64,000 bases of DNA from positions 1,920,001-1,984,000 of the forward strand of contig CAXXLQ010000004.1 of NCBI GenBank assembly GCA_963668695.2, read 5' to 3'. This stretch comes from Vicinamibacteria bacterium. GTDB taxonomy: Bacteria > Acidobacteriota > Vicinamibacteria > Marinacidobacterales > Marinacidobacteraceae. The translations under genes were made by a program, and so were the position numbers. The first letter of the stretch is position 1, and the number at the start of each line of letters is the position of its first letter. Under the pieces are notes generated by a model. The model was given only the letters and a program-made list of their open reading frames with translations, was not told the DNA's origin and did no database searches. Shown piece after piece: positions 1 through 64,000 of the stretch.

Positions 1-2302
1 CAGCCTCCCAGGTGGCGGTCGCCTCCTCGTAACGGCCGAGGCCCCCGAGCAGGTTGCCGAGGAGCAGGCGGGGGGCCGCCGACGCCGGGAGCATCTCGGC
101 CGCCGACCGCAACACCGGTAGCGACTCGGGACGCGACGGGAACGCGTAGTCGAGCGGCGCCCCGAGCGCCTCATCCCGGTAGCGTGCGGCCCGCTCGCCG
201 CGCGCCCACTCCGCCGCATGGAAGAGGAGCACCGGTCCGGGCTCGAACCCGCCGTCCGTTCGGAGTCCTTCGAGGACGTCGAGCGACACCTCGGACAGTC
301 CGAGTTCCGCGAGCTTCACCAGCAGTTCGGTGAACGCGAACTCCGGCTCACCGGCGAGCGCCGTCATCGCCCGTGCAGCCTCGGCCCGTCCTTGGCCGTC
401 CGCGGTATGGAGGCGGACCGCCCAGGGGATCAGCTCGACGGTCCCCCGTTCGATCATTCGATTGGCGAGCTCCGCGGCCCTCTCGGTGGCCCCCGCGCTG
501 AGGAGGGCGAGCGGCAGCAGGTCGGGTCCGGCACGCCTGAGCGCCGCGATCGCCCTCCGGGCCTCGCCCTGCCGGACCTGCGCCCGGCCGATCAATCGCC
601 AGGCCGGGGTGTCCACGCCGGCCAGCTTCGTGGCCAGGTAGGCCGAGTCGAGCGCGCCCTCATCGTCGCCCAGCCGATAGCGGGCGACCGCGTGGAGGAA
701 ACGGGCGAACCCGTGCTCGGGATCAGCGGCCGCGACCCCCGCGAGCCGGTCGGATGCCTCCTCGTCCAACCCGGCCTTCAGATCCAGCACCGCGAGTCCC
801 ATCGCGGCGTCCACATGACCCGGGGCGATCGCCAGGGCGCGCTCATAGAGCCGGCGCGCCACCGCCCGATTGAGATCCTTGTCGGCGCGCTCGGCGGCCT
901 GAAACGCCTCCTCCGCGTTCGCCGGCTCAGTCGCCTCGGCGAGCGGCGGGGGCTCCTCGACAGGCACCTCGAGCGGAGACCGGTACGAAAGGACACGCCT
1001 CTCGCCAGCGGTCACCGCCACTTCGATCGATCCCTCCGGCGCGCCCGGCCATTCGACGGTTGCGACCGCTTCCGGGGTCAGGTCCAGCGTTTCGGAGTGT
1101 TCGGCCCCACTGCCGCTGAGCCGGACAGTCGCCCCGGGCAGCGCCCTGGTGGCGAGGAAGAGGAAACTGGTCCCGCCGTCATCCGCGATCCGTTCCGCGA
1201 CCAGCTCGGGAGTTGCATATTCGAAGCCTTCCCCGAGCCCGAAGATCGGCGTCCACTGCTCGCGCCAGAAGACCTCCTGGCTCGGGTACACCCAGGCGTA
1301 GTCGGACTGGGTGGGCAGCGGCCCGCTCTGGACCTCGATGTAGGGGCCGTCCTCGTCGGTCAGCGCCCGCTGGTTCATCATTCCGTCGTCGCCCTGTCCC
1401 CAGGTCCAGCCCTTCTTGCCGGGAAGCTCCCGGTGGTCGGCGGTTTGCACAATTCCTCGGTCGTCCCCGGAGTCGTAGGCCCCGAAGAAGTCGTGGACCG
1501 CGCGGTAGGCGAAGATGGAAGTCGGCTCGGGATAGTTGGGGAGGCGGGTCATGTCCACCCCGTTGTCCTCCGGGAAGCGGTAGAAGGTGGTACCGAAGTG
1601 ATCGGAGGCGAGCGACATCGGGTAGATGAAGCGCGTGCCGTCCCGCTGCGGGAAGGCGGTGTTGTTCCAGAAGTAGTAGGGGTAGGGGAGATCGGTCGGG
1701 TTGAAAATGCGGATCTCCTGGTCGAGCCGCGCCACCCCCGGCCTGAGCGTCAGGCGAACCTCCCAGCCGGTCCGGAAGGTCTGCTCCACCTCGCCGATCA
1801 CCAGGGTTGCCGAACCGTCCTCGTTCTGAACGCCGGTGACGTTGACGGGGGAGTAGCTGGTGACGGTGTGTCCCTGGGGTCCCCGGTTCCACTCGATCCC
1901 GCCCGAGACCCAGGCGCCGCGAAGCGCGATCAGGCCGGGGCGGATGACCCGGTTGTTGTAGAACATCTGCTCGTTCTCGCGCTTGTCGAGGACCCACTGG
2001 ATGCGTCCCCCGATCTCCGGGAGGCAGGCGACCTTGAGGTACTCGTTCTCGAGGAAGAAGGCGCGCCAGGTGTGGTCCGCCCGCTCCGAGCCGAGGTTGT
2101 CCTGCATCGTGTAGGGATAGACGATGGAATCGTCGGTCTCGCGGAACTGCGGGTTCGGGTCGTCGGGCAGGAGCGCGTAGCTCGGGAGCGTCAGTTCTCC
2201 TTCCCAGACACGAACCGCTTCCTGGGCCGCCGCGGGAACCGAAACGGCAAGCGAGAACAGGAGAACTGCGGTCCGCAGGGTCTTCGTCTTGCGGGGGAAC
2301 AT
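1..2302 (-). CDS. DUF5107-type/TPR-containing secreted protein (runs off window start)
   Basis: Not in ORF track. Manual translation from ATG at 2302 gives MFPRKTKTLRTAVLLFSLAVSVPAAAQEAVRVWEGELTLPSY..IVYPY..LENEYL..GGIEWN, i.e. signal peptide plus DUF5107-like motifs; GAGGTG RBS upstream. Confidence 0.75.
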   Translation of the reverse strand, partial: MFPRKTKTLRTAVLLFSLAVSVPAAAQEAVRVWEGELTLPSYALLPDDPNPQFRETDDSIVYPYTMQDNLGSERADHTWRAFFLENEYLKVACLPEIGGRIQWVLDKRENEQMFYNNRVIRPGLIALRGAWVSGGIEWNRGPQGHTVTSYSPVNVTGVQNEDGSATLVIGEVEQTFRTGWEVRLTLRPGVARLDQEIRIFNPTDLPYPYYFWNNTAFPQRDGTRFIYPMSLASDHFGTTFYRFPEDNGVDMTRLPNYPEPTSIFAYRAVHDFFGAYDSGDDRGIVQTADHRELPGKKGWTWGQGDDGMMNQRALTDEDGPYIEVQSGPLPTQSDYAWVYPSQEVFWREQWTPIFGLGEGFEYATPELVAERIADDGGTSFLFLATRALPGATVRLSGSGAEHSETLDLTPEAVATVEWPGAPEGSIEVAVTAGERRVLSYRSPLEVPVEEPPPLAEATEPANAEEAFQAAERADKDLNRAVARRLYERALAIAPGHVDAAMGLAVLDLKAGLDEEASDRLAGVAAADPEHGFARFLHAVARYRLGDDEGALDSAYLATKLAGVDTPAWRLIGRAQVRQGEARRAIAALRRAGPDLLPLALLSAGATERAAELANRMIERGTVELIPWAVRLHTADGQGRAEAARAMTALAGEPEFAFTELLVKLAELGLSEVSLDVLEGLRTDGGFEPGPVLLFHAAEWARGERAARYRDEALGAPLDYAFPSRPESLPVLRSAAEMLPASAAPRLLLGNLLGGLGRYEEATATWEA

Positions 2303-2542
2303 GGTGGTCACCTCACCTGGGTTGGGGGAGGCTACACGGCCTGGATCGACTCCCGGGCGAGGTTGCTCCGAAGGGACCGCCTGCCTCTGGCCGGCATCGT
2401 CCGCCGGAGGCTGGCGAAACGAGCGATGTTCCCGTTTCGGTGGCGCTACTGCGATGCTGCCAATCCCTCCCCAGGACCAGGAAGTACGGATTGGCGACGC
2501 GCCTGGCATCCCGGGCGGTAGGCTGAGGTGGCGATTGGACGC

Positions 2543-2941
2543 TCAGTTCAGCGTGTCGGCTAACCCCGAGGCGATGATGCGGTGGTCCTGGGTAAGGAGA
2601 GTGGCTCCGAGCACCCGTGCCGTCGCGACCAGAATCCTGTCCGCCGGGTCCCGATGAAAGGTGTCCGGCAGCGCCGCCAGTTCTGCTGCGATCGCCGGCG
2701 TGACACCCTGCCGCCGGACCAGGGGAGGAGCCACGGCTTTCTCCAGCCACTGCCGTAGAGGCATCGAGATGCGGATGCGTCCGAGGTCGTACAAGGTCGC
2801 CACTTCCCAGAGCGAGATGTCGGACACCAGGAGCGGTGCGTCGGCGCCGGCCGCCGTTACCACGTTCCGTTGCGCAGCGGATAGCCGACTCGGATCCGTC
2901 AGCCACCAGATGAGGACATGGGTATCGAGCAGCGCGTTCAC
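2543..2941 (-). CDS. vapC: PIN-domain (VapC-family) toxin
   Basis: LLDTHVLIWW, ISLWEV and HRDPADRILVATA PIN motifs; overlaps antitoxin stop. Confidence 0.92.
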   Translation of the reverse strand: MNALLDTHVLIWWLTDPSRLSAAQRNVVTAAGADAPLLVSDISLWEVATLYDLGRIRISMPLRQWLEKAVAPPLVRRQGVTPAIAAELAALPDTFHRDPADRILVATARVLGATLLTQDHRIIASGLADTLN

Positions 2942-3177
2942 CGTGCGAGGCTCTCCCAGTGATCCTCCGGAACGGCCGGCCCCAAGATGTCGCCGGTGAC
3001 GGTAACCGTTCCCTTCAACTCCGACTGGGGATATCCAGCGCGATCCCGGGTCACGGGGCCGAGTTCGGCCACCGGCTGGCCACGCTTCAGAATGACGAGG
3101 CGCTCACCGGTCGCGCACACATGGTCCAGAATCGCCAGGCAACGGGCCTTGAAGTCGGAAGCACGGATAGTTTCCAT
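2938..3177 (-). CDS. Phd/YefM-family antitoxin
   Basis: METIRASDFKARCLAILD..LVILKRGQPVAEL; ATG 3177 preferred because of promoter geometry. Confidence 0.9.
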   Translation of the reverse strand: METIRASDFKARCLAILDHVCATGERLVILKRGQPVAELGPVTRDRAGYPQSELKGTVTVTGDILGPAVPEDHWESLAR

Positions 3178-3178
3178 A

Positions 3179-3212
3179 TGACCAGTATTCACGACTGGTC
3201 ACATATTGTCAA
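3179..3212 (-). promoter_or_regulatory. Sigma70-type promoter with overlapping operator palindrome of the TA operon
   Basis: Minus strand reads TTGACA-17nt-AATACT-6nt-ATG; perfect IR TGACCAGT-N7-ACTGGTCA at 3179-3201. Confidence 0.7.
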
Positions 3213-3363
3213 GGCATGAGCGTTCGCCACGGGAATGCGTTCGCTGGACCGCGCTCCGCGCGGAGCGCGCGATGCGTGGTTTCGCCAACGTTCGGCTGGC
3301 GACTCCGGCCAGAGGCCGGCGTCCCCTGACCGGCACCCTCACGGGCAGTCGGCTATCCGCGCT

Positions 3364-4032
3364 CTACGGAACGAATCGGAGGGGACGGAAGACCTCTGGT
3401 ACGTGGAAGCTGGGGCTGCCGGTCGGGGACCAGGCGGCGAAGACGGCGCCTTCTTCCGGCGCTTCGGGGCCGCCGGGCCGCTTGATGCGGAAGATGTTGA
3501 AGGGGAATTCGGAACCTGGAGCCGGCGGACCGGGCAGGTCGAGCCCCTCCCAGGGGAAGAACAGCGTGCCGATCCAGGCCCCGTCCGCATCCGAAACCGC
3601 GGTCTGCATCCCGGTGACCGAGAACCCCCGGTCCATGCGCCCGATCGGGTCGGAAGCGACTTCCCCCGGCCCGAGCTTCCGCAGATCGCAGACCACGTTC
3701 GCCGGGTTCAGCTCCACCTCGACGTAGCGCCCGTCACTCAGCGGGTCGAGGAAGATTTCGACCACTTCCTCCTCCCAGAGCGGATCGTCGCGGTTCGTCA
3801 TGGTGAACCACGGCCCGTCGTCCTCGGACTCGAATCGAAGGTGGAGTCCCCTCTCGCTCCAGAGCGCCCGGAACCGGGTGCGGTAGGGCGCGGCCCCCCA
3901 GACCACTTCCCGGGCGTCCTCCCATGCCGCAGCACCCGGGGACAGCAGGGCGGCCGGATCGGCCGAGGTCCGTTGGGCTTCGTAGGCGGGGGAGGTCTGC
4001 AACATGAGGGCGGCGAGGATCAGCGAAGGCAT
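3364..4032 (-). CDS. Carbohydrate-binding family 9-like protein
   Basis: Signal peptide; LWEEEVVEIFLDP, YVEVELNPAN, FNIFRI, AWSPTG..FH motifs. Confidence 0.8.
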   Translation of the reverse strand: MPSLILAALMLQTSPAYEAQRTSADPAALLSPGAAAWEDAREVVWGAAPYRTRFRALWSERGLHLRFESEDDGPWFTMTNRDDPLWEEEVVEIFLDPLSDGRYVEVELNPANVVCDLRKLGPGEVASDPIGRMDRGFSVTGMQTAVSDADGAWIGTLFFPWEGLDLPGPPAPGSEFPFNIFRIKRPGGPEAPEEGAVFAAWSPTGSPSFHVPEVFRPLRFVP

Positions 4033-4340
4033 CGGTCCGGGGAATCCTTACGCACTTCCTGCGGGTCCTCATGATGGAGCAAGCGCCCGTCCGGGGCCCA
4101 CGGCCTGCCCATCTTCTCCAGCGGACGTTTGCACCAGTCCATCTTGGCCGGAATCCTTGCGCCCGGTCGAGTTGGCGGCGAGGGACCACTTCCGACGGGC
4201 TCCGGCGCGGAGCGCCGCACGCGGTTTCCCGGGGAGGCCTCGGACCGGCGCTCCGCGGCTGTCCGTGCGCGGTGCGTATCATCCAAGAATCCGCCGGCCG
4301 CGCGACGACTGGCCGGCGCCTATCGACAGGAGGCGGATGG

Positions 4341-6050
4341 ATGCGCAGGAAACGACTCTTCCTGACCCTGGCGGCTGCGGGGCTGGGACTCGAGCTGTTG
4401 CTCGGTCCAGCGCTCCGCGGACCGGCCGAAGGCGCTGGTATGAGCGTCAACGGCATGGTGGTGACTTCTCACCCGCTCGCCGCACAGGCCGGGCTCCGGA
4501 TGCTGCAGGCGGGAGGCAACGCCTTCGACGCGGCGGTGGCGAGCGCGGCGGTGCTCGCCGTAGTGGAGCCGCTCATGTCCGGGCTGGGCGGCGTCGGCGG
4601 CTACGCGCTGATCTACGACGCCGAGAAAGCGGAAGTCCGGTCGGTGGATTTCATCGGCGCCGCGCCCGCCGCTGCGGACCCCGAAGCGTTCACGGCGGGA
4701 AGCCGCCTCTGGGATCGGAGCCACCCCGCCCGTGACAGCTTCATGGCGCCGCTCGTCCCCGGGAACCTCGCGGGTTGGGCGGCTCTGCTCGAGGAGTACG
4801 GCTCGATGTCCTGGGCGGAGGTGCTGGCGCCGGCGATCGAGTACGCCGAAGGGGGTTTCGCCGTCAGCCCGGCGGTCCATGGACCCTTCGGGACCAGCGG
4901 TTTCGGCGCCGATGTGGCCCGCTATCCCTATGGCGCGAGCATCTTCTTCAAGGGCGGGAAGCCCTGGCCGGTGGGCGAGGTGCTGAAGCAGCCCGACCTG
5001 GCGAAGACCTTCCAGGCCATCGCGGAGAGCGGACCCGAGGTCCTCTACGGCGGGGCGGTTGCGGAAACCGTGGTGGACTTCTTCCAAAGCAACGGCGGCA
5101 TCCTCACCGTGGAGGACTTTGCGAACTACCGGGCGCGCTGGAGCGAGCCGCTCTCGATCACCTACCGCGGCTACACGGTGTACAGCCAGCCTCCGGGCGG
5201 TTCGGGACTGACCGTGCTGCAGACGCTCAAAATCCTCGAGCAGTTCGACGTGGCGGCGCTCGAACACAACTCCGAGGAGTTCATCCACCTGGTCGCCGAG
5301 GCGATGAAGCTCGCCTTCGTGGACGAGGACACCTACAACACCGGGAAGGACTACGCCGACATCCCGCTCGACCGGCTGCTCTCGAAGGAGTACGCGGCGC
5401 AGCAGGCGGAACGGATCGATCTGTCGCGGGCGCAGTTCCACGCGGCCGTACGCCCCGCGAGCGACGCGCCCACCGCAGTGGAGCACACCACCCACCACAC
5501 CGTGGTGGACAAGGACCACAACGTGGTGACGATCACCCAGACACTGATGCTGCCTGCAGGCGTGGTGGTCCCGGAGACCGGCATCATCTTCAACAACGGC
5601 ATGTCCTACTTCAGCCTCGATCCGGAGAGCGTGAACCTCATCGAGGGCGGCCAGCGACCGCGCTTCGTCATGAGCCCCACGATCGTGACCCGCTACGACA
5701 AGCCCTATTTCGCCCTCGGGTCGGCGGGCGGCTGGACGATTCCCCAGACCATTCTGCAGGTGCTGGTACGGGCGCTCGATTACGAGATGGACGCTCCGGC
5801 GGCAGTGACCGCTCCGCGTTTCGTGGTGCGCTACCTCGCGAACTCGATTCCCTATATGGACGGAACGGACCTCGTACTCGAGAAGGACTTCTCTGACGAG
5901 GTGAGGGAAGCCCTGAATGCGAAAGGGCATCGCCTCCGGGAACCCCCGAGCCGCATCGGGATGCTGAACGCGATCAAGATCTATCCGGGTTCCGGAGTCC
6001 TTTCGGGGGGCCCGGACAAGCGCCGCGAGGGGCACGCGGCCGGCTGGTGA
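4341..6050 (+). CDS. ggt: Gamma-glutamyltransferase family Ntn-hydrolase
   Basis: GGNAFDAAVA, EPLMSGLGG, catalytic TTH, D-RREG C-terminus; AGGAGG RBS before ATG 4341. Confidence 0.9.
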   Translation: MRRKRLFLTLAAAGLGLELLLGPALRGPAEGAGMSVNGMVVTSHPLAAQAGLRMLQAGGNAFDAAVASAAVLAVVEPLMSGLGGVGGYALIYDAEKAEVRSVDFIGAAPAAADPEAFTAGSRLWDRSHPARDSFMAPLVPGNLAGWAALLEEYGSMSWAEVLAPAIEYAEGGFAVSPAVHGPFGTSGFGADVARYPYGASIFFKGGKPWPVGEVLKQPDLAKTFQAIAESGPEVLYGGAVAETVVDFFQSNGGILTVEDFANYRARWSEPLSITYRGYTVYSQPPGGSGLTVLQTLKILEQFDVAALEHNSEEFIHLVAEAMKLAFVDEDTYNTGKDYADIPLDRLLSKEYAAQQAERIDLSRAQFHAAVRPASDAPTAVEHTTHHTVVDKDHNVVTITQTLMLPAGVVVPETGIIFNNGMSYFSLDPESVNLIEGGQRPRFVMSPTIVTRYDKPYFALGSAGGWTIPQTILQVLVRALDYEMDAPAAVTAPRFVVRYLANSIPYMDGTDLVLEKDFSDEVREALNAKGHRLREPPSRIGMLNAIKIYPGSGVLSGGPDKRREGHAAGW

Positions 6051-7750
6051 ACCTGCGTTTTCTCGTCGTCGCCGGTTTCCTCGGGTTCGCCGCCTGCGCT
6101 CCGGAGGTGCCCGAAACCCGCATCGAGGTCTCCTTCCCTGCCGAACTCCACGAAGGGCGGATCACCGGCCGCGCCTATGTGGTTATCGGCACCGAGCCCG
6201 ACATCGCAGCGATCCGGCAGCGGAGCCTGGGACACCAGCCGGTTTCGAACGCGGGCGGGGTTCCCTTCTTCGCTGTGGATGTGGAGGGACTTGAGCCGGG
6301 AGAACCCGCGGTCCTTGACGCCTCCACGCTCGGATACCCGGTAGAAAGCCTCGCCGAGCTCCCTGCCGGCGACTACTACCTCCAGGCGCTCCTCGCCGTC
6401 TATACCGAGTTTCGCCGCGCCGACGGCCACGTGATCCGGGCTCATCGGGACGAGTGGGAGGGGCAGCACTTCAACTGGGCCCCCGGCACCCTGCTCAGCG
6501 ATGCGCAGCGAGTGCGGCTCGACGCCGCGAGCGGATTTTCGGTCCGGCTGCGACTCGTCGAAGAGTTGCCGGCGGTGGTGGTCCCGCCCGATGACGAATG
6601 GGTGCGGCGGGTGAAGATCGAGAGCCCGCTGCTGAGTGAGTTCTGGGGCCAGCCGGTCTTTTTGGGCGCGACGGTGCTGCTCCCCGACGGCTACGACGCC
6701 CACCCGGAAACCTTCTACCCCACGGTGTACCAACAGGGCCACTTCAGCCTGGCGCCGGCCTTCGGTTTTGCGACCGAGCCGGTGGAGGAATCGTCTGCCG
6801 CGCGCGCCGCGCGGCAAGCGCGCGGGGTCGAAAACGGCTTCGAGTTCTTCGAGTCATGGCGCTCACCGGGCTTCCCGCGGATGATCGGCGTCACTTTCCA
6901 GCACCCGACCCCTTACTTCGACGACTCCTACGCGGTGAACTCGGCGAACAACGGGCCGTACCAGGACGCCCTCATGACCGAGCTGATCCCGCATCTCGAG
7001 GAGCAGTTCCGCATGATTCCCAAAGGGTGGGCGCGCCTGCTGACCGGAGGTTCGACCGGGGGATACGAGGCGCTCGCGCTGCAGGCCCACCGACCCACCG
7101 ATTTCGGCGGCGCCTGGGTCTTCTACCCGGACCCCATCGATTTCCGGCGGCTCTTCCTGGTCAACATCTACGAGGACGAAAACGCGTTCCACGCTCCCGG
7201 CTGGAGTGAAGGCCAGCTTGCTCCGGAGCGCACCGCGTTCCGGTCGGACGAGGGGCAACCCCTCCAGAGCATCCGCGAACTGAGCCTGCTGGCGGCGGTG
7301 CTCGGCAGCCGGGGCAGGTCCACCGACTACCTGGAAGCCTGGGAGGCGTCCTTCGGGCCGGTGGGCGAGGACGGCTATCCGCGGCCGCTCTGGAACAAAC
7401 GGACCGGCGCCATCGACCACGAGGTCGCACGTTACTGGCGGGAAAACGGGTACGACCTGCGTTACTACCTGGAGGCGAACTGGACGGAGATCGGCCCCGA
7501 CCTGGTGGGCAAGCTGCACTTCCTCTGCGGGGACATGGACAACTACTACTTCAACCACCCCGTAAACCTCATGGAGGAGTTTCTCGAGGCCACCGACAAC
7601 CCCGCCTACGGAGGTTCTTTCCGCTACGGCCGGCCGAACAAGGGACACGGTTGGACGCCGATCACGAACGCCGAACTCCTGCGGGAGATGGCGGCGCACG
7701 TCACGGAGAACGTGCCGGCCGGCGCCGACACCCGCAGGTGGAAGTACTGA
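6047..7750 (+). CDS. Alpha/beta-hydrolase (esterase-like) lipoprotein
   Basis: Lipobox FAAC, GGSTGG nucleophile motif, GDMD and GHG acid/His motifs. Confidence 0.8.
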   Translation: MNLRFLVVAGFLGFAACAPEVPETRIEVSFPAELHEGRITGRAYVVIGTEPDIAAIRQRSLGHQPVSNAGGVPFFAVDVEGLEPGEPAVLDASTLGYPVESLAELPAGDYYLQALLAVYTEFRRADGHVIRAHRDEWEGQHFNWAPGTLLSDAQRVRLDAASGFSVRLRLVEELPAVVVPPDDEWVRRVKIESPLLSEFWGQPVFLGATVLLPDGYDAHPETFYPTVYQQGHFSLAPAFGFATEPVEESSAARAARQARGVENGFEFFESWRSPGFPRMIGVTFQHPTPYFDDSYAVNSANNGPYQDALMTELIPHLEEQFRMIPKGWARLLTGGSTGGYEALALQAHRPTDFGGAWVFYPDPIDFRRLFLVNIYEDENAFHAPGWSEGQLAPERTAFRSDEGQPLQSIRELSLLAAVLGSRGRSTDYLEAWEASFGPVGEDGYPRPLWNKRTGAIDHEVARYWRENGYDLRYYLEANWTEIGPDLVGKLHFLCGDMDNYYFNHPVNLMEEFLEATDNPAYGGSFRYGRPNKGHGWTPITNAELLREMAAHVTENVPAGADTRRWKY

Positions 7751-7812
7751 TCGGCCCTGCCAGGTTGATTTGTTGCTAACGCCGCGGGCGGCGCCGGAAT
7801 CGGCTCGGAAAC

Positions 7813-9069
7813 GTGCCTGACACGGAGGCACTCCGCGGCTTCCACCGACAGCGGCTGCTGCTGACGGCGCTCCTTTTCGTCGGCTACGCCGGCTACTACC
7901 TCGGCCGGGTAACCGTTCCGGTGGCGTTGCCGGCGATCGGCGACGCCTTCGACTATTCGAACACCCAGACCGGCCTGATCCTGTCCGTGTACTTCGCGGC
8001 GTACGCGGCTTCGAAGCTCCTGAACGGCTTCCTCGGCGACCGGGTCGGCGGGAAGGCGATGTTCTTCGTCGGCGTTTTCGGCTCCGCCCTGATGAACGCG
8101 GTGTTCGGGTTCGGCCAGGAACTCCTGTTCTTCGTGGTGATCTGGGGGATCAACGCGTACTTCCAGACCATGGGCTGGCTGGCCATCATGCCCATCCTGG
8201 CCCGCTGGTACCCCAGCCGCGAGAGCGGCCGGGTGACTGGATTCATGTCGATCAGCTACCAGCTCGGGGACTTCCTGGCCCGCGCGTCCGCTGCGGTCGT
8301 GATCGTGGCGCTTGGCTGGTCCGGACTCTTCTGGGCGCACGCCGCGCTACTGGCGCTCCTTGGGGTGGCGCTCTACCGTTTCGTGAGGCCGCAGCCGCCG
8401 GCCGCGTCCCGGCACAAGGCGCCGGTGACGACGGCGCCGGCTCCTTCCGAAAACGCGGGGGCCGGATGGTGGCGCCGCCGGATGCTCTCCAGCCCTGCGT
8501 TCTGGATCATGTGCACGAGCTACCTGTTCCTCTCCATCATCCGCTACAGCTTCTGGGGCTGGTCGGTGGGCTATCTCGTCCAGGCTGGCGCCGGCATCGG
8601 CGCGGCGGCAGCCGCCTCCGCGGTCTTCCCGCTACTCGGCTCGGCCGGGTCGATCACCGCCGGGTGGGTTTCGGACCGTCTCGGCGCCCGGCGAGGTCCC
8701 GTCCTCGCGGTCCTGTGCGCCGCCCTGACTCTTTCGATCTACGGGTTCAGCCGCTTGCCGGCCGACGAGACACTGTGGATTGCGGCGGCGCTCGGCCTCG
8801 TCGGCTTCACGCTCTATGGCCCGTATTCGCTGATGTCCGGAGCGATGGTGATGGACTTCGGGGGGAAGGAAGCCGCGGCTTCCGCTTCCGGGATCGTGGA
8901 CATGATCGGGGCGGCGGGCGCCATCTTCACGGGGGTTGGAATGGGGTACATGATCGAGACCTACGGTTGGAACGGCGCGTTTGGCATCATCGTGGCGATG
9001 GCTGCCGTCGCAACCTTCCTGAGCTTCTTGCTCTGGAACCACAAACCGCTGCGCGCCGACGGCGGCTGA
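7813..9069 (+). CDS. MFS transporter (GlpT/UhpT-like)
   Basis: About 12 hydrophobic segments, GFLGDRVG and GWVSDRLG motif A copies, GYAGYYLGR N-terminus. Confidence 0.88.
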   Translation: MPDTEALRGFHRQRLLLTALLFVGYAGYYLGRVTVPVALPAIGDAFDYSNTQTGLILSVYFAAYAASKLLNGFLGDRVGGKAMFFVGVFGSALMNAVFGFGQELLFFVVIWGINAYFQTMGWLAIMPILARWYPSRESGRVTGFMSISYQLGDFLARASAAVVIVALGWSGLFWAHAALLALLGVALYRFVRPQPPAASRHKAPVTTAPAPSENAGAGWWRRRMLSSPAFWIMCTSYLFLSIIRYSFWGWSVGYLVQAGAGIGAAAAASAVFPLLGSAGSITAGWVSDRLGARRGPVLAVLCAALTLSIYGFSRLPADETLWIAAALGLVGFTLYGPYSLMSGAMVMDFGGKEAAASASGIVDMIGAAGAIFTGVGMGYMIETYGWNGAFGIIVAMAAVATFLSFLLWNHKPLRADGG

Positions 9070-9081
9070 TCCGGAGGGGCA

Positions 9082-9280
9082 ACAGCCTGTGGACAAGGTC
9101 ATGCGGCCCAGTTCTCCCGGTGGGGGCTCGAGCGGCGATCCATCCCGGCTGAAGCACTTCGCTTCGCTTCGTTCGTCGTTGCGCTTCGGTCGAAATACAC
9201 TCGGTATTCCTCCCTCGCGCGCCTTGTCACCCGGGCGCCTCGCCGCTCTCGGCGCTCACGTCACCTTGTCCACAGGCTGT
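9082..9280. mobile_element. MITE-like element, body A (one 18-nt module)
   Basis: Perfect 19-bp IR AACAGCCTGTGGACAAGGT/ACCTTGTCCACAGGCTGTT; core CGTTGCGCTTCGGTCGAAATACAC..GTATTCCTCCCTCGCGCGCCTTG. Confidence 0.8.
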
Positions 9281-9285
9281 TAACG

Positions 9286-10299
9286 ATGCACGCGTCACGC
9301 TGGCTAAATACGGTGGACACCCATACGGAGGGGGAGCCCACCCGGATCATTACCGGCGGGATCGGCCATCTGGCCGGCGAAACAATCTCCGAAAAGCGGG
9401 ATTCCTTCCGTCGCCAGCTGGATCATCTCCGCACCGCGCTGGTCGCGGAACCCCGGGGGCACAAGGACATGTTCGGCTGCGTGTTGACCGAACCGGCGGG
9501 GCCGGATGCCCAGTTCGGCATGTTCTTCATGGACAACGGCGGCTACCTGGACATGTGCGGGCACGCCACCATCGGAGTCTCGACGGTGCTGGTCGAGCTG
9601 GGAATGGCGCCCGGCGAGGGATCCCGCCGCCGCATCCGGCTCGAGACGCCGGCCGGCATGGTGGAATCGGTGGTGCAGGTGAAAGACGGACGCGCAGTGT
9701 CGGTCACCTTCCGCGGCGTGCCTTCCTTCGTAGAGCACCTGGATGCAACGCTTCCCGTACCCGGGATCGGCGAGTTGAAGGTTGACGTCGCATACGGGGG
9801 CAACTGGTTCGTCTACGTGGATGCCGATGCGCTGGGAATCGAAGTGTCGCTGCGCAACATCCGGGAGGTGGTGGACCTCGGGATGCGGGCGCGGGAGGCG
9901 GCGAACCGGCATCTGCCTGTCCGCCATCCCGAGATCCCGGGAAGCGACCACATCAATATCGCCACCGTGCTGGCGCGGGCCGAAGATCCCGCCGCAACGT
10001 ATCGGAACGTGCATGTGTTCGGCCCGGGTCAGTTCGACCGCTCCCCGGGCGGGACGGGAAACTGCGCGCGCCTTGCGGTGCTGCACCGGAAGGGAGCGTT
10101 GGGCCCGGACGCCACGGTGCGAATCGAGAGCGTGACCGGCGGAATGTTCCGCGCGCGGGTCGTCGAAGAAACCGAGGTTGGCGGCCGGAAAGCCATCGTT
10201 CCGGAGATCACCGGTTCCGCGCACATCACCGGGTTCCACCAGTTCCCGCTTGATCCCCATGACCGGCTGGGTCACGGGTTCTCAACCGAGTGGGCGTGA
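9286..10299 (+). CDS. Proline racemase/hydroxyproline epimerase family protein
   Basis: HTEGEPTR, EPRGH, MCGH, DVAYGGN, DRSPGGTG motifs. Confidence 0.92.
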   Translation: MHASRWLNTVDTHTEGEPTRIITGGIGHLAGETISEKRDSFRRQLDHLRTALVAEPRGHKDMFGCVLTEPAGPDAQFGMFFMDNGGYLDMCGHATIGVSTVLVELGMAPGEGSRRRIRLETPAGMVESVVQVKDGRAVSVTFRGVPSFVEHLDATLPVPGIGELKVDVAYGGNWFVYVDADALGIEVSLRNIREVVDLGMRAREAANRHLPVRHPEIPGSDHINIATVLARAEDPAATYRNVHVFGPGQFDRSPGGTGNCARLAVLHRKGALGPDATVRIESVTGGMFRARVVEETEVGGRKAIVPEITGSAHITGFHQFPLDPHDRLGHGFSTEWA

Positions 10300-10394
10300 C
10301 TGCGCGGTCTACTGGCGGCCCGCGTTCTCCCTCGACGTCTTTGTTGTGCCCGATGCCGTAGTTGTCCGGGAACTGATCGAGCCAAAGGACTGAT

Positions 10395-10550
10395 GGCAGC
10401 GAACTCTGTTCGCTGCCCGCGAGTTCGGGGGAAAGTGTGAAAGGGGGGATTCTCCCCTTTCACAAGACGGTAACGACGAATCGGAACTCGCCGCCGTGCG
10501 CCGGAGGCGCGCAAGGGAGTTTCGATTCGCGGCGCGAAGCGCCGGGCGGT
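10395..10550. repeat. Repeat family B (double hairpin)
   Basis: GGCAGCGAAC-tct-GTTCGCTGCC and GTGAAAGGGG..CCCCTTTCAC hairpins; recurs at 14375, 23038, 23431, 29332. Confidence 0.8.
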
Positions 10551-10626
10551 TTCTGGGCGGGGCCAGGGCGATCAGCGCCGATGATCCGGATCTGCTACAA
10601 CTCTTACGGCCCCGCCCAGGAACCGC

Positions 10627-12576
10627 TCACCGAATTAGGAACGCGAGTTCTCCCACCGCAGAGCGGTTCTGGCTGTCGTCGGTGACCCGGATGACTGCCG
10701 TGTAGCGCCCGGCTCGCAGGGCCGCGGTCTGCAGCGACAGCATGATGGGTGTGCCGTCCGGCCGCCGCGGGTCGAGATCCAAACGTCCCGGCCGCTCCGC
10801 TTCCACGGCGATCTCCCCCGCGGCGTTCCGGATCTCGTAGGCAACCCGTACCTGGGCAACCGGATCCTCGCGTCCCGGGAAGATGAAGAAGGCGACGCGT
10901 GCGTCCTCCGCCCGCGAGAAGGCGGCTACCGGCCTCACCGGCGGCCCGGCCGCTTCCGGTCCGTGTTCCTCGCTGACGAACGGGAAGACGCTGGACAGCG
11001 AAAAGGTTTCCCCGAATCCGGTGGGAATGACCAATGCCGATGACCCGGCGTGGATCTGCCTCCCGCCCCGCTCGACGACCAACTCGAGCTGGAGTGCTCC
11101 CGAGGGCAGCTCGGCCGGCGTCGAGATCCAGAAACGCCGGATGTCCACCGGGCCCGACGCCTCGGTCAGCACCGTCCCCCCGGGGCCCACCACCCGTAGC
11201 CGCAGTTCGGCCGGCTCTTCCAGCGACGATTCGGGAAGCGCCGCGGCGAGCACTCCGAAAGCGCCGTGAGGACGGGGATTCAGGAGGTAGGCGTAGGTGT
11301 TCACGTCCTCCGGGAACGCGTACCCATAGTCGCCGCGAGCGGCTGCTTCGATGACCTCGCCACGACGCCGTGCGAAATAGCCGGGCCGGGCGATGACCCG
11401 GAGGTCCGGCCGGTCGCGGACCCGCACCGCGATCTGCCGATACTCGCCGTCCAGTTCCGTCTTGGTGGGAGAGAAGGACAGGAGGTAGTAGAGCTGGTTC
11501 TGGATGCCGATGCGGTTCAGCGCAACCGCGAAGTTCGTCTGGTTCGGGAAGTACGTTCCTCCGGTGGCGATCGCCAGGGACGCGGCGCCGCCTTCGGCGG
11601 GGATGTTGGCCGCGATCTCCATCCGGGTGAGTGGGTGATCGTTGGGCTCGACGGGCAGCGGGTTCCCGAGGACGTCGAAGGCGTTCAGGCTGGGGTTCAG
11701 GATGTTGTTCTCGTTGCCGTACACGCCTGTCAGGTCAACCATGTAGAGGGTGGCGTTCGCGTGATTCAACTGGAGGATCGCCTCCCGGAGACTTCGCGTC
11801 ATGTCAAGCGCCTTCCGCCCGGGGAATTGGTCCACCTCGGTGCCGGCGATCTCGCCGACGAGCTGCCGGGGGTCGGCGAAGGTCTGGAGGTTCATGGAGA
11901 GGAAGACGACGATCTTGCGCCCCTCCACCGACTCGAGCGCGTCCGCGAGCGCAAAGAGCATCTCGTAGGAGTCGCGGGCGTCGATCTCCGGCCCGACGGG
12001 GCTCTGGTAGGTTCCGGGCACGATCCGGCGGATGTTCGCGAGCGTCTGCTCCTTGCCCGAGTAGAACTCCTGGAGCACCCGGACGGTGTGGGCGAACTCC
12101 AGGATCATGGTTTCGTCCCCGTCCACCATGTGCTCGATCACGAACTCCTCGAGCCCGCGCTTGCCGCGCCGGAGGTTCACCGGGTCGGCGCCGCGACGGT
12201 TGAACACGATCACGAACCGGCGGGGAGAAGTGTTGCCCGTGGCGGCGGCCTCCGGATCGGGTAGTGCCAGGGCTTCTTCCGGGACGGACTCTCCCAGTTC
12301 ATAGCGCTGCCAATCCACCACGTCGAGGCTCGCCACCCGCTGGGGCTCCTCATCCTCGAATAGTTCGAAGTCGTCGGCGGTGAGACCTGGGATCGGGTTT
12401 CCGTCGTCGTCGAGCACCAGCACGTCCACGATGACCCGGGTGGCGGCGGCGCGGAACCGGAACGTCTGGCCGGCGGCCAGAGCGGCGATTCCGACCGCCG
12501 AAAGCGCGAGGGCGGTCAGTGCCAAGGCGAGTGGGGTTCGTGAGAAGCGGCGCGGCGGACGGGGATCCTTGAGCAT
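10627..12576 (-). CDS. Acidobacteria-type VWA-domain protein
   Basis: Signal peptide, VIVDVLVLD..G.PI.GLTADDFELFED, GRKIVVFLS, SLAIATGG, YYLLSF, VIARPGY. Confidence 0.85.
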   Translation of the reverse strand: MLKDPRPPRRFSRTPLALALTALALSAVGIAALAAGQTFRFRAAATRVIVDVLVLDDDGNPIPGLTADDFELFEDEEPQRVASLDVVDWQRYELGESVPEEALALPDPEAAATGNTSPRRFVIVFNRRGADPVNLRRGKRGLEEFVIEHMVDGDETMILEFAHTVRVLQEFYSGKEQTLANIRRIVPGTYQSPVGPEIDARDSYEMLFALADALESVEGRKIVVFLSMNLQTFADPRQLVGEIAGTEVDQFPGRKALDMTRSLREAILQLNHANATLYMVDLTGVYGNENNILNPSLNAFDVLGNPLPVEPNDHPLTRMEIAANIPAEGGAASLAIATGGTYFPNQTNFAVALNRIGIQNQLYYLLSFSPTKTELDGEYRQIAVRVRDRPDLRVIARPGYFARRRGEVIEAAARGDYGYAFPEDVNTYAYLLNPRPHGAFGVLAAALPESSLEEPAELRLRVVGPGGTVLTEASGPVDIRRFWISTPAELPSGALQLELVVERGGRQIHAGSSALVIPTGFGETFSLSSVFPFVSEEHGPEAAGPPVRPVAAFSRAEDARVAFFIFPGREDPVAQVRVAYEIRNAAGEIAVEAERPGRLDLDPRRPDGTPIMLSLQTAALRAGRYTAVIRVTDDSQNRSAVGELAFLIR

Positions 12577-12595
12577 GAAGTCCCTTCCCGCGCCC

Positions 12596-13660
12596 TCATT
12601 CCGGGTTTGTTGCCGGCAGTACCGTGCAGTCGCTACACCCCGGAACGCGAACCTGCGGGACACCGGATTGTCTCTCGGCCGCAGCGTCTTCTCCAACAAG
12701 ACTTAGTCGGTACCAGCGTTCGTTCCGGGCCGCGATGCGATCGAGCGGCTTCCGGAACCCTTGGCGCGGGCGAAGTAAGCTGGACAGGATGTCGTCCGCA
12801 CTGCGGGGTGAGACCGCACGCTGACGACCCTCGCGGGTGGTTGAGGAAAAGATGGTTCCATGAACGCCGGCTTCGTCGACGCTCAGCTCGCCGCGGTTCG
12901 CGGTCAGGATCCTCTCCTCGAGTTCCTGCACGCCGGCAAGATGGAGAACGTGAACCGTCGCTTGCGCGGCGCCGAGCCGCTGGGTGATCGGCGCCAGCCC
13001 GGCATCCAGCTGGCCGCGTGGGTCGGAACGGATTCGCGGGAGGTCGGCCTTCCGGATCGTGCCCGGCTGCTCGGCAGTCCACGAAAAGCTGCTGAGGCTG
13101 CCCGAGAACGGGATCACCATTTTCCGCCCGGGAACCTCGACGAGCCGCTCGGCCAGAGCATGGAGCATGAAGGCCGCGTCGGCGGCATCCTGGGCGGCCC
13201 CGACCGGACTCCGGAAACCCATCGGGGTGATGTTGTGGACCTCCGGAAGAGCCTCGCCCGATCCCGTCCGCCACCCGCGGGTGATCCGTGGCACCTCGGC
13301 GAAGTCCACGAAGAGCGCCTCGTCAAGATCCCCGAAGCGAGAAGACACGAACTCCGCGAGACCACGCTGCGCCCGCTTGAGTTGCGCCGGGAGCGCGCCC
13401 CTCCGGTTGAAGACGAAGACGAAGCGGCGCGGCGCGGTTTCGGCCGCAACCATTCGTACCCCGGCGACCGGACGGATGCGGTCGCCGACGATGACCTCGA
13501 AATCGCCTCGGTTCAGTCCGGCGACCGGATTCCCCGCGTGGTCGAGCACCAGGGCGTCCACCATGACTCCGGTGTCTTCGCCCGGAGTGACGGCGGGGGC
13601 GGCCGAAGCGGTGAGCAACACCGCCGCCAGGGAACTGAGCGCCAGCAGTTTCTTCGGCAT
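12596..13660 (-). CDS. Second, shorter VWA-related paralogue (possibly lesioned)
   Basis: GGAGG RBS then MPKKLLALSS signal peptide; VMVDALVLD, RRFVFVFNRRGA, GRKMVI parallel the neighbour; ORF-track N-terminal extension is repeat-derived. Confidence 0.7.
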   Translation of the reverse strand: MPKKLLALSSLAAVLLTASAAPAVTPGEDTGVMVDALVLDHAGNPVAGLNRGDFEVIVGDRIRPVAGVRMVAAETAPRRFVFVFNRRGALPAQLKRAQRGLAEFVSSRFGDLDEALFVDFAEVPRITRGWRTGSGEALPEVHNITPMGFRSPVGAAQDAADAAFMLHALAERLVEVPGRKMVIPFSGSLSSFSWTAEQPGTIRKADLPRIRSDPRGQLDAGLAPITQRLGAAQATVHVLHLAGVQELEERILTANRGELSVDEAGVHGTIFSSTTREGRQRAVSPRSADDILSSLLRPRQGFRKPLDRIAARNERWYRLSLVGEDAAAERQSGVPQVRVPGCSDCTVLPATNPE

Positions 13661-13761
13661 GGGAGGAACCTCCATCCGGATCGTGATGCGAAGAGCACGT
13701 CCAGACCTGGAGTCCGGGCGTAATGCAATGTCACATCCTGCAATTTCGTTGCCAGCACCTG

Positions 13762-14269
13762 GCAGCCTGTGGATAAAGTGGTGTGAGCGCCGAGAGCGGC
13801 CAGTCCTCCCGGTGGGGGCGAGGCCCAGTTCTCCCGGTGGGGGTCCGGCTGACAAGGCGCGCGAGGGAGGAGCCCCCACCGGGAGAACTGGCCCGGGTGT
13901 ATTTCGACCGAAGCGCAACGATGAGTGACGCGAAGCGGCGCGGTGAACAGCCGGTGGTGGAACCCGGGTGAGCGCCGAGGCCGGCGAGGCCCAGTTCTCC
14001 CGGTGGGGCCAGTTCTCCCGGTGGGGGCCCGGCTGGCAAGGCGCGTGAGGGAGGAGCCCCCACCGGGAGAACTGGCCCGGGTGTATTTCGACCGAAACGC
14101 AACGATGAGCGGCGCGCAGCGACGCGGGCAGCCGGGATGGCTCGCCGGCCGAGCCCCCACCGGGAGAACTGGGCCGCGCGGGTTTCATCACAGGCTGTTT
14201 GGCCGGGATGGATCGCCGCTCGAGCCCCCACCGGGAGAACTGGGCCGCGTGACTTTGTCCACAGGCTGC
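13762..14269. mobile_element. Nested MITE: A element (13947-14198) inside another A element
   Basis: Two left ends then two right ends; outer TIR GGATAAAGT/ACTTTGTCC, inner TIR GGTGGAACCC/GGGTTTCATC. Confidence 0.8.
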
Positions 14270-14374
14270 TAGGGCGGAATTGCATGGTGCGGGTTTCCCT
14301 ACGCCGCGGTGCCGGTTCCCACCGGGATAGCCGGGCAGGTGAGAGGCGAATGGCCCAGGGAGAAGAAAACTGAC

Positions 14375-14628
14375 GGCAGCGAACGCTGTTCGCTGCCCGC
14401 GAGATCGGGGGAAAGTGTGAAAGGGGGGCATCCCCGGGGCATCCCCCTTTCACCAGAAGAAAGGATCGATGCATCGCAACTCGCCGCCGCGCTAGCCGAA
14501 CAGCGCGGTGTGATCCAAGCGTACTGATTTGCGCGTTTCGCCCGCCTCCGGCGGGCGATGCCGGTCTGGAGACCGGCGCTCCCAGGCGCGCAAGGGAATT
14601 TCGATGCCCGGCGCGAAGCGCCGGGCGG
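14375..14628. repeat. Repeat family B copy
   Basis: Same two hairpins and GGCGCGCAAGGGA..GGCGCGAAGCGCCGGGCGGT tail. Confidence 0.75.
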
Positions 14629-14704
14629 TCCGGAAGGGGGGCTTGTCTTCCGGAGGCATGGCAGCTCGACGTTATTCCGGCGGAGTGCCCCCCTGCCGGA
14701 CCGC

Positions 14705-17047
14705 TCAGATTCGGAAGAGGTAGTTGAGTTTGACCGAGAGGCTGCGGTTCCGGACGAAGAACAGGTCCGACCACTCGTCGAGTTCGGTATAGACGAGGAA
14801 GAAGTCGGTACCCGGTTTCGGGATCCAGTTGAAACGGATGTTCGAGGCCAGGTCGCCGGTTGCGTTGTTGTACTGGAAAAGACCCAGGAGAATGAGATCG
14901 TTCCGGAAGGCGAGCTGCATCCGGGTGGAGACCAGGTGCGTGTCCAGATCTCCCCCGGGGAGACGAATCCGGTTGTAGGCGTAGTTGCCGCGCAGCCCGA
15001 AGTTCTTGTTGATCCGGTAGTTCGTCCCGACCGTCCAGAGGTCGCGGGTGCCGCCCCAGAAACCGCCGAATTCGTAGCTGGCGCGGATCGAGGCGTAACG
15101 GCGGCGGTAGGTGTTCAGGGAAACCTGGGCCCGCCGGAAGGGATACTCGCCCGCCGGGATCAGCACGCCGCTGATCGAATAGTCGGCGGTGGTCAACTCG
15201 TACTGGTCGGTGAGCTCGAAGGAGATTTGATCCCCGCTCTCGAAGGCGGCGCGGCCGGTCAAAGTGCCGCTCCGTGTCTCCAGCACGTTCTCGAGGTTCA
15301 GGGTGTTGTTCAGGCTCGCCTGCAGGTGAACCTGCCGGAGCCATGAAGAATCGGGACGTGGCGAGACCCGCGCCTGCAGGTAGGTCTTGCGCATGCCGGT
15401 GCGCTGCACGAAACCGATTCCCGGATGGAAGTTCTCGCCGATCTCGATGAACTTCACCGTCCCGCCGAGCAGGTCGTCCTCGTACATCAACCGCCCGCTG
15501 GCGAGACCCGTGCTGCTTTGCCCGGTTTCCTCGAACACCCGGGCCCAGATGCCCTCGAAGCTCCACGCGTCACGGAAGTGCAGGTTGGTATCCAGACCCG
15601 CCACCCGGTTGAACGTCCCGTCGCTGCTCCGGTCGGTGAAGACGGCGCCGATCGAGGAGCGGGAGAACAGGTCGCGGCGCACCCTGGCCACCGCGAGTTG
15701 TTCCCCCGCCGCGTTGTCGGTGGCCGCGGTTGCCATCCCCATGAGGCCCACGGTGTAAGCGCCCTGCCGCCCGGAGAGTCGGCCTCCACCCAAAATGGGG
15801 ACGGCGCGGCCCTCGTCCGAGAGCCCGATACGCCGGGTGAAGACGATGTCGGCGTCCCGGCGCTCGCCGAACTGGAAATTGCTCTGCCCCTCCAGGAAGA
15901 TCTGCCGCTTTTCGGGAAACCGCAACGAGAAACGGGTGAAGTTGATCTGGAGATCGTCCACCTCCTCCTGGGCGAAGTCGGTGTTCCAGGTGAAGTCCGC
16001 GGTGAGTCCCGGGGTGACGCCCCATTTGACGTCGAGGCCGCCGTCGGCCTGTCCCCGATCGCCCGTCCATTCGCCGCCCCCGTTTACCTGACCGAGTGCG
16101 TAGGGCCGGATCTCCAGGTTGCGGCCGGGCTGGATGCCCTCGAGTCCGCGCAACTTGCCGAGCTCTGCGGGGCGATACCAGGTCGAATCATTGGAGACGA
16201 ACGGCCAGTAGACCTCCTCGGTTTTCATGGGGATGTTCCGTTTGAAACCGACGCCGAATACCACCGGCTGACCCGACGGCGGCCTTTCGAAACGGAGTGA
16301 CTTGAACGGAATCTGGACCTCGGCGGTCCAGCCGCCCGGAACCAGTTGTCCCTGAGACGCCCACACCATGTCCCAGTTGAGGTTCCGGGTTTCGGGTCCC
16401 TGCCCGTTCTGGCTCATGTCGAAGAGGATGCCGTTCGCGTTGGTGGCGAGGAAAACGGCGCTGCGCTGGTCGTTGAAGGCGTCCAGCATGATCGCCACCG
16501 CGTCGTCGCTGCCGATGTTCTCGTCCCGGAACATCGTGCGCGGACGGCTCTCCTCGGCGCGCCGCTCCGCGTGGGGCGACGCGTGGCCTTCGTCGGTGTT
16601 CTCGCCCACCGTGCAGAAGAACCCGAAGTAGAGGTTTTCGTCGTCATAGACGACCCGAACGATGGTCTTTTCGGTGGAGGGCAGGCCCTCGTCGGTCTGC
16701 TGCTCGTAGAAGTCACCGATGGGGCGAGCGCGTTCCCAGGCCGCCTCGTCCAGCCAACCGTCCAGCTCGATAGGCTCCCGAATCCGCTCGGCGTGGATTT
16801 CCCAGGTTCTGGCCTTCAGCGCCCGGACCCGTTCCTCCCGGGTCATGCGGACGAGCTCGGCGGCGCTCGGCGAGGTTGCGGGAGGAGCGGGCAACCGCAG
16901 CGTGGCCGATGAGCGGCGCGAGGCGATTCCGCTCTGGAGCTGATCGCCCGGCGTCCGGTCCCGATCGTCCTGGGCGGCGCCCGCTGCCGCCAAGCCGAGC
17001 GCCGCCAATGTGAACGCGGCGACACGCCACCTGTGCACCGTCAACAA
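14705..17047 (-). CDS. DUF5916/CBM9-like domain outer-membrane protein
   Basis: LDGWLDEAAW, WTAEVQIPFKSLRF, NTDFAQEEVD, FPEKRQIFLEG, beta-barrel C-terminus KLNYLFRI; start uncertain. Confidence 0.85.
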   Translation of the reverse strand: MLTVHRWRVAAFTLAALGLAAAGAAQDDRDRTPGDQLQSGIASRRSSATLRLPAPPATSPSAAELVRMTREERVRALKARTWEIHAERIREPIELDGWLDEAAWERARPIGDFYEQQTDEGLPSTEKTIVRVVYDDENLYFGFFCTVGENTDEGHASPHAERRAEESRPRTMFRDENIGSDDAVAIMLDAFNDQRSAVFLATNANGILFDMSQNGQGPETRNLNWDMVWASQGQLVPGGWTAEVQIPFKSLRFERPPSGQPVVFGVGFKRNIPMKTEEVYWPFVSNDSTWYRPAELGKLRGLEGIQPGRNLEIRPYALGQVNGGGEWTGDRGQADGGLDVKWGVTPGLTADFTWNTDFAQEEVDDLQINFTRFSLRFPEKRQIFLEGQSNFQFGERRDADIVFTRRIGLSDEGRAVPILGGGRLSGRQGAYTVGLMGMATAATDNAAGEQLAVARVRRDLFSRSSIGAVFTDRSSDGTFNRVAGLDTNLHFRDAWSFEGIWARVFEETGQSSTGLASGRLMYEDDLLGGTVKFIEIGENFHPGIGFVQRTGMRKTYLQARVSPRPDSSWLRQVHLQASLNNTLNLENVLETRSGTLTGRAAFESGDQISFELTDQYELTTADYSISGVLIPAGEYPFRRAQVSLNTYRRRYASIRASYEFGGFWGGTRDLWTVGTNYRINKNFGLRGNYAYNRIRLPGGDLDTHLVSTRMQLAFRNDLILLGLFQYNNATGDLASNIRFNWIPKPGTDFFLVYTELDEWSDLFFVRNRSLSVKLNYLFRI

Positions 17048-17093
17048 ACGTTCCTCAAGCGGAATTTACCCGTGCAGTCACGCGCCGCACCTG

Positions 17094-17318
17094 AAAGCCT
17101 GCGGACAGAGTTGGCCATCGAGCGCTCGCGGCGCAGAGCGCCGCAGGGGTGGGGTGTGGGGAGGGGTGTCCCCTCCCCGCAGGAAAAGGTGGGGAGAATC
17201 GCGTAGCGATTTTCCCCACCATCCCGTGGGGAAAGCGCCCCGCATCCGAAGAATTCCCACAGACTCCCCGGGTTTCCTCGCCGGGGGTGCAGTGCGGGGT
17301 GCTTTCTCCACGGGCTGC
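17094..17318. mobile_element. MITE-like element, body C
   Basis: End GTGCTTTCTCCACGGGCTGC-TA on a stop codon; interior GGGGTGTGGGGAGGG..CCCTCCCC..GTGGGGAAAGCGCCCCGCA shared with 30984, 50041, 52624. Confidence 0.72.
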
Positions 17319-18345
17319 TAGCCGCTGCTCGCGAACTGGGTGGCTATCTCGGTGAGCCAGGGCTGGATCGCGCGGTAGAGGCGGTTGCGGCAATGGAAGC
17401 GGTACAGGTAGGTCCGGTCGTCCACCAGGTTGTAGATCACCCATTCCAGATAGTCGGCCAACTGGGTCTCTACCGAGTAGAGCACGGCGATCCCGCGGCC
17501 GTCCTCGAGGATGTCGTGGCGGAGCATCCGGTAGCTCTCCCCGAGACTCTCCGCGGCGGCGCTGTAGAAGCCCTCGAGTGTCACTCCCGGTTCGGCGTTG
17601 CTGACCGTGACCTCAAGCGTCGCGTGGACGGTGGTGCCGTCGGCGTCCACCGCCAGCGGGCCGCTGCGGAAGCCCACGAAGAGCGTTTCGCCGGGTTCCC
17701 GGAGGAAGTGGGAACGGGTCCAACTCTGCGGATACCGCAGGGTGAGATCAAAGTCCGGGTCCTCGTACACGTCGAAGTAGTCCGCGGCCTCGATCGAAAA
17801 CCCCTCGTACATGCGGTCGAGGGTGGGTCCGTAGGCAAGGACGCTTCGCGCCTCTCCGGTGGCGAACACTCCGTAGAGGATCCCCTCTCTCTCGATCAAG
17901 AGCAGACGGCCCGCTTGCGGGCGCCGGTCCCATTCGAAGGTCCAGACGAGACCCTCGTTGGCGCCGAGTGGGAATGGCTCTTCGGAAAGCACGATCTGCT
18001 CACCGATGTAGAAGCGGTCAGCGACCTCCCGAAGCGTCTGGTCCGGGGGCGCCGGACCGGCCATTACCTGCACCTGGATCCCGTCCCGCTCGGGAACGTC
18101 CACCGACGGACCGGTGAAGGTCGTCATTCGGTAGCCGCCCTGCTGGTTCGAGGCGGAGGTCCATCCCTGGGGAAGTGGCAGGGACACGGCGATGTCCGGC
18201 ACGTACACGGTGATCAGCCGCGGTTGGCCGGTCTGGCGGCAGGAGAGCGAGAGAGCGATCCCGAGTACGGCGATCAGGCCGGTCGCGACCGCGCCCCGGT
18301 TGCGCAAGCCGGTCCGCAGACGGCGGGATCCGGAGGCAGTGACCA

Positions 18346-18346
<1 letters not shown>
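17318..18346 (-). CDS. Hypothetical lipoprotein, coupled to guaB
   Basis: ATG overlaps guaB stop (TAATG); hydrophobic stretch then LSLSC lipobox; normal protein composition. Confidence 0.7.
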
Positions 18347-22820
<4,474 letters not shown>

Positions 22821-22850
22821 TCGTCGGAGCCGGGTAAACCCGTCAATTTA

Positions 22851-22881
22851 GCAGCCTGTGGGCGAAGTGACGTGAGCGCCG
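22851..22881. repeat. Solo left end of A element
   Basis: TA-GCAGCCTGTGGGCGAAGTGACGTGAGCGCCG nearly identical to 19814 end, then diverges. Confidence 0.65.
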
Positions 22882-23037
22882 TGGCCGGGGCGGAGGGTGG
22901 CGGACAAAGCCGTGCGAGGGAGGACCGGCCGACGTTCTGAGTGTCCACCAACACGTACGGTGGCTCTGTATCCCGACGAATGGTCACTGTCGCGTGTCCC
23001 ACCGGAGATGTCGACTCCCTGAACGAGCGAAAACAAC

Positions 23038-23738
23038 GGCAGCGAACTTTGTTCGCGGCCCGCGTGATCGGGGGGAAAGTGTGAAAGGGGGGCCACCGCC
23101 CCCCTTTCACAAGAAGACAACCAGGAATCGGAACTCGCCGTAGCGCGCCACAGGCGCGCGAGGGAGTTTCGATTCCCGAGCCAGGAGCGGCTGGGAGTCG
23201 GGTCCCCCGACCCCAACCCCTCCTGCTCCGGGGTCTCCGTGCGGCTCTCGCCGCACTTCGGAAGTCCGGCGCGAAGCGCCGGGCGGTTCCCGGACGGGGC
23301 CCCGACACAATCGGAACTGACGTATCAGATCGCCAGCGTTAGTGGCCCCGTGGTAGGTGCGTAGCAGCGGGGAACCTGTCCGCGAGAAAATAACTGATGG
23401 GCTCGAACCCTGTGGGTTCGAGCCCCACGCAGCGGGGGAAAGTGTGAAAGGGGTCCTCCCCTTTCACAAGACGGTAACGACGAATCGAGACTCGCCGCCG
23501 CCAAGTTTTCCCCGGCTAGGTGGCAGGTCTGGAGTCGAGTTCGCGCGGCGGGAGTTTCGATTCCCGAGCCAGGAGCGGCTGGGAGTCGGGTTCCCCGACC
23601 CCAACCCCTCCCGCTCCGGGGTCTCCGTGCGGCTCTCGCCGCACTTCGGAAGCGCGGCGCGAAGCGCCGGGCGGTTCCCGGACGGGGCCCCGACACAATC
23701 GGAACTGACGTATCAGATCGCCAGCGTTAGTGGCCCCG
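23038..23738. repeat. Two tandem family-B copies carrying module D
   Basis: About 190-nt near-identical blocks 23162-23350 and 23550-23738; each preceded by GGGGGAAAGTGTGAAAGGGG hairpin. Confidence 0.8.
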
Positions 23739-23760
23739 TCCGGGAACCGCCCGACGGCCA

Positions 23761-23959
23761 GCGGCTCGCGGACAGAGTGGCGCGAGCGCAGAGAGCGGCG
23801 AGGCGCCCGGCTGACAAGGCGCGCGAGGGAGGAATACCGAGTGTATTTCGACCGAAGCGCAACGATGAGCGCCGCGAAGCGCCAGTTCTCCCGGTGGGGG
23901 GGCGGTTCAGCCGGGATGGATCGCTGGTTGAACGCCGCGCGACTCTGTCTGGGGGCCGC
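23761..23959. mobile_element. Degenerate A element next to the M23 gene stop
   Basis: Intact A core; ends CGGCTCGCGGACAGAGT / ACTCTGTCTGGGGGCCG. Confidence 0.7.
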
Positions 23960-24898
23960 TCAGGGCGTGTAGTCCACGATGTAATTCAGCGGGTTCTGGG
24001 CTCGCTCGTTGATCCACACTTCATAGTGGAGGTGGGGAGCGCGGCTGCGCCCGGTGTTCCCCACGAGTCCCAGTACCTGGCCGCGGCGGAGCCGCTGGCT
24101 GCGTCGAACGTCAATCCGGGAAAGGTGCGCGTAACGGGTCACCGCGCCGAAACCATGGGAAACCACGACGTTCTTCCCGTAGGTTGGCGAGGTCGATGTC
24201 TCGATGACGAGACCATCCGCGGTGACGCGTATCGGGGTTCCCGTGCCCGCATTGAGATCCAGCCCGTAGTGCCTTTCGATTTCTCCGGTAAACGGATCGT
24301 TGCGCTGCCCGAATCCGGATGACATGTATCCGCGGATCGGCCAGATGGACGGGGTTGACGCGAGCAGCCTGCTCTTCTCCCGCATGGTCCGTTCGAGCGC
24401 AACGCCTTGCTGATCGAGGGAGGCGATTCTGCCGGACAGATCCTCAAGCCGATTGCTCACGTAGTCGTACCCCGCCGGCGTTCCCACGGCGCCGCCGATG
24501 CCACCGATCGGAATGGGGACCGGTTCGGCGCCGGCGATTACCGCCAGCTTGCGCATCCGCATTTCGAGGGACTCGATCCGGCTGGCCATCCGCTCCGTAT
24601 CCTCGGCGTAGTCGCGATTCAACTGACGAAGAGCGTCGCGCTCTTCCTCCAGGGTCGCCGAACCAGGCCCGGGACTGACGAGCAGCCAACCGTAGTGCCC
24701 GACAATGCCAAGGGAAAGGAGCGCGGCGCAGGCAGCCGCCCGTCGGGTTCGGGAACTGATCCGAACCTCGCGCGGCGTGTGGTTCCGCGCACCGAAGACA
24801 ATGATTCTGGTGGGAATCCTGACCGAATCTACTGAGTTTCCCCGGGAAGGGGCGCGTCCGAAGAGCCGCCGACGCAAGGGTATGTTCCGCCCAAACAT
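23960..24898 (-). CDS. M23 family metallopeptidase
   Basis: TM plus coiled coil, PSIWP, HYGLD, YAHL, PHLHYEV; start uncertain. Confidence 0.92.
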   Translation of the reverse strand: MFGRNIPLRRRLFGRAPSRGNSVDSVRIPTRIIVFGARNHTPREVRISSRTRRAAACAALLSLGIVGHYGWLLVSPGPGSATLEEERDALRQLNRDYAEDTERMASRIESLEMRMRKLAVIAGAEPVPIPIGGIGGAVGTPAGYDYVSNRLEDLSGRIASLDQQGVALERTMREKSRLLASTPSIWPIRGYMSSGFGQRNDPFTGEIERHYGLDLNAGTGTPIRVTADGLVIETSTSPTYGKNVVVSHGFGAVTRYAHLSRIDVRRSQRLRRGQVLGLVGNTGRSRAPHLHYEVWINERAQNPLNYIVDYTP

Positions 24899-24954
24899 AG
24901 AGTTACGACCAGATTGTGACCGCTGCCGCTCGGGAATTCAACTCCTTGGGCGGA

Positions 24955-25383
24955 TCAGCGTTCCGACACCGAAGGGCGGTGCGCCGATTTGTGAGACAGC
25001 ACGATGAACCGGGGGAGATCGTTTTCCTGCCACGTGACGGTTCCGCCGGATTTCAGAGTGCGGATCTTCTGAAGACAGCGCCGGATCGGATCCTGAAGGG
25101 GGTCGATCTCAACGAGAATCGCCTCCGGCGGCAAGGCATCCAGCGCCGCCAGACCGTCCGAGAGCAGGCTCTCGGCGCCCTGGAATCCGGAAGTCTGCAA
25201 GTGGTACATCCCGGCGGCAAGCTTCACCAGAGCCTTCAGGGACTCGCGCCGCACTCCCCGGGTCGCGGCCCACTCCTCTTCGAGAACATCGTGGCTTTCG
25301 TAGTATGCCCGCTCGTTGAAGAGCCCGGCGGCCTCTGCCAGTGCGGAGGAATGCCCTTCGGCGGGTCCGGTGATTCCGGTCAC
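24955..25383 (-). CDS. DUF309 family protein
   Basis: LFN..YYESHDVLEEEW..LVKLAAGMYH pattern. Confidence 0.8.
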   Translation of the reverse strand: MTGITGPAEGHSSALAEAAGLFNERAYYESHDVLEEEWAATRGVRRESLKALVKLAAGMYHLQTSGFQGAESLLSDGLAALDALPPEAILVEIDPLQDPIRRCLQKIRTLKSGGTVTWQENDLPRFIVLSHKSAHRPSVSER

Positions 25384-27029
25384 GCGTTCCCCCTGAGCGC
25401 CTTGGCGTCGGGGTTCGCGCCGGTCGGTGTGATCCCGGCGGAACCCGGTTCGCTCAGTTCGGCGGCCGCCCGGAACTGAATCGCTTCCTCAAAGTGCAAC
25501 GGCTCAATGTTGTCGCTCCCCGCGAGGTCGGCGATGGTCCGGGCCACCCGGAAGGCGCGGGTGATGCCGCGCGTGGACATACCGAGGCCATCCATCGCCC
25601 AGGAAACCAGCGATCGAAACGGGCCGGAGAGCGATGCCTGTTTCACTTCGGCGATCGACGTGCGAGCTGGCGTCGTTGCTGTCCGGAACCTCTCGTCCCG
25701 TCGGCGACGGGCCAGGTGCACCCGCTCCCGCACGGGGGCAGTGGACTCGCCGGAGGCCGGGCCCAATACATCTCCGGAGGTTACCGGGCGGACTGTCAGG
25801 TGGATGTCCATACGGTCGAGTAGCGGGCCGGAAATGCGTGAGCGGTAGCGCGCGACGGAGGCGGGAGGACAGCGGCAGGGTCGCCCTCCCTCGCCGTGGA
25901 AGCCGCAGGGACACGGATTCATGGCTGCCACCAGTTGGAACTGCGCCGGGAAGCGGACGGAGTGGCGGACGCGCCCGATGTGAATGTCCCCGCTCTCGAG
26001 CGGCTGGCGCAAGCACTCCAGAACCGGGCGCTGGAATTCGGAAAGTTCGTCCAGGAACAGCACCCCGTGATGCGCGAGGGTCATTTCCCCCGGCCGGGGT
26101 CCCGATCCTCCGCCGGCCATGCCGGCATAGGAGATCGTGTGGTGCGGCGCCCGGAACGGAGGCCGCTGCGGCGGGCCGGAGAGCGGCTGGCCGATGGCCG
26201 AACGGATGCGAGCCACCTCCATGGCCTGTTCCGGGGAGAGTTGGGGAAGCAGATCCGGAAGGATGCCGACGAGCAGGGTCTTCCCGCTTCCGGGCGGACC
26301 GACAAAGAGGAGGTTGTGGGAACCGGCCGCGGCGATCTCGAGGGCCCGCCGCGCGCGTGGCTGTCCGCATACTTGAGCGAGGTCTACTCCGGAGCGGGAT
26401 GCCACGGGCGGCCGGGGGGAGGGCTGATGGGGCGGGGGAAGCGACGGAGCGGTCAGCAGATCGGCGGCGGCGCGGAGACTGGAAGCGGGATACACCCGAA
26501 CCCCGGCGGCCATGGCGGTCTCGTCCGCGTTTTCGGGGGGCACGATGGCTGTTTGCATACCGGCGGCTGCTGCTTCCCAGGCGATCGGCAGCCCGCCGGG
26601 TGCCGGCCGTATCGAGCCGTCGAGGGCCAGCTCACCGAGCAGCAGGGTGTCCGCCAACCGGTGGCGAGGCACCACCCCGGTAGCGGCGAGCACACCGAGC
26701 GCAACCGCCAGATCAAAGCCCGCTCCTTCCTTGCGAACCCCGGCCGGAGCCAGATTGACCACGACGTGTCCGTTCGGGACGTGGAATCCGCTGTTGCGCA
26801 GCGCCGCCTTGACCCGGAGTTGTGCTTCGCGGACTACGGCGTCCGGGAGACCCACGGTGCGAAACGAGGATTGGTCCGCGCGCTGCAGGTCTACTTCGAC
26901 ACGAATCAACAGCCCCTCGACTCCCCGGACGGTCCCGGTCCGGGTGACTGCAAGCAGCCGTCCCGTGCCGGTGCCCCGGCCGGCGGTGGGATCGGTATCG
27001 GAAGCTGGAGCCGGTCGCACAAAAAGCAC
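25380..27029 (-). CDS. comM: YifB/ComM Mg-chelatase-like AAA ATPase
   Basis: VGLPDAVVREA, VNLAPA, GPPGSGKT, RAPHHT, AMNPCPCG, ARTIADL; true start probably near 26957. Confidence 0.93.
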   Translation of the reverse strand: MLFVRPAPASDTDPTAGRGTGTGRLLAVTRTGTVRGVEGLLIRVEVDLQRADQSSFRTVGLPDAVVREAQLRVKAALRNSGFHVPNGHVVVNLAPAGVRKEGAGFDLAVALGVLAATGVVPRHRLADTLLLGELALDGSIRPAPGGLPIAWEAAAAGMQTAIVPPENADETAMAAGVRVYPASSLRAAADLLTAPSLPPPHQPSPRPPVASRSGVDLAQVCGQPRARRALEIAAAGSHNLLFVGPPGSGKTLLVGILPDLLPQLSPEQAMEVARIRSAIGQPLSGPPQRPPFRAPHHTISYAGMAGGGSGPRPGEMTLAHHGVLFLDELSEFQRPVLECLRQPLESGDIHIGRVRHSVRFPAQFQLVAAMNPCPCGFHGEGGRPCRCPPASVARYRSRISGPLLDRMDIHLTVRPVTSGDVLGPASGESTAPVRERVHLARRRRDERFRTATTPARTSIAEVKQASLSGPFRSLVSWAMDGLGMSTRGITRAFRVARTIADLAGSDNIEPLHFEEAIQFRAAAELSEPGSAGITPTGANPDAKALRGNA

Positions 27030-27259
27030 AGACGGAATTCCCGGCGTTTTCTTCCCGCTTCGGCATCGATTGTGGATAAGTCATCGTGGAGGCGCCGTTT
27101 TGCGGGGTATCGCCGCCTCAGCGATCCGCACGGGATACGATTCGGGCTCGGCGGGGCTTCGCCGGGCCGTCTCGGGTACAAGTCACCCGATCCGGGGCCC
27201 CTCCGGGAGAACTGGCAGAGGCCGGTTCTCCGGCCGCTTCCCGCCTTCTCCTTCGCTTC

Positions 27260-27991
27260 ATGGATTTCTTCACGCTGCTCACCGCCTTCGGGGCCGGAGT
27301 GCTGTCGTTCCTGTCGCCCTGCGTGTTGCCCCTCGTGCCGGGATATATCTCCTTCGTCTCGGGGGCCTCGTTGAGCGAACTGGCGGACGGGGCGCTCACC
27401 GGGGATGCGGTAGCCCGCCGGCGCCGGGTCATCGTGAACACCGTCGCCTTCGTGCTGGGCTTTTCGATCGTGTTCGTGGCGATGGGCGCCTCGGCAACCT
27501 ATGCCGGGCAGTGGCTCGCCGGAAACCGGATCATGCTCGGCCGGATCGCGGGGACGGTCATCGTGGTGTTCGGCCTGCACGTGATGGGGGTTCTGAAGAT
27601 CCCCTTCCTGAACGTGGAAAAACGCTTCCATTCGAGCCGCGAGCCCGTCAGCCTGCTCGGCTCGTTCGGGATCGGTCTCGCGTTCGCGTTTGGGTGGTCG
27701 CCCTGTATCGGACCGATCCTCGCCGGCGTTCTGGTTCTGGCCGCGAACTATGAGACGGTGACCCAGGGCATCATCCTGCTGAGCGCGTACTCGCTTGGAC
27801 TCGGGGTCCCCTTCCTGCTTACCGGGATCGCGGTGGATCGCTTCTTCGCGCTCTCCAAGAAAGTAAAGCGGCACATGCGGGTGGTGGAAATCGTCGCGGG
27901 CGTGCTTCTCGTAGTCATCGGAGTGCTGGTGTTCACCGACAGCCTCCAGGCGCTCTCGCAGTACCTCACTTTCCTTCCGGTGCTTGGCTGA
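27260..27991 (+). CDS. ccdA: Cytochrome c biogenesis protein CcdA
   Basis: SFLSPCVLPLVPGY and FGWSPCIGPIL motifs. Confidence 0.95.
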   Translation: MDFFTLLTAFGAGVLSFLSPCVLPLVPGYISFVSGASLSELADGALTGDAVARRRRVIVNTVAFVLGFSIVFVAMGASATYAGQWLAGNRIMLGRIAGTVIVVFGLHVMGVLKIPFLNVEKRFHSSREPVSLLGSFGIGLAFAFGWSPCIGPILAGVLVLAANYETVTQGIILLSAYSLGLGVPFLLTGIAVDRFFALSKKVKRHMRVVEIVAGVLLVVIGVLVFTDSLQALSQYLTFLPVLG

Positions 27992-28013
27992 CCTTTCCTT
28001 AGCGGGGTACCCC

Positions 28014-28400
28014 ATGCCGACGTGGCTCTTGTTTTCGATGTTGCTGGCTATCAGTTCTGGCGGCCAAGAGGTTTGGGTCGTTCCGGACGAGGCCCGGAAC
28101 CTGGAGAGCCCGGTTCCCCTCACCGATGCTGCGCTGACGGCCGGCGAGAAGGCCTACGGTGCGCGGTGCGCCTCCTGCCACGGCGACTCGGGCAAGGGCG
28201 ACGGCAAGGCCACCCGGTTTATCCGCCCGGCGCCCGCCGACATCTCGACTGCGGAAGCGCGGGATCGGATGACGGACGGCGAGATGTTCTACAAGATCAC
28301 CGAGGGGAAGAAGCCGATGCCGGGTATGGCCCGGACGCTCAGCGACGAGGAACGCTGGCAGGTGGTGCACTACGTGAGGACGCTCCAGCCGGCGCGCTAG
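28014..28400 (+). CDS. Monoheme c-type cytochrome
   Basis: Signal peptide, CASCHG heme motif, distal MPG. Confidence 0.9.
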   Translation: MPTWLLFSMLLAISSGGQEVWVVPDEARNLESPVPLTDAALTAGEKAYGARCASCHGDSGKGDGKATRFIRPAPADISTAEARDRMTDGEMFYKITEGKKPMPGMARTLSDEERWQVVHYVRTLQPAR

Positions 28401-28598
28401 CAGCCTGTGGTGAAACCCAAGCGGCGTTCGACCGGCGATGCATCCCGGCTGAACCACTCCGCTGCGCTCCGTTCTGCGTTGCGTTTCGGTCGAAATACAC
28501 GCGGTATTCCTCCCTCACGCGCCTTGTCAGCCGGACCCCCACCGGGAGAACTGGGCCTCGCCGCTCTCGGCGCTCACCCGGGTTCCACCACCGGCTGC
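28400..28598. mobile_element. MITE-like element, body A
   Basis: Starts in the TAG stop of the cytochrome gene; TIR GGTGAAACCC/GGGTTCCACC. Confidence 0.8.
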
Positions 28599-28624
28599 CA
28601 ACCAGACGACGGAGGATGACCATC

Positions 28625-29185
28625 ATGCCCGCTCCCAGGAATCTACCCGCACCGAACATCGCGTCCGGCTTTGCCCTCCTGCTTGCAGGTCTGCTCGTCC
28701 TGTCCTCGTGTGGTGCTCCCCCGCCAGGGGCCGGAGGCGGCGCCGGTGGAATGGCCGAAGTGGCGCCGGATCTCACCCTGGCGCGGATCGAGCGCGACGG
28801 CGAGGTGAGTCTGCGGGGCGATGGGGCTGGCAAGGTGGTGCTGGTGGACCTCTGGGCCACCTGGTGCGTCCCCTGCGTGGCCGAGCTGCCGCACCTGCAG
28901 GAATTGTCCGAGACCCTTTCCGAGGATGACTTTCTGATGCTCGGAATCGTTCTGGATTCCGGTGACGCGGAGAAAGTCGCACCGTTCCTGGCGGAAAAGG
29001 GCCTCACCTATCCGAACGTGATGGGTTCCAACGAAGCCCGCGATTCGTTCGGTCCGTTCCTCGGCTATCCCACGAAGTACCTCATCGATCGCGACGGCAA
29101 GCTCGTCAAGCGCTACCTCGGCGCCGTCGGCGAACTCCTGAACGAGGAAATCGGCAAGCTGATCGAGACCGGCACCCTCAACTGA
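28625..29185 (+). CDS. TlpA-family thiol:disulfide oxidoreductase lipoprotein
   Basis: GGAGG RBS; LSSC lipobox; WATWCVPC; cis-Pro YPT. Confidence 0.9.
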   Translation: MPAPRNLPAPNIASGFALLLAGLLVLSSCGAPPPGAGGGAGGMAEVAPDLTLARIERDGEVSLRGDGAGKVVLVDLWATWCVPCVAELPHLQELSETLSEDDFLMLGIVLDSGDAEKVAPFLAEKGLTYPNVMGSNEARDSFGPFLGYPTKYLIDRDGKLVKRYLGAVGELLNEEIGKLIETGTLN

Positions 29186-29331
29186 GGGAGCGCCGGCCGC
29201 CGGCCGGCATCGTCCGCCGCACGCGGACGAAAGCCTCGCTGCTCACTCTCACGGCCGGCACAACGCTGCCATCCCTGCGGTTCAACCTCTCACGGGGAAG
29301 GGATGACGGATTGACCAACGAGCAGACTCAT

Positions 29332-29490
29332 GGCAGCGAACTCTGTTCGCTGCCCGCGATTTCGGGGGAAAGTGTGAAAGGGGGGATTCCCCCCTTTCAC
29401 AAGAAGACAACGACGAATCGCGGCTCGCCGCCGCTCGCCAACGGCGCGCAAGGGAGTTGTGATTCGCGGCGCGAAGCGCCGGGCGGTCTG
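29332..29490. repeat. Repeat family B copy
   Basis: Near-identical to 10395 copy. Confidence 0.8.
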
Positions 29491-29543
29491 GGGGCGGGGC
29501 GTGCGGGCCGATCCACCTTTGACGTATCTGTGCTGGCCAAGAA

Positions 29544-30863
29544 TTACGCCCCGCCCCCAGTCCGCCCGACGTCCAACTGGCCTTCAGACGCCGCCACCGC
29601 AGACGCGACCGCGAGGTCGCCGGTGACGTTCGTCGCGGTCCGCAGCATGTCCAGAATCCGGTCCACACCGAGGATGAGCGCCACGCCCTCGGTGGGCACT
29701 CCGATCGCCTGCAGGATGATGACGAGCATGATGATGCCGGCTCCGGGCACCGCCGCCGTACCGATCGAGACGAGCACCGCGGTGAGCACGATGGTGAGCT
29801 GGCCCTCGAGGCCAATGGACATGCCGAGTGATTGGGCGATGAAGAGGGCTGCCGCCGCCTGATAGAGGGCGGTGCCGTCCATGTTGATGGTCGCTCCCAG
29901 CGGCAGCACGAACGACGAGACCTCCTCCGAGACCCCGAGATCACGCTGGGCGCAGTCCATGGTCACCGGCAGGGTTGCGCCGCTCGAACTGGTCGAAAAC
30001 GCCACCAGTTGGACCCGCGCCGCCGCCGGGAAGAAACGACCCCAGCGAATCGGCGTGAGGAACTTGAGGATCAGTGGATAGACGACCAGCATCTGGGTGG
30101 CGAGTCCGGCGACCACCACGAGGCAGTAGAACCCGAGCGCCCCAAGGAGCTGCACCACCTCCTGCGGATCGTCCCCGGCCATTCCGGTGATTGCCCTGGC
30201 AATCAGCGCGAAAACGCCGAGCGGCGCAATCCGCATCACGATCCCGACGAACTCGACGACCACCGCCTCGAGCCCCTTGAAGAACGCGAGCAGTGGAGCG
30301 CCCTTGTCCTTCGGAATGCGTAGCAGCGCGATCCCGAACATGAGCGCCAGGAACACCACCTGGAGCATGTTCCGGTTGCTTGACGTCGAGGAGACGATGT
30401 TCGACGGCACGATGTCCTCGAGAATGCTCAAGGGGCCGCGCTCCTCCATCATCTGCTCCGCGGCTCCCTGGCGGGTGGAGGCTGCCTCCTCGTACTGCTG
30501 CGCCAGTTCCCGCCGGAGGGATTCCGGCACGTAGTCGCCGGGCCGCAGCAGGTTGGCGTACCCGAGGCCGATCGCCACCGCGATCGCCGTCGTTGTCAAA
30601 TAGATGGCGATCGTTTTCCCACCGATCCGGCTGACCTTGCGCATATCGCTGAGCGAGGCCACGCCGATGATCAGCGAGGCCAGGACCAGCGGTATCGCGA
30701 TGAGCTGCAGGCCGTTGAAGAAGACGTCCCCGAACGGCGAGATGTAGTCGTCAGTGAACTCCGTCCAGCCGAACGCTGCGGCCGTCACGCCATAGACGAT
30801 GCCGAGGGCGAGACCGAGAACGATCTGAACCCAGAGTTTCCGATACCAGGGAGTGTTCTTCAT
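29544..30863 (-). CDS. Dicarboxylate/amino acid:cation symporter (DAACS/GltP family)
   Basis: FSTSSSGATLP, GATINMDGTALY, DRILDMLRTATNVTGD. Confidence 0.95.
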   Translation of the reverse strand: MKNTPWYRKLWVQIVLGLALGIVYGVTAAAFGWTEFTDDYISPFGDVFFNGLQLIAIPLVLASLIIGVASLSDMRKVSRIGGKTIAIYLTTTAIAVAIGLGYANLLRPGDYVPESLRRELAQQYEEAASTRQGAAEQMMEERGPLSILEDIVPSNIVSSTSSNRNMLQVVFLALMFGIALLRIPKDKGAPLLAFFKGLEAVVVEFVGIVMRIAPLGVFALIARAITGMAGDDPQEVVQLLGALGFYCLVVVAGLATQMLVVYPLILKFLTPIRWGRFFPAAARVQLVAFSTSSSGATLPVTMDCAQRDLGVSEEVSSFVLPLGATINMDGTALYQAAAALFIAQSLGMSIGLEGQLTIVLTAVLVSIGTAAVPGAGIIMLVIILQAIGVPTEGVALILGVDRILDMLRTATNVTGDLAVASAVAASEGQLDVGRTGGGA

Positions 30864-30983
30864 GGGAGAGTGGCGTTCGGTCGCCGTGCCGGCGAGTGCT
30901 GGGTTGCGGAAAGGGAGCCGGATTCGAGGCCCGGCTGAGTCGGGATCGCGGACTCTACCCGGAGCATGCCAGCCGGAGGGCCA

Positions 30984-31206
30984 ATAGCCGGTGGTGAAAC
31001 TCTGAGGGCAGCCATTCGCGGCGCGCAGCGCCGCGGGGGTGGGGTGTGGGGAGGGGTTTCCCCTCCCCACGAAAGAAGGTGGAGTGAATCGCGTAGCGAT
31101 TCGCACCACCAACCCGTGGGGAAAGCGCCCCGCACGCACACAAACCGTCGGATTCGGCGCGCGGGGCCTCCCGGGGCTCGGTGCGGGGTGCTTTCACCAC
31201 GGCTGC
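30984..31206. mobile_element. MITE-like element, body C
   Basis: Ends AGCCGGTGGTGAAA / TTTCACCACGGCTGC-TA on the rnd stop codon. Confidence 0.75.
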
Positions 31207-32645
31207 TAGGGGCGTGAATCCCGGAGGATGAACCGCCCCAGCCGGCCGAGGCGGGCGAGCCGGATGGGGGGCTGGCCGCCCTCCTGCTGTGGCCCGCTCG
31301 CTCCCACCTGGATGACGGCTTGGCCCGAGAGGATCAGCAGGAGGTCCTCTCCCAGGATGCGCCGGCGGTACCCCTTGAGGGGGCGGGCGTCGGGCGCCTC
31401 ATTCGGGTAGGCGGCGACGATCGCGCGGAGTTCTTCCTGCGTGGCGAGTAGTTCGGGCGCCACGCCGTGCTCGTTGGCGCGCAGCTTGAGCCAGGTCTCC
31501 AGCAGGAGCGCCAGTGATTCCGGGGCCGGCCGCCGCTCTCGCTTGCCCTTCCCGGTGAAGGGAATCGGCTTCCGGGCGCCGGCGGCGAGCAACCGCAGCA
31601 CGGTGTCCGTGTTCTTCAGCAGCACCGCACGGGTCTGCTGGATGGTCTTCGGATCGCCCTTCGGGGGACGCCCGGCAACCGACTCATACGGGGCAAGAAG
31701 TTCGTCCGGGTTTCGAGGCTGGCGCCGGGACAGATCGCGCGCCGCGCCGTCCTTCAGGATCCAGCCACGGGGACGGTTGGAAGAACGAGCCCGGCGCTCC
31801 CTCCAGGCGGCCAGTTCCCGGAGCGAGCCACGTTGCGAAGGCGTCAGCGCCGGGGCGTCAAGGGCGCGATAGCACTCCTCGGCGGGCGGCATTCGGTAGG
31901 CTGCTTCTTCGGTGAGCGGAATCATCTCTTCCCGCAGCCAATCCAGACGTCCGAGGGTCTTCGCACGCTCGGTCAGTTTGTGCCGCAGCGGAATCAGGTA
32001 GCGGACATCCGCAATCGCGTATTCCACCTGGCGAGCCGTCAATGGTCGCCGCAGCCAGTTGGACATCTGCTCCTGCTTGGATAGCTCGCGGCCCTGGAAA
32101 CCGGCGACCAGCGTTCGGAGGGCGATCTGGACCTTCTTGCCGTGCCCGATGACTGCCGCTGCTACCTGCGTGTCGAAGACGTTCTTCGGCACCACGCCGG
32201 CCAGCCCGTAAAAGATGTCGAAGTCGTGTTTGCCGGAGTGCACCACCTTGAGCACGGCGGGATCGGCAATGAGCGCAAAGAGCGGGTCCAGTTCCTTGAC
32301 TTCGAGCGGGTCGACCACCGCCTCCACCTCCGGAGCCGCCACCTGGATCAGGCCGAGTTCCGGGAACAGCCGGTTCTCGGGGATGAACTCGGTGTCGAGC
32401 GCGAACTCGCCGGCGGCTCGCAGGTCCGCTACCAGCTCGTCGAGCCCCTCTTGATCCCGGACGATCCGGATGTCGCCGATCCGGTCGGGTGAGGGTCCCG
32501 GAGCGGAGGAGGGCTCTCGAGCGCCGCGCCGCGAAAAACTCCGTGCGTCGTCCCGGGCCGGTCTGCCACGGACTGGCGCCACTCCCGAGGGTCGGGCGTC
32601 CGATTCTGTCCGGGTCCCGTTACGCGGTGCGTTTTGTTCTTCCAA
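31206..32645 (-). CDS. rnd: Ribonuclease D (DEDDy plus HRDC)
   Basis: FALDTEF, LIQVA, FDTQVAA, SNWLRRPL, YAIADV, AWRERRA; TTG start after GGAG is tentative. Confidence 0.88.
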   Translation of the reverse strand: MEEQNAPRNGTRTESDARPSGVAPVRGRPARDDARSFSRRGAREPSSAPGPSPDRIGDIRIVRDQEGLDELVADLRAAGEFALDTEFIPENRLFPELGLIQVAAPEVEAVVDPLEVKELDPLFALIADPAVLKVVHSGKHDFDIFYGLAGVVPKNVFDTQVAAAVIGHGKKVQIALRTLVAGFQGRELSKQEQMSNWLRRPLTARQVEYAIADVRYLIPLRHKLTERAKTLGRLDWLREEMIPLTEEAAYRMPPAEECYRALDAPALTPSQRGSLRELAAWRERRARSSNRPRGWILKDGAARDLSRRQPRNPDELLAPYESVAGRPPKGDPKTIQQTRAVLLKNTDTVLRLLAAGARKPIPFTGKGKRERRPAPESLALLLETWLKLRANEHGVAPELLATQEELRAIVAAYPNEAPDARPLKGYRRRILGEDLLLILSGQAVIQVGASGPQQEGGQPPIRLARLGRLGRFILRDSRP

Positions 32646-32746
32646 ATCTCTCCGTGGATCGTCCGTCCCAACATTTCCCTCGGCGTCCGTCCCCCGAGGA
32701 CCTCCGAACCGACAACAAGGGAGAAGTGTACCGCCCGAGTCGCCTA

Positions 32747-33481
32747 GCAGCCTGTGGGCAAAGTGGCGTGAGCGCCGAGGCTGGCCAGTTCTCCCGGTGG
32801 GGGCGAGGCGCCCGGCTGACAACGCGTGAGGGAGGAATACCTGGTGTATTCCGACCGAAACGCAACGATGAGCGGCGCGCAGCGACGCGGGTAACAGCCG
32901 GTGGTGGAACCCACGTGAGCGCCGAGGCCGGCGAGGCGCCCGGCTGACAAGGCGCGTGAGGGAGGAATACCTGGTGTATTTCGACCGAAACGCAACGACG
33001 AGCGGCGCGCAGCGACGCGGTTCAGCCGGGATGGATCGCCGGCCGAACGCCGCGTGGGTTCCGCCACCGGTTGTTTGGCCGGGATGGATCGCCGGCCGAG
33101 CCCCCACCGGGAGAACTGGGCCGCGTGGGTTTCATCACCGGTTGTTTGGCCGGGATGGATCGCCGGCCGAGCCCCCACCGGGAGAACTGGGCCGCGCGGG
33201 TTTCATTACAGGCTGTTTGGCCGGGATGGATCGCCGGCCGAGCCCCACCGGGAGAACTGGGCCGCGCGGGTTTCATTACAGGCTGTTTGGCCGGGATGGA
33301 TCGCCGACCGAGCCCCCACCGGGAGAACTGGGCCGCGCGGGTTTCATTACAGGCTGTTTGGCCGGGATGGATCGCCGACCGAGCCCCCACCGGGAGAACT
33401 GGGCCGCGCGGGTTTCATTACAGGCTGTTCAGCCGGGATGGATCGCCGGCCGAACGCCGCGTGACTTTGTCCACAGGCTGC
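32747..33481. mobile_element. Nested A elements with tandem array of right ends
   Basis: CTAG on both flanks; two left halves then seven right-end units (about 71 nt with module, about 53 nt without). Confidence 0.85.
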
Positions 33482-33494
33482 TAGTCCCTGGGAT

Positions 33495-34937
33495 GTGCGA
33501 CGATATCGAGTAGTAGTTCCCGTCATCTTGGAAGAACCCGGCCTCCTCAGCGTCCTTCCCCCGGTCCTCGCCATCCTGGTCGCCCTGGCTACCCGCCAGG
33601 CGGTGCTCGCCCTGCTCGCCGGCGTTTTGTTCGGGGAGCTGGTTCTCGGTGGCGGGAACGTCTTCTCCGCGCTGGCCGGCACGGTGGCCCGGATCACCGA
33701 CGCCTTTGCGGGCAATCCCGCCATCCTTCTCTTCAGCACGCTGGTGGGGTCCGTGCTGGCGCTGATCGGATTCACCGGCGGGGTTACCGGTTTTGTGAAA
33801 TGGGTCACTTCCCGCCGCCTCGTTACGGGTCCGCGAGGGGCGCAGGCGCTCGCCCTGCTGCTCGGGCTCGGCATCTTCGTCGAGTCGAGCATCACCTGTC
33901 TCGTGAGCGGCACGGTGGCGCGCCCGCTCTTTGACCGCTTCAGGCTTTCCCGGGAGAAACTCGCCTATCTCACCGATTCGACCTCGGCCCCGGTCTGCAT
34001 CCTCCTGCCCATGAACGGCTGGGGGGCGCTCATCATCACCATCCTGGGAACGCTCGGTATCGAGAGCGGGGTCTCCGTGCTGGTGGCGAGCATCCCCCTG
34101 AACTTCTATGCGCTCGCCGCGTTGGGGCTGGCCTTTTTCTTCGGCCTTTCGGGGCGGGATTTCGGCCCCATGGCACGCGCCGAGCACCGGGCCAGGACGA
34201 CCGGACAGGTCATCCGGGAAGGCGCCCGGCCCCTTGTTTCCACGGAAGTCCTCGCACTCCCTCCCGGACCGGGAGTGCCCGATCGGGCCCGGAACATGAT
34301 CGTGCCCCTGGCGGTTCTGCTTGTCATGATCTTCCTCGGGCTGTGGATCACCGGCGAGGGCAACCTGCTCGCCGGGGACGGAGGGACTGCCGTCCTCTGG
34401 GCCGTGCTCGCTGCGGTGATAACGGCGGCCATCCTGGGAATCGCCCAGCGCGTCCTCCGGGTATCCGAAACGGTGGACCTCGTACTGCAGGGAGCCGGCG
34501 GGATGGTGCCGGTCGTCACCGTTCTCCTCGCTTCCTTCGCCATTGCAGCGGTGGCGCGGGATCTTGGGACCGGGGTCTATCTCGCGGGGGTGGCGGAGGC
34601 TGCCATGCCGGCCTGGCTTGTTCCGGCAGTGCTCTTCGTCGTGACGTCGGTGGTCGCGTTTTCCACCGGGACATCGTGGGGGACGTTCGCCATCATGCTC
34701 CCGATTGCGGTTCCGGCTGCCGCCGTGCTCGGCATCGATCTTCCCCTCGTCGTGGGAGCGGTGCTCTCGGGAGGGATCTTCGGCGATCACTGCTCGCCGA
34801 TCTCGGACACCACGATCATCGCCTCCATGGCGTCCGGGTCCGACCTCGTGGACCACGTGAACACTCAGCTTCCGTATGCGCTGCTGGGCGGGGCCGCCGC
34901 TACGGTTCTGTTCGTGGTCGCGGGGCTCCTGTCCTGA
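33495..34937 (+). CDS. Na+/H+ antiporter NhaC-family protein
   Basis: SREKLAYLTDSTSAP, FSTGTSWGTFAI, GDHCSPISDTT; start may be 33528. Confidence 0.92.
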   Translation: MRRYRVVVPVILEEPGLLSVLPPVLAILVALATRQAVLALLAGVLFGELVLGGGNVFSALAGTVARITDAFAGNPAILLFSTLVGSVLALIGFTGGVTGFVKWVTSRRLVTGPRGAQALALLLGLGIFVESSITCLVSGTVARPLFDRFRLSREKLAYLTDSTSAPVCILLPMNGWGALIITILGTLGIESGVSVLVASIPLNFYALAALGLAFFFGLSGRDFGPMARAEHRARTTGQVIREGARPLVSTEVLALPPGPGVPDRARNMIVPLAVLLVMIFLGLWITGEGNLLAGDGGTAVLWAVLAAVITAAILGIAQRVLRVSETVDLVLQGAGGMVPVVTVLLASFAIAAVARDLGTGVYLAGVAEAAMPAWLVPAVLFVVTSVVAFSTGTSWGTFAIMLPIAVPAAAVLGIDLPLVVGAVLSGGIFGDHCSPISDTTIIASMASGSDLVDHVNTQLPYALLGGAAATVLFVVAGLLS

Positions 34938-34978
34938 CGCCCGAAATCCACGGGGTCTCCCCCTAGAATTGGGAGCCC

Positions 34979-35842
34979 GTGTCGGAAAACGCCTTACTTG
35001 ACACCCTCGCGGACGAGGCGCGGCCCTTGTCTGACGGGACTCCGGAGCTTGTCCCCCTAGACCCCGACCATCCCGGTTTCCGGGATCCCGTGTATCGGGC
35101 TCGCCGGAACGCCATCGCGAAGCTCGCCTACGAGTACGCCCCGGGAGACCCGGTGCCCACGGTGGCCTACACCGACGAAGAGCACGCCGTCTGGAGCCGC
35201 GTCCGCGAACTCCTCGATCCGCGGCACCGGGACTTCGCCTGCGCCGAGTACCTGGAATGCGTGGATACAGTGGCGCTTGACCCCACCCGGATCCCGCAGC
35301 TCGAGGACGTGAACGCCCGCATCCGGCCGCTGACGGGATTCCGCATGTTCCCGGTTGCCGGTCTGGTCACGGCTCGGGCGTTCCTTTCGTTCCTCGCTCA
35401 CCGGATCTTTCTCGCTACCCAGTACATTCGTCACGCTAGCCGGCCGCTCTACACCCCCGAACCCGACGTCATCCATGAGTTCGTAGGCCACGCCGCCTCC
35501 TTTGCGCACCCGCTCTACGGCCGCCTGAGCGCCCACTTCGGGCGCGCCGCCCGCGCGGCGAGCGACGAGGACGTCGAACGGATCGCCCGCCTTTACTGGT
35601 TCACTCTCGAATTCGGGGCGGCCATCGAAGACGGCATCCCCAAGGCTTACGGCGCGGGGCTTCTTTCCTCGGCCGGTGAGATGGACCGTCTCCGGGAGGC
35701 GGAACTCCGGCGGTTCGACTGTCGGACGATGGCGGACACCCCTTACGACCCCACCGATTTCCAGCCGTTTTATTTCATCGCGCCGAGCTTCGGCGCGATG
35801 CACGAGCAGGTGAGCGACTTCCTGAGGACCTTCTCCGACTGA
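34979..35842 (+). CDS. phhA: Phenylalanine 4-monooxygenase (pterin-dependent aromatic amino acid hydroxylase)
   Basis: TQYIRH..YTPEPDVIHEFVGH, YWFTLEFG, AYGAGLLSS. Confidence 0.92.
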   Translation: MSENALLDTLADEARPLSDGTPELVPLDPDHPGFRDPVYRARRNAIAKLAYEYAPGDPVPTVAYTDEEHAVWSRVRELLDPRHRDFACAEYLECVDTVALDPTRIPQLEDVNARIRPLTGFRMFPVAGLVTARAFLSFLAHRIFLATQYIRHASRPLYTPEPDVIHEFVGHAASFAHPLYGRLSAHFGRAARAASDEDVERIARLYWFTLEFGAAIEDGIPKAYGAGLLSSAGEMDRLREAELRRFDCRTMADTPYDPTDFQPFYFIAPSFGAMHEQVSDFLRTFSD

Positions 35843-35905
35843 TCGGCTCGGCGGTCGAGCCTCCACCGGGAGAACGGGGCCGCGCGACCTGTTCAGATGC
35901 TGCTA

Positions 35906-36620
35906 ACAGCCTGTGGTGGAACCCGGGTGAGCGCCGAGGTTGGCCAGTTCTCCCGGTGGGGGCGAGGCCCAGTTCTCCCGGTGGGGCCAGTCCTCCCGGT
36001 GGGGGCCCGGCTGACAAGGCGCGTGAGGGAGGAATACCGGGTGTATTCCGACCGAAACGCAACGATGAGCGGCGCGAAGCGACGCGGTTCAGCCGGGATG
36101 GATCGCCGGCCGAGCCCCCACCGGGAGAACTGGGCCGCGTGGGTTTCACTGCCGGCTGTTCAGCCGGGATGGATCGCCGGCCGAGCCCCCACCGGGAGAA
36201 CTGGGCCGCGCGGGTTTCACTACCGGCTGTTCGGCCGGGATGGATCGCCGGCCGCACGCCGCGTGGGTTTCACTGCCGGCTGTTCAGCCGGGATGGATCG
36301 CCAGCCGCACGCCGCGTGGGTTTCACTGCCGGCGGTTCAGCCGGGATGGATCGCCGGCCGAGCCCCCACCGGGAGAACTGGGCCGCGTGGGTTTCACTGC
36401 CGGCTGTTTGGCCGGGATGGATCGCCGGCCGAGCCCCCACCGGGAGAACTGGGCCGCGTGGGTTTCACTGCCGGCTGTTTGGCCGGGATGGATCGCCGGC
36501 CGAGCCCCCACCGGGAGAACTGGGCCGCGTGGGTTTCGCTACCGGTTGTTTGGCGGGATGGATCGCCGCCGAGCCGCCCCACCGGGAGAACTGGGCCGCC
36601 TGGGTTTCGCCACAGGCTGT
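35906..36620. mobile_element. A element with eight tandem right-end units
   Basis: TA flanks; six units of about 71 nt and two of 53 nt; ends on TAA stop of the PP2C gene. Confidence 0.85.
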
Positions 36621-37879
36621 TAAGCGCGGATGACCAGCACCGTCTGGTCGTCGTCGGGGGCACCGCCCCGAAACCGCCGGACGCCCTTGAGGACGCTGTC
36701 ACAGACCTCGGCGGCGGGAGTTCCGAGATCCCGCTCCCGGCGGAGCAGTTCACCGAGGCGCTCCCGGCCGAAGAGTTCGTCCTCGCGATTCGAGGCCTCG
36801 GTGATTCCGTCGGTGTAGAAGGCGAGCAGGTCTCCGTCGCCCAACTGGATCACCTGCTCGAAGTACCGGGGCGACGGGAAGAGGCCCACCGGCAGGCCGC
36901 CGGCGTGGATCAACTCGATCTGGCCGCTCGCCCGGACCAGCACGGGTGGCGGGTGTCCCGCGTTGATGTGGATCAACCGGCGGAGGGGAACATCCAGCAG
37001 CCCGAAGAACAAGGTTGCGTAGCGGGTCTCTCCCACCGTCTCGTAGAGCAACTGGTTGGTGCGCCCCACAATCACCCGGAGCGTGAGGCTCGACTTGGCG
37101 AGCGAAAAGACCGAGGCGCGCAGCGCGGCCACCAGCAGCGCTGCGGGGATGCCCTTCCCCGCCACGTCGGCCATCGCGATCCCCCAGCGATCTTCTCCCA
37201 GTGAAATCAGGTCGTAGTAGTCGCCGCCCACCTGCGAACACGGTTCATAGACCGCCGCGATCTCCAACCCCTCGAGGATCGGACATTCGTGCGGGAGCAG
37301 GTCGTGCAACACCCGTCCCGCAACTTCCATCTCGGAAATGAGTTCCCGGCCCTCGACCGCCTTCTCGTAGAACAGAATGCGTTCGACAGCGGGCGCCACT
37401 CCGAGGGAGTACGAGCGCAGCATCCGAAGGTCCGCCTGGCCGAACGCGGCGGGATCCGGGGACTCGGCGACCACCGCCCCGAGGCGCCGGCCGCCGGCCC
37501 CGAGGAGCGGCGCCGCGATGGCGGAAGCCGACCCCGGGTTCAGGTCGGGATCGGAGGCCGCCGCGGCCGTTACCGCAAGCAACTCGGGCCGTCCGCTGTC
37601 GAGCACCTTCCGCGCGATTCCGCCGGAGGGGAGTTGCCCGGCGTCGGATCCCGAAACATCAGGCACCAGGCTGTCGCGCCCGCGCGCCCGCCGGCAAATC
37701 ACGGTCTGCCCATCGAGTGCGACGGAGCAGAGGGTTGCCCGGTCGCAGCGCGGGAGCACGTGGCGGAGCCCGGCGAGGATGGTGTCCGCCGTGCGTCCGA
37801 TTTCGAGGCTGCGCCCGATCTCCTGGAACACCTCGAGCAGGTGCTCGGGGCCGGTCTCCGGCGGGTCTGCTCCGGTCAT
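36620..37879 (-). CDS. GAF plus PP2C/SpoIIE (RsbU-like) phosphatase
   Basis: VGGDYYD, DVAGKG, NAGHPPP, YTDGITEA, DDQT. Confidence 0.93.
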   Translation of the reverse strand: MTGADPPETGPEHLLEVFQEIGRSLEIGRTADTILAGLRHVLPRCDRATLCSVALDGQTVICRRARGRDSLVPDVSGSDAGQLPSGGIARKVLDSGRPELLAVTAAAASDPDLNPGSASAIAAPLLGAGGRRLGAVVAESPDPAAFGQADLRMLRSYSLGVAPAVERILFYEKAVEGRELISEMEVAGRVLHDLLPHECPILEGLEIAAVYEPCSQVGGDYYDLISLGEDRWGIAMADVAGKGIPAALLVAALRASVFSLAKSSLTLRVIVGRTNQLLYETVGETRYATLFFGLLDVPLRRLIHINAGHPPPVLVRASGQIELIHAGGLPVGLFPSPRYFEQVIQLGDGDLLAFYTDGITEASNREDELFGRERLGELLRRERDLGTPAAEVCDSVLKGVRRFRGGAPDDDQTVLVIRA

Positions 37880-37899
37880 GGGTGGCGGCGCTGACCTTA

Positions 37900-38080
37900 G
37901 CAGTCTGTGGTGAAACCCAGGCGGCGTTCGAGCGGCGATCCATCCCGCCTGAACCGCGCCGCTTTGCGGCGCTCGGCGTTGCGTTTCGGTCGAAATACAC
38001 CAGGTATTCCTCCCTTACGCGCCTTGTCAGGCGGGCGCCTCCCCGCTCTCGGCGCTCACCCGGGTTTCACCACCGACTGC
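37900..38080. mobile_element. Minimal A element (no 18-nt module)
   Basis: TIR CAGTCTGTGGTGAAACCC / GGGTTTCACCACCGACTG; used as reference for empty sites. Confidence 0.8.
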
Positions 38081-38099
38081 GAGCGCCAACCGGGTTTGG

Positions 38100-38768
38100 T
38101 TAACGCATCGCGAAGCAGTAGTAGAGACCGTCGCCGCCGGTGCCCTGAAGATCGGCCTGCCCGCAGCCGCGGGAGGCGTGGGCCGAGTTCCAGGAGGTGC
38201 CGTCGTCGCCTCCGCCCGTCCGGTCGTGATGGCCGACCCGGGCGCTGCCGTCACCGGCGCTGCTCATCCAGTTGCTGCAGGTGGTGTCTCCGTCAGCCAT
38301 GAACGCCATCCCGTCCGAGGCGGATCCGGTGATGATGTCGTGCCGGTTGACGTCGTCGCCCCGGCCGCTGATGACTTCGCCCTTTTCGGAGACCGAGTTT
38401 TCCTTGCTGAGCTGGTTGGAGTCGCTATGGAGGTCGGCAAGGCTTTCCGCCACCATGACGCCATTTGCGTTGTGCCACGATCCGTCGCCAATGCGGTCCT
38501 TGGCGTTGACGCCGCCGTCGTCGGTGGTGCTCAGATAGGCGTGCCAGGCGAGGCCGCTTGCGGCGCCGGCCTCATCGGCCAGCATGGCGCAGTGGGCGTC
38601 CGCGCCGTCGAGTCCGCCGAGGTTCGCTCCGTCGCCCGGACCCCGGCTGGTCAGGAAGAAGGTCATGTCCGACTGGGCGGCGGGGACCCCTTCGGGGGCT
38701 GCGAACGAGAAGCCGAAGGCTGCCAGGATTCCGGCGGCGACGAGGCAGAAGAAGAGAGTGCGCTTCAT
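38100..38768 (-). CDS. Secreted lectin/endostatin-like cysteine-containing protein
   Basis: Signal peptide; NLGGLDGADAHC..WHAYLS..HDIITGS..TCSNW..YCFA. Confidence 0.75.
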   Translation of the reverse strand: MKRTLFFCLVAAGILAAFGFSFAAPEGVPAAQSDMTFFLTSRGPGDGANLGGLDGADAHCAMLADEAGAASGLAWHAYLSTTDDGGVNAKDRIGDGSWHNANGVMVAESLADLHSDSNQLSKENSVSEKGEVISGRGDDVNRHDIITGSASDGMAFMADGDTTCSNWMSSAGDGSARVGHHDRTGGGDDGTSWNSAHASRGCGQADLQGTGGDGLYYCFAMR

Positions 38769-38996
38769 GGAGAATTCCTTTCCGGCACGGAAGCCGGAGC
38801 GCTCATTGTAGGGAACGCGGGCTGGTGGCTGCCGCGTGCTGCGCTTCCGCTACTGGTGGCGCGATCCGGGACCGCGGGCCAGTCTCCTCCCGGTGGGGGC
38901 CTTCAGACCGGCATCGCGCGCCGGAGACGGGCGAGACGGACACTGTCCACGCTGGGGGCGCTGGATCGATGCTCTTTCTCCGTCTGCGTCCTCGCG

Positions 38997-40085
38997 TCAC
39001 CGGAGGCGGCGGATTCCGTACCAGAGCAGGGGCAGGATGAAGATGACCCAGAACCCATAGGTGAGGATCCGGTACCCAATTCCGATCAGGTCTTCGAGTC
39101 CCGCCTGGGCCAACAGGATGGCGGCAAGCAGCACGACCGTCGAGGTTGCGGGCCGGAGCCACAGTTTGAGTTCGCGGCCGCTCTCCTCCATCGCGCGGGC
39201 TACTCGTTCGTTGACCGCGTGGATCAGGCTGGTCGCGGTCTCGATCAGGGTTCCGAACAGGATGACCTGGAAGCCGAAGAGGAGGAGCGGTGACCCGATC
39301 TTGGCCAACAGCGTGAGCGAAGGGACCGTTTCCTCCACCATCCCCGGCCCGAGGCCGGCGATCGCAATGAAAAAGAGGACCGCCGGGATGATCCCGATGG
39401 GGCCGGCCAGGACCCCGGCCACCATGGCGTCGCGCCGCGTCCGCAGGTGGTGTGCGCAAAACAGCACTGCGGGAAGCGTGCCCACGTTGTACGCCATGTA
39501 TTCGGCGCCACCCAGCGCCCAGTCGCTCGTCACCTCGCCCTGAGCGAGAGCGGCCGTGATTTCCGGTCCGAAGGACCGGAACGCCGCGATGAGCACCAGC
39601 ACGTACACCGCGTAGAGGGCGAGTGACCAAAAGGACAGGAAGTTCACGACGGTGGTGGTCCCCTTCAGGACCAGCCAGCCCACGGCGACCATGATGGCGA
39701 GTACCCCGGCGGCATACGGCAAGCCAAGCGAGCGGGAGGCGATCTCGCCGCCGGCGGCCGCCACCACGGAAACCACCACCAGCATGCACGCGAGGTAGGT
39801 GACCTCGTAGAGCCAGTTCCACTTCCCGAGGAGCTCGCGGGTCATCGTCCGGTAGTCGTACGAGCCCGACCGCCGCGCGATCTCAAACGTAAGGAAGCAG
39901 ACGATGGACCAGAGCGGCATCGTCACGAGCAGCATCCCGAGGAGTCCGCCAACAACGCCCTTGGTCAGGAAGAAGTCCACCAGCTCGCGCCCGGTGCCGT
40001 AACCCCCGGCGATGATCATGGACTGGAAGCAGAAACCCGGCAGCAGGAATCGGCGGAACCAGTCGGAACGAAGCGGATTCTTCAT
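38997..40085 (-). CDS. YkvI-like multi-pass membrane protein
   Basis: IIAGGYGTGRELVDFF motif and about 10 TM segments. Confidence 0.8.
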   Translation of the reverse strand: MKNPLRSDWFRRFLLPGFCFQSMIIAGGYGTGRELVDFFLTKGVVGGLLGMLLVTMPLWSIVCFLTFEIARRSGSYDYRTMTRELLGKWNWLYEVTYLACMLVVVSVVAAAGGEIASRSLGLPYAAGVLAIMVAVGWLVLKGTTTVVNFLSFWSLALYAVYVLVLIAAFRSFGPEITAALAQGEVTSDWALGGAEYMAYNVGTLPAVLFCAHHLRTRRDAMVAGVLAGPIGIIPAVLFFIAIAGLGPGMVEETVPSLTLLAKIGSPLLLFGFQVILFGTLIETATSLIHAVNERVARAMEESGRELKLWLRPATSTVVLLAAILLAQAGLEDLIGIGYRILTYGFWVIFILPLLWYGIRRLR

Positions 40086-40137
40086 GGGGTTCTCCCCGGG
40101 GGAATGGCGGCCAAGAATACCCGCCGGCTCAGGGCTT

Positions 40138-40252
40138 CCCGGGGTTACGGCCGGGACCGGCGCCCCGGCGTCCTGTGGCGCGGTTCAGGCGGGATGGATC
40201 GCCGCTCGAACGCCCGGGGTTACGGCCGGGACCGGCGCCCCGGCGTCCTGTG
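40138..40252. repeat. 40-nt direct repeat pair enclosing a 35-nt MITE fragment
   Basis: CCCGGGGTTACGGCCGGGACCGGCGCCCCGGCGTCCTGTG at 40138-40177 and 40213-40252. Confidence 0.9.
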
Positions 40253-40259
40253 TTTCCTC

Positions 40260-40763
40260 TTAATTCGTCCGGGGCAATTCCCGGGGGCGGATCAACGCCT
40301 CGAGAGTGGCCGCGGCCGGCAGGAGTCCGCTCCAGTCGGGGGCCGGGACGGAAACGACCGCGAGGGCAGCGGTCGGGAAATGCTCGTAGCGGCCGCCGAA
40401 GCGCGCCACGAGATCTTCCATGCCGGGGTTGTGTGCCACCACCAGCAGGGGAGATGTGCTCCCGCCCTCCTCGCTCACGATTTCCACGATCTCGTCCGGA
40501 CTGGACCCGTAGAGATCCGGAACCAGGCGCAAGGCGTCCGGGGCCGCACCAGCCGCTTCCAGCGCGAGGGCGGCGGTTTCGCGAGCGCGCCGCGCCGTTG
40601 AAACGAGCGCCGTCGCGGGAATGAGCTCATGTTCCCGCAGGTAACAGCCCATGCGCGGTGCGTCCCGTAGTCCACGCGGCGCCAGGGGGCGGTCGTGGTC
40701 GCGGAGACCGGGGTGGTTCCAGTCCGACTTGGCGTGGCGGAGCAGCAGCAACTGCAACATCAC
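40260..40763 (-). CDS. sixA: SixA-type histidine phosphatase
   Basis: LLLRHAKS, DHDRPL, STARRARET, VAHNPG. Confidence 0.9.
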   Translation of the reverse strand: MMLQLLLLRHAKSDWNHPGLRDHDRPLAPRGLRDAPRMGCYLREHELIPATALVSTARRARETAALALEAAGAAPDALRLVPDLYGSSPDEIVEIVSEEGGSTSPLLVVAHNPGMEDLVARFGGRYEHFPTAALAVVSVPAPDWSGLLPAAATLEALIRPRELPRTN

Positions 40764-41746
40764 GCCGCTCCGTAGGCTTCCTCGACCGAGTCCGCACCGG
40801 CGAGGATCCGCGAGTACACCCCCGGGTCCACGTTGCCCCCGGTAACTACGACCAGCACCTCTTTTTCCAGGAACCTTTGGGGATCGGTGAGCAGTGCTCC
40901 GATCCCGAGGGCCCCGGTGGGCTCGGCCTTCAGGTTGGCCGCGGCAAAGAGCTTCCGCACGCCCTCGGCGATCTGCGGCTCGGGCACTTCGACGATGTCC
41001 TGCAGCCCCTGCCGGAGGATGGCCCAGTTGTTCTCGCCAAGCCGGGGAAGCCGCGCCCCGTCCGCGAGCGAGAGCGCCTCGCCGGAGTGGCTGACCAGTT
41101 CTCCGCGGCGGAGCGATGCGGCGGCGTCGTTCGCGAGAAGTGGTTCCGCACCGATTACCGGGATCTCGGGCAGCCCGGCGGAGCGAAGGCCGGTCAGGAT
41201 TCCCGAACTGATCCCGCCGCCGCCGATGGGAACCACCACCACGGCGTTTTGGCGGCGGGCCGGGGCCCAGCGGGCGAGACGCGCTGCGATCTCGACCCCC
41301 AGCGTGGCGTTTCCGGCGATCACCGCCGGATCGTCGTAGGCGCTCGCCACTTCGGCCTCGGGCAGGTCTCGGAGCAGGCGGACCACCGCGTCGTCCCGTG
41401 ACTCTTTTTCCACATCCGTCAGTTCCACCTGGGCGCCGTGGCTGCGAACGGCGTCGATCTTGACCCGGGCGGAGATGGAAGGCATCACGATGGTCGCGCG
41501 TTTCGAGAGCAGCTTGCAGGCAAGCGCGAGCGCCTGGCCGAAGTTGCCGGAAGAGGCGGCGAGGAGGTGCGGGGCGGGCGAAGTCCGGGCCCGGTGAAAC
41601 GCCGCCCGGAACTTGAAGCTCCCGGTACGCTGGAACGTCTCACTGACCAGGGTGACCCGGATGCCGAGCGCCGCCCGCAGTCTCTCGGGTTCGATCCAGG
41701 TGGTGGGGCGGACCGCGAAGGGACGGTCCGGGACGGTCAGGTTCAT
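40760..41746 (-). CDS. PLP-dependent serine/threonine dehydratase family enzyme
   Basis: QRTGSFKFR, ASSGNFGQA, PIGGGG, EPTGA, TGGNVD. Confidence 0.9.
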   Translation of the reverse strand: MNLTVPDRPFAVRPTTWIEPERLRAALGIRVTLVSETFQRTGSFKFRAAFHRARTSPAPHLLAASSGNFGQALALACKLLSKRATIVMPSISARVKIDAVRSHGAQVELTDVEKESRDDAVVRLLRDLPEAEVASAYDDPAVIAGNATLGVEIAARLARWAPARRQNAVVVVPIGGGGISSGILTGLRSAGLPEIPVIGAEPLLANDAAASLRRGELVSHSGEALSLADGARLPRLGENNWAILRQGLQDIVEVPEPQIAEGVRKLFAAANLKAEPTGALGIGALLTDPQRFLEKEVLVVVTGGNVDPGVYSRILAGADSVEEAYGAA

Positions 41747-43194
41747 GGTTCCCCCTCGGGTATCACCCGGTCCAGGATCGCATCCGGATCGGTTTCCCCG
41801 CTTTCGTCCTGAAGCTCGCGGCTGCGGTCGAGGATACGCCCGACGGCCTTGCCGGGCGCGATGTTGCGCGCCAACACGTGCCGTCCGCTGACGGCGTCCG
41901 CCGGCGGCTCACGGAACACCCCGGCCAGTTCGGCCTGCTCCCGGAAGATCGCGCCTTCCGGAAACCGGCCGGCGAGCGCCGCCTCCGTAGTCCGGCCGAG
42001 CTGATCCGCGGTCGCAACCCGCAAGAGGGCCTCCATCGTCGTCCCGGCTGCCACCACCTCGCGGGCCAGCCGGCGGTAGGCGGCCCGTTTCGCACCCTGC
42101 CGTGGGTAAAACGCCGGAGCCAGGTGGCGGCGGGTCAGCGCTTCGACCTCGTCCACCAGCGCGCGCGGCGCCCGCAACCCCTCCAGAAAACGCCTGGCGA
42201 TGGGTGCTCCAACGGCGTCGTGGGCGTAAGCCGTGATGCGTCCGCGCCGCTCCCGGGTGGTGGCGGGCTTGCCGAAGTCATGGCAAAGGGTCGCAAAGAG
42301 CAGGGCCCGCCGCGCCTCGGGGTCCTCGGGGCAGAGCTCCACGGCCCGGTCCAGGGCCAGCAGGGTGTGCTCGAACACATCCCCCTCGGGATGCCACCCG
42401 GGATCCTGGGGAATGCCGCGGAGGGCGTCCACTTCGGGCAGGAAGCGCAGGAGTCCGGTGGCGGCCAGGAACCGGAAGCCGCGCGATGGTTCCCTGCCGT
42501 GGAGGAGCTTTGCGAGTTCGTCCCGGATCCGCTCGGGGCTCAGCTCGGAGAGGTCGAGCTCGGAACAGAGGCGGTGCAGCTCGGTGTCCGCCGTAAACGA
42601 GAAGCGGGAAGCGAATGCGGCGACCCGCAGTCCGCGCAGGGGATCCTCGGGGAATTTCGTGGAGTCGGTGGCCCGCATCACCCCGGCGGCGAGATCCCGG
42701 GCCCCGCCGTACGGGTCGAACAGCTCGCCGGTCAGAGGGTCGAGCCCGATGGCGTTCAGGGTGAGATCGCGGCGCCGGGCGGCATCCGCGAAGTTCATGT
42801 TGGGATCGACGACGACCTCGAAACCCAGGTGACCCGGCCCCGTCTTCGATTCGCGCCGCGGCAGAGCGACTTCCACGCCGAGGCCCCCGATGCGCAGCAC
42901 CGGAAAGGCGCGGCCGATCCGCCGCACCTTGCCGAGCCGCCGCAGCGCCCGCTCCAGATCCCGTACCGAAAGTCCGAACACCTCGAGGTCCGGCTCGCCC
43001 GTGGGGAGGGACAGCATCCCGTCGCGGACGAAGCCCCCAACCACCACAGTGCGTCCGCCGGCGCGGCGGACGGCGAGGGCAACCCGGCGCGCGTCCCCGG
43101 CGCCGCCGGCGGCCTCATCGGGGATCGGGCCTACCGGCGCGAGTTGGAAACGGGCCGGTTCCGACCCCCCGGCGTGCTCGTCTCGCCGCGTCAA
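41743..43194 (-). CDS. Class II tRNA nucleotidyltransferase with HD domain
   Basis: VGGFVRD, RRDLTLNA, EDPLR, HPEGDV..HDFGK; CCA versus partial activity not resolvable by eye. Confidence 0.88.
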   Translation of the reverse strand: MTRRDEHAGGSEPARFQLAPVGPIPDEAAGGAGDARRVALAVRRAGGRTVVVGGFVRDGMLSLPTGEPDLEVFGLSVRDLERALRRLGKVRRIGRAFPVLRIGGLGVEVALPRRESKTGPGHLGFEVVVDPNMNFADAARRRDLTLNAIGLDPLTGELFDPYGGARDLAAGVMRATDSTKFPEDPLRGLRVAAFASRFSFTADTELHRLCSELDLSELSPERIRDELAKLLHGREPSRGFRFLAATGLLRFLPEVDALRGIPQDPGWHPEGDVFEHTLLALDRAVELCPEDPEARRALLFATLCHDFGKPATTRERRGRITAYAHDAVGAPIARRFLEGLRAPRALVDEVEALTRRHLAPAFYPRQGAKRAAYRRLAREVVAAGTTMEALLRVATADQLGRTTEAALAGRFPEGAIFREQAELAGVFREPPADAVSGRHVLARNIAPGKAVGRILDRSRELQDESGETDPDAILDRVIPEGEP

Positions 43195-43210
43195 GAACCG
43201 AGCTGGGTGG

Positions 43211-43693
43211 TCAGTTGGAAGATCCGCCGGATTCTGCCCAGGCGACCGGATCGCCGATCCGGATCGTTCCGCCGTTCACCACTTCCCCGAACGCGCCGGC
43301 CCTCCAGTCGGGGGAGAGCGTCTCGCGCAGGCGGAGGGCGGCGGCGTCCATCCGTTCACATGGCTTCGTTTCCCCATGAATCAGGATCCGCGTCTCGCCG
43401 ACCGTGAGCGTGCGGCCGATGGTCTCCCGAAAATCAACGCCGGTCACCAACAGGTTGGCCCGGCGAAGCGCCGGGTCCATTTCGGGCTGCGCGGCCTCGA
43501 CCGCGGCGCGTTCCCAGGCTTCCCGCGACAGGACAGTCACCTGCCGCTTGCCTCGGGCGGGCGCGGAACCGCGGAGTCCCTCCCCGGCGATCAGCTCCCC
43601 TTCGGATCGGGGGATCATGGGTTCGCCGCGGGCTCCCTTGGCCCAGATGGCGAGCAGGCTGCCGGATTCGCGGTGACTGGATGAATCTTGCAT
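43211..43693 (-). CDS. MOSC-domain protein
   Basis: RQVTVLS, RRANLLV, PCERMD, GGTIRIGD. Confidence 0.85.
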   Translation of the reverse strand: MQDSSSHRESGSLLAIWAKGARGEPMIPRSEGELIAGEGLRGSAPARGKRQVTVLSREAWERAAVEAAQPEMDPALRRANLLVTGVDFRETIGRTLTVGETRILIHGETKPCERMDAAALRLRETLSPDWRAGAFGEVVNGGTIRIGDPVAWAESGGSSN

Positions 43694-43882
43694 GGTGGTC
43701 TTTCGGGCGGGCGGCTCGGCCGAGCCGCAATCCTACCGCTCCACCCGGTTGCCCGGGGGTGGAATCGACCCGCCGGCGCTCTCGCGGCGAGGAGCGTCAT
43801 CATTCCCGGTCTCGGCCGGTCGCGGCTCCGGAGGAGAGCCCTCCCGGGCCGTGAACCGGCCCGCATCGAAGGAGGATTTCGC

Positions 43883-44977
43883 TTGCGCGTCGCCGCTCTC
43901 ACGTCCGGAGGAGTGGACAGCTCTGTCGCGCTTGCCCGGCTGGCGCAGGCGGGCCACGACGTGCATGCCTTCTATCTGAAGGTCTGGCTCGAGGACGAAC
44001 TCGAACACCTCGGGGAGTGTCCGTGGGAAGACGATCTCCGCTACGCCCGCGCAGTCGCCGGGCAGTTCGGGGTGCCGCTGACCGTGATCCCCCTGCAGCG
44101 CGCCTACCGGGAGAGTGTCGTCGCCTATCTGCTCGAGGAACTCGAGCGCGGCGGCACCCCCAGTCCCGACCTGTTCTGCAACTCGCGGATCAAATTCGGC
44201 GCCTTCGCCGACTGGGTGGACGCCGAGATTCCGGGCGGCCGTTTCGAGAGGCTGGCGACGGGCCACTACGCGCGGCGGGTGGAGACCGCGGACGGAATCG
44301 AACTGCACCGCGCGCCCGATCCGGTGAAGGACCAGACCTACTTCCTTTCGCGCATCAGCCTCGGCCAGCTCGAGCGCTCGTTGTTCCCGGTGGGTGACCT
44401 GCACAAGACCGAGGTCCGGGAGATCGCCGCCCAACTCCGATTGGCCCCGCAGGACCGCCGCGACAGCCAGGGCATCTGCTTCCTCGGGGGCGTTCGCTAC
44501 CGGGACTTCGTCACTGCCCACCTGGGCAACCGGGAAGGTCCGGTCGTGGACGAAACGACCGGCGACGAGATCGGCACCCACCGGGGGCACTGGTTGTTCA
44601 CGACTGGCCAGCGGCGCGGTCTCGGCCTGTCGGGAGGGCCCTGGTTCGTCGCCGGGAAGGATCCGGCGACGAACCGGGTGATCGTGCGCCGGGGCGTCGG
44701 CCGGCCCGCGAGCCGCTTCCGCCTCGAGGAACTTCACTGGATCGGGGCCGGCGCGTCCTCCGGTGCGGAACGGCTTCTGGTGCGGGTGCGACACGGACCC
44801 GAACTTGCCCCGGCCCGGGTCTGCTGGGACGAGACGGGGGCAGGGGAGGTCGTCCTCGACCAACCGGACGAGGGCATCGCCCCCGGGCAGTTCGCGGTGC
44901 TCTACCGGGGTGCGCGCTGCCTCGGATCGGGGCGGATTCAGGCGCCGGAAGCCGGCACGATGTCACGACAGGCGTAA
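43883..44977 (+). CDS. mnmA: tRNA 2-thiouridine synthase MnmA
   Basis: AAGGAGG then TTG; SGGVDSS, PDLFCN, ATGHY, KDQTYFL, SQGICF, PGQ. Confidence 0.95.
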   Translation: MRVAALTSGGVDSSVALARLAQAGHDVHAFYLKVWLEDELEHLGECPWEDDLRYARAVAGQFGVPLTVIPLQRAYRESVVAYLLEELERGGTPSPDLFCNSRIKFGAFADWVDAEIPGGRFERLATGHYARRVETADGIELHRAPDPVKDQTYFLSRISLGQLERSLFPVGDLHKTEVREIAAQLRLAPQDRRDSQGICFLGGVRYRDFVTAHLGNREGPVVDETTGDEIGTHRGHWLFTTGQRRGLGLSGGPWFVAGKDPATNRVIVRRGVGRPASRFRLEELHWIGAGASSGAERLLVRVRHGPELAPARVCWDETGAGEVVLDQPDEGIAPGQFAVLYRGARCLGSGRIQAPEAGTMSRQA

Positions 44978-45558
44978 ACAACCGCCGGCGGCACGTTCTT
45001 CCAGACCACCGAACCACGCTCGACGGTCCGGAATCGCGCGTGGAGGAGCCGTAAGAACGGCGAACGCCGCCAGAAAGGCAGCGCCTGGACATAGATGTAG
45101 AAGAGCAGTTGTCCGTCGGGGGTCAGGGTGTCCAGGATCGCCTCCAGCATGCTGGCCTGTTTGTCCTCGGGGACTACGGACCAGGGAAGCGTCGCCACCA
45201 CCACCCCCACTTCGCCGACGTTTTCGCTGGCGCAGATGGAACACAGGTTGACGAGGTCGTCCACCACCACCTTCAGGTCGGGTATCCGGCGCGCGAGGGC
45301 ATGCGCGCACGTCTGGTTGAGTTCAACCGCGAGGAACGGCGTACCCGCTGGTTTCGCTGCCAGCAGATGTTCCGTGATGGCGCCATCTCCCGGTCCGGCT
45401 TCGATGACCGCGGCCCGTTCGGGCCAGCGGACCGCCTCGGCCATGGCGATACCGAGCGCCGGCGAGCTGCGCCGGAGGGCGCCGACCTCGCGGGGCCGGG
45501 CCACGAATTGCCGGAAGATGGGCGAGTCCGCCGGCGCGGTTCCGTCCTGCTTGGGCAT
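44938..45558 (-). CDS. Class I SAM methyltransferase (phospholipid N-methyltransferase-like)
   Basis: EVGAL..SS, IEAGPGDGAIT, TLPW, NVPPA.VY. Confidence 0.82.
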   Translation of the reverse strand: MPKQDGTAPADSPIFRQFVARPREVGALRRSSPALGIAMAEAVRWPERAAVIEAGPGDGAITEHLLAAKPAGTPFLAVELNQTCAHALARRIPDLKVVVDDLVNLCSICASENVGEVGVVVATLPWSVVPEDKQASMLEAILDTLTPDGQLLFYIYVQALPFWRRSPFLRLLHARFRTVERGSVVWKNVPPAVVYACRDIVPASGA

Positions 45559-45579
45559 GCTCGCGCCGGGCGCCGTCTA

Positions 45580-45712
45580 GCAGCCTGTGGATGAAGTGGC
45601 GAGAGCGCCGAGAGCGCCAGTTCTCCCGGTGGGCGGGCGCTTCAGCCGGGATGGATCGCCGCTCGAGCCCCCACCGGGAGAACTGGGCCGCGTGACTTTG
45701 TCCACAGGCTGC
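45580..45712. mobile_element. Internally deleted A element
   Basis: CTAG on both flanks, both TIRs present, core missing; ends on a TAG stop. Confidence 0.8.
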
Positions 45713-46236
45713 TAGGCTCGCCTCGCGGTGATGCGCTGGGTCGTGAACCCGAGCCAGTGGAGCCTCCCCAGGTGCCGTGCGTGTTCGACCTTCATGCAGC
45801 GGTCCATGACGACTTCCAGCCCGAGTGCCCGGGCCCGTTCGGCGGCGTCGTGGTGGATGACTCCATACTGCAGCCAGATGGCCTTGGCCTTGCCGGCGCA
45901 CTCCTCGACGATGCCGGGGACCGCTGCCGGGGCCCGGAAGACGTTCACGATGTCCACGGGCTCCTCGATTGCCGCGACGCTCGGATAGCACCGTTCTCCC
46001 AGGATCTCCGACTCCCGGGGATTGACGGGGATCACTCGGTAACCGTTCCGTTGCAGGTAGAAGCCCACGAAATAACTGGCTCGCAGTTCCTTCGGAGAGA
46101 GTCCGACGACGGCTACGGTCCGGGCCTCGGTCAGCAAACGTCGGATGGCTCCGGCATCCTGGTACTGGCCGAGGTCCGGTCCCGACCCGTTCCCGGGTGC
46201 GCGGGGTGGGAGTTCGCCGGCGATTACAGGGGACAT
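45712..46236 (-). CDS. CoA-binding protein (YccU-like)
   Basis: VAVVGLS, VIPVNP, DIVNVFR, IWLQYG, MDRCMKVEH. Confidence 0.92.
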   Translation of the reverse strand: MSPVIAGELPPRAPGNGSGPDLGQYQDAGAIRRLLTEARTVAVVGLSPKELRASYFVGFYLQRNGYRVIPVNPRESEILGERCYPSVAAIEEPVDIVNVFRAPAAVPGIVEECAGKAKAIWLQYGVIHHDAAERARALGLEVVMDRCMKVEHARHLGRLHWLGFTTQRITARRA

Positions 46237-47585
46237 GCCGCAGCCTCCTCGGTTGACGTTTCATGGTCGCCGGAAGATGTCGCGCTCGCCGCTTCCAGCC
46301 CGCGGGTCAGATCCCAGATGAGATCGTCTGGATCTTCGATCCCGATCGAGAGCCGAATGGTCCCCGGCGAAATGCCGGCGCCCCGCAGTTCGGCGTCGTC
46401 GAGCTGCCGGTGGGTCGTGCTCGCCGGATGGATCACCAGGCTCTTCGCGTCTCCGACGTTCGCGAGGTGGGAAAAGAGGTTGAGTTCCCCGATGAACCGT
46501 GCTCCGGCGTCTCTACCGCCCTTCAGGTTGAAGGAGAAGACCGCTCCCGCTCCCCGGGGAAGGTATTTGGCGGTTAGCGAGGCGTAACGGCTCCCGGGAA
46601 GCCCCGGGTGGGCCACCGTCTCGACTTCCGCCTGCCCTTCCAGGAAGGTCGCGATTCTCAGGGCGTTCGCCGTATGGCGCTCCATGCGGAGCGGCAAGGT
46701 CTCGACTCCGAGCGCGAAGAGGAAGGCGTTGAACGGCGACAGGCAGGCGCCGAGGTCCCGAAGCGTCTCCGCGCGGAGCTTCATCAAGAACCCGTACTCC
46801 CCGAAGGTGGCCTGAAACGCGAGCCCGTGGTACGCGGGGGACGGATCCGCGATTCCCGGAAACTTGCCGTTGTCCCAGGGGAAGCGCCCCGACTCCACCA
46901 CGACGCCGCCGATGCTGGTCCCGTGGCCGCCGATGAACTTGGTGGTGGAGTGGACCACGAGGTCGGCTCCCCATTCGAGGGGCCGGCAGAGGTAGGGGGT
47001 GGCGAAGGTGCTGTCCACCATGAGGGGAACCCCGTTTTGGTGCGCGACGTCCGCCACGGCCTCGATGTCGAGGACGTTGCCGCCTGGGTTGCCGATGGTT
47101 TCGCCGAAGAGCAGACGGGTTTCCGGACGCACCGCGTCCTTCCAGGCTTCGAGGCGGTCCGGGTCCACGAAGGTGACTTCGTATCCGAGCTTCCGTTCGA
47201 GATGCTTGATCTGGGTGAGGGTGCCGCCGTAGAGCGCGCGGGACGCCACCACGTGGTCGCCGGGCTGCAGCGCGGTGAAGAACGCGGCCGCCTGGGCGGC
47301 GAGCCCGGACGCAAAGGCCACCGCACCCACCCCGCCCTCGAGATTCGCGATCCGCTCTTCGAAGGCGGCCACGGTGGGGTTCATGATCCGCGAATACGTG
47401 TTCCCGTATTCCTGCAGGTTGAAGTAGGCCGCCGCCGCATCGGGATCCTCGAAGACGTAGCTGGTTGTCTGGAAGATCGGGGTGGCGCGCGCCCCGGTGT
47501 ATGGCTCGGGCCGGGCGCCGGCGTGCACCGCCCGGGTGGCAAAACCGAACCCGCGGGTTTCGGCTCCGACTTCTTTCTCGGTCAT
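46224..47585 (-). CDS. metY: O-acetylhomoserine aminocarboxypropyltransferase/sulfhydrylase
   Basis: PIFQTTSY, YSRIMNPT, HSTTKFIGGHG, HLANVGDAKSLVIHPASTTH. Confidence 0.95.
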   Translation of the reverse strand: MTEKEVGAETRGFGFATRAVHAGARPEPYTGARATPIFQTTSYVFEDPDAAAAYFNLQEYGNTYSRIMNPTVAAFEERIANLEGGVGAVAFASGLAAQAAAFFTALQPGDHVVASRALYGGTLTQIKHLERKLGYEVTFVDPDRLEAWKDAVRPETRLLFGETIGNPGGNVLDIEAVADVAHQNGVPLMVDSTFATPYLCRPLEWGADLVVHSTTKFIGGHGTSIGGVVVESGRFPWDNGKFPGIADPSPAYHGLAFQATFGEYGFLMKLRAETLRDLGACLSPFNAFLFALGVETLPLRMERHTANALRIATFLEGQAEVETVAHPGLPGSRYASLTAKYLPRGAGAVFSFNLKGGRDAGARFIGELNLFSHLANVGDAKSLVIHPASTTHRQLDDAELRGAGISPGTIRLSIGIEDPDDLIWDLTRGLEAASATSSGDHETSTEEAAACPL

Positions 47586-48808
47586 GGGGCGTCTGCTTTC
47601 TCCGGAAGATTCAGGAATCCGCGAACGAGGGGGGTCATCCGACCCGCTTCCAGCAGGAAGGAGTCATGTCCGTACGTCGTCTCGATCTCGTGATGAACCA
47701 CGCTCTTTCGGCGGGCCTTGAGCGCCGCGGCGAGTTTTCGGGAATCGCGGGAAGGGTATAGCCAATCCGAGGAGAAGGAGAGGAGGAGGGTGCGGCAACG
47801 GAATCGGTCCACGGCCGCTTCGAGATCTCCCGCTCCGTAGCGTTTCGCCAGATCGAACCGGGTGAGCGCCCACGACAGGAGCAGATAGGCGTTGGCGTCA
47901 AACCGCCGGTTGAATTTCGCGGCCTGGTGGACGAGGTAGGACTCCACCTGGAAGTCCGCGGCGAGGAGGTCGCCGGCGAAGTCTTGCCGGCCCTGGAGCC
48001 CGCGGCCGAACTTGGCGTCCATGCCGGGCGCCGAGACGTAGGTCAGATGTCCCACCATGCGGGCGATGGCGAGACCGTGGAACGGTCGCGTTCCCTGTTC
48101 CGCGTAGCGGCCGGCGCGCCACTGGGGGTCGGCCGTGATGGCGCTCCTCGCGATCCAGCTCCAGCCGATGCCCTGCGCCGACAGGCCGGCGGTGCTCGCG
48201 ACCGCGACGACGGCGTCCACCTCGTCCGGGTAGGCCGCCGCCCACTCGAGTCCCTGCATGCCTCCGAGCGAACCGCCCGCGATGCCCCGGAGCCGCCGGA
48301 CTCCAAGTTCGTGCAGGCCGGCGCGGGAAGCACGGACGAGGTCCCCCACGGTGACCACCGGAAAGTCGGGTCCGTAGGGTCGGCCGGTGTCCGGGTTCGG
48401 GCTCAGCGGACCCGTGGTGCCGCCGCAGCCGCCCAGCAGGCTCAGGCAGACCACCTGGAAGCGACCGGTGTCGAACGCCTTGCCGGGACCGATCATGGGA
48501 TCCCACCAGCCGAGTCCCTCACTCTCGGCGCCGTCCCCGGCGCCGAACCCGTCCACCGCCGATTCGCGTCCGCCCCCCCGTCCTGCCGCGTGCGCGTCGG
48601 CCGAGAGCGCGGGGCAGATCAGGACGGTGTTTGCACCGTCCGGGTCGGGTTCTCCCCATGTTTCACAGGCGATTTCCAGATGGGGAAGGACGGCGCCACT
48701 TTCGAGAGGAAAGGGCCCGGGCGGTGTGAGGAGAAGCCGGCGATGCGGCGAAGCGTTCGCTGGTACCTCCCAGGGCTCCCGCCTGAGACGGCCGGCGGCC
48801 GGGATCAC
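47582..48808 (-). CDS. metX: Homoserine O-acetyltransferase
   Basis: ALSADAH, GWWDPMIGPG, GGSLGG, SDWLYP, GHDSFL; GTG overlaps upstream stop. Confidence 0.92.
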   Translation of the reverse strand: MIPAAGRLRREPWEVPANASPHRRLLLTPPGPFPLESGAVLPHLEIACETWGEPDPDGANTVLICPALSADAHAAGRGGGRESAVDGFGAGDGAESEGLGWWDPMIGPGKAFDTGRFQVVCLSLLGGCGGTTGPLSPNPDTGRPYGPDFPVVTVGDLVRASRAGLHELGVRRLRGIAGGSLGGMQGLEWAAAYPDEVDAVVAVASTAGLSAQGIGWSWIARSAITADPQWRAGRYAEQGTRPFHGLAIARMVGHLTYVSAPGMDAKFGRGLQGRQDFAGDLLAADFQVESYLVHQAAKFNRRFDANAYLLLSWALTRFDLAKRYGAGDLEAAVDRFRCRTLLLSFSSDWLYPSRDSRKLAAALKARRKSVVHHEIETTYGHDSFLLEAGRMTPLVRGFLNLPEKADAP

Positions 48809-49560
48809 GACCGAAGCCACAGCGCGACCGCAAAGGCCAGGGTCGCCCCCGCTACCACGAACCGCAGGATCCGGTCGCCGGCCCGCAGGGTCAGCCGGGC
48901 GCCGACGAGGGCCCCGCCGAAGGTTCCGAGGCCGAGGGTGAGCCCGACGCCCCAATCCACCACCCCATTCATGGCGAAGACCGCGAGAGACACGATGGAG
49001 AACAGGAAGATGCAGGCGACCTTGATGGCGTTCCCGGCGACGAGTCCGTACCCGGCCCAGCTGGTGGCCCCGAGGGACAAGAACCCGACCCCTGCCTGGA
49101 CGAATCCGCCGTAGAACCCGACGACGACGAATCCCGCGAGGAGTCCCGGCCCTACCCGGGGGGTGCCGCCTTCCCTCGTGGGGGCGCTCAGGTGGAGGAG
49201 TGGGAACAGGGTGAACAGCACCATTACGATGGACAGGAAGCGCAGGAATGCGGCCTCGCCGATATGCACTGCCAGGGTGCTCCCGAGCCCCGCGCCCACG
49301 ATTGCCACCGCCCCCAGCCGGGTCATTACCGAAACCGGAATCACATCGGCGCGGCGGAAAGCCGCGGTGGCGCCCGCGGTCTGAATCAGGATTGCGAGCC
49401 GATTCGTTCCATTGGCCACGTTGTGGGGCAGACCCATGAAGATGAGCAAGGGCAGGGTGAGGAACGACCCGCCTCCGGCGACCACGTTGAGCGCCCCCGC
49501 GACGAAGCCCACCGGAATGAGCAACAGGGCGGGGAGGAGCGAATCAGCGATCGTCGCCAC
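48805..49560 (-). CDS. TauE/SafE (TSUP) family transporter
   Basis: AGALNVVAGGGS, ANGTN, GFYGGFVQAGVG; start tentative. Confidence 0.88.
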   Translation of the reverse strand: MATIADSLLPALLLIPVGFVAGALNVVAGGGSFLTLPLLIFMGLPHNVANGTNRLAILIQTAGATAAFRRADVIPVSVMTRLGAVAIVGAGLGSTLAVHIGEAAFLRFLSIVMVLFTLFPLLHLSAPTREGGTPRVGPGLLAGFVVVGFYGGFVQAGVGFLSLGATSWAGYGLVAGNAIKVACIFLFSIVSLAVFAMNGVVDWGVGLTLGLGTFGGALVGARLTLRAGDRILRFVVAGATLAFAVALWLRS

Positions 49561-49969
49561 CTTCCGAGGTCCGGCAGAACTCGAGCGCCGCGGAGTTGAT
49601 GCACCAGCGCTGCCCGGTCTCCTCGGGCGGGCCGTCCGGGAACACGTGGCCGAGGTGGGCGTCGCATCGTGCGCAGGTCGCTTCCGTGCGCACCATTCCG
49701 AGGCTCCGGTCCACCGAGGTCGCGATCGTTTCCTGTTCCGCAGGCCGGGTGAAGCTGGGCCAGCCGCTCCCGGAGTCGTACTTGTCTGCTGAAGAGAAGA
49801 GGAGGGCGCCACAGCACACGCAGCGGTATTCCCCGGCCGCGTGGTTCTGATAGTGAGCCCCGCTAGAGGGTGGTTCGGTGGCGCCCTGACGGGTGACGGC
49901 GAACTGTTCCGGGGTCAGCCGGGCCCGCCATTCGGCGTTGGTCTTTTGGGTCTTTTCGTTGTTGCTCAT
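49544..49969 (-). CDS. msrB: Peptide-methionine (R)-S-oxide reductase
   Basis: LTPEQF..TE, SGSGWPSF, HLGHVFPDGP, RWCINS. Confidence 0.96.
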   Translation of the reverse strand: MSNNEKTQKTNAEWRARLTPEQFAVTRQGATEPPSSGAHYQNHAAGEYRCVCCGALLFSSADKYDSGSGWPSFTRPAEQETIATSVDRSLGMVRTEATCARCDAHLGHVFPDGPPEETGQRWCINSAALEFCRTSEGGDDR

Positions 49970-50040
49970 ACGGTATCGGGGGGTCTATTCGGCGTTGGAT
50001 CGCTTGGTGTTTGCTGGGTTCGCGATGGTTTTTGTCCTCG

Positions 50041-50560
50041 GCAGCCGGTGGCGTGAATCTGCCAGCGTCAACTCGCGGCGCGGAGCGCCGCAGGGGTGGG
50101 GTGCGGGGAGGAGTTTCCCCTCCCCGCGAAAAAGGGTGACGCGAAGTGCCCAGCGCTTCGCGCCACCATCAGCCGGTGGGCAGAGTGGCGAGAGCGGCCA
50201 GTCCTCCCGGTGGGGGCGAGGCGCCCGGCTGACAAGGCGCGCGAGGGAGGAGCCCCCACCGGGAGAACTGGCCCGGGTGTATTTCGACCGAAGCGCAACG
50301 ATGAGCCGCGCGGAGCGGGGCAGTTCAGCCGGGATGCATCGCCGCTCGCTTCCGGAGCGGGGCGCGGGCACCGCGGAGACCCCGGAGCGGAAGGGACGGG
50401 GGACGGGGCCACTCGACCCCCATCCCTTCTGGCTCGGGAATGCCACGGGACTCTGTCTACAGGCTGCTTGCCGGTGGGGAAAGCGCCCGGCATCCCGGAC
50501 CGCCGGCTCTGTCGTGTCCTCCTTGCTTGCGTGATGCGGGGCGCTTTGTCCATGGGCGGT
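50041..50560. mobile_element. Body-C element with nested A(D) element (50169-50467)
   Basis: Removing the insert restores a sequence colinear with the 17094 and 30984 C copies. Confidence 0.75.
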
Positions 50561-50562
50561 CA

Positions 50563-50798
50563 ACAGCCTGTGGTGGAGCCCGGGTGAGCGCCGAGAGCGG
50601 CCAGTCCTCCCGGTGGGGGCGAGGCGCCCGGCTGACAAGGCGCGTGAGGGAGGAGCCCCCACCGGGAGAACTGGCCCGAGTGTATTTCGACCGAAACGCA
50701 ACGCAGAGCGCCGCAAAGCGCCAGTTCTCCCGGTGGGGGGGCGGTTCAGGCGGGATGGATCGCCGCTCGAACGCCGCGTGGGTTTCACCACAGGCTGT
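50563..50798. mobile_element. MITE-like element, body A (three modules)
   Basis: Abuts previous element; right end on a TAA stop. Confidence 0.8.
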
Positions 50799-50977
50799 TA
50801 ATCGGCGAACCAGGCGCGGCCGATGATGAGGAGCCAGTAGAGAATCAGCGAAACCACGAGAGCTCGTCCGAACTCCCGAAGTTTGTCCAGGAACCGTGCC
50901 TTGCGGGGTCCCGGCACGAGGGCGTAGATCGCGGTCGCGATGGTGGCGACGATGGCGAGGTTGCGAAACCGGATCAT
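50798..50977 (-). CDS. Small two-TM hypothetical protein
   Basis: MIRFRNLAIVATIATAIYALVPG..LVVSLILYWLLIIG; GC3-rich codons. Confidence 0.6.
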   Translation of the reverse strand: MIRFRNLAIVATIATAIYALVPGPRKARFLDKLREFGRALVVSLILYWLLIIGRAWFAD

Positions 50978-51108
50978 CGCCCGGGAGTCTGTCCGAAAAG
51001 AGGGATGGGCGCCCGCCCCATCCATGTTTCCGGACAGGCTCCCGGCCCATGATAGTGGCGCCCGCCCGGCAGCCGACCGATCCTCTCAATGGTTCGGTCG
51101 GACAAGTA

Positions 51109-51141
51109 GGCGGGCCGACCGGCGGGCCGACCGGCGGGCCG
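51109..51141. repeat. 12-nt tandem repeat (GGCGGGCCGACC x2.75)
   Basis: Read directly. Confidence 0.7.
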
Positions 51142-51195
51142 GTCAACTGGCCGGCTGTTGCGGGGACCGCGGTCCTGGTTCGCCTGGCGCTCGTA

Positions 51196-51574
51196 ACAGC
51201 CGGTGGTGGAACCCGGGTGAGCGCCGAGGCCGGCCAGTTCTCCCGGTGGGGGCGAGGCGCCCGGCTGACAAGGCGCGTGAGGGAGGAGCCCCCACCGGGA
51301 GAACTGGCCCGAGTGCATTTCGACCGAAACGCAACGATGAGCGGCGCGTAGCGACGCGGTTCAGCCGGGATGGATCGCCGGCCGAGCCCCCACCGGGAGA
51401 ACTGGGCCGCGCGGGTTCCATTGCAGGCTGTTCAGCCGGGATGGATCGCCGGCCGTTTCCGGAGCGGGGCGCAAGCACCGCGTAGACCCCGGAGCGGAAG
51501 GGACGGGGGCGGGACCACCCGACCCCCTTCCCTTCTTGGCTCGGGAACGCCGCCTGGGTTTCACCACCGGCTGT
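51196..51574. mobile_element. A element with duplicated right end carrying module D
   Basis: TA flanks; TIR CAGCCGGTGGTGGAACCC / GGGTTTCACCACCGGCTG. Confidence 0.8.
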
Positions 51575-51751
51575 TAGCCCCGCCGCCGTCGTCGGCTCTT
51601 CGCCGGAGGGGGTGCTCCACCACTCGCAGAGCCGGACTGCTTCCCGCGCCGCGGCGGCGGCAGCGTCGCGGGACGATTCTCGAAGGTTATGATCCTGCCC
51701 GCCTCAGCGGTGGGTTTCGACCAGCGGGAGCCGCTGATCCGGGAGGAATTG

Positions 51752-52624
51752 ATGCCAGACGACGGAGTGAGGACGGAAGATATTGAGGAGGACGACGAGT
51801 GGGGAGGGGAACCCGACGAGGAGGCGCCGTCCGAAGCTGACCAGGCGGATTCCGCGTCGAGCGGGAAGCGGCGTGCCACGATTCTGGCAGCCATCGTGGC
51901 CCTTCTGATCGCGGCCGGAGCCGGTTATTGGTATTTCATTTATGGCCCGGGCAAGCCACCCGAGCCTCCGCCGCCCGTCGTGGAGGCGGAACCCGAACCC
52001 GTTGTCGAAGAGGAGCCGGAGCCGGAACTTCCTGCTCTCGACGCGAGCGATCCGTTCCTCCGGTCGCTGTTCGCGGCGATTACCGGGAACCCCGACGTCC
52101 TTGCGTGGCTGCTTGGCGACGATCTGGCGCGGCGCATTGCCGTGGCCACCGACAATGTCGCCGACGGGATTTCGCCGCGCCGGGCGCTCGCCGGGTTGTC
52201 TCCGGCGGATCCGTTTCGGGTTGTGGGTGAAGCAGAGGAACTCCACGTCCACCCGGCCGCGTTCGCCCGCTACGACTCGGTCGCGACCGCGCTCGAGGGC
52301 GCCGACAGTCCCGGGATGGCCCGGGTGATCCGCGAAGCACTGCCGATTCTGGATGCCGCCTACGCCGAGTTGGGCCGTCCCGACCGGACGTTCGTCGAGG
52401 CGCTGCTCGCGGCGCTTGACCGGCTCGCGGCCGTTCCAGTGCCCGAAACGCCCGTGCTGCTGGACGAACAGATCATGCGCTACGAATACCGCGACCCGGC
52501 GTTCGAGGAGCTTGACGACGCGAGCAAACACCTGCTCCGGTTTGGCCCCGACAACCAGGCCAAGGTCCAGGAAGCGGCCCGTGGCCTCGCCGAGCGGCTC
52601 CGAGCGGGCGGGGCGCCCTTTTAG
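51752..52624 (+). CDS. DUF3014 family membrane-anchored protein
   Basis: Acidic N-terminus, TM, LPALDASD, FARYD, AYAELG, YRDP..E.L..KHLLRFGPDN. Confidence 0.85.
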   Translation: MPDDGVRTEDIEEDDEWGGEPDEEAPSEADQADSASSGKRRATILAAIVALLIAAGAGYWYFIYGPGKPPEPPPPVVEAEPEPVVEEEPEPELPALDASDPFLRSLFAAITGNPDVLAWLLGDDLARRIAVATDNVADGISPRRALAGLSPADPFRVVGEAEELHVHPAAFARYDSVATALEGADSPGMARVIREALPILDAAYAELGRPDRTFVEALLAALDRLAAVPVPETPVLLDEQIMRYEYRDPAFEELDDASKHLLRFGPDNQAKVQEAARGLAERLRAGGAPF

Positions 52625-53180
52625 CACCCCGTGGAAAAAGCACCCCGCACGATTCCCCAAGGCAGTACGCGCTCCGATTCCGGCGATTTGTGCGCGTGCG
52701 GGGCGCTTTCCCCACGGGCAAGCAGCCTGTAGACAAAGTCACGTGGCATTCCCGAGCCAGAAGGGATGGGGGTCGAGTGGCCCCGTCCCCCGTCCCTTCC
52801 GCTCCGGGGTCTCCGCGGTGCTGGCGCCCCGCTCCGGAAGCGAGCGGCGATGCATCCCGGCTGGCCCCCACCGGGAGAACTGGCCGCCCCGCTTCGCGTG
52901 GCTCATCGTTGCGCTTCGGTCGAAATACACTCGGGCCAGTTCTCCCGGTGGGGGCTCCTCCCTCGCGCGCCTTGTCAGCCGGGCCCCCACCGGGAGGACT
53001 GGCCCCACCGGGAGAACTGGGCCTCAACGCTCTCGGTGCTCACGCGACTTTGTCCACAGGCTGCTCATCGAGCGAATCGCTCCGCGATCCGCACCATCGT
53101 CTTTCGCGGGGAGGGAAAACCCCTCCCCCGAGGCGCTGCGCGCCCCGAATGGAGCGCGCCAGAGTTTGGCCACCGCCTGC
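52624..53180. mobile_element. Body-C element with nested A(D) element (52722-53064)
   Basis: Starts in TAG stop; same composite as 50041-50560 in the opposite orientation. Confidence 0.78.
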
Positions 53181-53219
53181 TAACCAGAGCGCGCCGTTCA
53201 TCGGTTCCAGTCTTATCCC

Positions 53220-53489
53220 GTGCCGGCCGTTCATTTCACGCCGAACCTTCGGCGGCACCTCGTCGTAGAGAGCGCCAGAGTCGAGGGTCAAACCGTGTCC
53301 GAAGCGCTTACCCGCGTGTTTCGCGATAACCCCGGCCTTCGTTCCTACGTGCTCGACGATCAGGGGCGTCTTCGCACCCATGTGGTCATCTATGTGGACG
53401 GGCGTCCCGTCCGAGACCGGAATGCGCTCGCCGATGCGGTCGGAGAGAACGCGGAGATCCACGTCATGCAGGCCCTGTCGGGCGGGTAA
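53220..53489 (+). CDS. MoaD/ThiS ubiquitin-like protein
   Basis: 89 aa beta-grasp pattern ending ALSGG. Confidence 0.9.
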   Translation: MPAVHFTPNLRRHLVVESARVEGQTVSEALTRVFRDNPGLRSYVLDDQGRLRTHVVIYVDGRPVRDRNALADAVGENAEIHVMQALSGG

Positions 53490-53502
53490 TCCGGGGTTCG
53501 AC

Positions 53503-54579
53503 TTGCTCCTGCACTTGGGCACCCGCAAGGGATACCTCGCCCTCCGCCGTTTCGGGAGGGATGACTGGCGCGTCGAACGCACCGCCTTCATCGGAGATCC
53601 GGTGTCCCAGTTGTTGCCCGACCCCCGCGACGGGCGACTCTACGCGGCGCTCAACCTCGGGCACTTCGGCGTCAAGGTCCGCGTTTCGGAGGACGGCGGC
53701 GCTTCGTTCAGCGAACTTCCGGCCCCCGCGTACCGGAAAGACAAAGCTGAGTCCGAGAAGGCGCCGTCGGTAGACCTCCTCTGGTGCCTCGAACCCGCCG
53801 GGCCCGACGCCGGCTCGCTCTGGTGCGGCACGATTCCCGGTGGCCTCTTTCGGTCCGACGACGGAGGCCGTTCCTGGGCTCTGAACGAGGCGCTGTGGAA
53901 CCAACCGAGCCGCGAGCGGTGGTTCGGCGGCGGATACCCGCACCCCGGGATTCATTCCGTTCTGGTCGCCCCCGACGGCCGGCGGGTGGTCGCCGGCATT
54001 TCCTGCGGCGGCGTCTGGATCAGCGAGGACGGCGGGAAATCCTGGAGGTTCGGCACCGAGGGGATGTTTGCGGACTACATGCCTCCCGAATTGCGGGAGG
54101 ATCCGGCCATTCAGGATCCTCACCGGCTTGCCTGGTGCGACGCAGATCGACGTCGGATCTGGTGCCAGCACCACAACGGCTTCTTCCGCTCCGACGACGG
54201 GGGAGCGACCTGGACCAGCCTGGAGGTGCCGCCGTCGTCCTTCGGCTTCGCGGTCGCCGCGCACCCGGGCGACCCGCAGATGGCCTGGAGCGTTCCCCTG
54301 GTCAAGGACGAGTGCCGCGTCCCGGTGGACCGCCGGATGGTGGTGGCCCGCACCCGAGACGGCGGAGAGAGCTGGGAGCCGGTCGGCCGCGGCCTTCCCG
54401 AGCGGGACTCCTTCGCAGTGGTGTATCGCCACGGTCTCGACGTCCATCCCACCGAAGCGGTTCTCGCCATGGCCACCACCACGGGCGCGCTGTGGATCTC
54501 CGAGGATCTCGGCGACTCCTGGGATCTCGTGACCGCCGAACTCGCTCCTGTTTACTGCGTTCGTTTTGGTGTCGAATAG
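53503..54579 (+). CDS. BNR/Asp-box beta-propeller (sialidase-like) protein
   Basis: GTRKG start; repeated S-x-D-G-G-x-S/T-W boxes; QHHNG. Confidence 0.88.
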   Translation: MLLHLGTRKGYLALRRFGRDDWRVERTAFIGDPVSQLLPDPRDGRLYAALNLGHFGVKVRVSEDGGASFSELPAPAYRKDKAESEKAPSVDLLWCLEPAGPDAGSLWCGTIPGGLFRSDDGGRSWALNEALWNQPSRERWFGGGYPHPGIHSVLVAPDGRRVVAGISCGGVWISEDGGKSWRFGTEGMFADYMPPELREDPAIQDPHRLAWCDADRRRIWCQHHNGFFRSDDGGATWTSLEVPPSSFGFAVAAHPGDPQMAWSVPLVKDECRVPVDRRMVVARTRDGGESWEPVGRGLPERDSFAVVYRHGLDVHPTEAVLAMATTTGALWISEDLGDSWDLVTAELAPVYCVRFGVE

Positions 54580-54675
54580 CCGGTATCCGGAAGGCGCCGG
54601 CCCGGGAGTGGCGAGAGCCGTCCGCAAGCGAATACACTCCGCGAATTCTGTCCCCTCGTGGCTCCAGCGGGTGGG

Positions 54676-56229
54676 GTGAACCCCTTGAACGATTTCCTGA
54701 AGACCCCCTTCCACGACCTGGTCCGGCGCCTGGATCTGAGGCTGCGGATTCTCGGACTGGTCCGGGAGTTTGCGTTCGTCGCCGGGGCGGTAGCTCTGGC
54801 GCTGTTCCTCCCCAGGCTGGTCGGCGACGGAATCCCCTGGCTGCCGGTGCTGGTGGCGGCGGTGGGAGTTGCCGCCCTGCTCTACCGCGGGCTTTCCGGG
54901 TTCCGGGCCGGTGCGGCGCTTGATCGTGCCGCTGCCGCGGGAGACCGGGCCGGAGGGCTGCACGACGAGCTCGCTTCCGCGCAGTGGTTTTCCGCCGCGC
55001 CGTCGCCGACGGCTTGGGAAGTCCACCAGATCGGCCGCGCCTGCACGCGAGCCGACGAGCTCGACGCGGCGGATCTGCTGCCCTTCCGGATTCCCCGGGC
55101 GAGCATTTGGGCCACCGCCGCGCTGGCCGCCCTCGCGGTGATCCTCCCGTTCACGGAGGGGCCACTGGTTTCGGAAGCGCTGCGGGCGCGGCTCGCGGCC
55201 GGCCTCGCCGGCAGCCTTGGCGGCGATCCGGAAGCGGGAGATCCGCTTGGCGGACCGGAGGTTTTCGAGGACACCGCGGACGCTCGCGTGGACGCCCGTT
55301 CGCCGGAGGAGATCCTGGCGGAGCTCCGCGCCGGCGAGTTGCGGCTCCCCGAGGAGTCTGCCCAGGATGTGGATGCCCTCAAGGCGGCGTTGACCGCCGC
55401 GATGGAGGAACGATCCCTCCAGGAGACGAGTGAAGAGGTCTCCGCGGCGCTTGCCGGGCTGGCCGAAGCCATGGATTCGGACTCGCTCACCGCTGCCGAA
55501 TGGCTCGAGGGCCTCTCCGAGGCGATGCGCTCCGCCAGTACGCCGGAAGAACTCCAGGCGCTGCTCGAATCGCTCGAACAGGGCGCCGAGGGAGACGCCC
55601 TCAGCGCCGCTGCGGCGGAAATGATGGAGCTCATGGAGGGTGGGTTGAGCGCCGACGAGGCTCTCCAGCAGCTCGCCGAAAACATGCAGGCGATGGATGG
55701 CCAAGCGATGAATGGTCAGGGCCAGGGAGAGGCGCAGCAGATGCCGTTCCCCGGCGATGGTGAGGGGGGACAGCCCCAGGCCGGTGAGGGCGGCGAGCCC
55801 GCCGCCGGAATGCCGCAGGGTGCGGCCGGACTCTCCGGGCAGGTTCAGATGATGGCCGCCGAGGGCCAGATGGGAGCGCCGATCCCGATGGATGCCGGCC
55901 CGGCAGGGAACATGACCGGACCAGGCGGGGGAGGCGAGTCCGAGGTATTCGGCGCCGCTACCAGCCTCGAGGTACAGCTCGAAATGGAAGCCATCCCGCC
56001 TTCCCTCGACGAAGAACCGGTGCCCGAGCAGATCATCGAGCGGCAGAGCCGCCGCGAGGACGCGACCGTCGCCTACGACTCCGTCAACACCCTTTCCGAG
56101 TACGCCGATGAGACAGTTTCCCGCACCCGCCCTATCCCTACGGGGCTCAGGCCGCTGGTTCGCGCCTACTTCCTCATGATCCGCGAGACGGCCAAGGCCG
56201 ATGCCCCCGAAGGAGCGCAAGAAGAATGA
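54676..56229 (+). CDS. Hypothetical membrane/coiled-coil protein of MoxR cluster
   Basis: N-terminal TMs, acidic helical region, G/Q-rich linker, IP..R.LVRAYF C-terminal motif; overlaps MoxR start. Confidence 0.75.
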   Translation: MNPLNDFLKTPFHDLVRRLDLRLRILGLVREFAFVAGAVALALFLPRLVGDGIPWLPVLVAAVGVAALLYRGLSGFRAGAALDRAAAAGDRAGGLHDELASAQWFSAAPSPTAWEVHQIGRACTRADELDAADLLPFRIPRASIWATAALAALAVILPFTEGPLVSEALRARLAAGLAGSLGGDPEAGDPLGGPEVFEDTADARVDARSPEEILAELRAGELRLPEESAQDVDALKAALTAAMEERSLQETSEEVSAALAGLAEAMDSDSLTAAEWLEGLSEAMRSASTPEELQALLESLEQGAEGDALSAAAAEMMELMEGGLSADEALQQLAENMQAMDGQAMNGQGQGEAQQMPFPGDGEGGQPQAGEGGEPAAGMPQGAAGLSGQVQMMAAEGQMGAPIPMDAGPAGNMTGPGGGGESEVFGAATSLEVQLEMEAIPPSLDEEPVPEQIIERQSRREDATVAYDSVNTLSEYADETVSRTRPIPTGLRPLVRAYFLMIRETAKADAPEGAQEE

Positions 56230-57248
56230 CCCCGGAAACCGCGCTGGCCGACCCGGCTGCCGACATCGAAAGCCGGGTCCAGACGTTTCGCGATCGCCAT
56301 GACCGCATTCAGGCCGAGGTCGGCCGCGTCATCGTCGGCAATCGGGAAGTAATCAGCGGGATCATCACCTGTCTGCTCACTCGCGGACACGTGCTGCTCG
56401 AGGGTATCCCGGGGCTCGGGAAGACCAAGATCGTGCAGACCCTCTCCGAGGCGATGCACCTCAAGTTCAACCGCGTGCAGTTCACGCCGGACCTCATGCC
56501 CGGCGACATCACGGGCACGAACGTGATCCGGGAGACGGAAACCGGCGCCAAGGTCCTCGACTTCCAGCGGGGGCCGATCTTCTGCCACCTGATGCTGGCG
56601 GACGAGGTCAACCGGGCTACCCCGAAGTCCCAGTCGGCGCTTCTCGAGGCCATGCAGGAAAAGAGCGTCTCCGTCGGCAACACGACCTTCAAGCTCGAAG
56701 AGCCGTTCTTCGTGATGGCCACTCAGAACCCCATCGAGCTCGAAGGCACCTATCCGCTTCCCGAGGCCCAGATGGACCGCTTCCTGATGAAGCTCCGGAT
56801 CGGGTATCCCGACCACGATGAACTTCGCGAGATCGTGGCACGGACGACCTCGGTCGAGGAGCCGAAGGCCCGGCCGATCGTGACCCGGGAAGAGGTTCTG
56901 GAGATGCGGGACACCGTGTTGTCGGTTCCCATCGCCCGGCCGATCCAGGACTACGCCATCCGGCTGACCATGGGGACCCACCCCGGGTCGAAGTTCGCCC
57001 ACGCGCTCACGAACCGCTACGTGAAGTTCGGGGCCAGCCCGCGGGGAACCCAGGCGCTCGTGCTGTCCGGGAAATTCCGGGCGCTCCTCGCCGGCCGGGT
57101 ACACGTTTCGGCGGAGGACGTCCGGGACAGCGTCCTGCCCACGCTACGGCACCGGCTGCTCCTCAACTTCGAGGGAGAGGCCGACAAGGTGGACACCGAC
57201 GACATCCTGCGGGAAGTCATCGCCTCGATCGCGCTCCCCGGCGCCTGA
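56226..57248 (+). CDS. moxR: MoxR-family AAA+ ATPase
   Basis: GIPGLGKT, VQFTPDLMPGD, DEVNRATPKSQSALLEAMQE, ATQNPIE. Confidence 0.96.
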   Translation: MTPETALADPAADIESRVQTFRDRHDRIQAEVGRVIVGNREVISGIITCLLTRGHVLLEGIPGLGKTKIVQTLSEAMHLKFNRVQFTPDLMPGDITGTNVIRETETGAKVLDFQRGPIFCHLMLADEVNRATPKSQSALLEAMQEKSVSVGNTTFKLEEPFFVMATQNPIELEGTYPLPEAQMDRFLMKLRIGYPDHDELREIVARTTSVEEPKARPIVTREEVLEMRDTVLSVPIARPIQDYAIRLTMGTHPGSKFAHALTNRYVKFGASPRGTQALVLSGKFRALLAGRVHVSAEDVRDSVLPTLRHRLLLNFEGEADKVDTDDILREVIASIALPGA

Positions 57249-57352
57249 CGCCCCCCCTGCCGAACGGGTGATGCCGCTCCGCACGCGCGACCCCGCGAGG
57301 GCGTGCCCCCGCTTCGGGCCGAGCCGGGGGCCGGGACGCAACGGTTGACGGC

Positions 57353-58240
57353 ATGAGCCAATCGGACACGCTCTTCGACGCCGATTTCATGGAGCGGCTC
57401 GAGTACCTGAAGCTCATGGCCACCCGGATGCTGCCGAGCCGGCATCGCGGCGCACATCGGGCCAGGAAGCGCGGTTCGGGCATTGAGTTCGCCGACTACC
57501 GGCCCTACGTGGACGGCGATGACACGCGCGACGTTGACTGGAAGGCCTTCCTCCGTCTCGACAAGCTGGTAATCCGCATCCTCGAGGAGGAGGCGGACCT
57601 GCCCGTTTACCTGTTCGTGGACCGGAGCGCCTCCATGGCGTTCGGCGACCCCCCGAAGTTCGACTTCGCCCGCAGGATGGCCGGCGCCCTGTCCTACATC
57701 GGCCTCATGAACCACGATCTGATCTCGATCGTCTGGTACGGACCGAAGATCGAGGGGTGGATGGCCCCGAAGCGGGGGCGGAACCAGATCTTCCGCGCGT
57801 TCCGGTTTCTCGACGCGGGCGACACCGGTGGCGCCACTTCGCTTTCGGCGTGTTTCCGGGCCTTTTTCGGCTCCCGCCGCAAGCGCGGCCTCGCCGTGAT
57901 CCTCTCGGACCTCATGGACGAGGAGGATCTGCTGGGGGCGTTTGACGCGTGCCGCTACCAGAAGCACGACATGTTCGTCGTGCAGTTGCTCACTCCGGAA
58001 GAGCTCGAACCGTCGCTTCCCGATGAGGCTCTGCTCACCGACAGCGAAGATGGTTCCGAGCGCCGTGTCCGGGTCACGCCGAGGCTGCTGGACCGCTACC
58101 AGCAGGCGCTCGCCGAACATCAGCAGAAGATCGAGGAGTACTGCTCCCGCTACGGGTTCGGGTTCTGCGTTGCGGACACTGGCAAGCCCTTCGAAGACGC
58201 CGTCATGTCGATCTTCAAGACGGACCGATTCATCCGGTAA
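57353..58240 (+). CDS. DUF58 protein
   Basis: GSGIEFADYRPYVDGDD..DW, DRSASM, ILSD. Confidence 0.93.
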   Translation: MSQSDTLFDADFMERLEYLKLMATRMLPSRHRGAHRARKRGSGIEFADYRPYVDGDDTRDVDWKAFLRLDKLVIRILEEEADLPVYLFVDRSASMAFGDPPKFDFARRMAGALSYIGLMNHDLISIVWYGPKIEGWMAPKRGRNQIFRAFRFLDAGDTGGATSLSACFRAFFGSRRKRGLAVILSDLMDEEDLLGAFDACRYQKHDMFVVQLLTPEELEPSLPDEALLTDSEDGSERRVRVTPRLLDRYQQALAEHQQKIEEYCSRYGFGFCVADTGKPFEDAVMSIFKTDRFIR

Positions 58241-58260
58241 ATCTGGTACCTCTGGACTCC

Positions 58261-60198
58261 ATGGGCTTTGCCGCCGCCCCGCTGCTGATCGCTCTCGGCG
58301 TTCTGCTGACCGCCGGGATCATCGTCGTCCTCTATTGGGTCCGGCCGGAGCCTCAGCCGGTGGTGGTCCCGTCGAATCTCATTTGGCGGCGCGTCCTTGA
58401 TGAACGCCGGCGCCGCGAGGATTTCTGGCGCTGGCTCATTTCGTTGGTGATTGCCTTGCTGGCGGGGCTTGCGGTGATCATGGCCATGGCCCAGCCGATC
58501 CCCGAGAGCGGCGTGCGGGGCGGCCGGGTGGTGGTGGTCATGGACACCTCACCGAGCATGGCGGCCGCGCTCTCCGGAGGAGGCACTCGCTGGGATCAGG
58601 CGTCCGAGCAGGTGCGGCGCATCCTCACCGGCAGCAGCGAAACGAGCGAGTTCCTGCTGCTGGACACTGCCGGAGACCGCGGCGGACGCTCTTTCACCGG
58701 ACGGCGCGAGGCCCTCGAGGCCCTCGAAGATCTGGGCCCGGTGCACGGCCGGGAACACCGCTTCCCCGATGTCGCTGATCTGCTCGAGTCCGCTTCGGGC
58801 ACGGCCCCCGCCGCTGACGTCATCTTCGTCGGGGACGGGGTGTACGTGCCCGAGGCGCCCGACGGCGTCGAGCGCATCTCCGTGTTCGAGGCGGCGCCGA
58901 ACGCCGGGATTACCGCTTTCGACGTCCGCCCGCTACCGTCCGATCCGGGTCGCTTCGAGGCGTTCATCGAGGTCGTCCGCCATCCCGCCGCGGAGGACGA
59001 CGGCGGTGTCGTGGCGCTTCAAGTTGATGGTGCGGGAGGCGCCTCGCTACGCCGGACCCTCCGGGTCGATGCCGGGACGCCGCTCGGCGAGACGGTGCCG
59101 CTGACCGGGTTCGTCGCGGGACCGGTCCGCGCCGTGATCGCGATTTCGGGAGACGACGCCTTGCCCGCCGACGACGTGGCGCACGCCTACATTCCGGCGC
59201 GCAACCGGCTGCGGGTTCTGCTCGTCGGGGGGCCGAATCCGTTCTGGGAGGCGGCTCTGCGTCTCGATCCCCGGGTGAGCCTTTCCGTGGCGCCCCCGGG
59301 TTCGGAAGCGCTCGCCGATCTCGATTTCGCCTCGGTGGATCTCGTGGTGATTGAAGGGGCGCCTCCGGAGGCGATGCCTCCGGTCCCCGTGCTCGTCGCC
59401 GCCTCGGGGAACGCCGAATGGCTCCCGCCCCGATTGGGAAACGAAACGGGAAACGAAACGGGAAACGAAACGGGAAACGAAACGGGAAACGAAACGGGAA
59501 ACGAAACGGGAAACGAATCGGGAAATGAGGAGGCGAACCTCGAAGGAGAGACCGCGACCGTAATGCTCCCGGTCGTGCGCGGGCAGACGGAACACCCGCT
59601 GCTCCGGGATCTCAACTTCGAGGATGCGCTCGCGAGAGATGTGGAGGCGTTCGATGCGGCCTTCTTCGGCGGTCAGAGTTCCTGGGAACTCCTGCTCGGC
59701 GATTCGCGGCTCGGCCTGCTGGCGGCCCGGGAAAGTCCCCTGCGCGGGCTCGCCTTCGCTTTCCCGATTGCCCGGTCCAACCTGCCGCTCCAGGCTGACT
59801 TCCCGCTGCTGCTCTCCCGCGCCCTGAGCTGGTTGACCGACGTGGAAGTGCGCCGGGTCGGGCTCGGACAGGCCCGGGTCGCGATGGCGGCGGGAGCCAT
59901 TTTCGATTCCGAAGGCCGGGAAGTGGCGTCGCGCCGTCTGGGCTCCGAGATTTCCTTCGACGCCAGCGAACCGTCGCTCTACTACGCCGCCGGCGGCGGA
60001 CGGGAAGTCGTGGTTGCGGCGAGTCTTCTCGACCGGAGGGCTTCGAATCTGAACCAGTCGGCCTGGGCCGAGGAGCCGCCGGCCACCCTGGCGCCGGCGG
60101 CGACCGCGGCGAGTGCGATCTGGCCGATACTTGCGCTCTTCGCTCTCCTGCTGATCGCCGCCGAATGGATCGCCTTCCACCGACACGCCACCGTCTGA
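58261..60198 (+). CDS. BatA plus VWA domain membrane protein
   Basis: VVVPSNLIW BatA-like region, MIDAS DTSPSM, VGDG, C-terminal TM with EW. Confidence 0.88.
   Translation: MGFAAAPLLIALGVLLTAGIIVVLYWVRPEPQPVVVPSNLIWRRVLDERRRREDFWRWLISLVIALLAGLAVIMAMAQPIPESGVRGGRVVVVMDTSPSMAAALSGGGTRWDQASEQVRRILTGSSETSEFLLLDTAGDRGGRSFTGRREALEALEDLGPVHGREHRFPDVADLLESASGTAPAADVIFVGDGVYVPEAPDGVERISVFEAAPNAGITAFDVRPLPSDPGRFEAFIEVVRHPAAEDDGGVVALQVDGAGGASLRRTLRVDAGTPLGETVPLTGFVAGPVRAVIAISGDDALPADDVAHAYIPARNRLRVLLVGGPNPFWEAALRLDPRVSLSVAPPGSEALADLDFASVDLVVIEGAPPEAMPPVPVLVAASGNAEWLPPRLGNETGNETGNETGNETGNETGNETGNESGNEEANLEGETATVMLPVVRGQTEHPLLRDLNFEDALARDVEAFDAAFFGGQSSWELLLGDSRLGLLAARESPLRGLAFAFPIARSNLPLQADFPLLLSRALSWLTDVEVRRVGLGQARVAMAAGAIFDSEGREVASRRLGSEISFDASEPSLYYAAGGGREVVVAASLLDRRASNLNQSAWAEEPPATLAPAATAASAIWPILALFALLLIAAEWIAFHRHATV
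59437..59532 (+). repeat. In-frame 12-nt tandem repeat (GGAAACGAAACG)x6 plus two degenerate units
   Basis: Encodes (GNET)6-GNES-GNEE. Confidence 0.95.
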
Positions 60199-60275
60199 GC
60201 GTTTGGGGCGGGGGCTCACAACACCTGCGAACGGTCTGGCGGTGAAGGGCAGCGAACCGGGCGCCCCCGCCCCTA

Positions 60276-60528
60276 GCAGCCTGTGGTGGAACCCGGGTGA
60301 GCGCCGAGAGCGGGGAGGCCCAGTTCTCCCGGTGGGGCCAGTCCTCCCGGTGGGGGCCCGGCTGACAAGGCGCGTGAGGGAGGAATACCCAGTGTATTTC
60401 GACCGAAACGCAACGCAGAGCGCCGCAAAGCGCCAGTTCTCCCGGTGGGGGGGCGGTTCAGGCGGGATGCATCGCCGCTCGAGCCCCCACCGGGAGAACT
60501 GGGCCGCCTGGGTTTCACCACAGGCTGC
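60276..60528. mobile_element. MITE-like element, body A (four modules)
   Basis: TA flanks; near-identical to 62088-62340. Confidence 0.85.
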
Positions 60529-60593
60529 TAACGCTGGCGCTGGGCGCCGCGGCCGGGCTCCGGCCTTGCCGGACCCGTCCACCGGGGCCTTCT

Positions 60594-60620
60594 TCGAAAG
60601 GGGGGACACCCCCCTTTCGA
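60594..60620. repeat. Perfect 12-bp hairpin resembling the family-B stem
   Basis: TCGAAAGGGGGG-ACA-CCCCCCTTTCGA. Confidence 0.6.
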
Positions 60621-60699
60621 GTATTCCCCCCCGCCGCTTCGCGGCGTCCGCCCTGGTTGGCGGCCCGCGGACCTGGTTCGAGAGCCGGGATCTATCCGC

Positions 60700-62088
60700 A
60701 TGACCCGGGCGTCCGGTTCGGTCCGTACCCGGATCGCTCCGTCGCCGACCGGCGACCCGCACGTCGGGACGGCCTACCAGGCGCTTCTCAACTACGCGTA
60801 CGCGAAGCGGCACGGGGGCGCCTTCTTGCTGCGGATCGAGGATACCGATCAGGCGCGCTCGACCAGGGCCTCGGAGGAAGCCATCCTGCGGTCGCTTCGC
60901 TGGCTCGGGCTCGAATGGGACGAGGGGCCCGACGTCGGGGGACCCTTCGCCCCGTACCGGCAGAGCGAAAGGGTGGAGGCCTGCCGCGAGATTGCCGAAC
61001 GGCTGCTGGGTGACGGGAAGGCGTATCGGGACTACGGGGAGGACGCCGGCGGCGCCTACGCAATCCGGCTCCGTACTCCGGCGGGCGGCCGTATCGCGCT
61101 TCCCGACCGGCTCCGGCAGGGCCTCTCCAAGGACTGGGAATCGGTGGACGATCCGGTGTTGCTCAAATCGGACGGTTTCCCGACGTATCACCTCGCCAAC
61201 GTGGTGGACGACCACCTGATGGAGATCTCGGATGTGATCCGCGGGGAGGAATGGATCGCCTCGCTCCCGAAACACCTGCTGCTCTACGAGACGCTGGGGT
61301 GGGAGCCGCCGTCCTTCTGGCACGTCCCCCTCCTCAGGAACAACGACAAGAACCGCACCAAACTGAGCAAGCGCAAGAGCCCGACCTCGATCGACTTCTA
61401 CCGCCAGGCCGGTTTCCTGCCCGAGGCGCTTCTCAACTTCCTCGGGATGCTCGCCTGGACGCGGGGGGAGGGCGAGGAGAAGTTCGCCCTGGGCGCTTTC
61501 GTCGACCACTTCGAACTCGGGTCGCTTTCGTTGGCCGGCGCCGTCTTCGACACCGAGAAGCTGGCCTGGCTGAACGGCCGCTACCTCCGGGAGGACTACG
61601 GACCCTCGGAGCTGGCCGGCCTCTTGCGGAACTGGCGGCTCGATGACGAAACGCTGGCGGGAATCGCGAAGCTGGCCCAGCCCCGGATGCGCACCCTCGG
61701 AGACTTCGGGCCGCTGGCCTCCCAGTTCTTCACGGATGAAACGCCCCGTGATCCCGACGTTCTCGCCGGAGGCGACGATGTCTCCGAAGTCGCCGAGTGG
61801 CTGTTGCTTTCGGAATGGGCGCTCGAGGACCTCCCGGAGTTCACCGCGGACGGCGTCCACCAGGCGCTTCGCAGCGCGGCGGAATCGCTCGGGGTCAAGC
61901 TCAGGAAGTTCACCCGACCTCTCTACGTGGCGATCAGCGGTTCTCAGTCGTCCACTCCCCTCTTCGGCTCGATGGTCCTGCTCGGGAGCGCGATGACGCG
62001 CATGCGTCTCCGCCGCGCCCGGGCGGCCCTCGGCGGCGTTCCCCGCCGCCGCGAAAAGGAACTGGGAATCCTCCGCAAGGGGGGCTAG
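60700..62088 (+). CDS. gltX: Glutamate--tRNA ligase
   Basis: RIAPSPTGDPHVG, LRIEDTD, PTYHLANVVDDH, IRGEEW, KLSKR. Confidence 0.95.
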   Translation: MTRASGSVRTRIAPSPTGDPHVGTAYQALLNYAYAKRHGGAFLLRIEDTDQARSTRASEEAILRSLRWLGLEWDEGPDVGGPFAPYRQSERVEACREIAERLLGDGKAYRDYGEDAGGAYAIRLRTPAGGRIALPDRLRQGLSKDWESVDDPVLLKSDGFPTYHLANVVDDHLMEISDVIRGEEWIASLPKHLLLYETLGWEPPSFWHVPLLRNNDKNRTKLSKRKSPTSIDFYRQAGFLPEALLNFLGMLAWTRGEGEEKFALGAFVDHFELGSLSLAGAVFDTEKLAWLNGRYLREDYGPSELAGLLRNWRLDDETLAGIAKLAQPRMRTLGDFGPLASQFFTDETPRDPDVLAGGDDVSEVAEWLLLSEWALEDLPEFTADGVHQALRSAAESLGVKLRKFTRPLYVAISGSQSSTPLFGSMVLLGSAMTRMRLRRARAALGGVPRRREKELGILRKGG

Positions 62089-62340
62089 CAGCCTGTGGTG
62101 GAACCCGGGTGAGCGCCGAGAGCGGGGAGGCCCAGTTCTCCCGGTGGGGCCAGTCCTCCCGGTGGGGGCCCGGCTGACAAGGCGCGTGAGGGAGGAATAC
62201 CTGGTGTATTTCGACCGAAACGCAACGCAGAGCGCCGCAAAGCGCCAGTTCTCCCGGTGGGGGGGCGGTTCAGGCGGGATGGATCGCCGCTCGAGCCCCC
62301 ACCGGGAGAACTGGGCCGCGTGGGTTTCACCACAGGCTGC
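62088..62340. mobile_element. MITE-like element, body A (four modules)
   Basis: CTAG on both flanks; starts in gltX TAG. Confidence 0.85.
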
Positions 62341-62625
62341 TAGAGGGGGTAACGCGGCCTCCGGCCGGCATTGGTGGCGCGTAGGCTGGGAACGCCGGTG
62401 TTCACACCGGCATCCCCGCCGGAGGCGGGTAAACAGAGGGTTGCTGCCGGAACGGATGGTGCCCCAGCGGAGATGGCGTGGGGCCACCGCGTTAGAACGG
62501 CGCCCAGGCAAGGGACCGCTGGCCTCCGGCCGGCATCGCGCGGGAGCGCGAAACCAGTGCCGATGGTGCGGTGCCACGTCGGCCTGAGTGCTACACCCCT
62601 CTCCCGACCCCGGTTGCGCGACCGC

Positions 62626-62868
62626 TCAAGGCCGTCCCGCGTTCTTCATCGCACGCAGAACATCTTCACTGGTATCCACTGCGCCGATGGACTGCTGGCG
62701 CCGCCGGATGCGTTCGAGCAACTGCTCGGCGTCCACGCTCCGATGTCCAAACGACTCCTCGAGCCGGACGACGATCTCGGCGCTGACGGTGCGGCAGTTC
62801 AGCGCGGCGGCCTGCCGGATCTTGCGGAGTAGGCCGTCGGGAATTCCGCGGAGGACGATTCTGGACAC
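62626..62868 (-). CDS. Arc/FitA-like ribbon-helix-helix protein
   Basis: IVLRGIPD.L..IRQAAALNCRTVSAEIVVRLE. Confidence 0.75.
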   Translation of the reverse strand: MSRIVLRGIPDGLLRKIRQAAALNCRTVSAEIVVRLEESFGHRSVDAEQLLERIRRRQQSIGAVDTSEDVLRAMKNAGRP

Positions 62869-62887
62869 GAGGCAGCAATCCGCGGCG

Positions 62888-64000
62888 TCAGCGGATGTCC
62901 CAGCGGTACAGCCGGGACACGTCCTTCACGTAGATCCGCCCGCCGGTCACCGTCGGCTGGGCCCAGGTCTCGCTCTCTGCCACCTCGTAACGCCGGAGCT
63001 CCCTGAGCCCGGTGCGTCCGGCCTCGAAGATCACGAGTTCCGCGTCATCCTCCAACGAGAACACGATGTCTCCGGCGCGCACGAGAGCGGCGTTTTCCGC
63101 CTGGCGCGGGGCGCTTTCCCAAAGCGCCTCTCCGGAATCGAGGTCGAGGGCGAAGTACTGGCCGCTGTTCAGGTGCGAGAGCCCGAACATCACCCCGTCG
63201 CGAACCACTGGGTTCGCCATGTGGAGCGAGAACTCGCCGGTGCTCCACACGTCTTCCGTGGTCCACGCGCCACCGTTGCGAGTCGCCCGCAATGCGACCA
63301 CCCCGTTCGCCCGGCCGTTCTGGATCACGAGATTTCCGTGGAGCACCGGAGTCTGCGAGGTCGTGTTGGAAGGGGTGGTGAACGGCCGGCTCCAGAGAAG
63401 GGTCCCGTCCGCGAAGTCGACCCCGATGAAGTGTTCCTGCGTGAAGGTCACCACCTGTTCCATCCCGTCCAGTTCGAAGAGCATCGGCGACCCGTAGGCG
63501 GGTCCGTCGCCGTCCCAACTCCAGCGCACCTCTCCGGTCTCCGTGTCGAACGCGGTAAGCGCCCCGTCGTTGTGCCCGCCGACGTGGACGATGACGACCC
63601 CCGCGTGAACGAGCGGCGAGGCGCCCGTGTGGTAGAGCGGGATCACCGGGCTCCCGGGCACGTGCCAGAGCTGCTCTCCGGTGGCCGCGTCAAAGGCCGT
63701 CACCGATCCGGTCATCCCGTGGACGAACAACCGTCCCCCGGCGAACGCGGGGGTGGACTTCGGGCCCGGCCCGTGCCGCCGGGTCGCGGAAATCATCTCG
63801 AAAGGAGCGGCATACGCCGAACGCCAGCGGGTCTCTCCGGTCTCGGGATCGAGCGAGAGGAGAACCTCCTCCTCACCCTGGCGGACGAACAGCCAGAGGT
63901 TTCCGTCCACCAGGATGGGTGTCGCGTAGCCCGATCCGACCTCGACCGACCACGCTCGGGAGAGAGTCTCCGGCCAGGCCGCGGGGGCCTCGAAACCGGA
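62888..64000 (-). CDS. PQQ-binding-like beta-propeller protein (5' end outside window)
   Basis: Repeated A.D..TG...W blades, GPKSTP, TWAQP; frame open to window end. Confidence 0.85.
   Translation of the reverse strand, partial: SGFEAPAAWPETLSRAWSVEVGSGYATPILVDGNLWLFVRQGEEEVLLSLDPETGETRWRSAYAAPFEMISATRRHGPGPKSTPAFAGGRLFVHGMTGSVTAFDAATGEQLWHVPGSPVIPLYHTGASPLVHAGVVIVHVGGHNDGALTAFDTETGEVRWSWDGDGPAYGSPMLFELDGMEQVVTFTQEHFIGVDFADGTLLWSRPFTTPSNTTSQTPVLHGNLVIQNGRANGVVALRATRNGGAWTTEDVWSTGEFSLHMANPVVRDGVMFGLSHLNSGQYFALDLDSGEALWESAPRQAENAALVRAGDIVFSLEDDAELVIFEAGRTGLRELRRYEVAESETWAQPTVTGGRIYVKDVSRLYRWDIR

Follow-up and report, generated by a model that had tools for sequence, protein, structure and literature searches.

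An 18-nt unit scattered through the window (the whole stretch of 64,000 nt of acidobacterial DNA analysed here) belongs to a cassette that is gained and lost as a whole block, overwriting 1-3 nt, at a limited number of GC-rich sites that are often palindromic or lie in hairpin arms. The pattern CCCCACCGGGAGRACTGG had 49 exact matches in the window and none in 100 shuffles (0 expected), close to the roughly 50 counted by hand in a preliminary description of this DNA, and all 49 units fall within copies of a single MITE of about 190 nt (MITE-A; Table 1), to which that description had assigned almost all of them. It had also portrayed a discrete element with its own gains and losses, lacking terminal inverted repeats (TIR) and target duplication, and this portrayal held. 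Few mobile-like DNA units on record are this small.

Copy number and distribution of the unit

The assembly containing the window (G000), a sponge-type acidobacterial genome that is 92% complete, holds 1444 CCCCACCGGGAGRACTGG units (1288 of the A variant and 156 of the G variant), of which about 97-99 fall in doubly assembled stretches, namely the haplotig contigs C1 and C3 and both duplicated ends of contig C4. Units are also arrayed, with 134 doublets, two triplets, one array of four and one of five across the genome; the head-to-tail doublets reported earlier at 35969-36004, 52985-53020 and 60320-60355 are real. The preliminary description had called for a count in relatives as well, and the unit was found in 21 of 41 related genomes. 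Because these were assembled separately and a reversed control pattern gave no match, an assembly, adapter or binning artefact, which had been raised at the outset, has a negligible probability; nothing was found in its favour, although G000 holds redundant haplotigs, and the unit was also met in MAG records that carry names and in public-run contigs of several different studies. The loose ends of these public-run contigs carry unit letters, and their MITE bins reach about 100-800x the depth of unique DNA. The public-run contigs stop at every MITE.

The exact 18-mer is common to five of the seven genera of the family, and within the genus the load ranges from 0.12 to 2.8 units per MITE core. 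G000 has 515 cores and 1444 units, whereas G010 has 93 cores with 11 units and an intact MITE copy in which the five sites are all empty, so the unit is separate from the MITE itself. G007 and G012 likewise have MITE cores that carry few units, and other genera use partly different fill sites. In G018, among the matches listed (100 of 225), units seem to lie all on the plus strand across 2 Mb, an observation from which we conclude nothing.

Units are almost never genic. None of the 49 units in the window lies within a GC3-supported open reading frame, and only one of the 1444 (plus its own haplotig copy) is well inside a gene, which does not suit the uptake tag that had been considered. This single case, of the kind that the preliminary description proposed to look for, is an in-frame unit in an AcrB/AcrD/AcrF gene (PF00873, E 6e-241, full length) of G000 and G001. 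The other 14 of the 16 genus genomes are exactly 18 nt shorter there, and the empty junction GAGCCCG-CG-CGGGAT corresponds to GAGCCCG-(GC+unit)-CGGGAT when filled; the gene has gained the unit de novo in unique DNA. A second candidate (C4:2611741) is not an insertion, as the unit-poor G010 is equal in length and has 12 of the 18 letters identical, and an intergenic unit at C4:1898241 lies in a variable repeat region where a clean comparison is impossible. A look for units in long reading frames at 80 loci of other MAGs gave two matches, both at a repeat edge. Besides MITE-A the unit was found in two repeat families: the second host family has two hairpins and looks REP-like, and in the third AT is replaced by GC+unit (alignment A2), following the same junction rule as the gene and the MITE sites, in only two of at least 49 copies in G000.

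Table 1. MITE-A copies and units in the window (positions of the whole stretch; G, G variant)
Positions	Strand	Feature	Units (site)	Orthologous places
9085..9283		MITE-A	9108-9125, minus (S2)	MITE absent in G001 and G008; present with S2 empty in G004
13756..14275		Cluster: two MITE-A bodies and two right-end array units	13800 (G, S4), 13825 (S3 single), 13874 (S1), 13991+14009 (S3 doublet), 14058 (S1), 14155 and 14226 (S2)	
19812..20032		MITE-A	19852 (G, S4), 19988 (S2)	G004 copy different at S4, S3 and S1
23770..23950		Degenerate MITE-A	23882 (S5, junction CCC+unit)	G008 copy empty (CGC)
28397..28598		MITE-A	28537-28554 (S3 single, junction GAC+unit)	
32745..33480		Two MITE-A bodies and tandem right-end array (period 71 nt filled, 53 nt empty)	32785 (S4); 33102, 33173, 33243, 33314 and 33385 (S2)	
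35855..35872 (approximate)	+	Old degenerate unit (2 mismatches) in MITE remnant		Same letters in G001
35905..36620		MITE-A body and right-end array; two array members empty	35944 (S4), 35969+35987 (S3 doublet); 36116, 36187, 36364, 36435, 36506 and 36577 (S2)	G001 copy different at S3, S1 and S2
37895..38085	+	Module-free MITE-A, reference for site numbering		Unit at S4 in G004 and G008
45577..45712		Internally deleted MITE-A; deletion joint formed by a unit lacking one base, S4 flank left, S5 flank right	45669 (S2, intact)	
50170..50330		MITE-A	50198 (G, S4), 50254 (S1)	
50565..50800		MITE-A	50601 (G, S4), 50657 (S1), 50721 (S5)	
51198..51450		MITE-A	51234 (S4), 51290 (S1), 51388 (S2)	
52840..53075		MITE-A	52866 (rarer site S8), 52936 (S1), 52985+53003 (S3 doublet, G-A)	
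60275..60530		MITE-A	60320+60338 (S3 doublet), 60433 (S5), 60485 (S2)	
62087..62340		MITE-A	62132+62150 (S3 doublet), 62245 (S5), 62297 (S2)	

Fill sites, junctions and turnover

The 336 full-length MITE copies contain five main and four rare fill sites, each with one fixed orientation, which refines the six or more positions in both orientations of the preliminary description. Length counts gave 243 empty and 242 filled at S1, 180 and 218 at S2, 169 and 91 (+26) at S4, and 122 and 34 (+16) at the hairpin site S6, and at S3 there were 334 (+34) empty, 78 single and 125 double. The split is all-or-none, intermediate lengths being almost absent and the length spectra showing no 5' truncation series, and filling lengthens S1, S2, S3 or S5 by a net 18 nt, and S4 or S6 by 19 or 18 nt, in keeping with the earlier figure of usually 18. 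The differing combinations carried by the copies number 39 among the 336, with all four gametes for every pair of sites, including S3 and S4, which are 7 nt apart (157/75/64/40); the states of the sites are nearly independent and their combinations near-random. Only the abutting 1-3 nt show a clear association with fill state (Cramer V 0.44-0.99); for polymorphic columns at least 4-5 nt away the association is slight (V at most about 0.3-0.5). Variants and junctions are bound to particular sites: the G variant makes up 7 of 679 units at S1, S2 and S5 together, as against 41 of 190 at S4 and 80 of 212 S3 arrays, single units at S3 are AC+unit in 71 cases and GC in 6, and all 57 of 57 junctions at S5 are CC+unit. 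Such site-specific peculiarities recur in independent orthologous gains.

No insertion is clean, contrary to the simple filled/empty pairs first proposed, since 1-3 nt, often containing A or T, are overwritten every time. The cassette proper measures about 20 nt and reads GC+CCCCACCGGGAGAACTGG, in some cases followed by another C; CC+unit(+T) forms a minor class. It is non-palindromic; neither the unit nor a cassette of 20-23 nt has a TIR, the only inverted ends being flank-dependent and 3-4 nt long, and there is no target-site duplication, as the junction nucleotides are replaced and not duplicated. The fold CCGG-GAGAA-CTGG put forward earlier did not survive (-1.1 kcal/mol, with 135 of 200 shuffles folding as well), and unit or cassette folds of -1.1 to -2.3 kcal/mol are no better than those of shuffles. 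The centre of a palindrome is filled at S3 (GGC-GCC), at one family-B site (CCGG-CCGG) and in the gene (CCCGC-GCGGG), and hairpin arms are filled at S1, S5 and S6; the predicted MITE hairpin offers no structural context common to the five sites. Blunt insertion of a 19-mer into GG-CC would, by our own reading, suit the two family-B sites only, and not S1, S2, S3 or the gene. Units show no bias with replication strand (350/333 and 276/282 by replichore, all arrays; 8/15 vs 10/14 for hairpin-family units, a small sample).

Orthologous copies differ in their site states (Table 1). At 28397-28598, G000 and G004 match at 183 of 184 positions once units are stripped, the sole difference being GGAC+unit versus GGGC, and in G001 three other sites are filled; the unit gains here are polarised. 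Between G000 and G001, whose DNA is 94-96% identical, 8 of 14 site comparisons in three orthologous copies differ by our own reading. When G001 gained its unit at S1, a rare flank specific to that copy was preserved just 4 nt away. Haplotig C1 and contig C4 (99.7% identical) differ by one doublet/single swap, one change in array number and one unit-to-unit deletion of 211 nt; they represent two co-assembled strains that differ in site states. Reduction of an S3 doublet to a single unit by simple deletion is ruled out by the sequences. Concerted evolution of the MITE bodies left no general sign, orthologous bodies being 88-91% identical and their flanks 90-95% in four of five clean comparisons.

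Possible modes of spread

Tentatively, and with slightly less than even confidence, we favour the reading that the unit is a minute element that secondarily invades other repeats, spread by cassette-exact templated copying from filled sites with rarer founding jumps. The donor would be an already filled identical or similar site, and the copying would mostly be short-patch gene conversion or template switching among the approximately 500-800 copies of the same MITE, so that site states would be shuffled at about ten times the per-site rate of base substitution, whereas rare copying into merely similar sequence would found a new site. Resident units also serve as 18-nt direct repeats, giving rise to deletions, doublets and arrays. 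The data require no unit-specific enzyme, though one may be at work. Templated copying is preferred because no reverse transcriptase (RT), Y1 HUH nuclease or TnpB was found in the 92% complete G000 (RVT_1 without a match, Y1_Tnp without a match there or in G004, TnpB below cut-off only) and because variants and junction types are site-bound; of the routes in the preliminary description, template switching with shuffling by recombination therefore fits best, the units also mediating deletions, and writing by an RT or an HUH nuclease is not supported. Against templated copying stands the constancy of the transferred block, whose ends were identical in all the events observed, unlike conversion tracts with random end points, and the drop in association within 3-5 nt is fitted at least as well by a defined cassette. 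The rare flank preserved beside the S1 gain of G001 and the lack of general concerted evolution among MITE bodies also count against it. An 18-mer that is exact in five of seven genera suggests constraint by a recognising partner, or recent horizontal spread, and passive copying alone does not predict such sharing. Founding events would have only a few nucleotides of flank similarity as a guide, and the sites were grouped by similar flanks by eye. A donor could not be assigned to any individual event. 6S RNA, considered as a possible template, had no match in G000. The unit presumably resembles the E. coli 6S product RNA. IS-like long repeats in C4 are few, and none has unit-like ends.

The constant cassette ends, with a net gain of 18 nt (19 at two sites), would be expected if a dedicated sequence-specific machinery (nuclease, recombinase or RNP) recognised a cassette of about 20 nt and cut or pasted it at short GC-rich palindromic targets, making the unit a non-autonomous micro-transposon. 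We regard this as doubtful: the often palindromic targets (S3, family B, the gene), the identity of the 18-mer among genera, the lineage-dependent load per MITE and a parallel with SDR5, which is described in passing as sitting at a fixed point of the HIP1 palindrome (PMC4390886), speak for it, but the weak Y1_Tnp matches occur in many low-load genomes and not in G000 or G004, site-bound variants and junctions are not expected from a single free template, and strand bias with replication direction is absent. A related version seems unlikely, namely a writer/eraser (a protein or RNP other than RT, Y1 HUH or TnpB) that swaps a fixed 20-nt cassette for 1-3 nt at short GC-rich palindromic sites. 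An element of 18-20 nt that is non-palindromic is also very short for known recombinase sites, which counts against dedicated machinery.

Selection on a functional motif, such as a binding site for a DNA- or RNA-binding protein or for the MITE transposase, with copies shuffled by recombination, would account for the high conservation (of the 18-nt fills, 244 of 256 match the unit exactly at S1 and 259 of 271 at S2; S4 was left aside because the pattern used there also caught other 18-mers) and for the 18-mer shared across genera; the first 12 nt of the unit match the inner part of a variant of the MITE terminal repeat at 9 of 12 positions, by our own reading and maybe by chance. We consider it improbable, since the conserved third of the MITE is at least as invariant as the unit (variation below 1% in 73 of 191 columns), the old decayed unit is inherited unchanged in two species, G010 keeps its approximately 93 cores with 11 units, and selection leaves the entry of an identical 18-mer into new places unexplained; Rfam gave no match in the window at gathering score, and two family-D loci had none with E up to 0.1. 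That an ancestral MITE was filled at all sites and the present mosaic arose by losses only, a course named in the preliminary description, is very improbable. The reference copy that is empty at S4 has filled orthologues and units do mediate deletions, as this would predict, but it is contradicted by the polarised gains, the gene that is empty in most of the genus, the sparsely filled third family, the partly different sites of other genera and the cores with few units in G010, G007 and G012; empty and filled sites also differ by substitutions unexpected of precise loss.

The usual view of mobile DNA is that it requires termini for an enzyme to grip, and a block of 18-20 nt that lacks end repeats but still gets into new places, a gene among them, tests the lower limit. 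If its spread is enzyme-free templated short-patch copying, this would be a new selfish mode, in which a sequence exploits the homology among copies of a different repeat; if an enzyme is needed, it would be able to place a defined oligonucleotide in DNA and could be useful as a tool. A writer/eraser, if true, would make the unit the smallest transposon-like entity known, a parasite of parasites (the MITEs), and could explain the small dispersed repeats (SDRs) of cyanobacteria. The genus offers natural contrasts in its range of loads, its many orthologous filled/empty pairs and the two strains co-assembled in one sample.

Relation to known small repeats

The titles and abstract openings of the literature on repeats in Vicinamibacteria and sponge symbionts mention no such repeat, and no literature was found under the name Marinacidobacterium. 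The 71-nt arrays are not a CRISPR array, as they repeat the MITE end itself and their 'spacers' are alike and not unique. REP elements and REPINs (RAYT, Y1 HUH) are similarly short, abundant, intergenic and non-coding, and the second host family resembles them, but the unit lacks a hairpin, a GTAG or CGTC tag and any strand bias, and neither G000 nor G004 gave a Y1_Tnp match. BIME mosaic repeats of enterobacteria and modular BOX elements have modules between palindromic units, present or absent in differing combinations as here; in our case, however, the same module occupies many positions in both orientations, and also other families and a gene. Rickettsia palindromic elements, of about 100-150 nt, are inserted in frame in genes; the insertion in the AcrB-type gene likewise leaves a conserved gene open, but it is 18 nt long and occurs once in 1444 units. 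DUS/USS and HIP1 are comparable in copy number (here about 1,400 in 4 Mb) and in family-wide conservation, but they arise by point changes and are common in genes, whereas the unit is an all-or-none 18-nt block.

The closest precedent is the small dispersed repeats SDR4-6 of Nostocaceae, which Elhai et al. reportedly described in 2008 (Genome Res 18:1484), so that the earlier impression of an undescribed system needs to be toned down. As characterised in the passages that cite them, these repeats measure about 20 nt, occur in many dispersed copies and are regarded as mobile although they encode nothing; tandem repetition is also described (PMC2884548), SDR5 inserts at a fixed point inside the HIP1 palindrome (PMC5861425, PMC4390886), and the same passages give no mechanism. 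The unit shares the length of about 20 nt and the high copy number, and relatives can lack it at the orthologous place. Set beside the SDRs by these descriptions, it differs in coming from another phylum, in being 18-20 nt and non-palindromic, in overwriting 1-3 nt at the junction, and in having as its main hosts the copies of a MITE, where it toggles at fixed sites.

Abundance of the unit and its host repeats

The 18-nt feature that the preliminary description had picked out inside the MITEs is real: CCCCACCGGGAGRACTGG, with A or G at position 13, has 49 matches in the window and none in 100 shuffles. Counted genome-wide, it reaches 1444 copies in the whole 4.1-Mb assembly (1288 with A and 156 with G), ~97-99 of which fall in doubly assembled stretches (contigs C1 and C3, ends of C4), and 234 additional copies differ by 1-3 other mismatches; unit sequence accounts for 0.63% of all assembled nucleotides. 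The unit is present in 15/15 other genomes of the genus (8 to ~675 copies each) and in five of the seven genera of the family, and is absent from 16 genomes of two sister families; the reversed control pattern had no match in 41 related genomes. Named records with the unit, among the matches listed, are MAGs labelled Acidobacteriota, Vicinamibacteria or Candidatus Marinacidobacterium, and public runs containing the region are labelled as sponge metagenome or by host organisms. Single matches in Georgenia and Pseudarthrobacter, in unrelated contexts, look like chance. Two further out-of-group matches are a Blastochloridaceae MAG (L027) and a 6-kb contig from a MAG labelled Gammaproteobacteria (L055), the latter with one unit in the context of the REP-like family B, which suggests a mis-binned acidobacterial contig and not presence of the unit in another phylum. 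Within the genus, unit load is a lineage trait; looser MITE core counts run in the same direction as the 13-mer counts, and an intact copy of the main host repeat in G010 has five of five sites empty.

MITE core and unit counts in the source assembly (G000) and genomes of the same genus; unit/core ratios are rough, as the core 13-mer may have drifted in some genomes
Genome	MITE core 13-mer	Units
G000	515	1444
G004	363	675
G008	327	588
G001	256	630
G010	93	11
G007	43	8
G012	27	8

All 49 window units lie inside this main host, MITE-A, and 0/49 in GC3-supported ORFs. MITE-A is ~190 nt long with ends CAGCCTGTGG...CCACAGGCTG, forms a long hairpin in the predicted fold (z -5.5) and sits between TTAA-, CTAG- or TTAG-like tetranucleotides, which recall IS5-type YTAR targets; a quick self-BLAST revealed no multi-copy IS with MITE-A-like ends. 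With units stripped and the unit-free copy 37895-38085 as query, BLAST recovered 829 pieces in G000, 336 of them near full length (median identity 86%), and 1259 of the 1444 units lie inside these pieces. Most of the remainder are found in tandem arrays of the MITE-A right end (53-nt period empty, 71-nt with unit), whose number is not the same in the two co-assembled strains, in family B, or in a third, MITE-like family D. Family B consists of a variable GC hairpin followed by GATGCCGGTC-TGAA or TGGA-GACCGGCGYTCCC, and gene ends often adjoin its copies. In family D (~190 nt), a G-rich hairpin, GGGGAGGGGTTTCCCCTCCCC, is combined with an end that resembles a terminator, GGGGTGCTTTTTC; the family had no match in an Rfam search and may represent small RNA genes or a carrier of terminators.

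Location of additional repeats that host the unit
Repeat	Location	Remarks
Right-end arrays of MITE-A	window 33050-33480 and 36060-36620	
Family B	window ~14640-14700; many G000 places, e.g. C4:2164150	both orientations
Family D	positions 330-580 of locus L174 (G000:C4:1639229-1639479)	at least 49 other places

Other repeats were seen in passing. At the G001 orthologue of window 28397-28598 a second MITE-A copy is nested in the first, and at that of window 33480 (L122 region) a ~1.2-kb insertion with inverted ends TGTGGTGTCCCGCAAATA, lacking in G000, adjoins the MITE and encodes a transposase-like ORF. Long tandem arrays of ~35-45-nt units (GAACATGTCGC...TAGCGG...) occur at G000:C4:574312-576071, 2329554-2330693 and 2554259-2555871, and one such array translates as SRGPRRGYS-type repeats.

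Site anatomy and turnover

The 336 full MITE-A copies have five main unit positions (reference coordinates 32-, 66+, 112-, 143+ and 150+), each used in one orientation only, and four further rare ones. Lengths between conserved flanks form two peaks; almost nothing lies between them, there is no truncation series, and at sites S1-S5 and the hairpin site the change from empty to filled is never a clean insertion. The nucleotides before the array are GC in 1109 of 1298 cases, AC in 91 and CC in 68. The unit alone has no stable fold (-1.1 kcal/mol; 135/200 shuffles fold equally well), and no common structural context of the five sites was seen in the predicted MITE-A hairpin. Other genera fill partly different places than G000: G018 has S8-, S5- and S4-like sites together with CGCGCC/TT to GC+unit/GTCAGCC, and G019 has CCGGG/AT to GC+unit/GCATCGCC.

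Empty and filled states of the unit sites (slashes set off the nucleotides that change)
Site	Empty	Filled
S1	GGAGGA/ATA/CC	GGAGGA/GC+unit+C/CC
S2	CCGA/AC/GCC	CCGA/GC+unit/GCC
S3		GGC+unit(G)+unit(A) or GAC+unit
S4	CCTC/xC/CG	CCTC/GC+unit+C/CG
S5	CCGC/GC/CGC	CCGC/CC+unit/CGC
Hairpin site	GCCGGTC-TGAA-GACCGGC	...GAAG/GC+unit/CCGGC

The sites behave almost independently. There are 39 site-state combinations among the 336 copies, with four gametes at every site pair, and even S3 and S4, 7 nt apart, are nearly unlinked (157/75/64/40). Whether a site is filled correlates with the abutting 1-3 nt (Cramer V 0.95-0.99 at S1 and S2, 0.80 at S5, ~0.5 at S3 and S4) and hardly at all with polymorphic columns at least 4-5 nt off. 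Fills are exact in 244/256 cases at S1 and 259/271 at S2. In three orthologous copies, by our reading of the alignments, G000 and G001 disagree in 8/14 site comparisons.

C1 (144 kb) is a haplotig of C4:304-421 kb (~99.3-99.7% identity) and C3 (31 kb) of C4:3505-3538 kb (97.6-99.7%), and the C4 ends duplicate each other over ~135 kb (C4:9354-148038 vs C4:3775642-3913787); G000 is therefore a mixture of two strains or contains an overlap left unresolved, in keeping with its 9% contamination figure. Between C1 and C4 there are 318 mismatches per 109,302 aligned nt, and the eight aligned blocks hold 48 and 49 units, respectively. With block gaps included, three unit-related events separate them: an S3 doublet exchanged for a single (GGC-G-A, GAC-A) in an otherwise identical copy, a 211-nt deletion from S1 unit to S2 unit, and a change in array number. 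The window itself has another such deletion, unit to unit and fixed, at 45577-45712. From these few events, a site switches state roughly 10x as often as one base substitutes.

Gains and losses

The unit is gained, not merely lost, and the loss-only history from a fully filled ancestor that the preliminary description had raised is contradicted. The clearest gain, outside any repeat, is in a full-length AcrB/AcrD/AcrF gene, which carries an in-frame unit, read PHRENW, in G000, its haplotig and G001 and is exactly 18 nt shorter at this place in 14 other genomes of the genus; the empty form, GAGCCCG/CG/CGGGAT, is the centre of a 10-nt palindrome, and the filled form is GAGCCCG/GC+unit/CGGGAT. 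A look for in-frame copies inside ORFs had been proposed, and PHRENW is indeed one, but only 1/1444 units lies well inside a gene. In family D, two G000 and two G001 copies read GCGCGG/GC+unit/CGCGG, and six of seven other aligned copies have GCGCGG/AT/CGCGG or a close variant; one G008 copy carries a reversed unit 8 nt away (junction CC+unit+T). At window 28397-28598, G000 and G004 are identical at 183/184 stripped positions, the sole difference being GGAC+unit vs GGGC, and G001 has the same site empty and three other sites filled; G004 being the more distant genome (91-92% identity vs 94-96% for G001), the differences are gains.

The flanks of that copy are only 90-91% identical between G000 and G004, and four other orthologous copies 88-91%. 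The near-identity could reflect a recent exchange of the spot between lineages. Losses or conversions to empty also happen: the unit-free copy of the window (37895-38085) has orthologues with S4 filled in G004 and G008. Outside the window, a small membrane-protein gene at G000:C4:2611741 has the exact G-variant unit as its first codons in G000 and G008; its orthologues in G001 and G004 carry a 12-nt internal duplication, and that of unit-poor G010 has the same length with 12/18 letters identical. Either the unit overwrote a chance look-alike here, or the place is a possible source of the unit.

Spread of the unit and comparison with known systems

The G variant depends on the site (7/679 units at S1, S2 and S5 together, 41/190 at S4, 80/212 S3 arrays, there as G-A doublets), and so does the junction (AC 71 vs GC 6 in S3 singles; CC 57/57 at S5); the odd junctions of S3 and S5 recur in gains at orthologous copies. 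Such site-bound variants and junctions point to copying, in which new fills would be taken from already filled sites, and disfavour a single free template, because variants would then be even and the junction of a single type. By eye, flank similarity groups S2 with S3, S1 with family B, S4 with S8, and family D with the gene, and the GC and CC junction classes look like lineages. Together they suggest that the unit might be transferred by stepping stones to merely similar sequences, although the same pattern would be expected from a target-specific enzyme.

In favour of the alternative, a dedicated machinery, the moving block has identical ends in every event. When G001 gained a unit at S1, a rare flank only 4 nt off was retained. 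Conversion tracts should ordinarily be less exact, unless heteroduplex loop repair treats the 18-nt loop and abutting mismatches as one patch, and identity of the 18-mer across genera would seem to ask for a recognising partner or recent horizontal spread. The site-bound variants and junctions speak against one free template. Well kept as the unit is, 73/191 MITE-A columns are just as invariant, and an old, decayed unit was inherited in that state. In G000 neither RVT_1 nor Y1_Tnp was found, nor TnpB above the cut-off, and units have no replication-strand bias. We therefore tentatively put templated copying that needs no dedicated enzyme at a little under an even chance, and regard a dedicated machinery as rather unlikely. 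The preliminary description is partly right: it holds for a discrete micro-cassette shuffled by recombination, and its suggestion of RT- or HUH-mediated writing is unsupported.

Among known systems, the unit differs from MITEs in having neither TIR nor duplication, and from REP/REPIN elements in having no hairpin, tag or RAYT; it likewise does not conform to RT-based writing or, with its single copy well inside a gene, to uptake sequences. A literature search on such repeats in sponge Vicinamibacteria, or on the organism's name, returned nothing relevant to the unit. In behaviour, its closest counterparts are the small dispersed repeats (SDRs) found in Nostocaceae, described as ~20-nt units, possibly mobile and at times in tandem; SDR5 sits at a set position within the HIP1 palindrome (PMC3116915, PMC5861425, PMC2884548, PMC4390886). 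The suggestion that the system lacks any precedent is softened accordingly, since repeats of this type would be a known precedent, itself unexplained.
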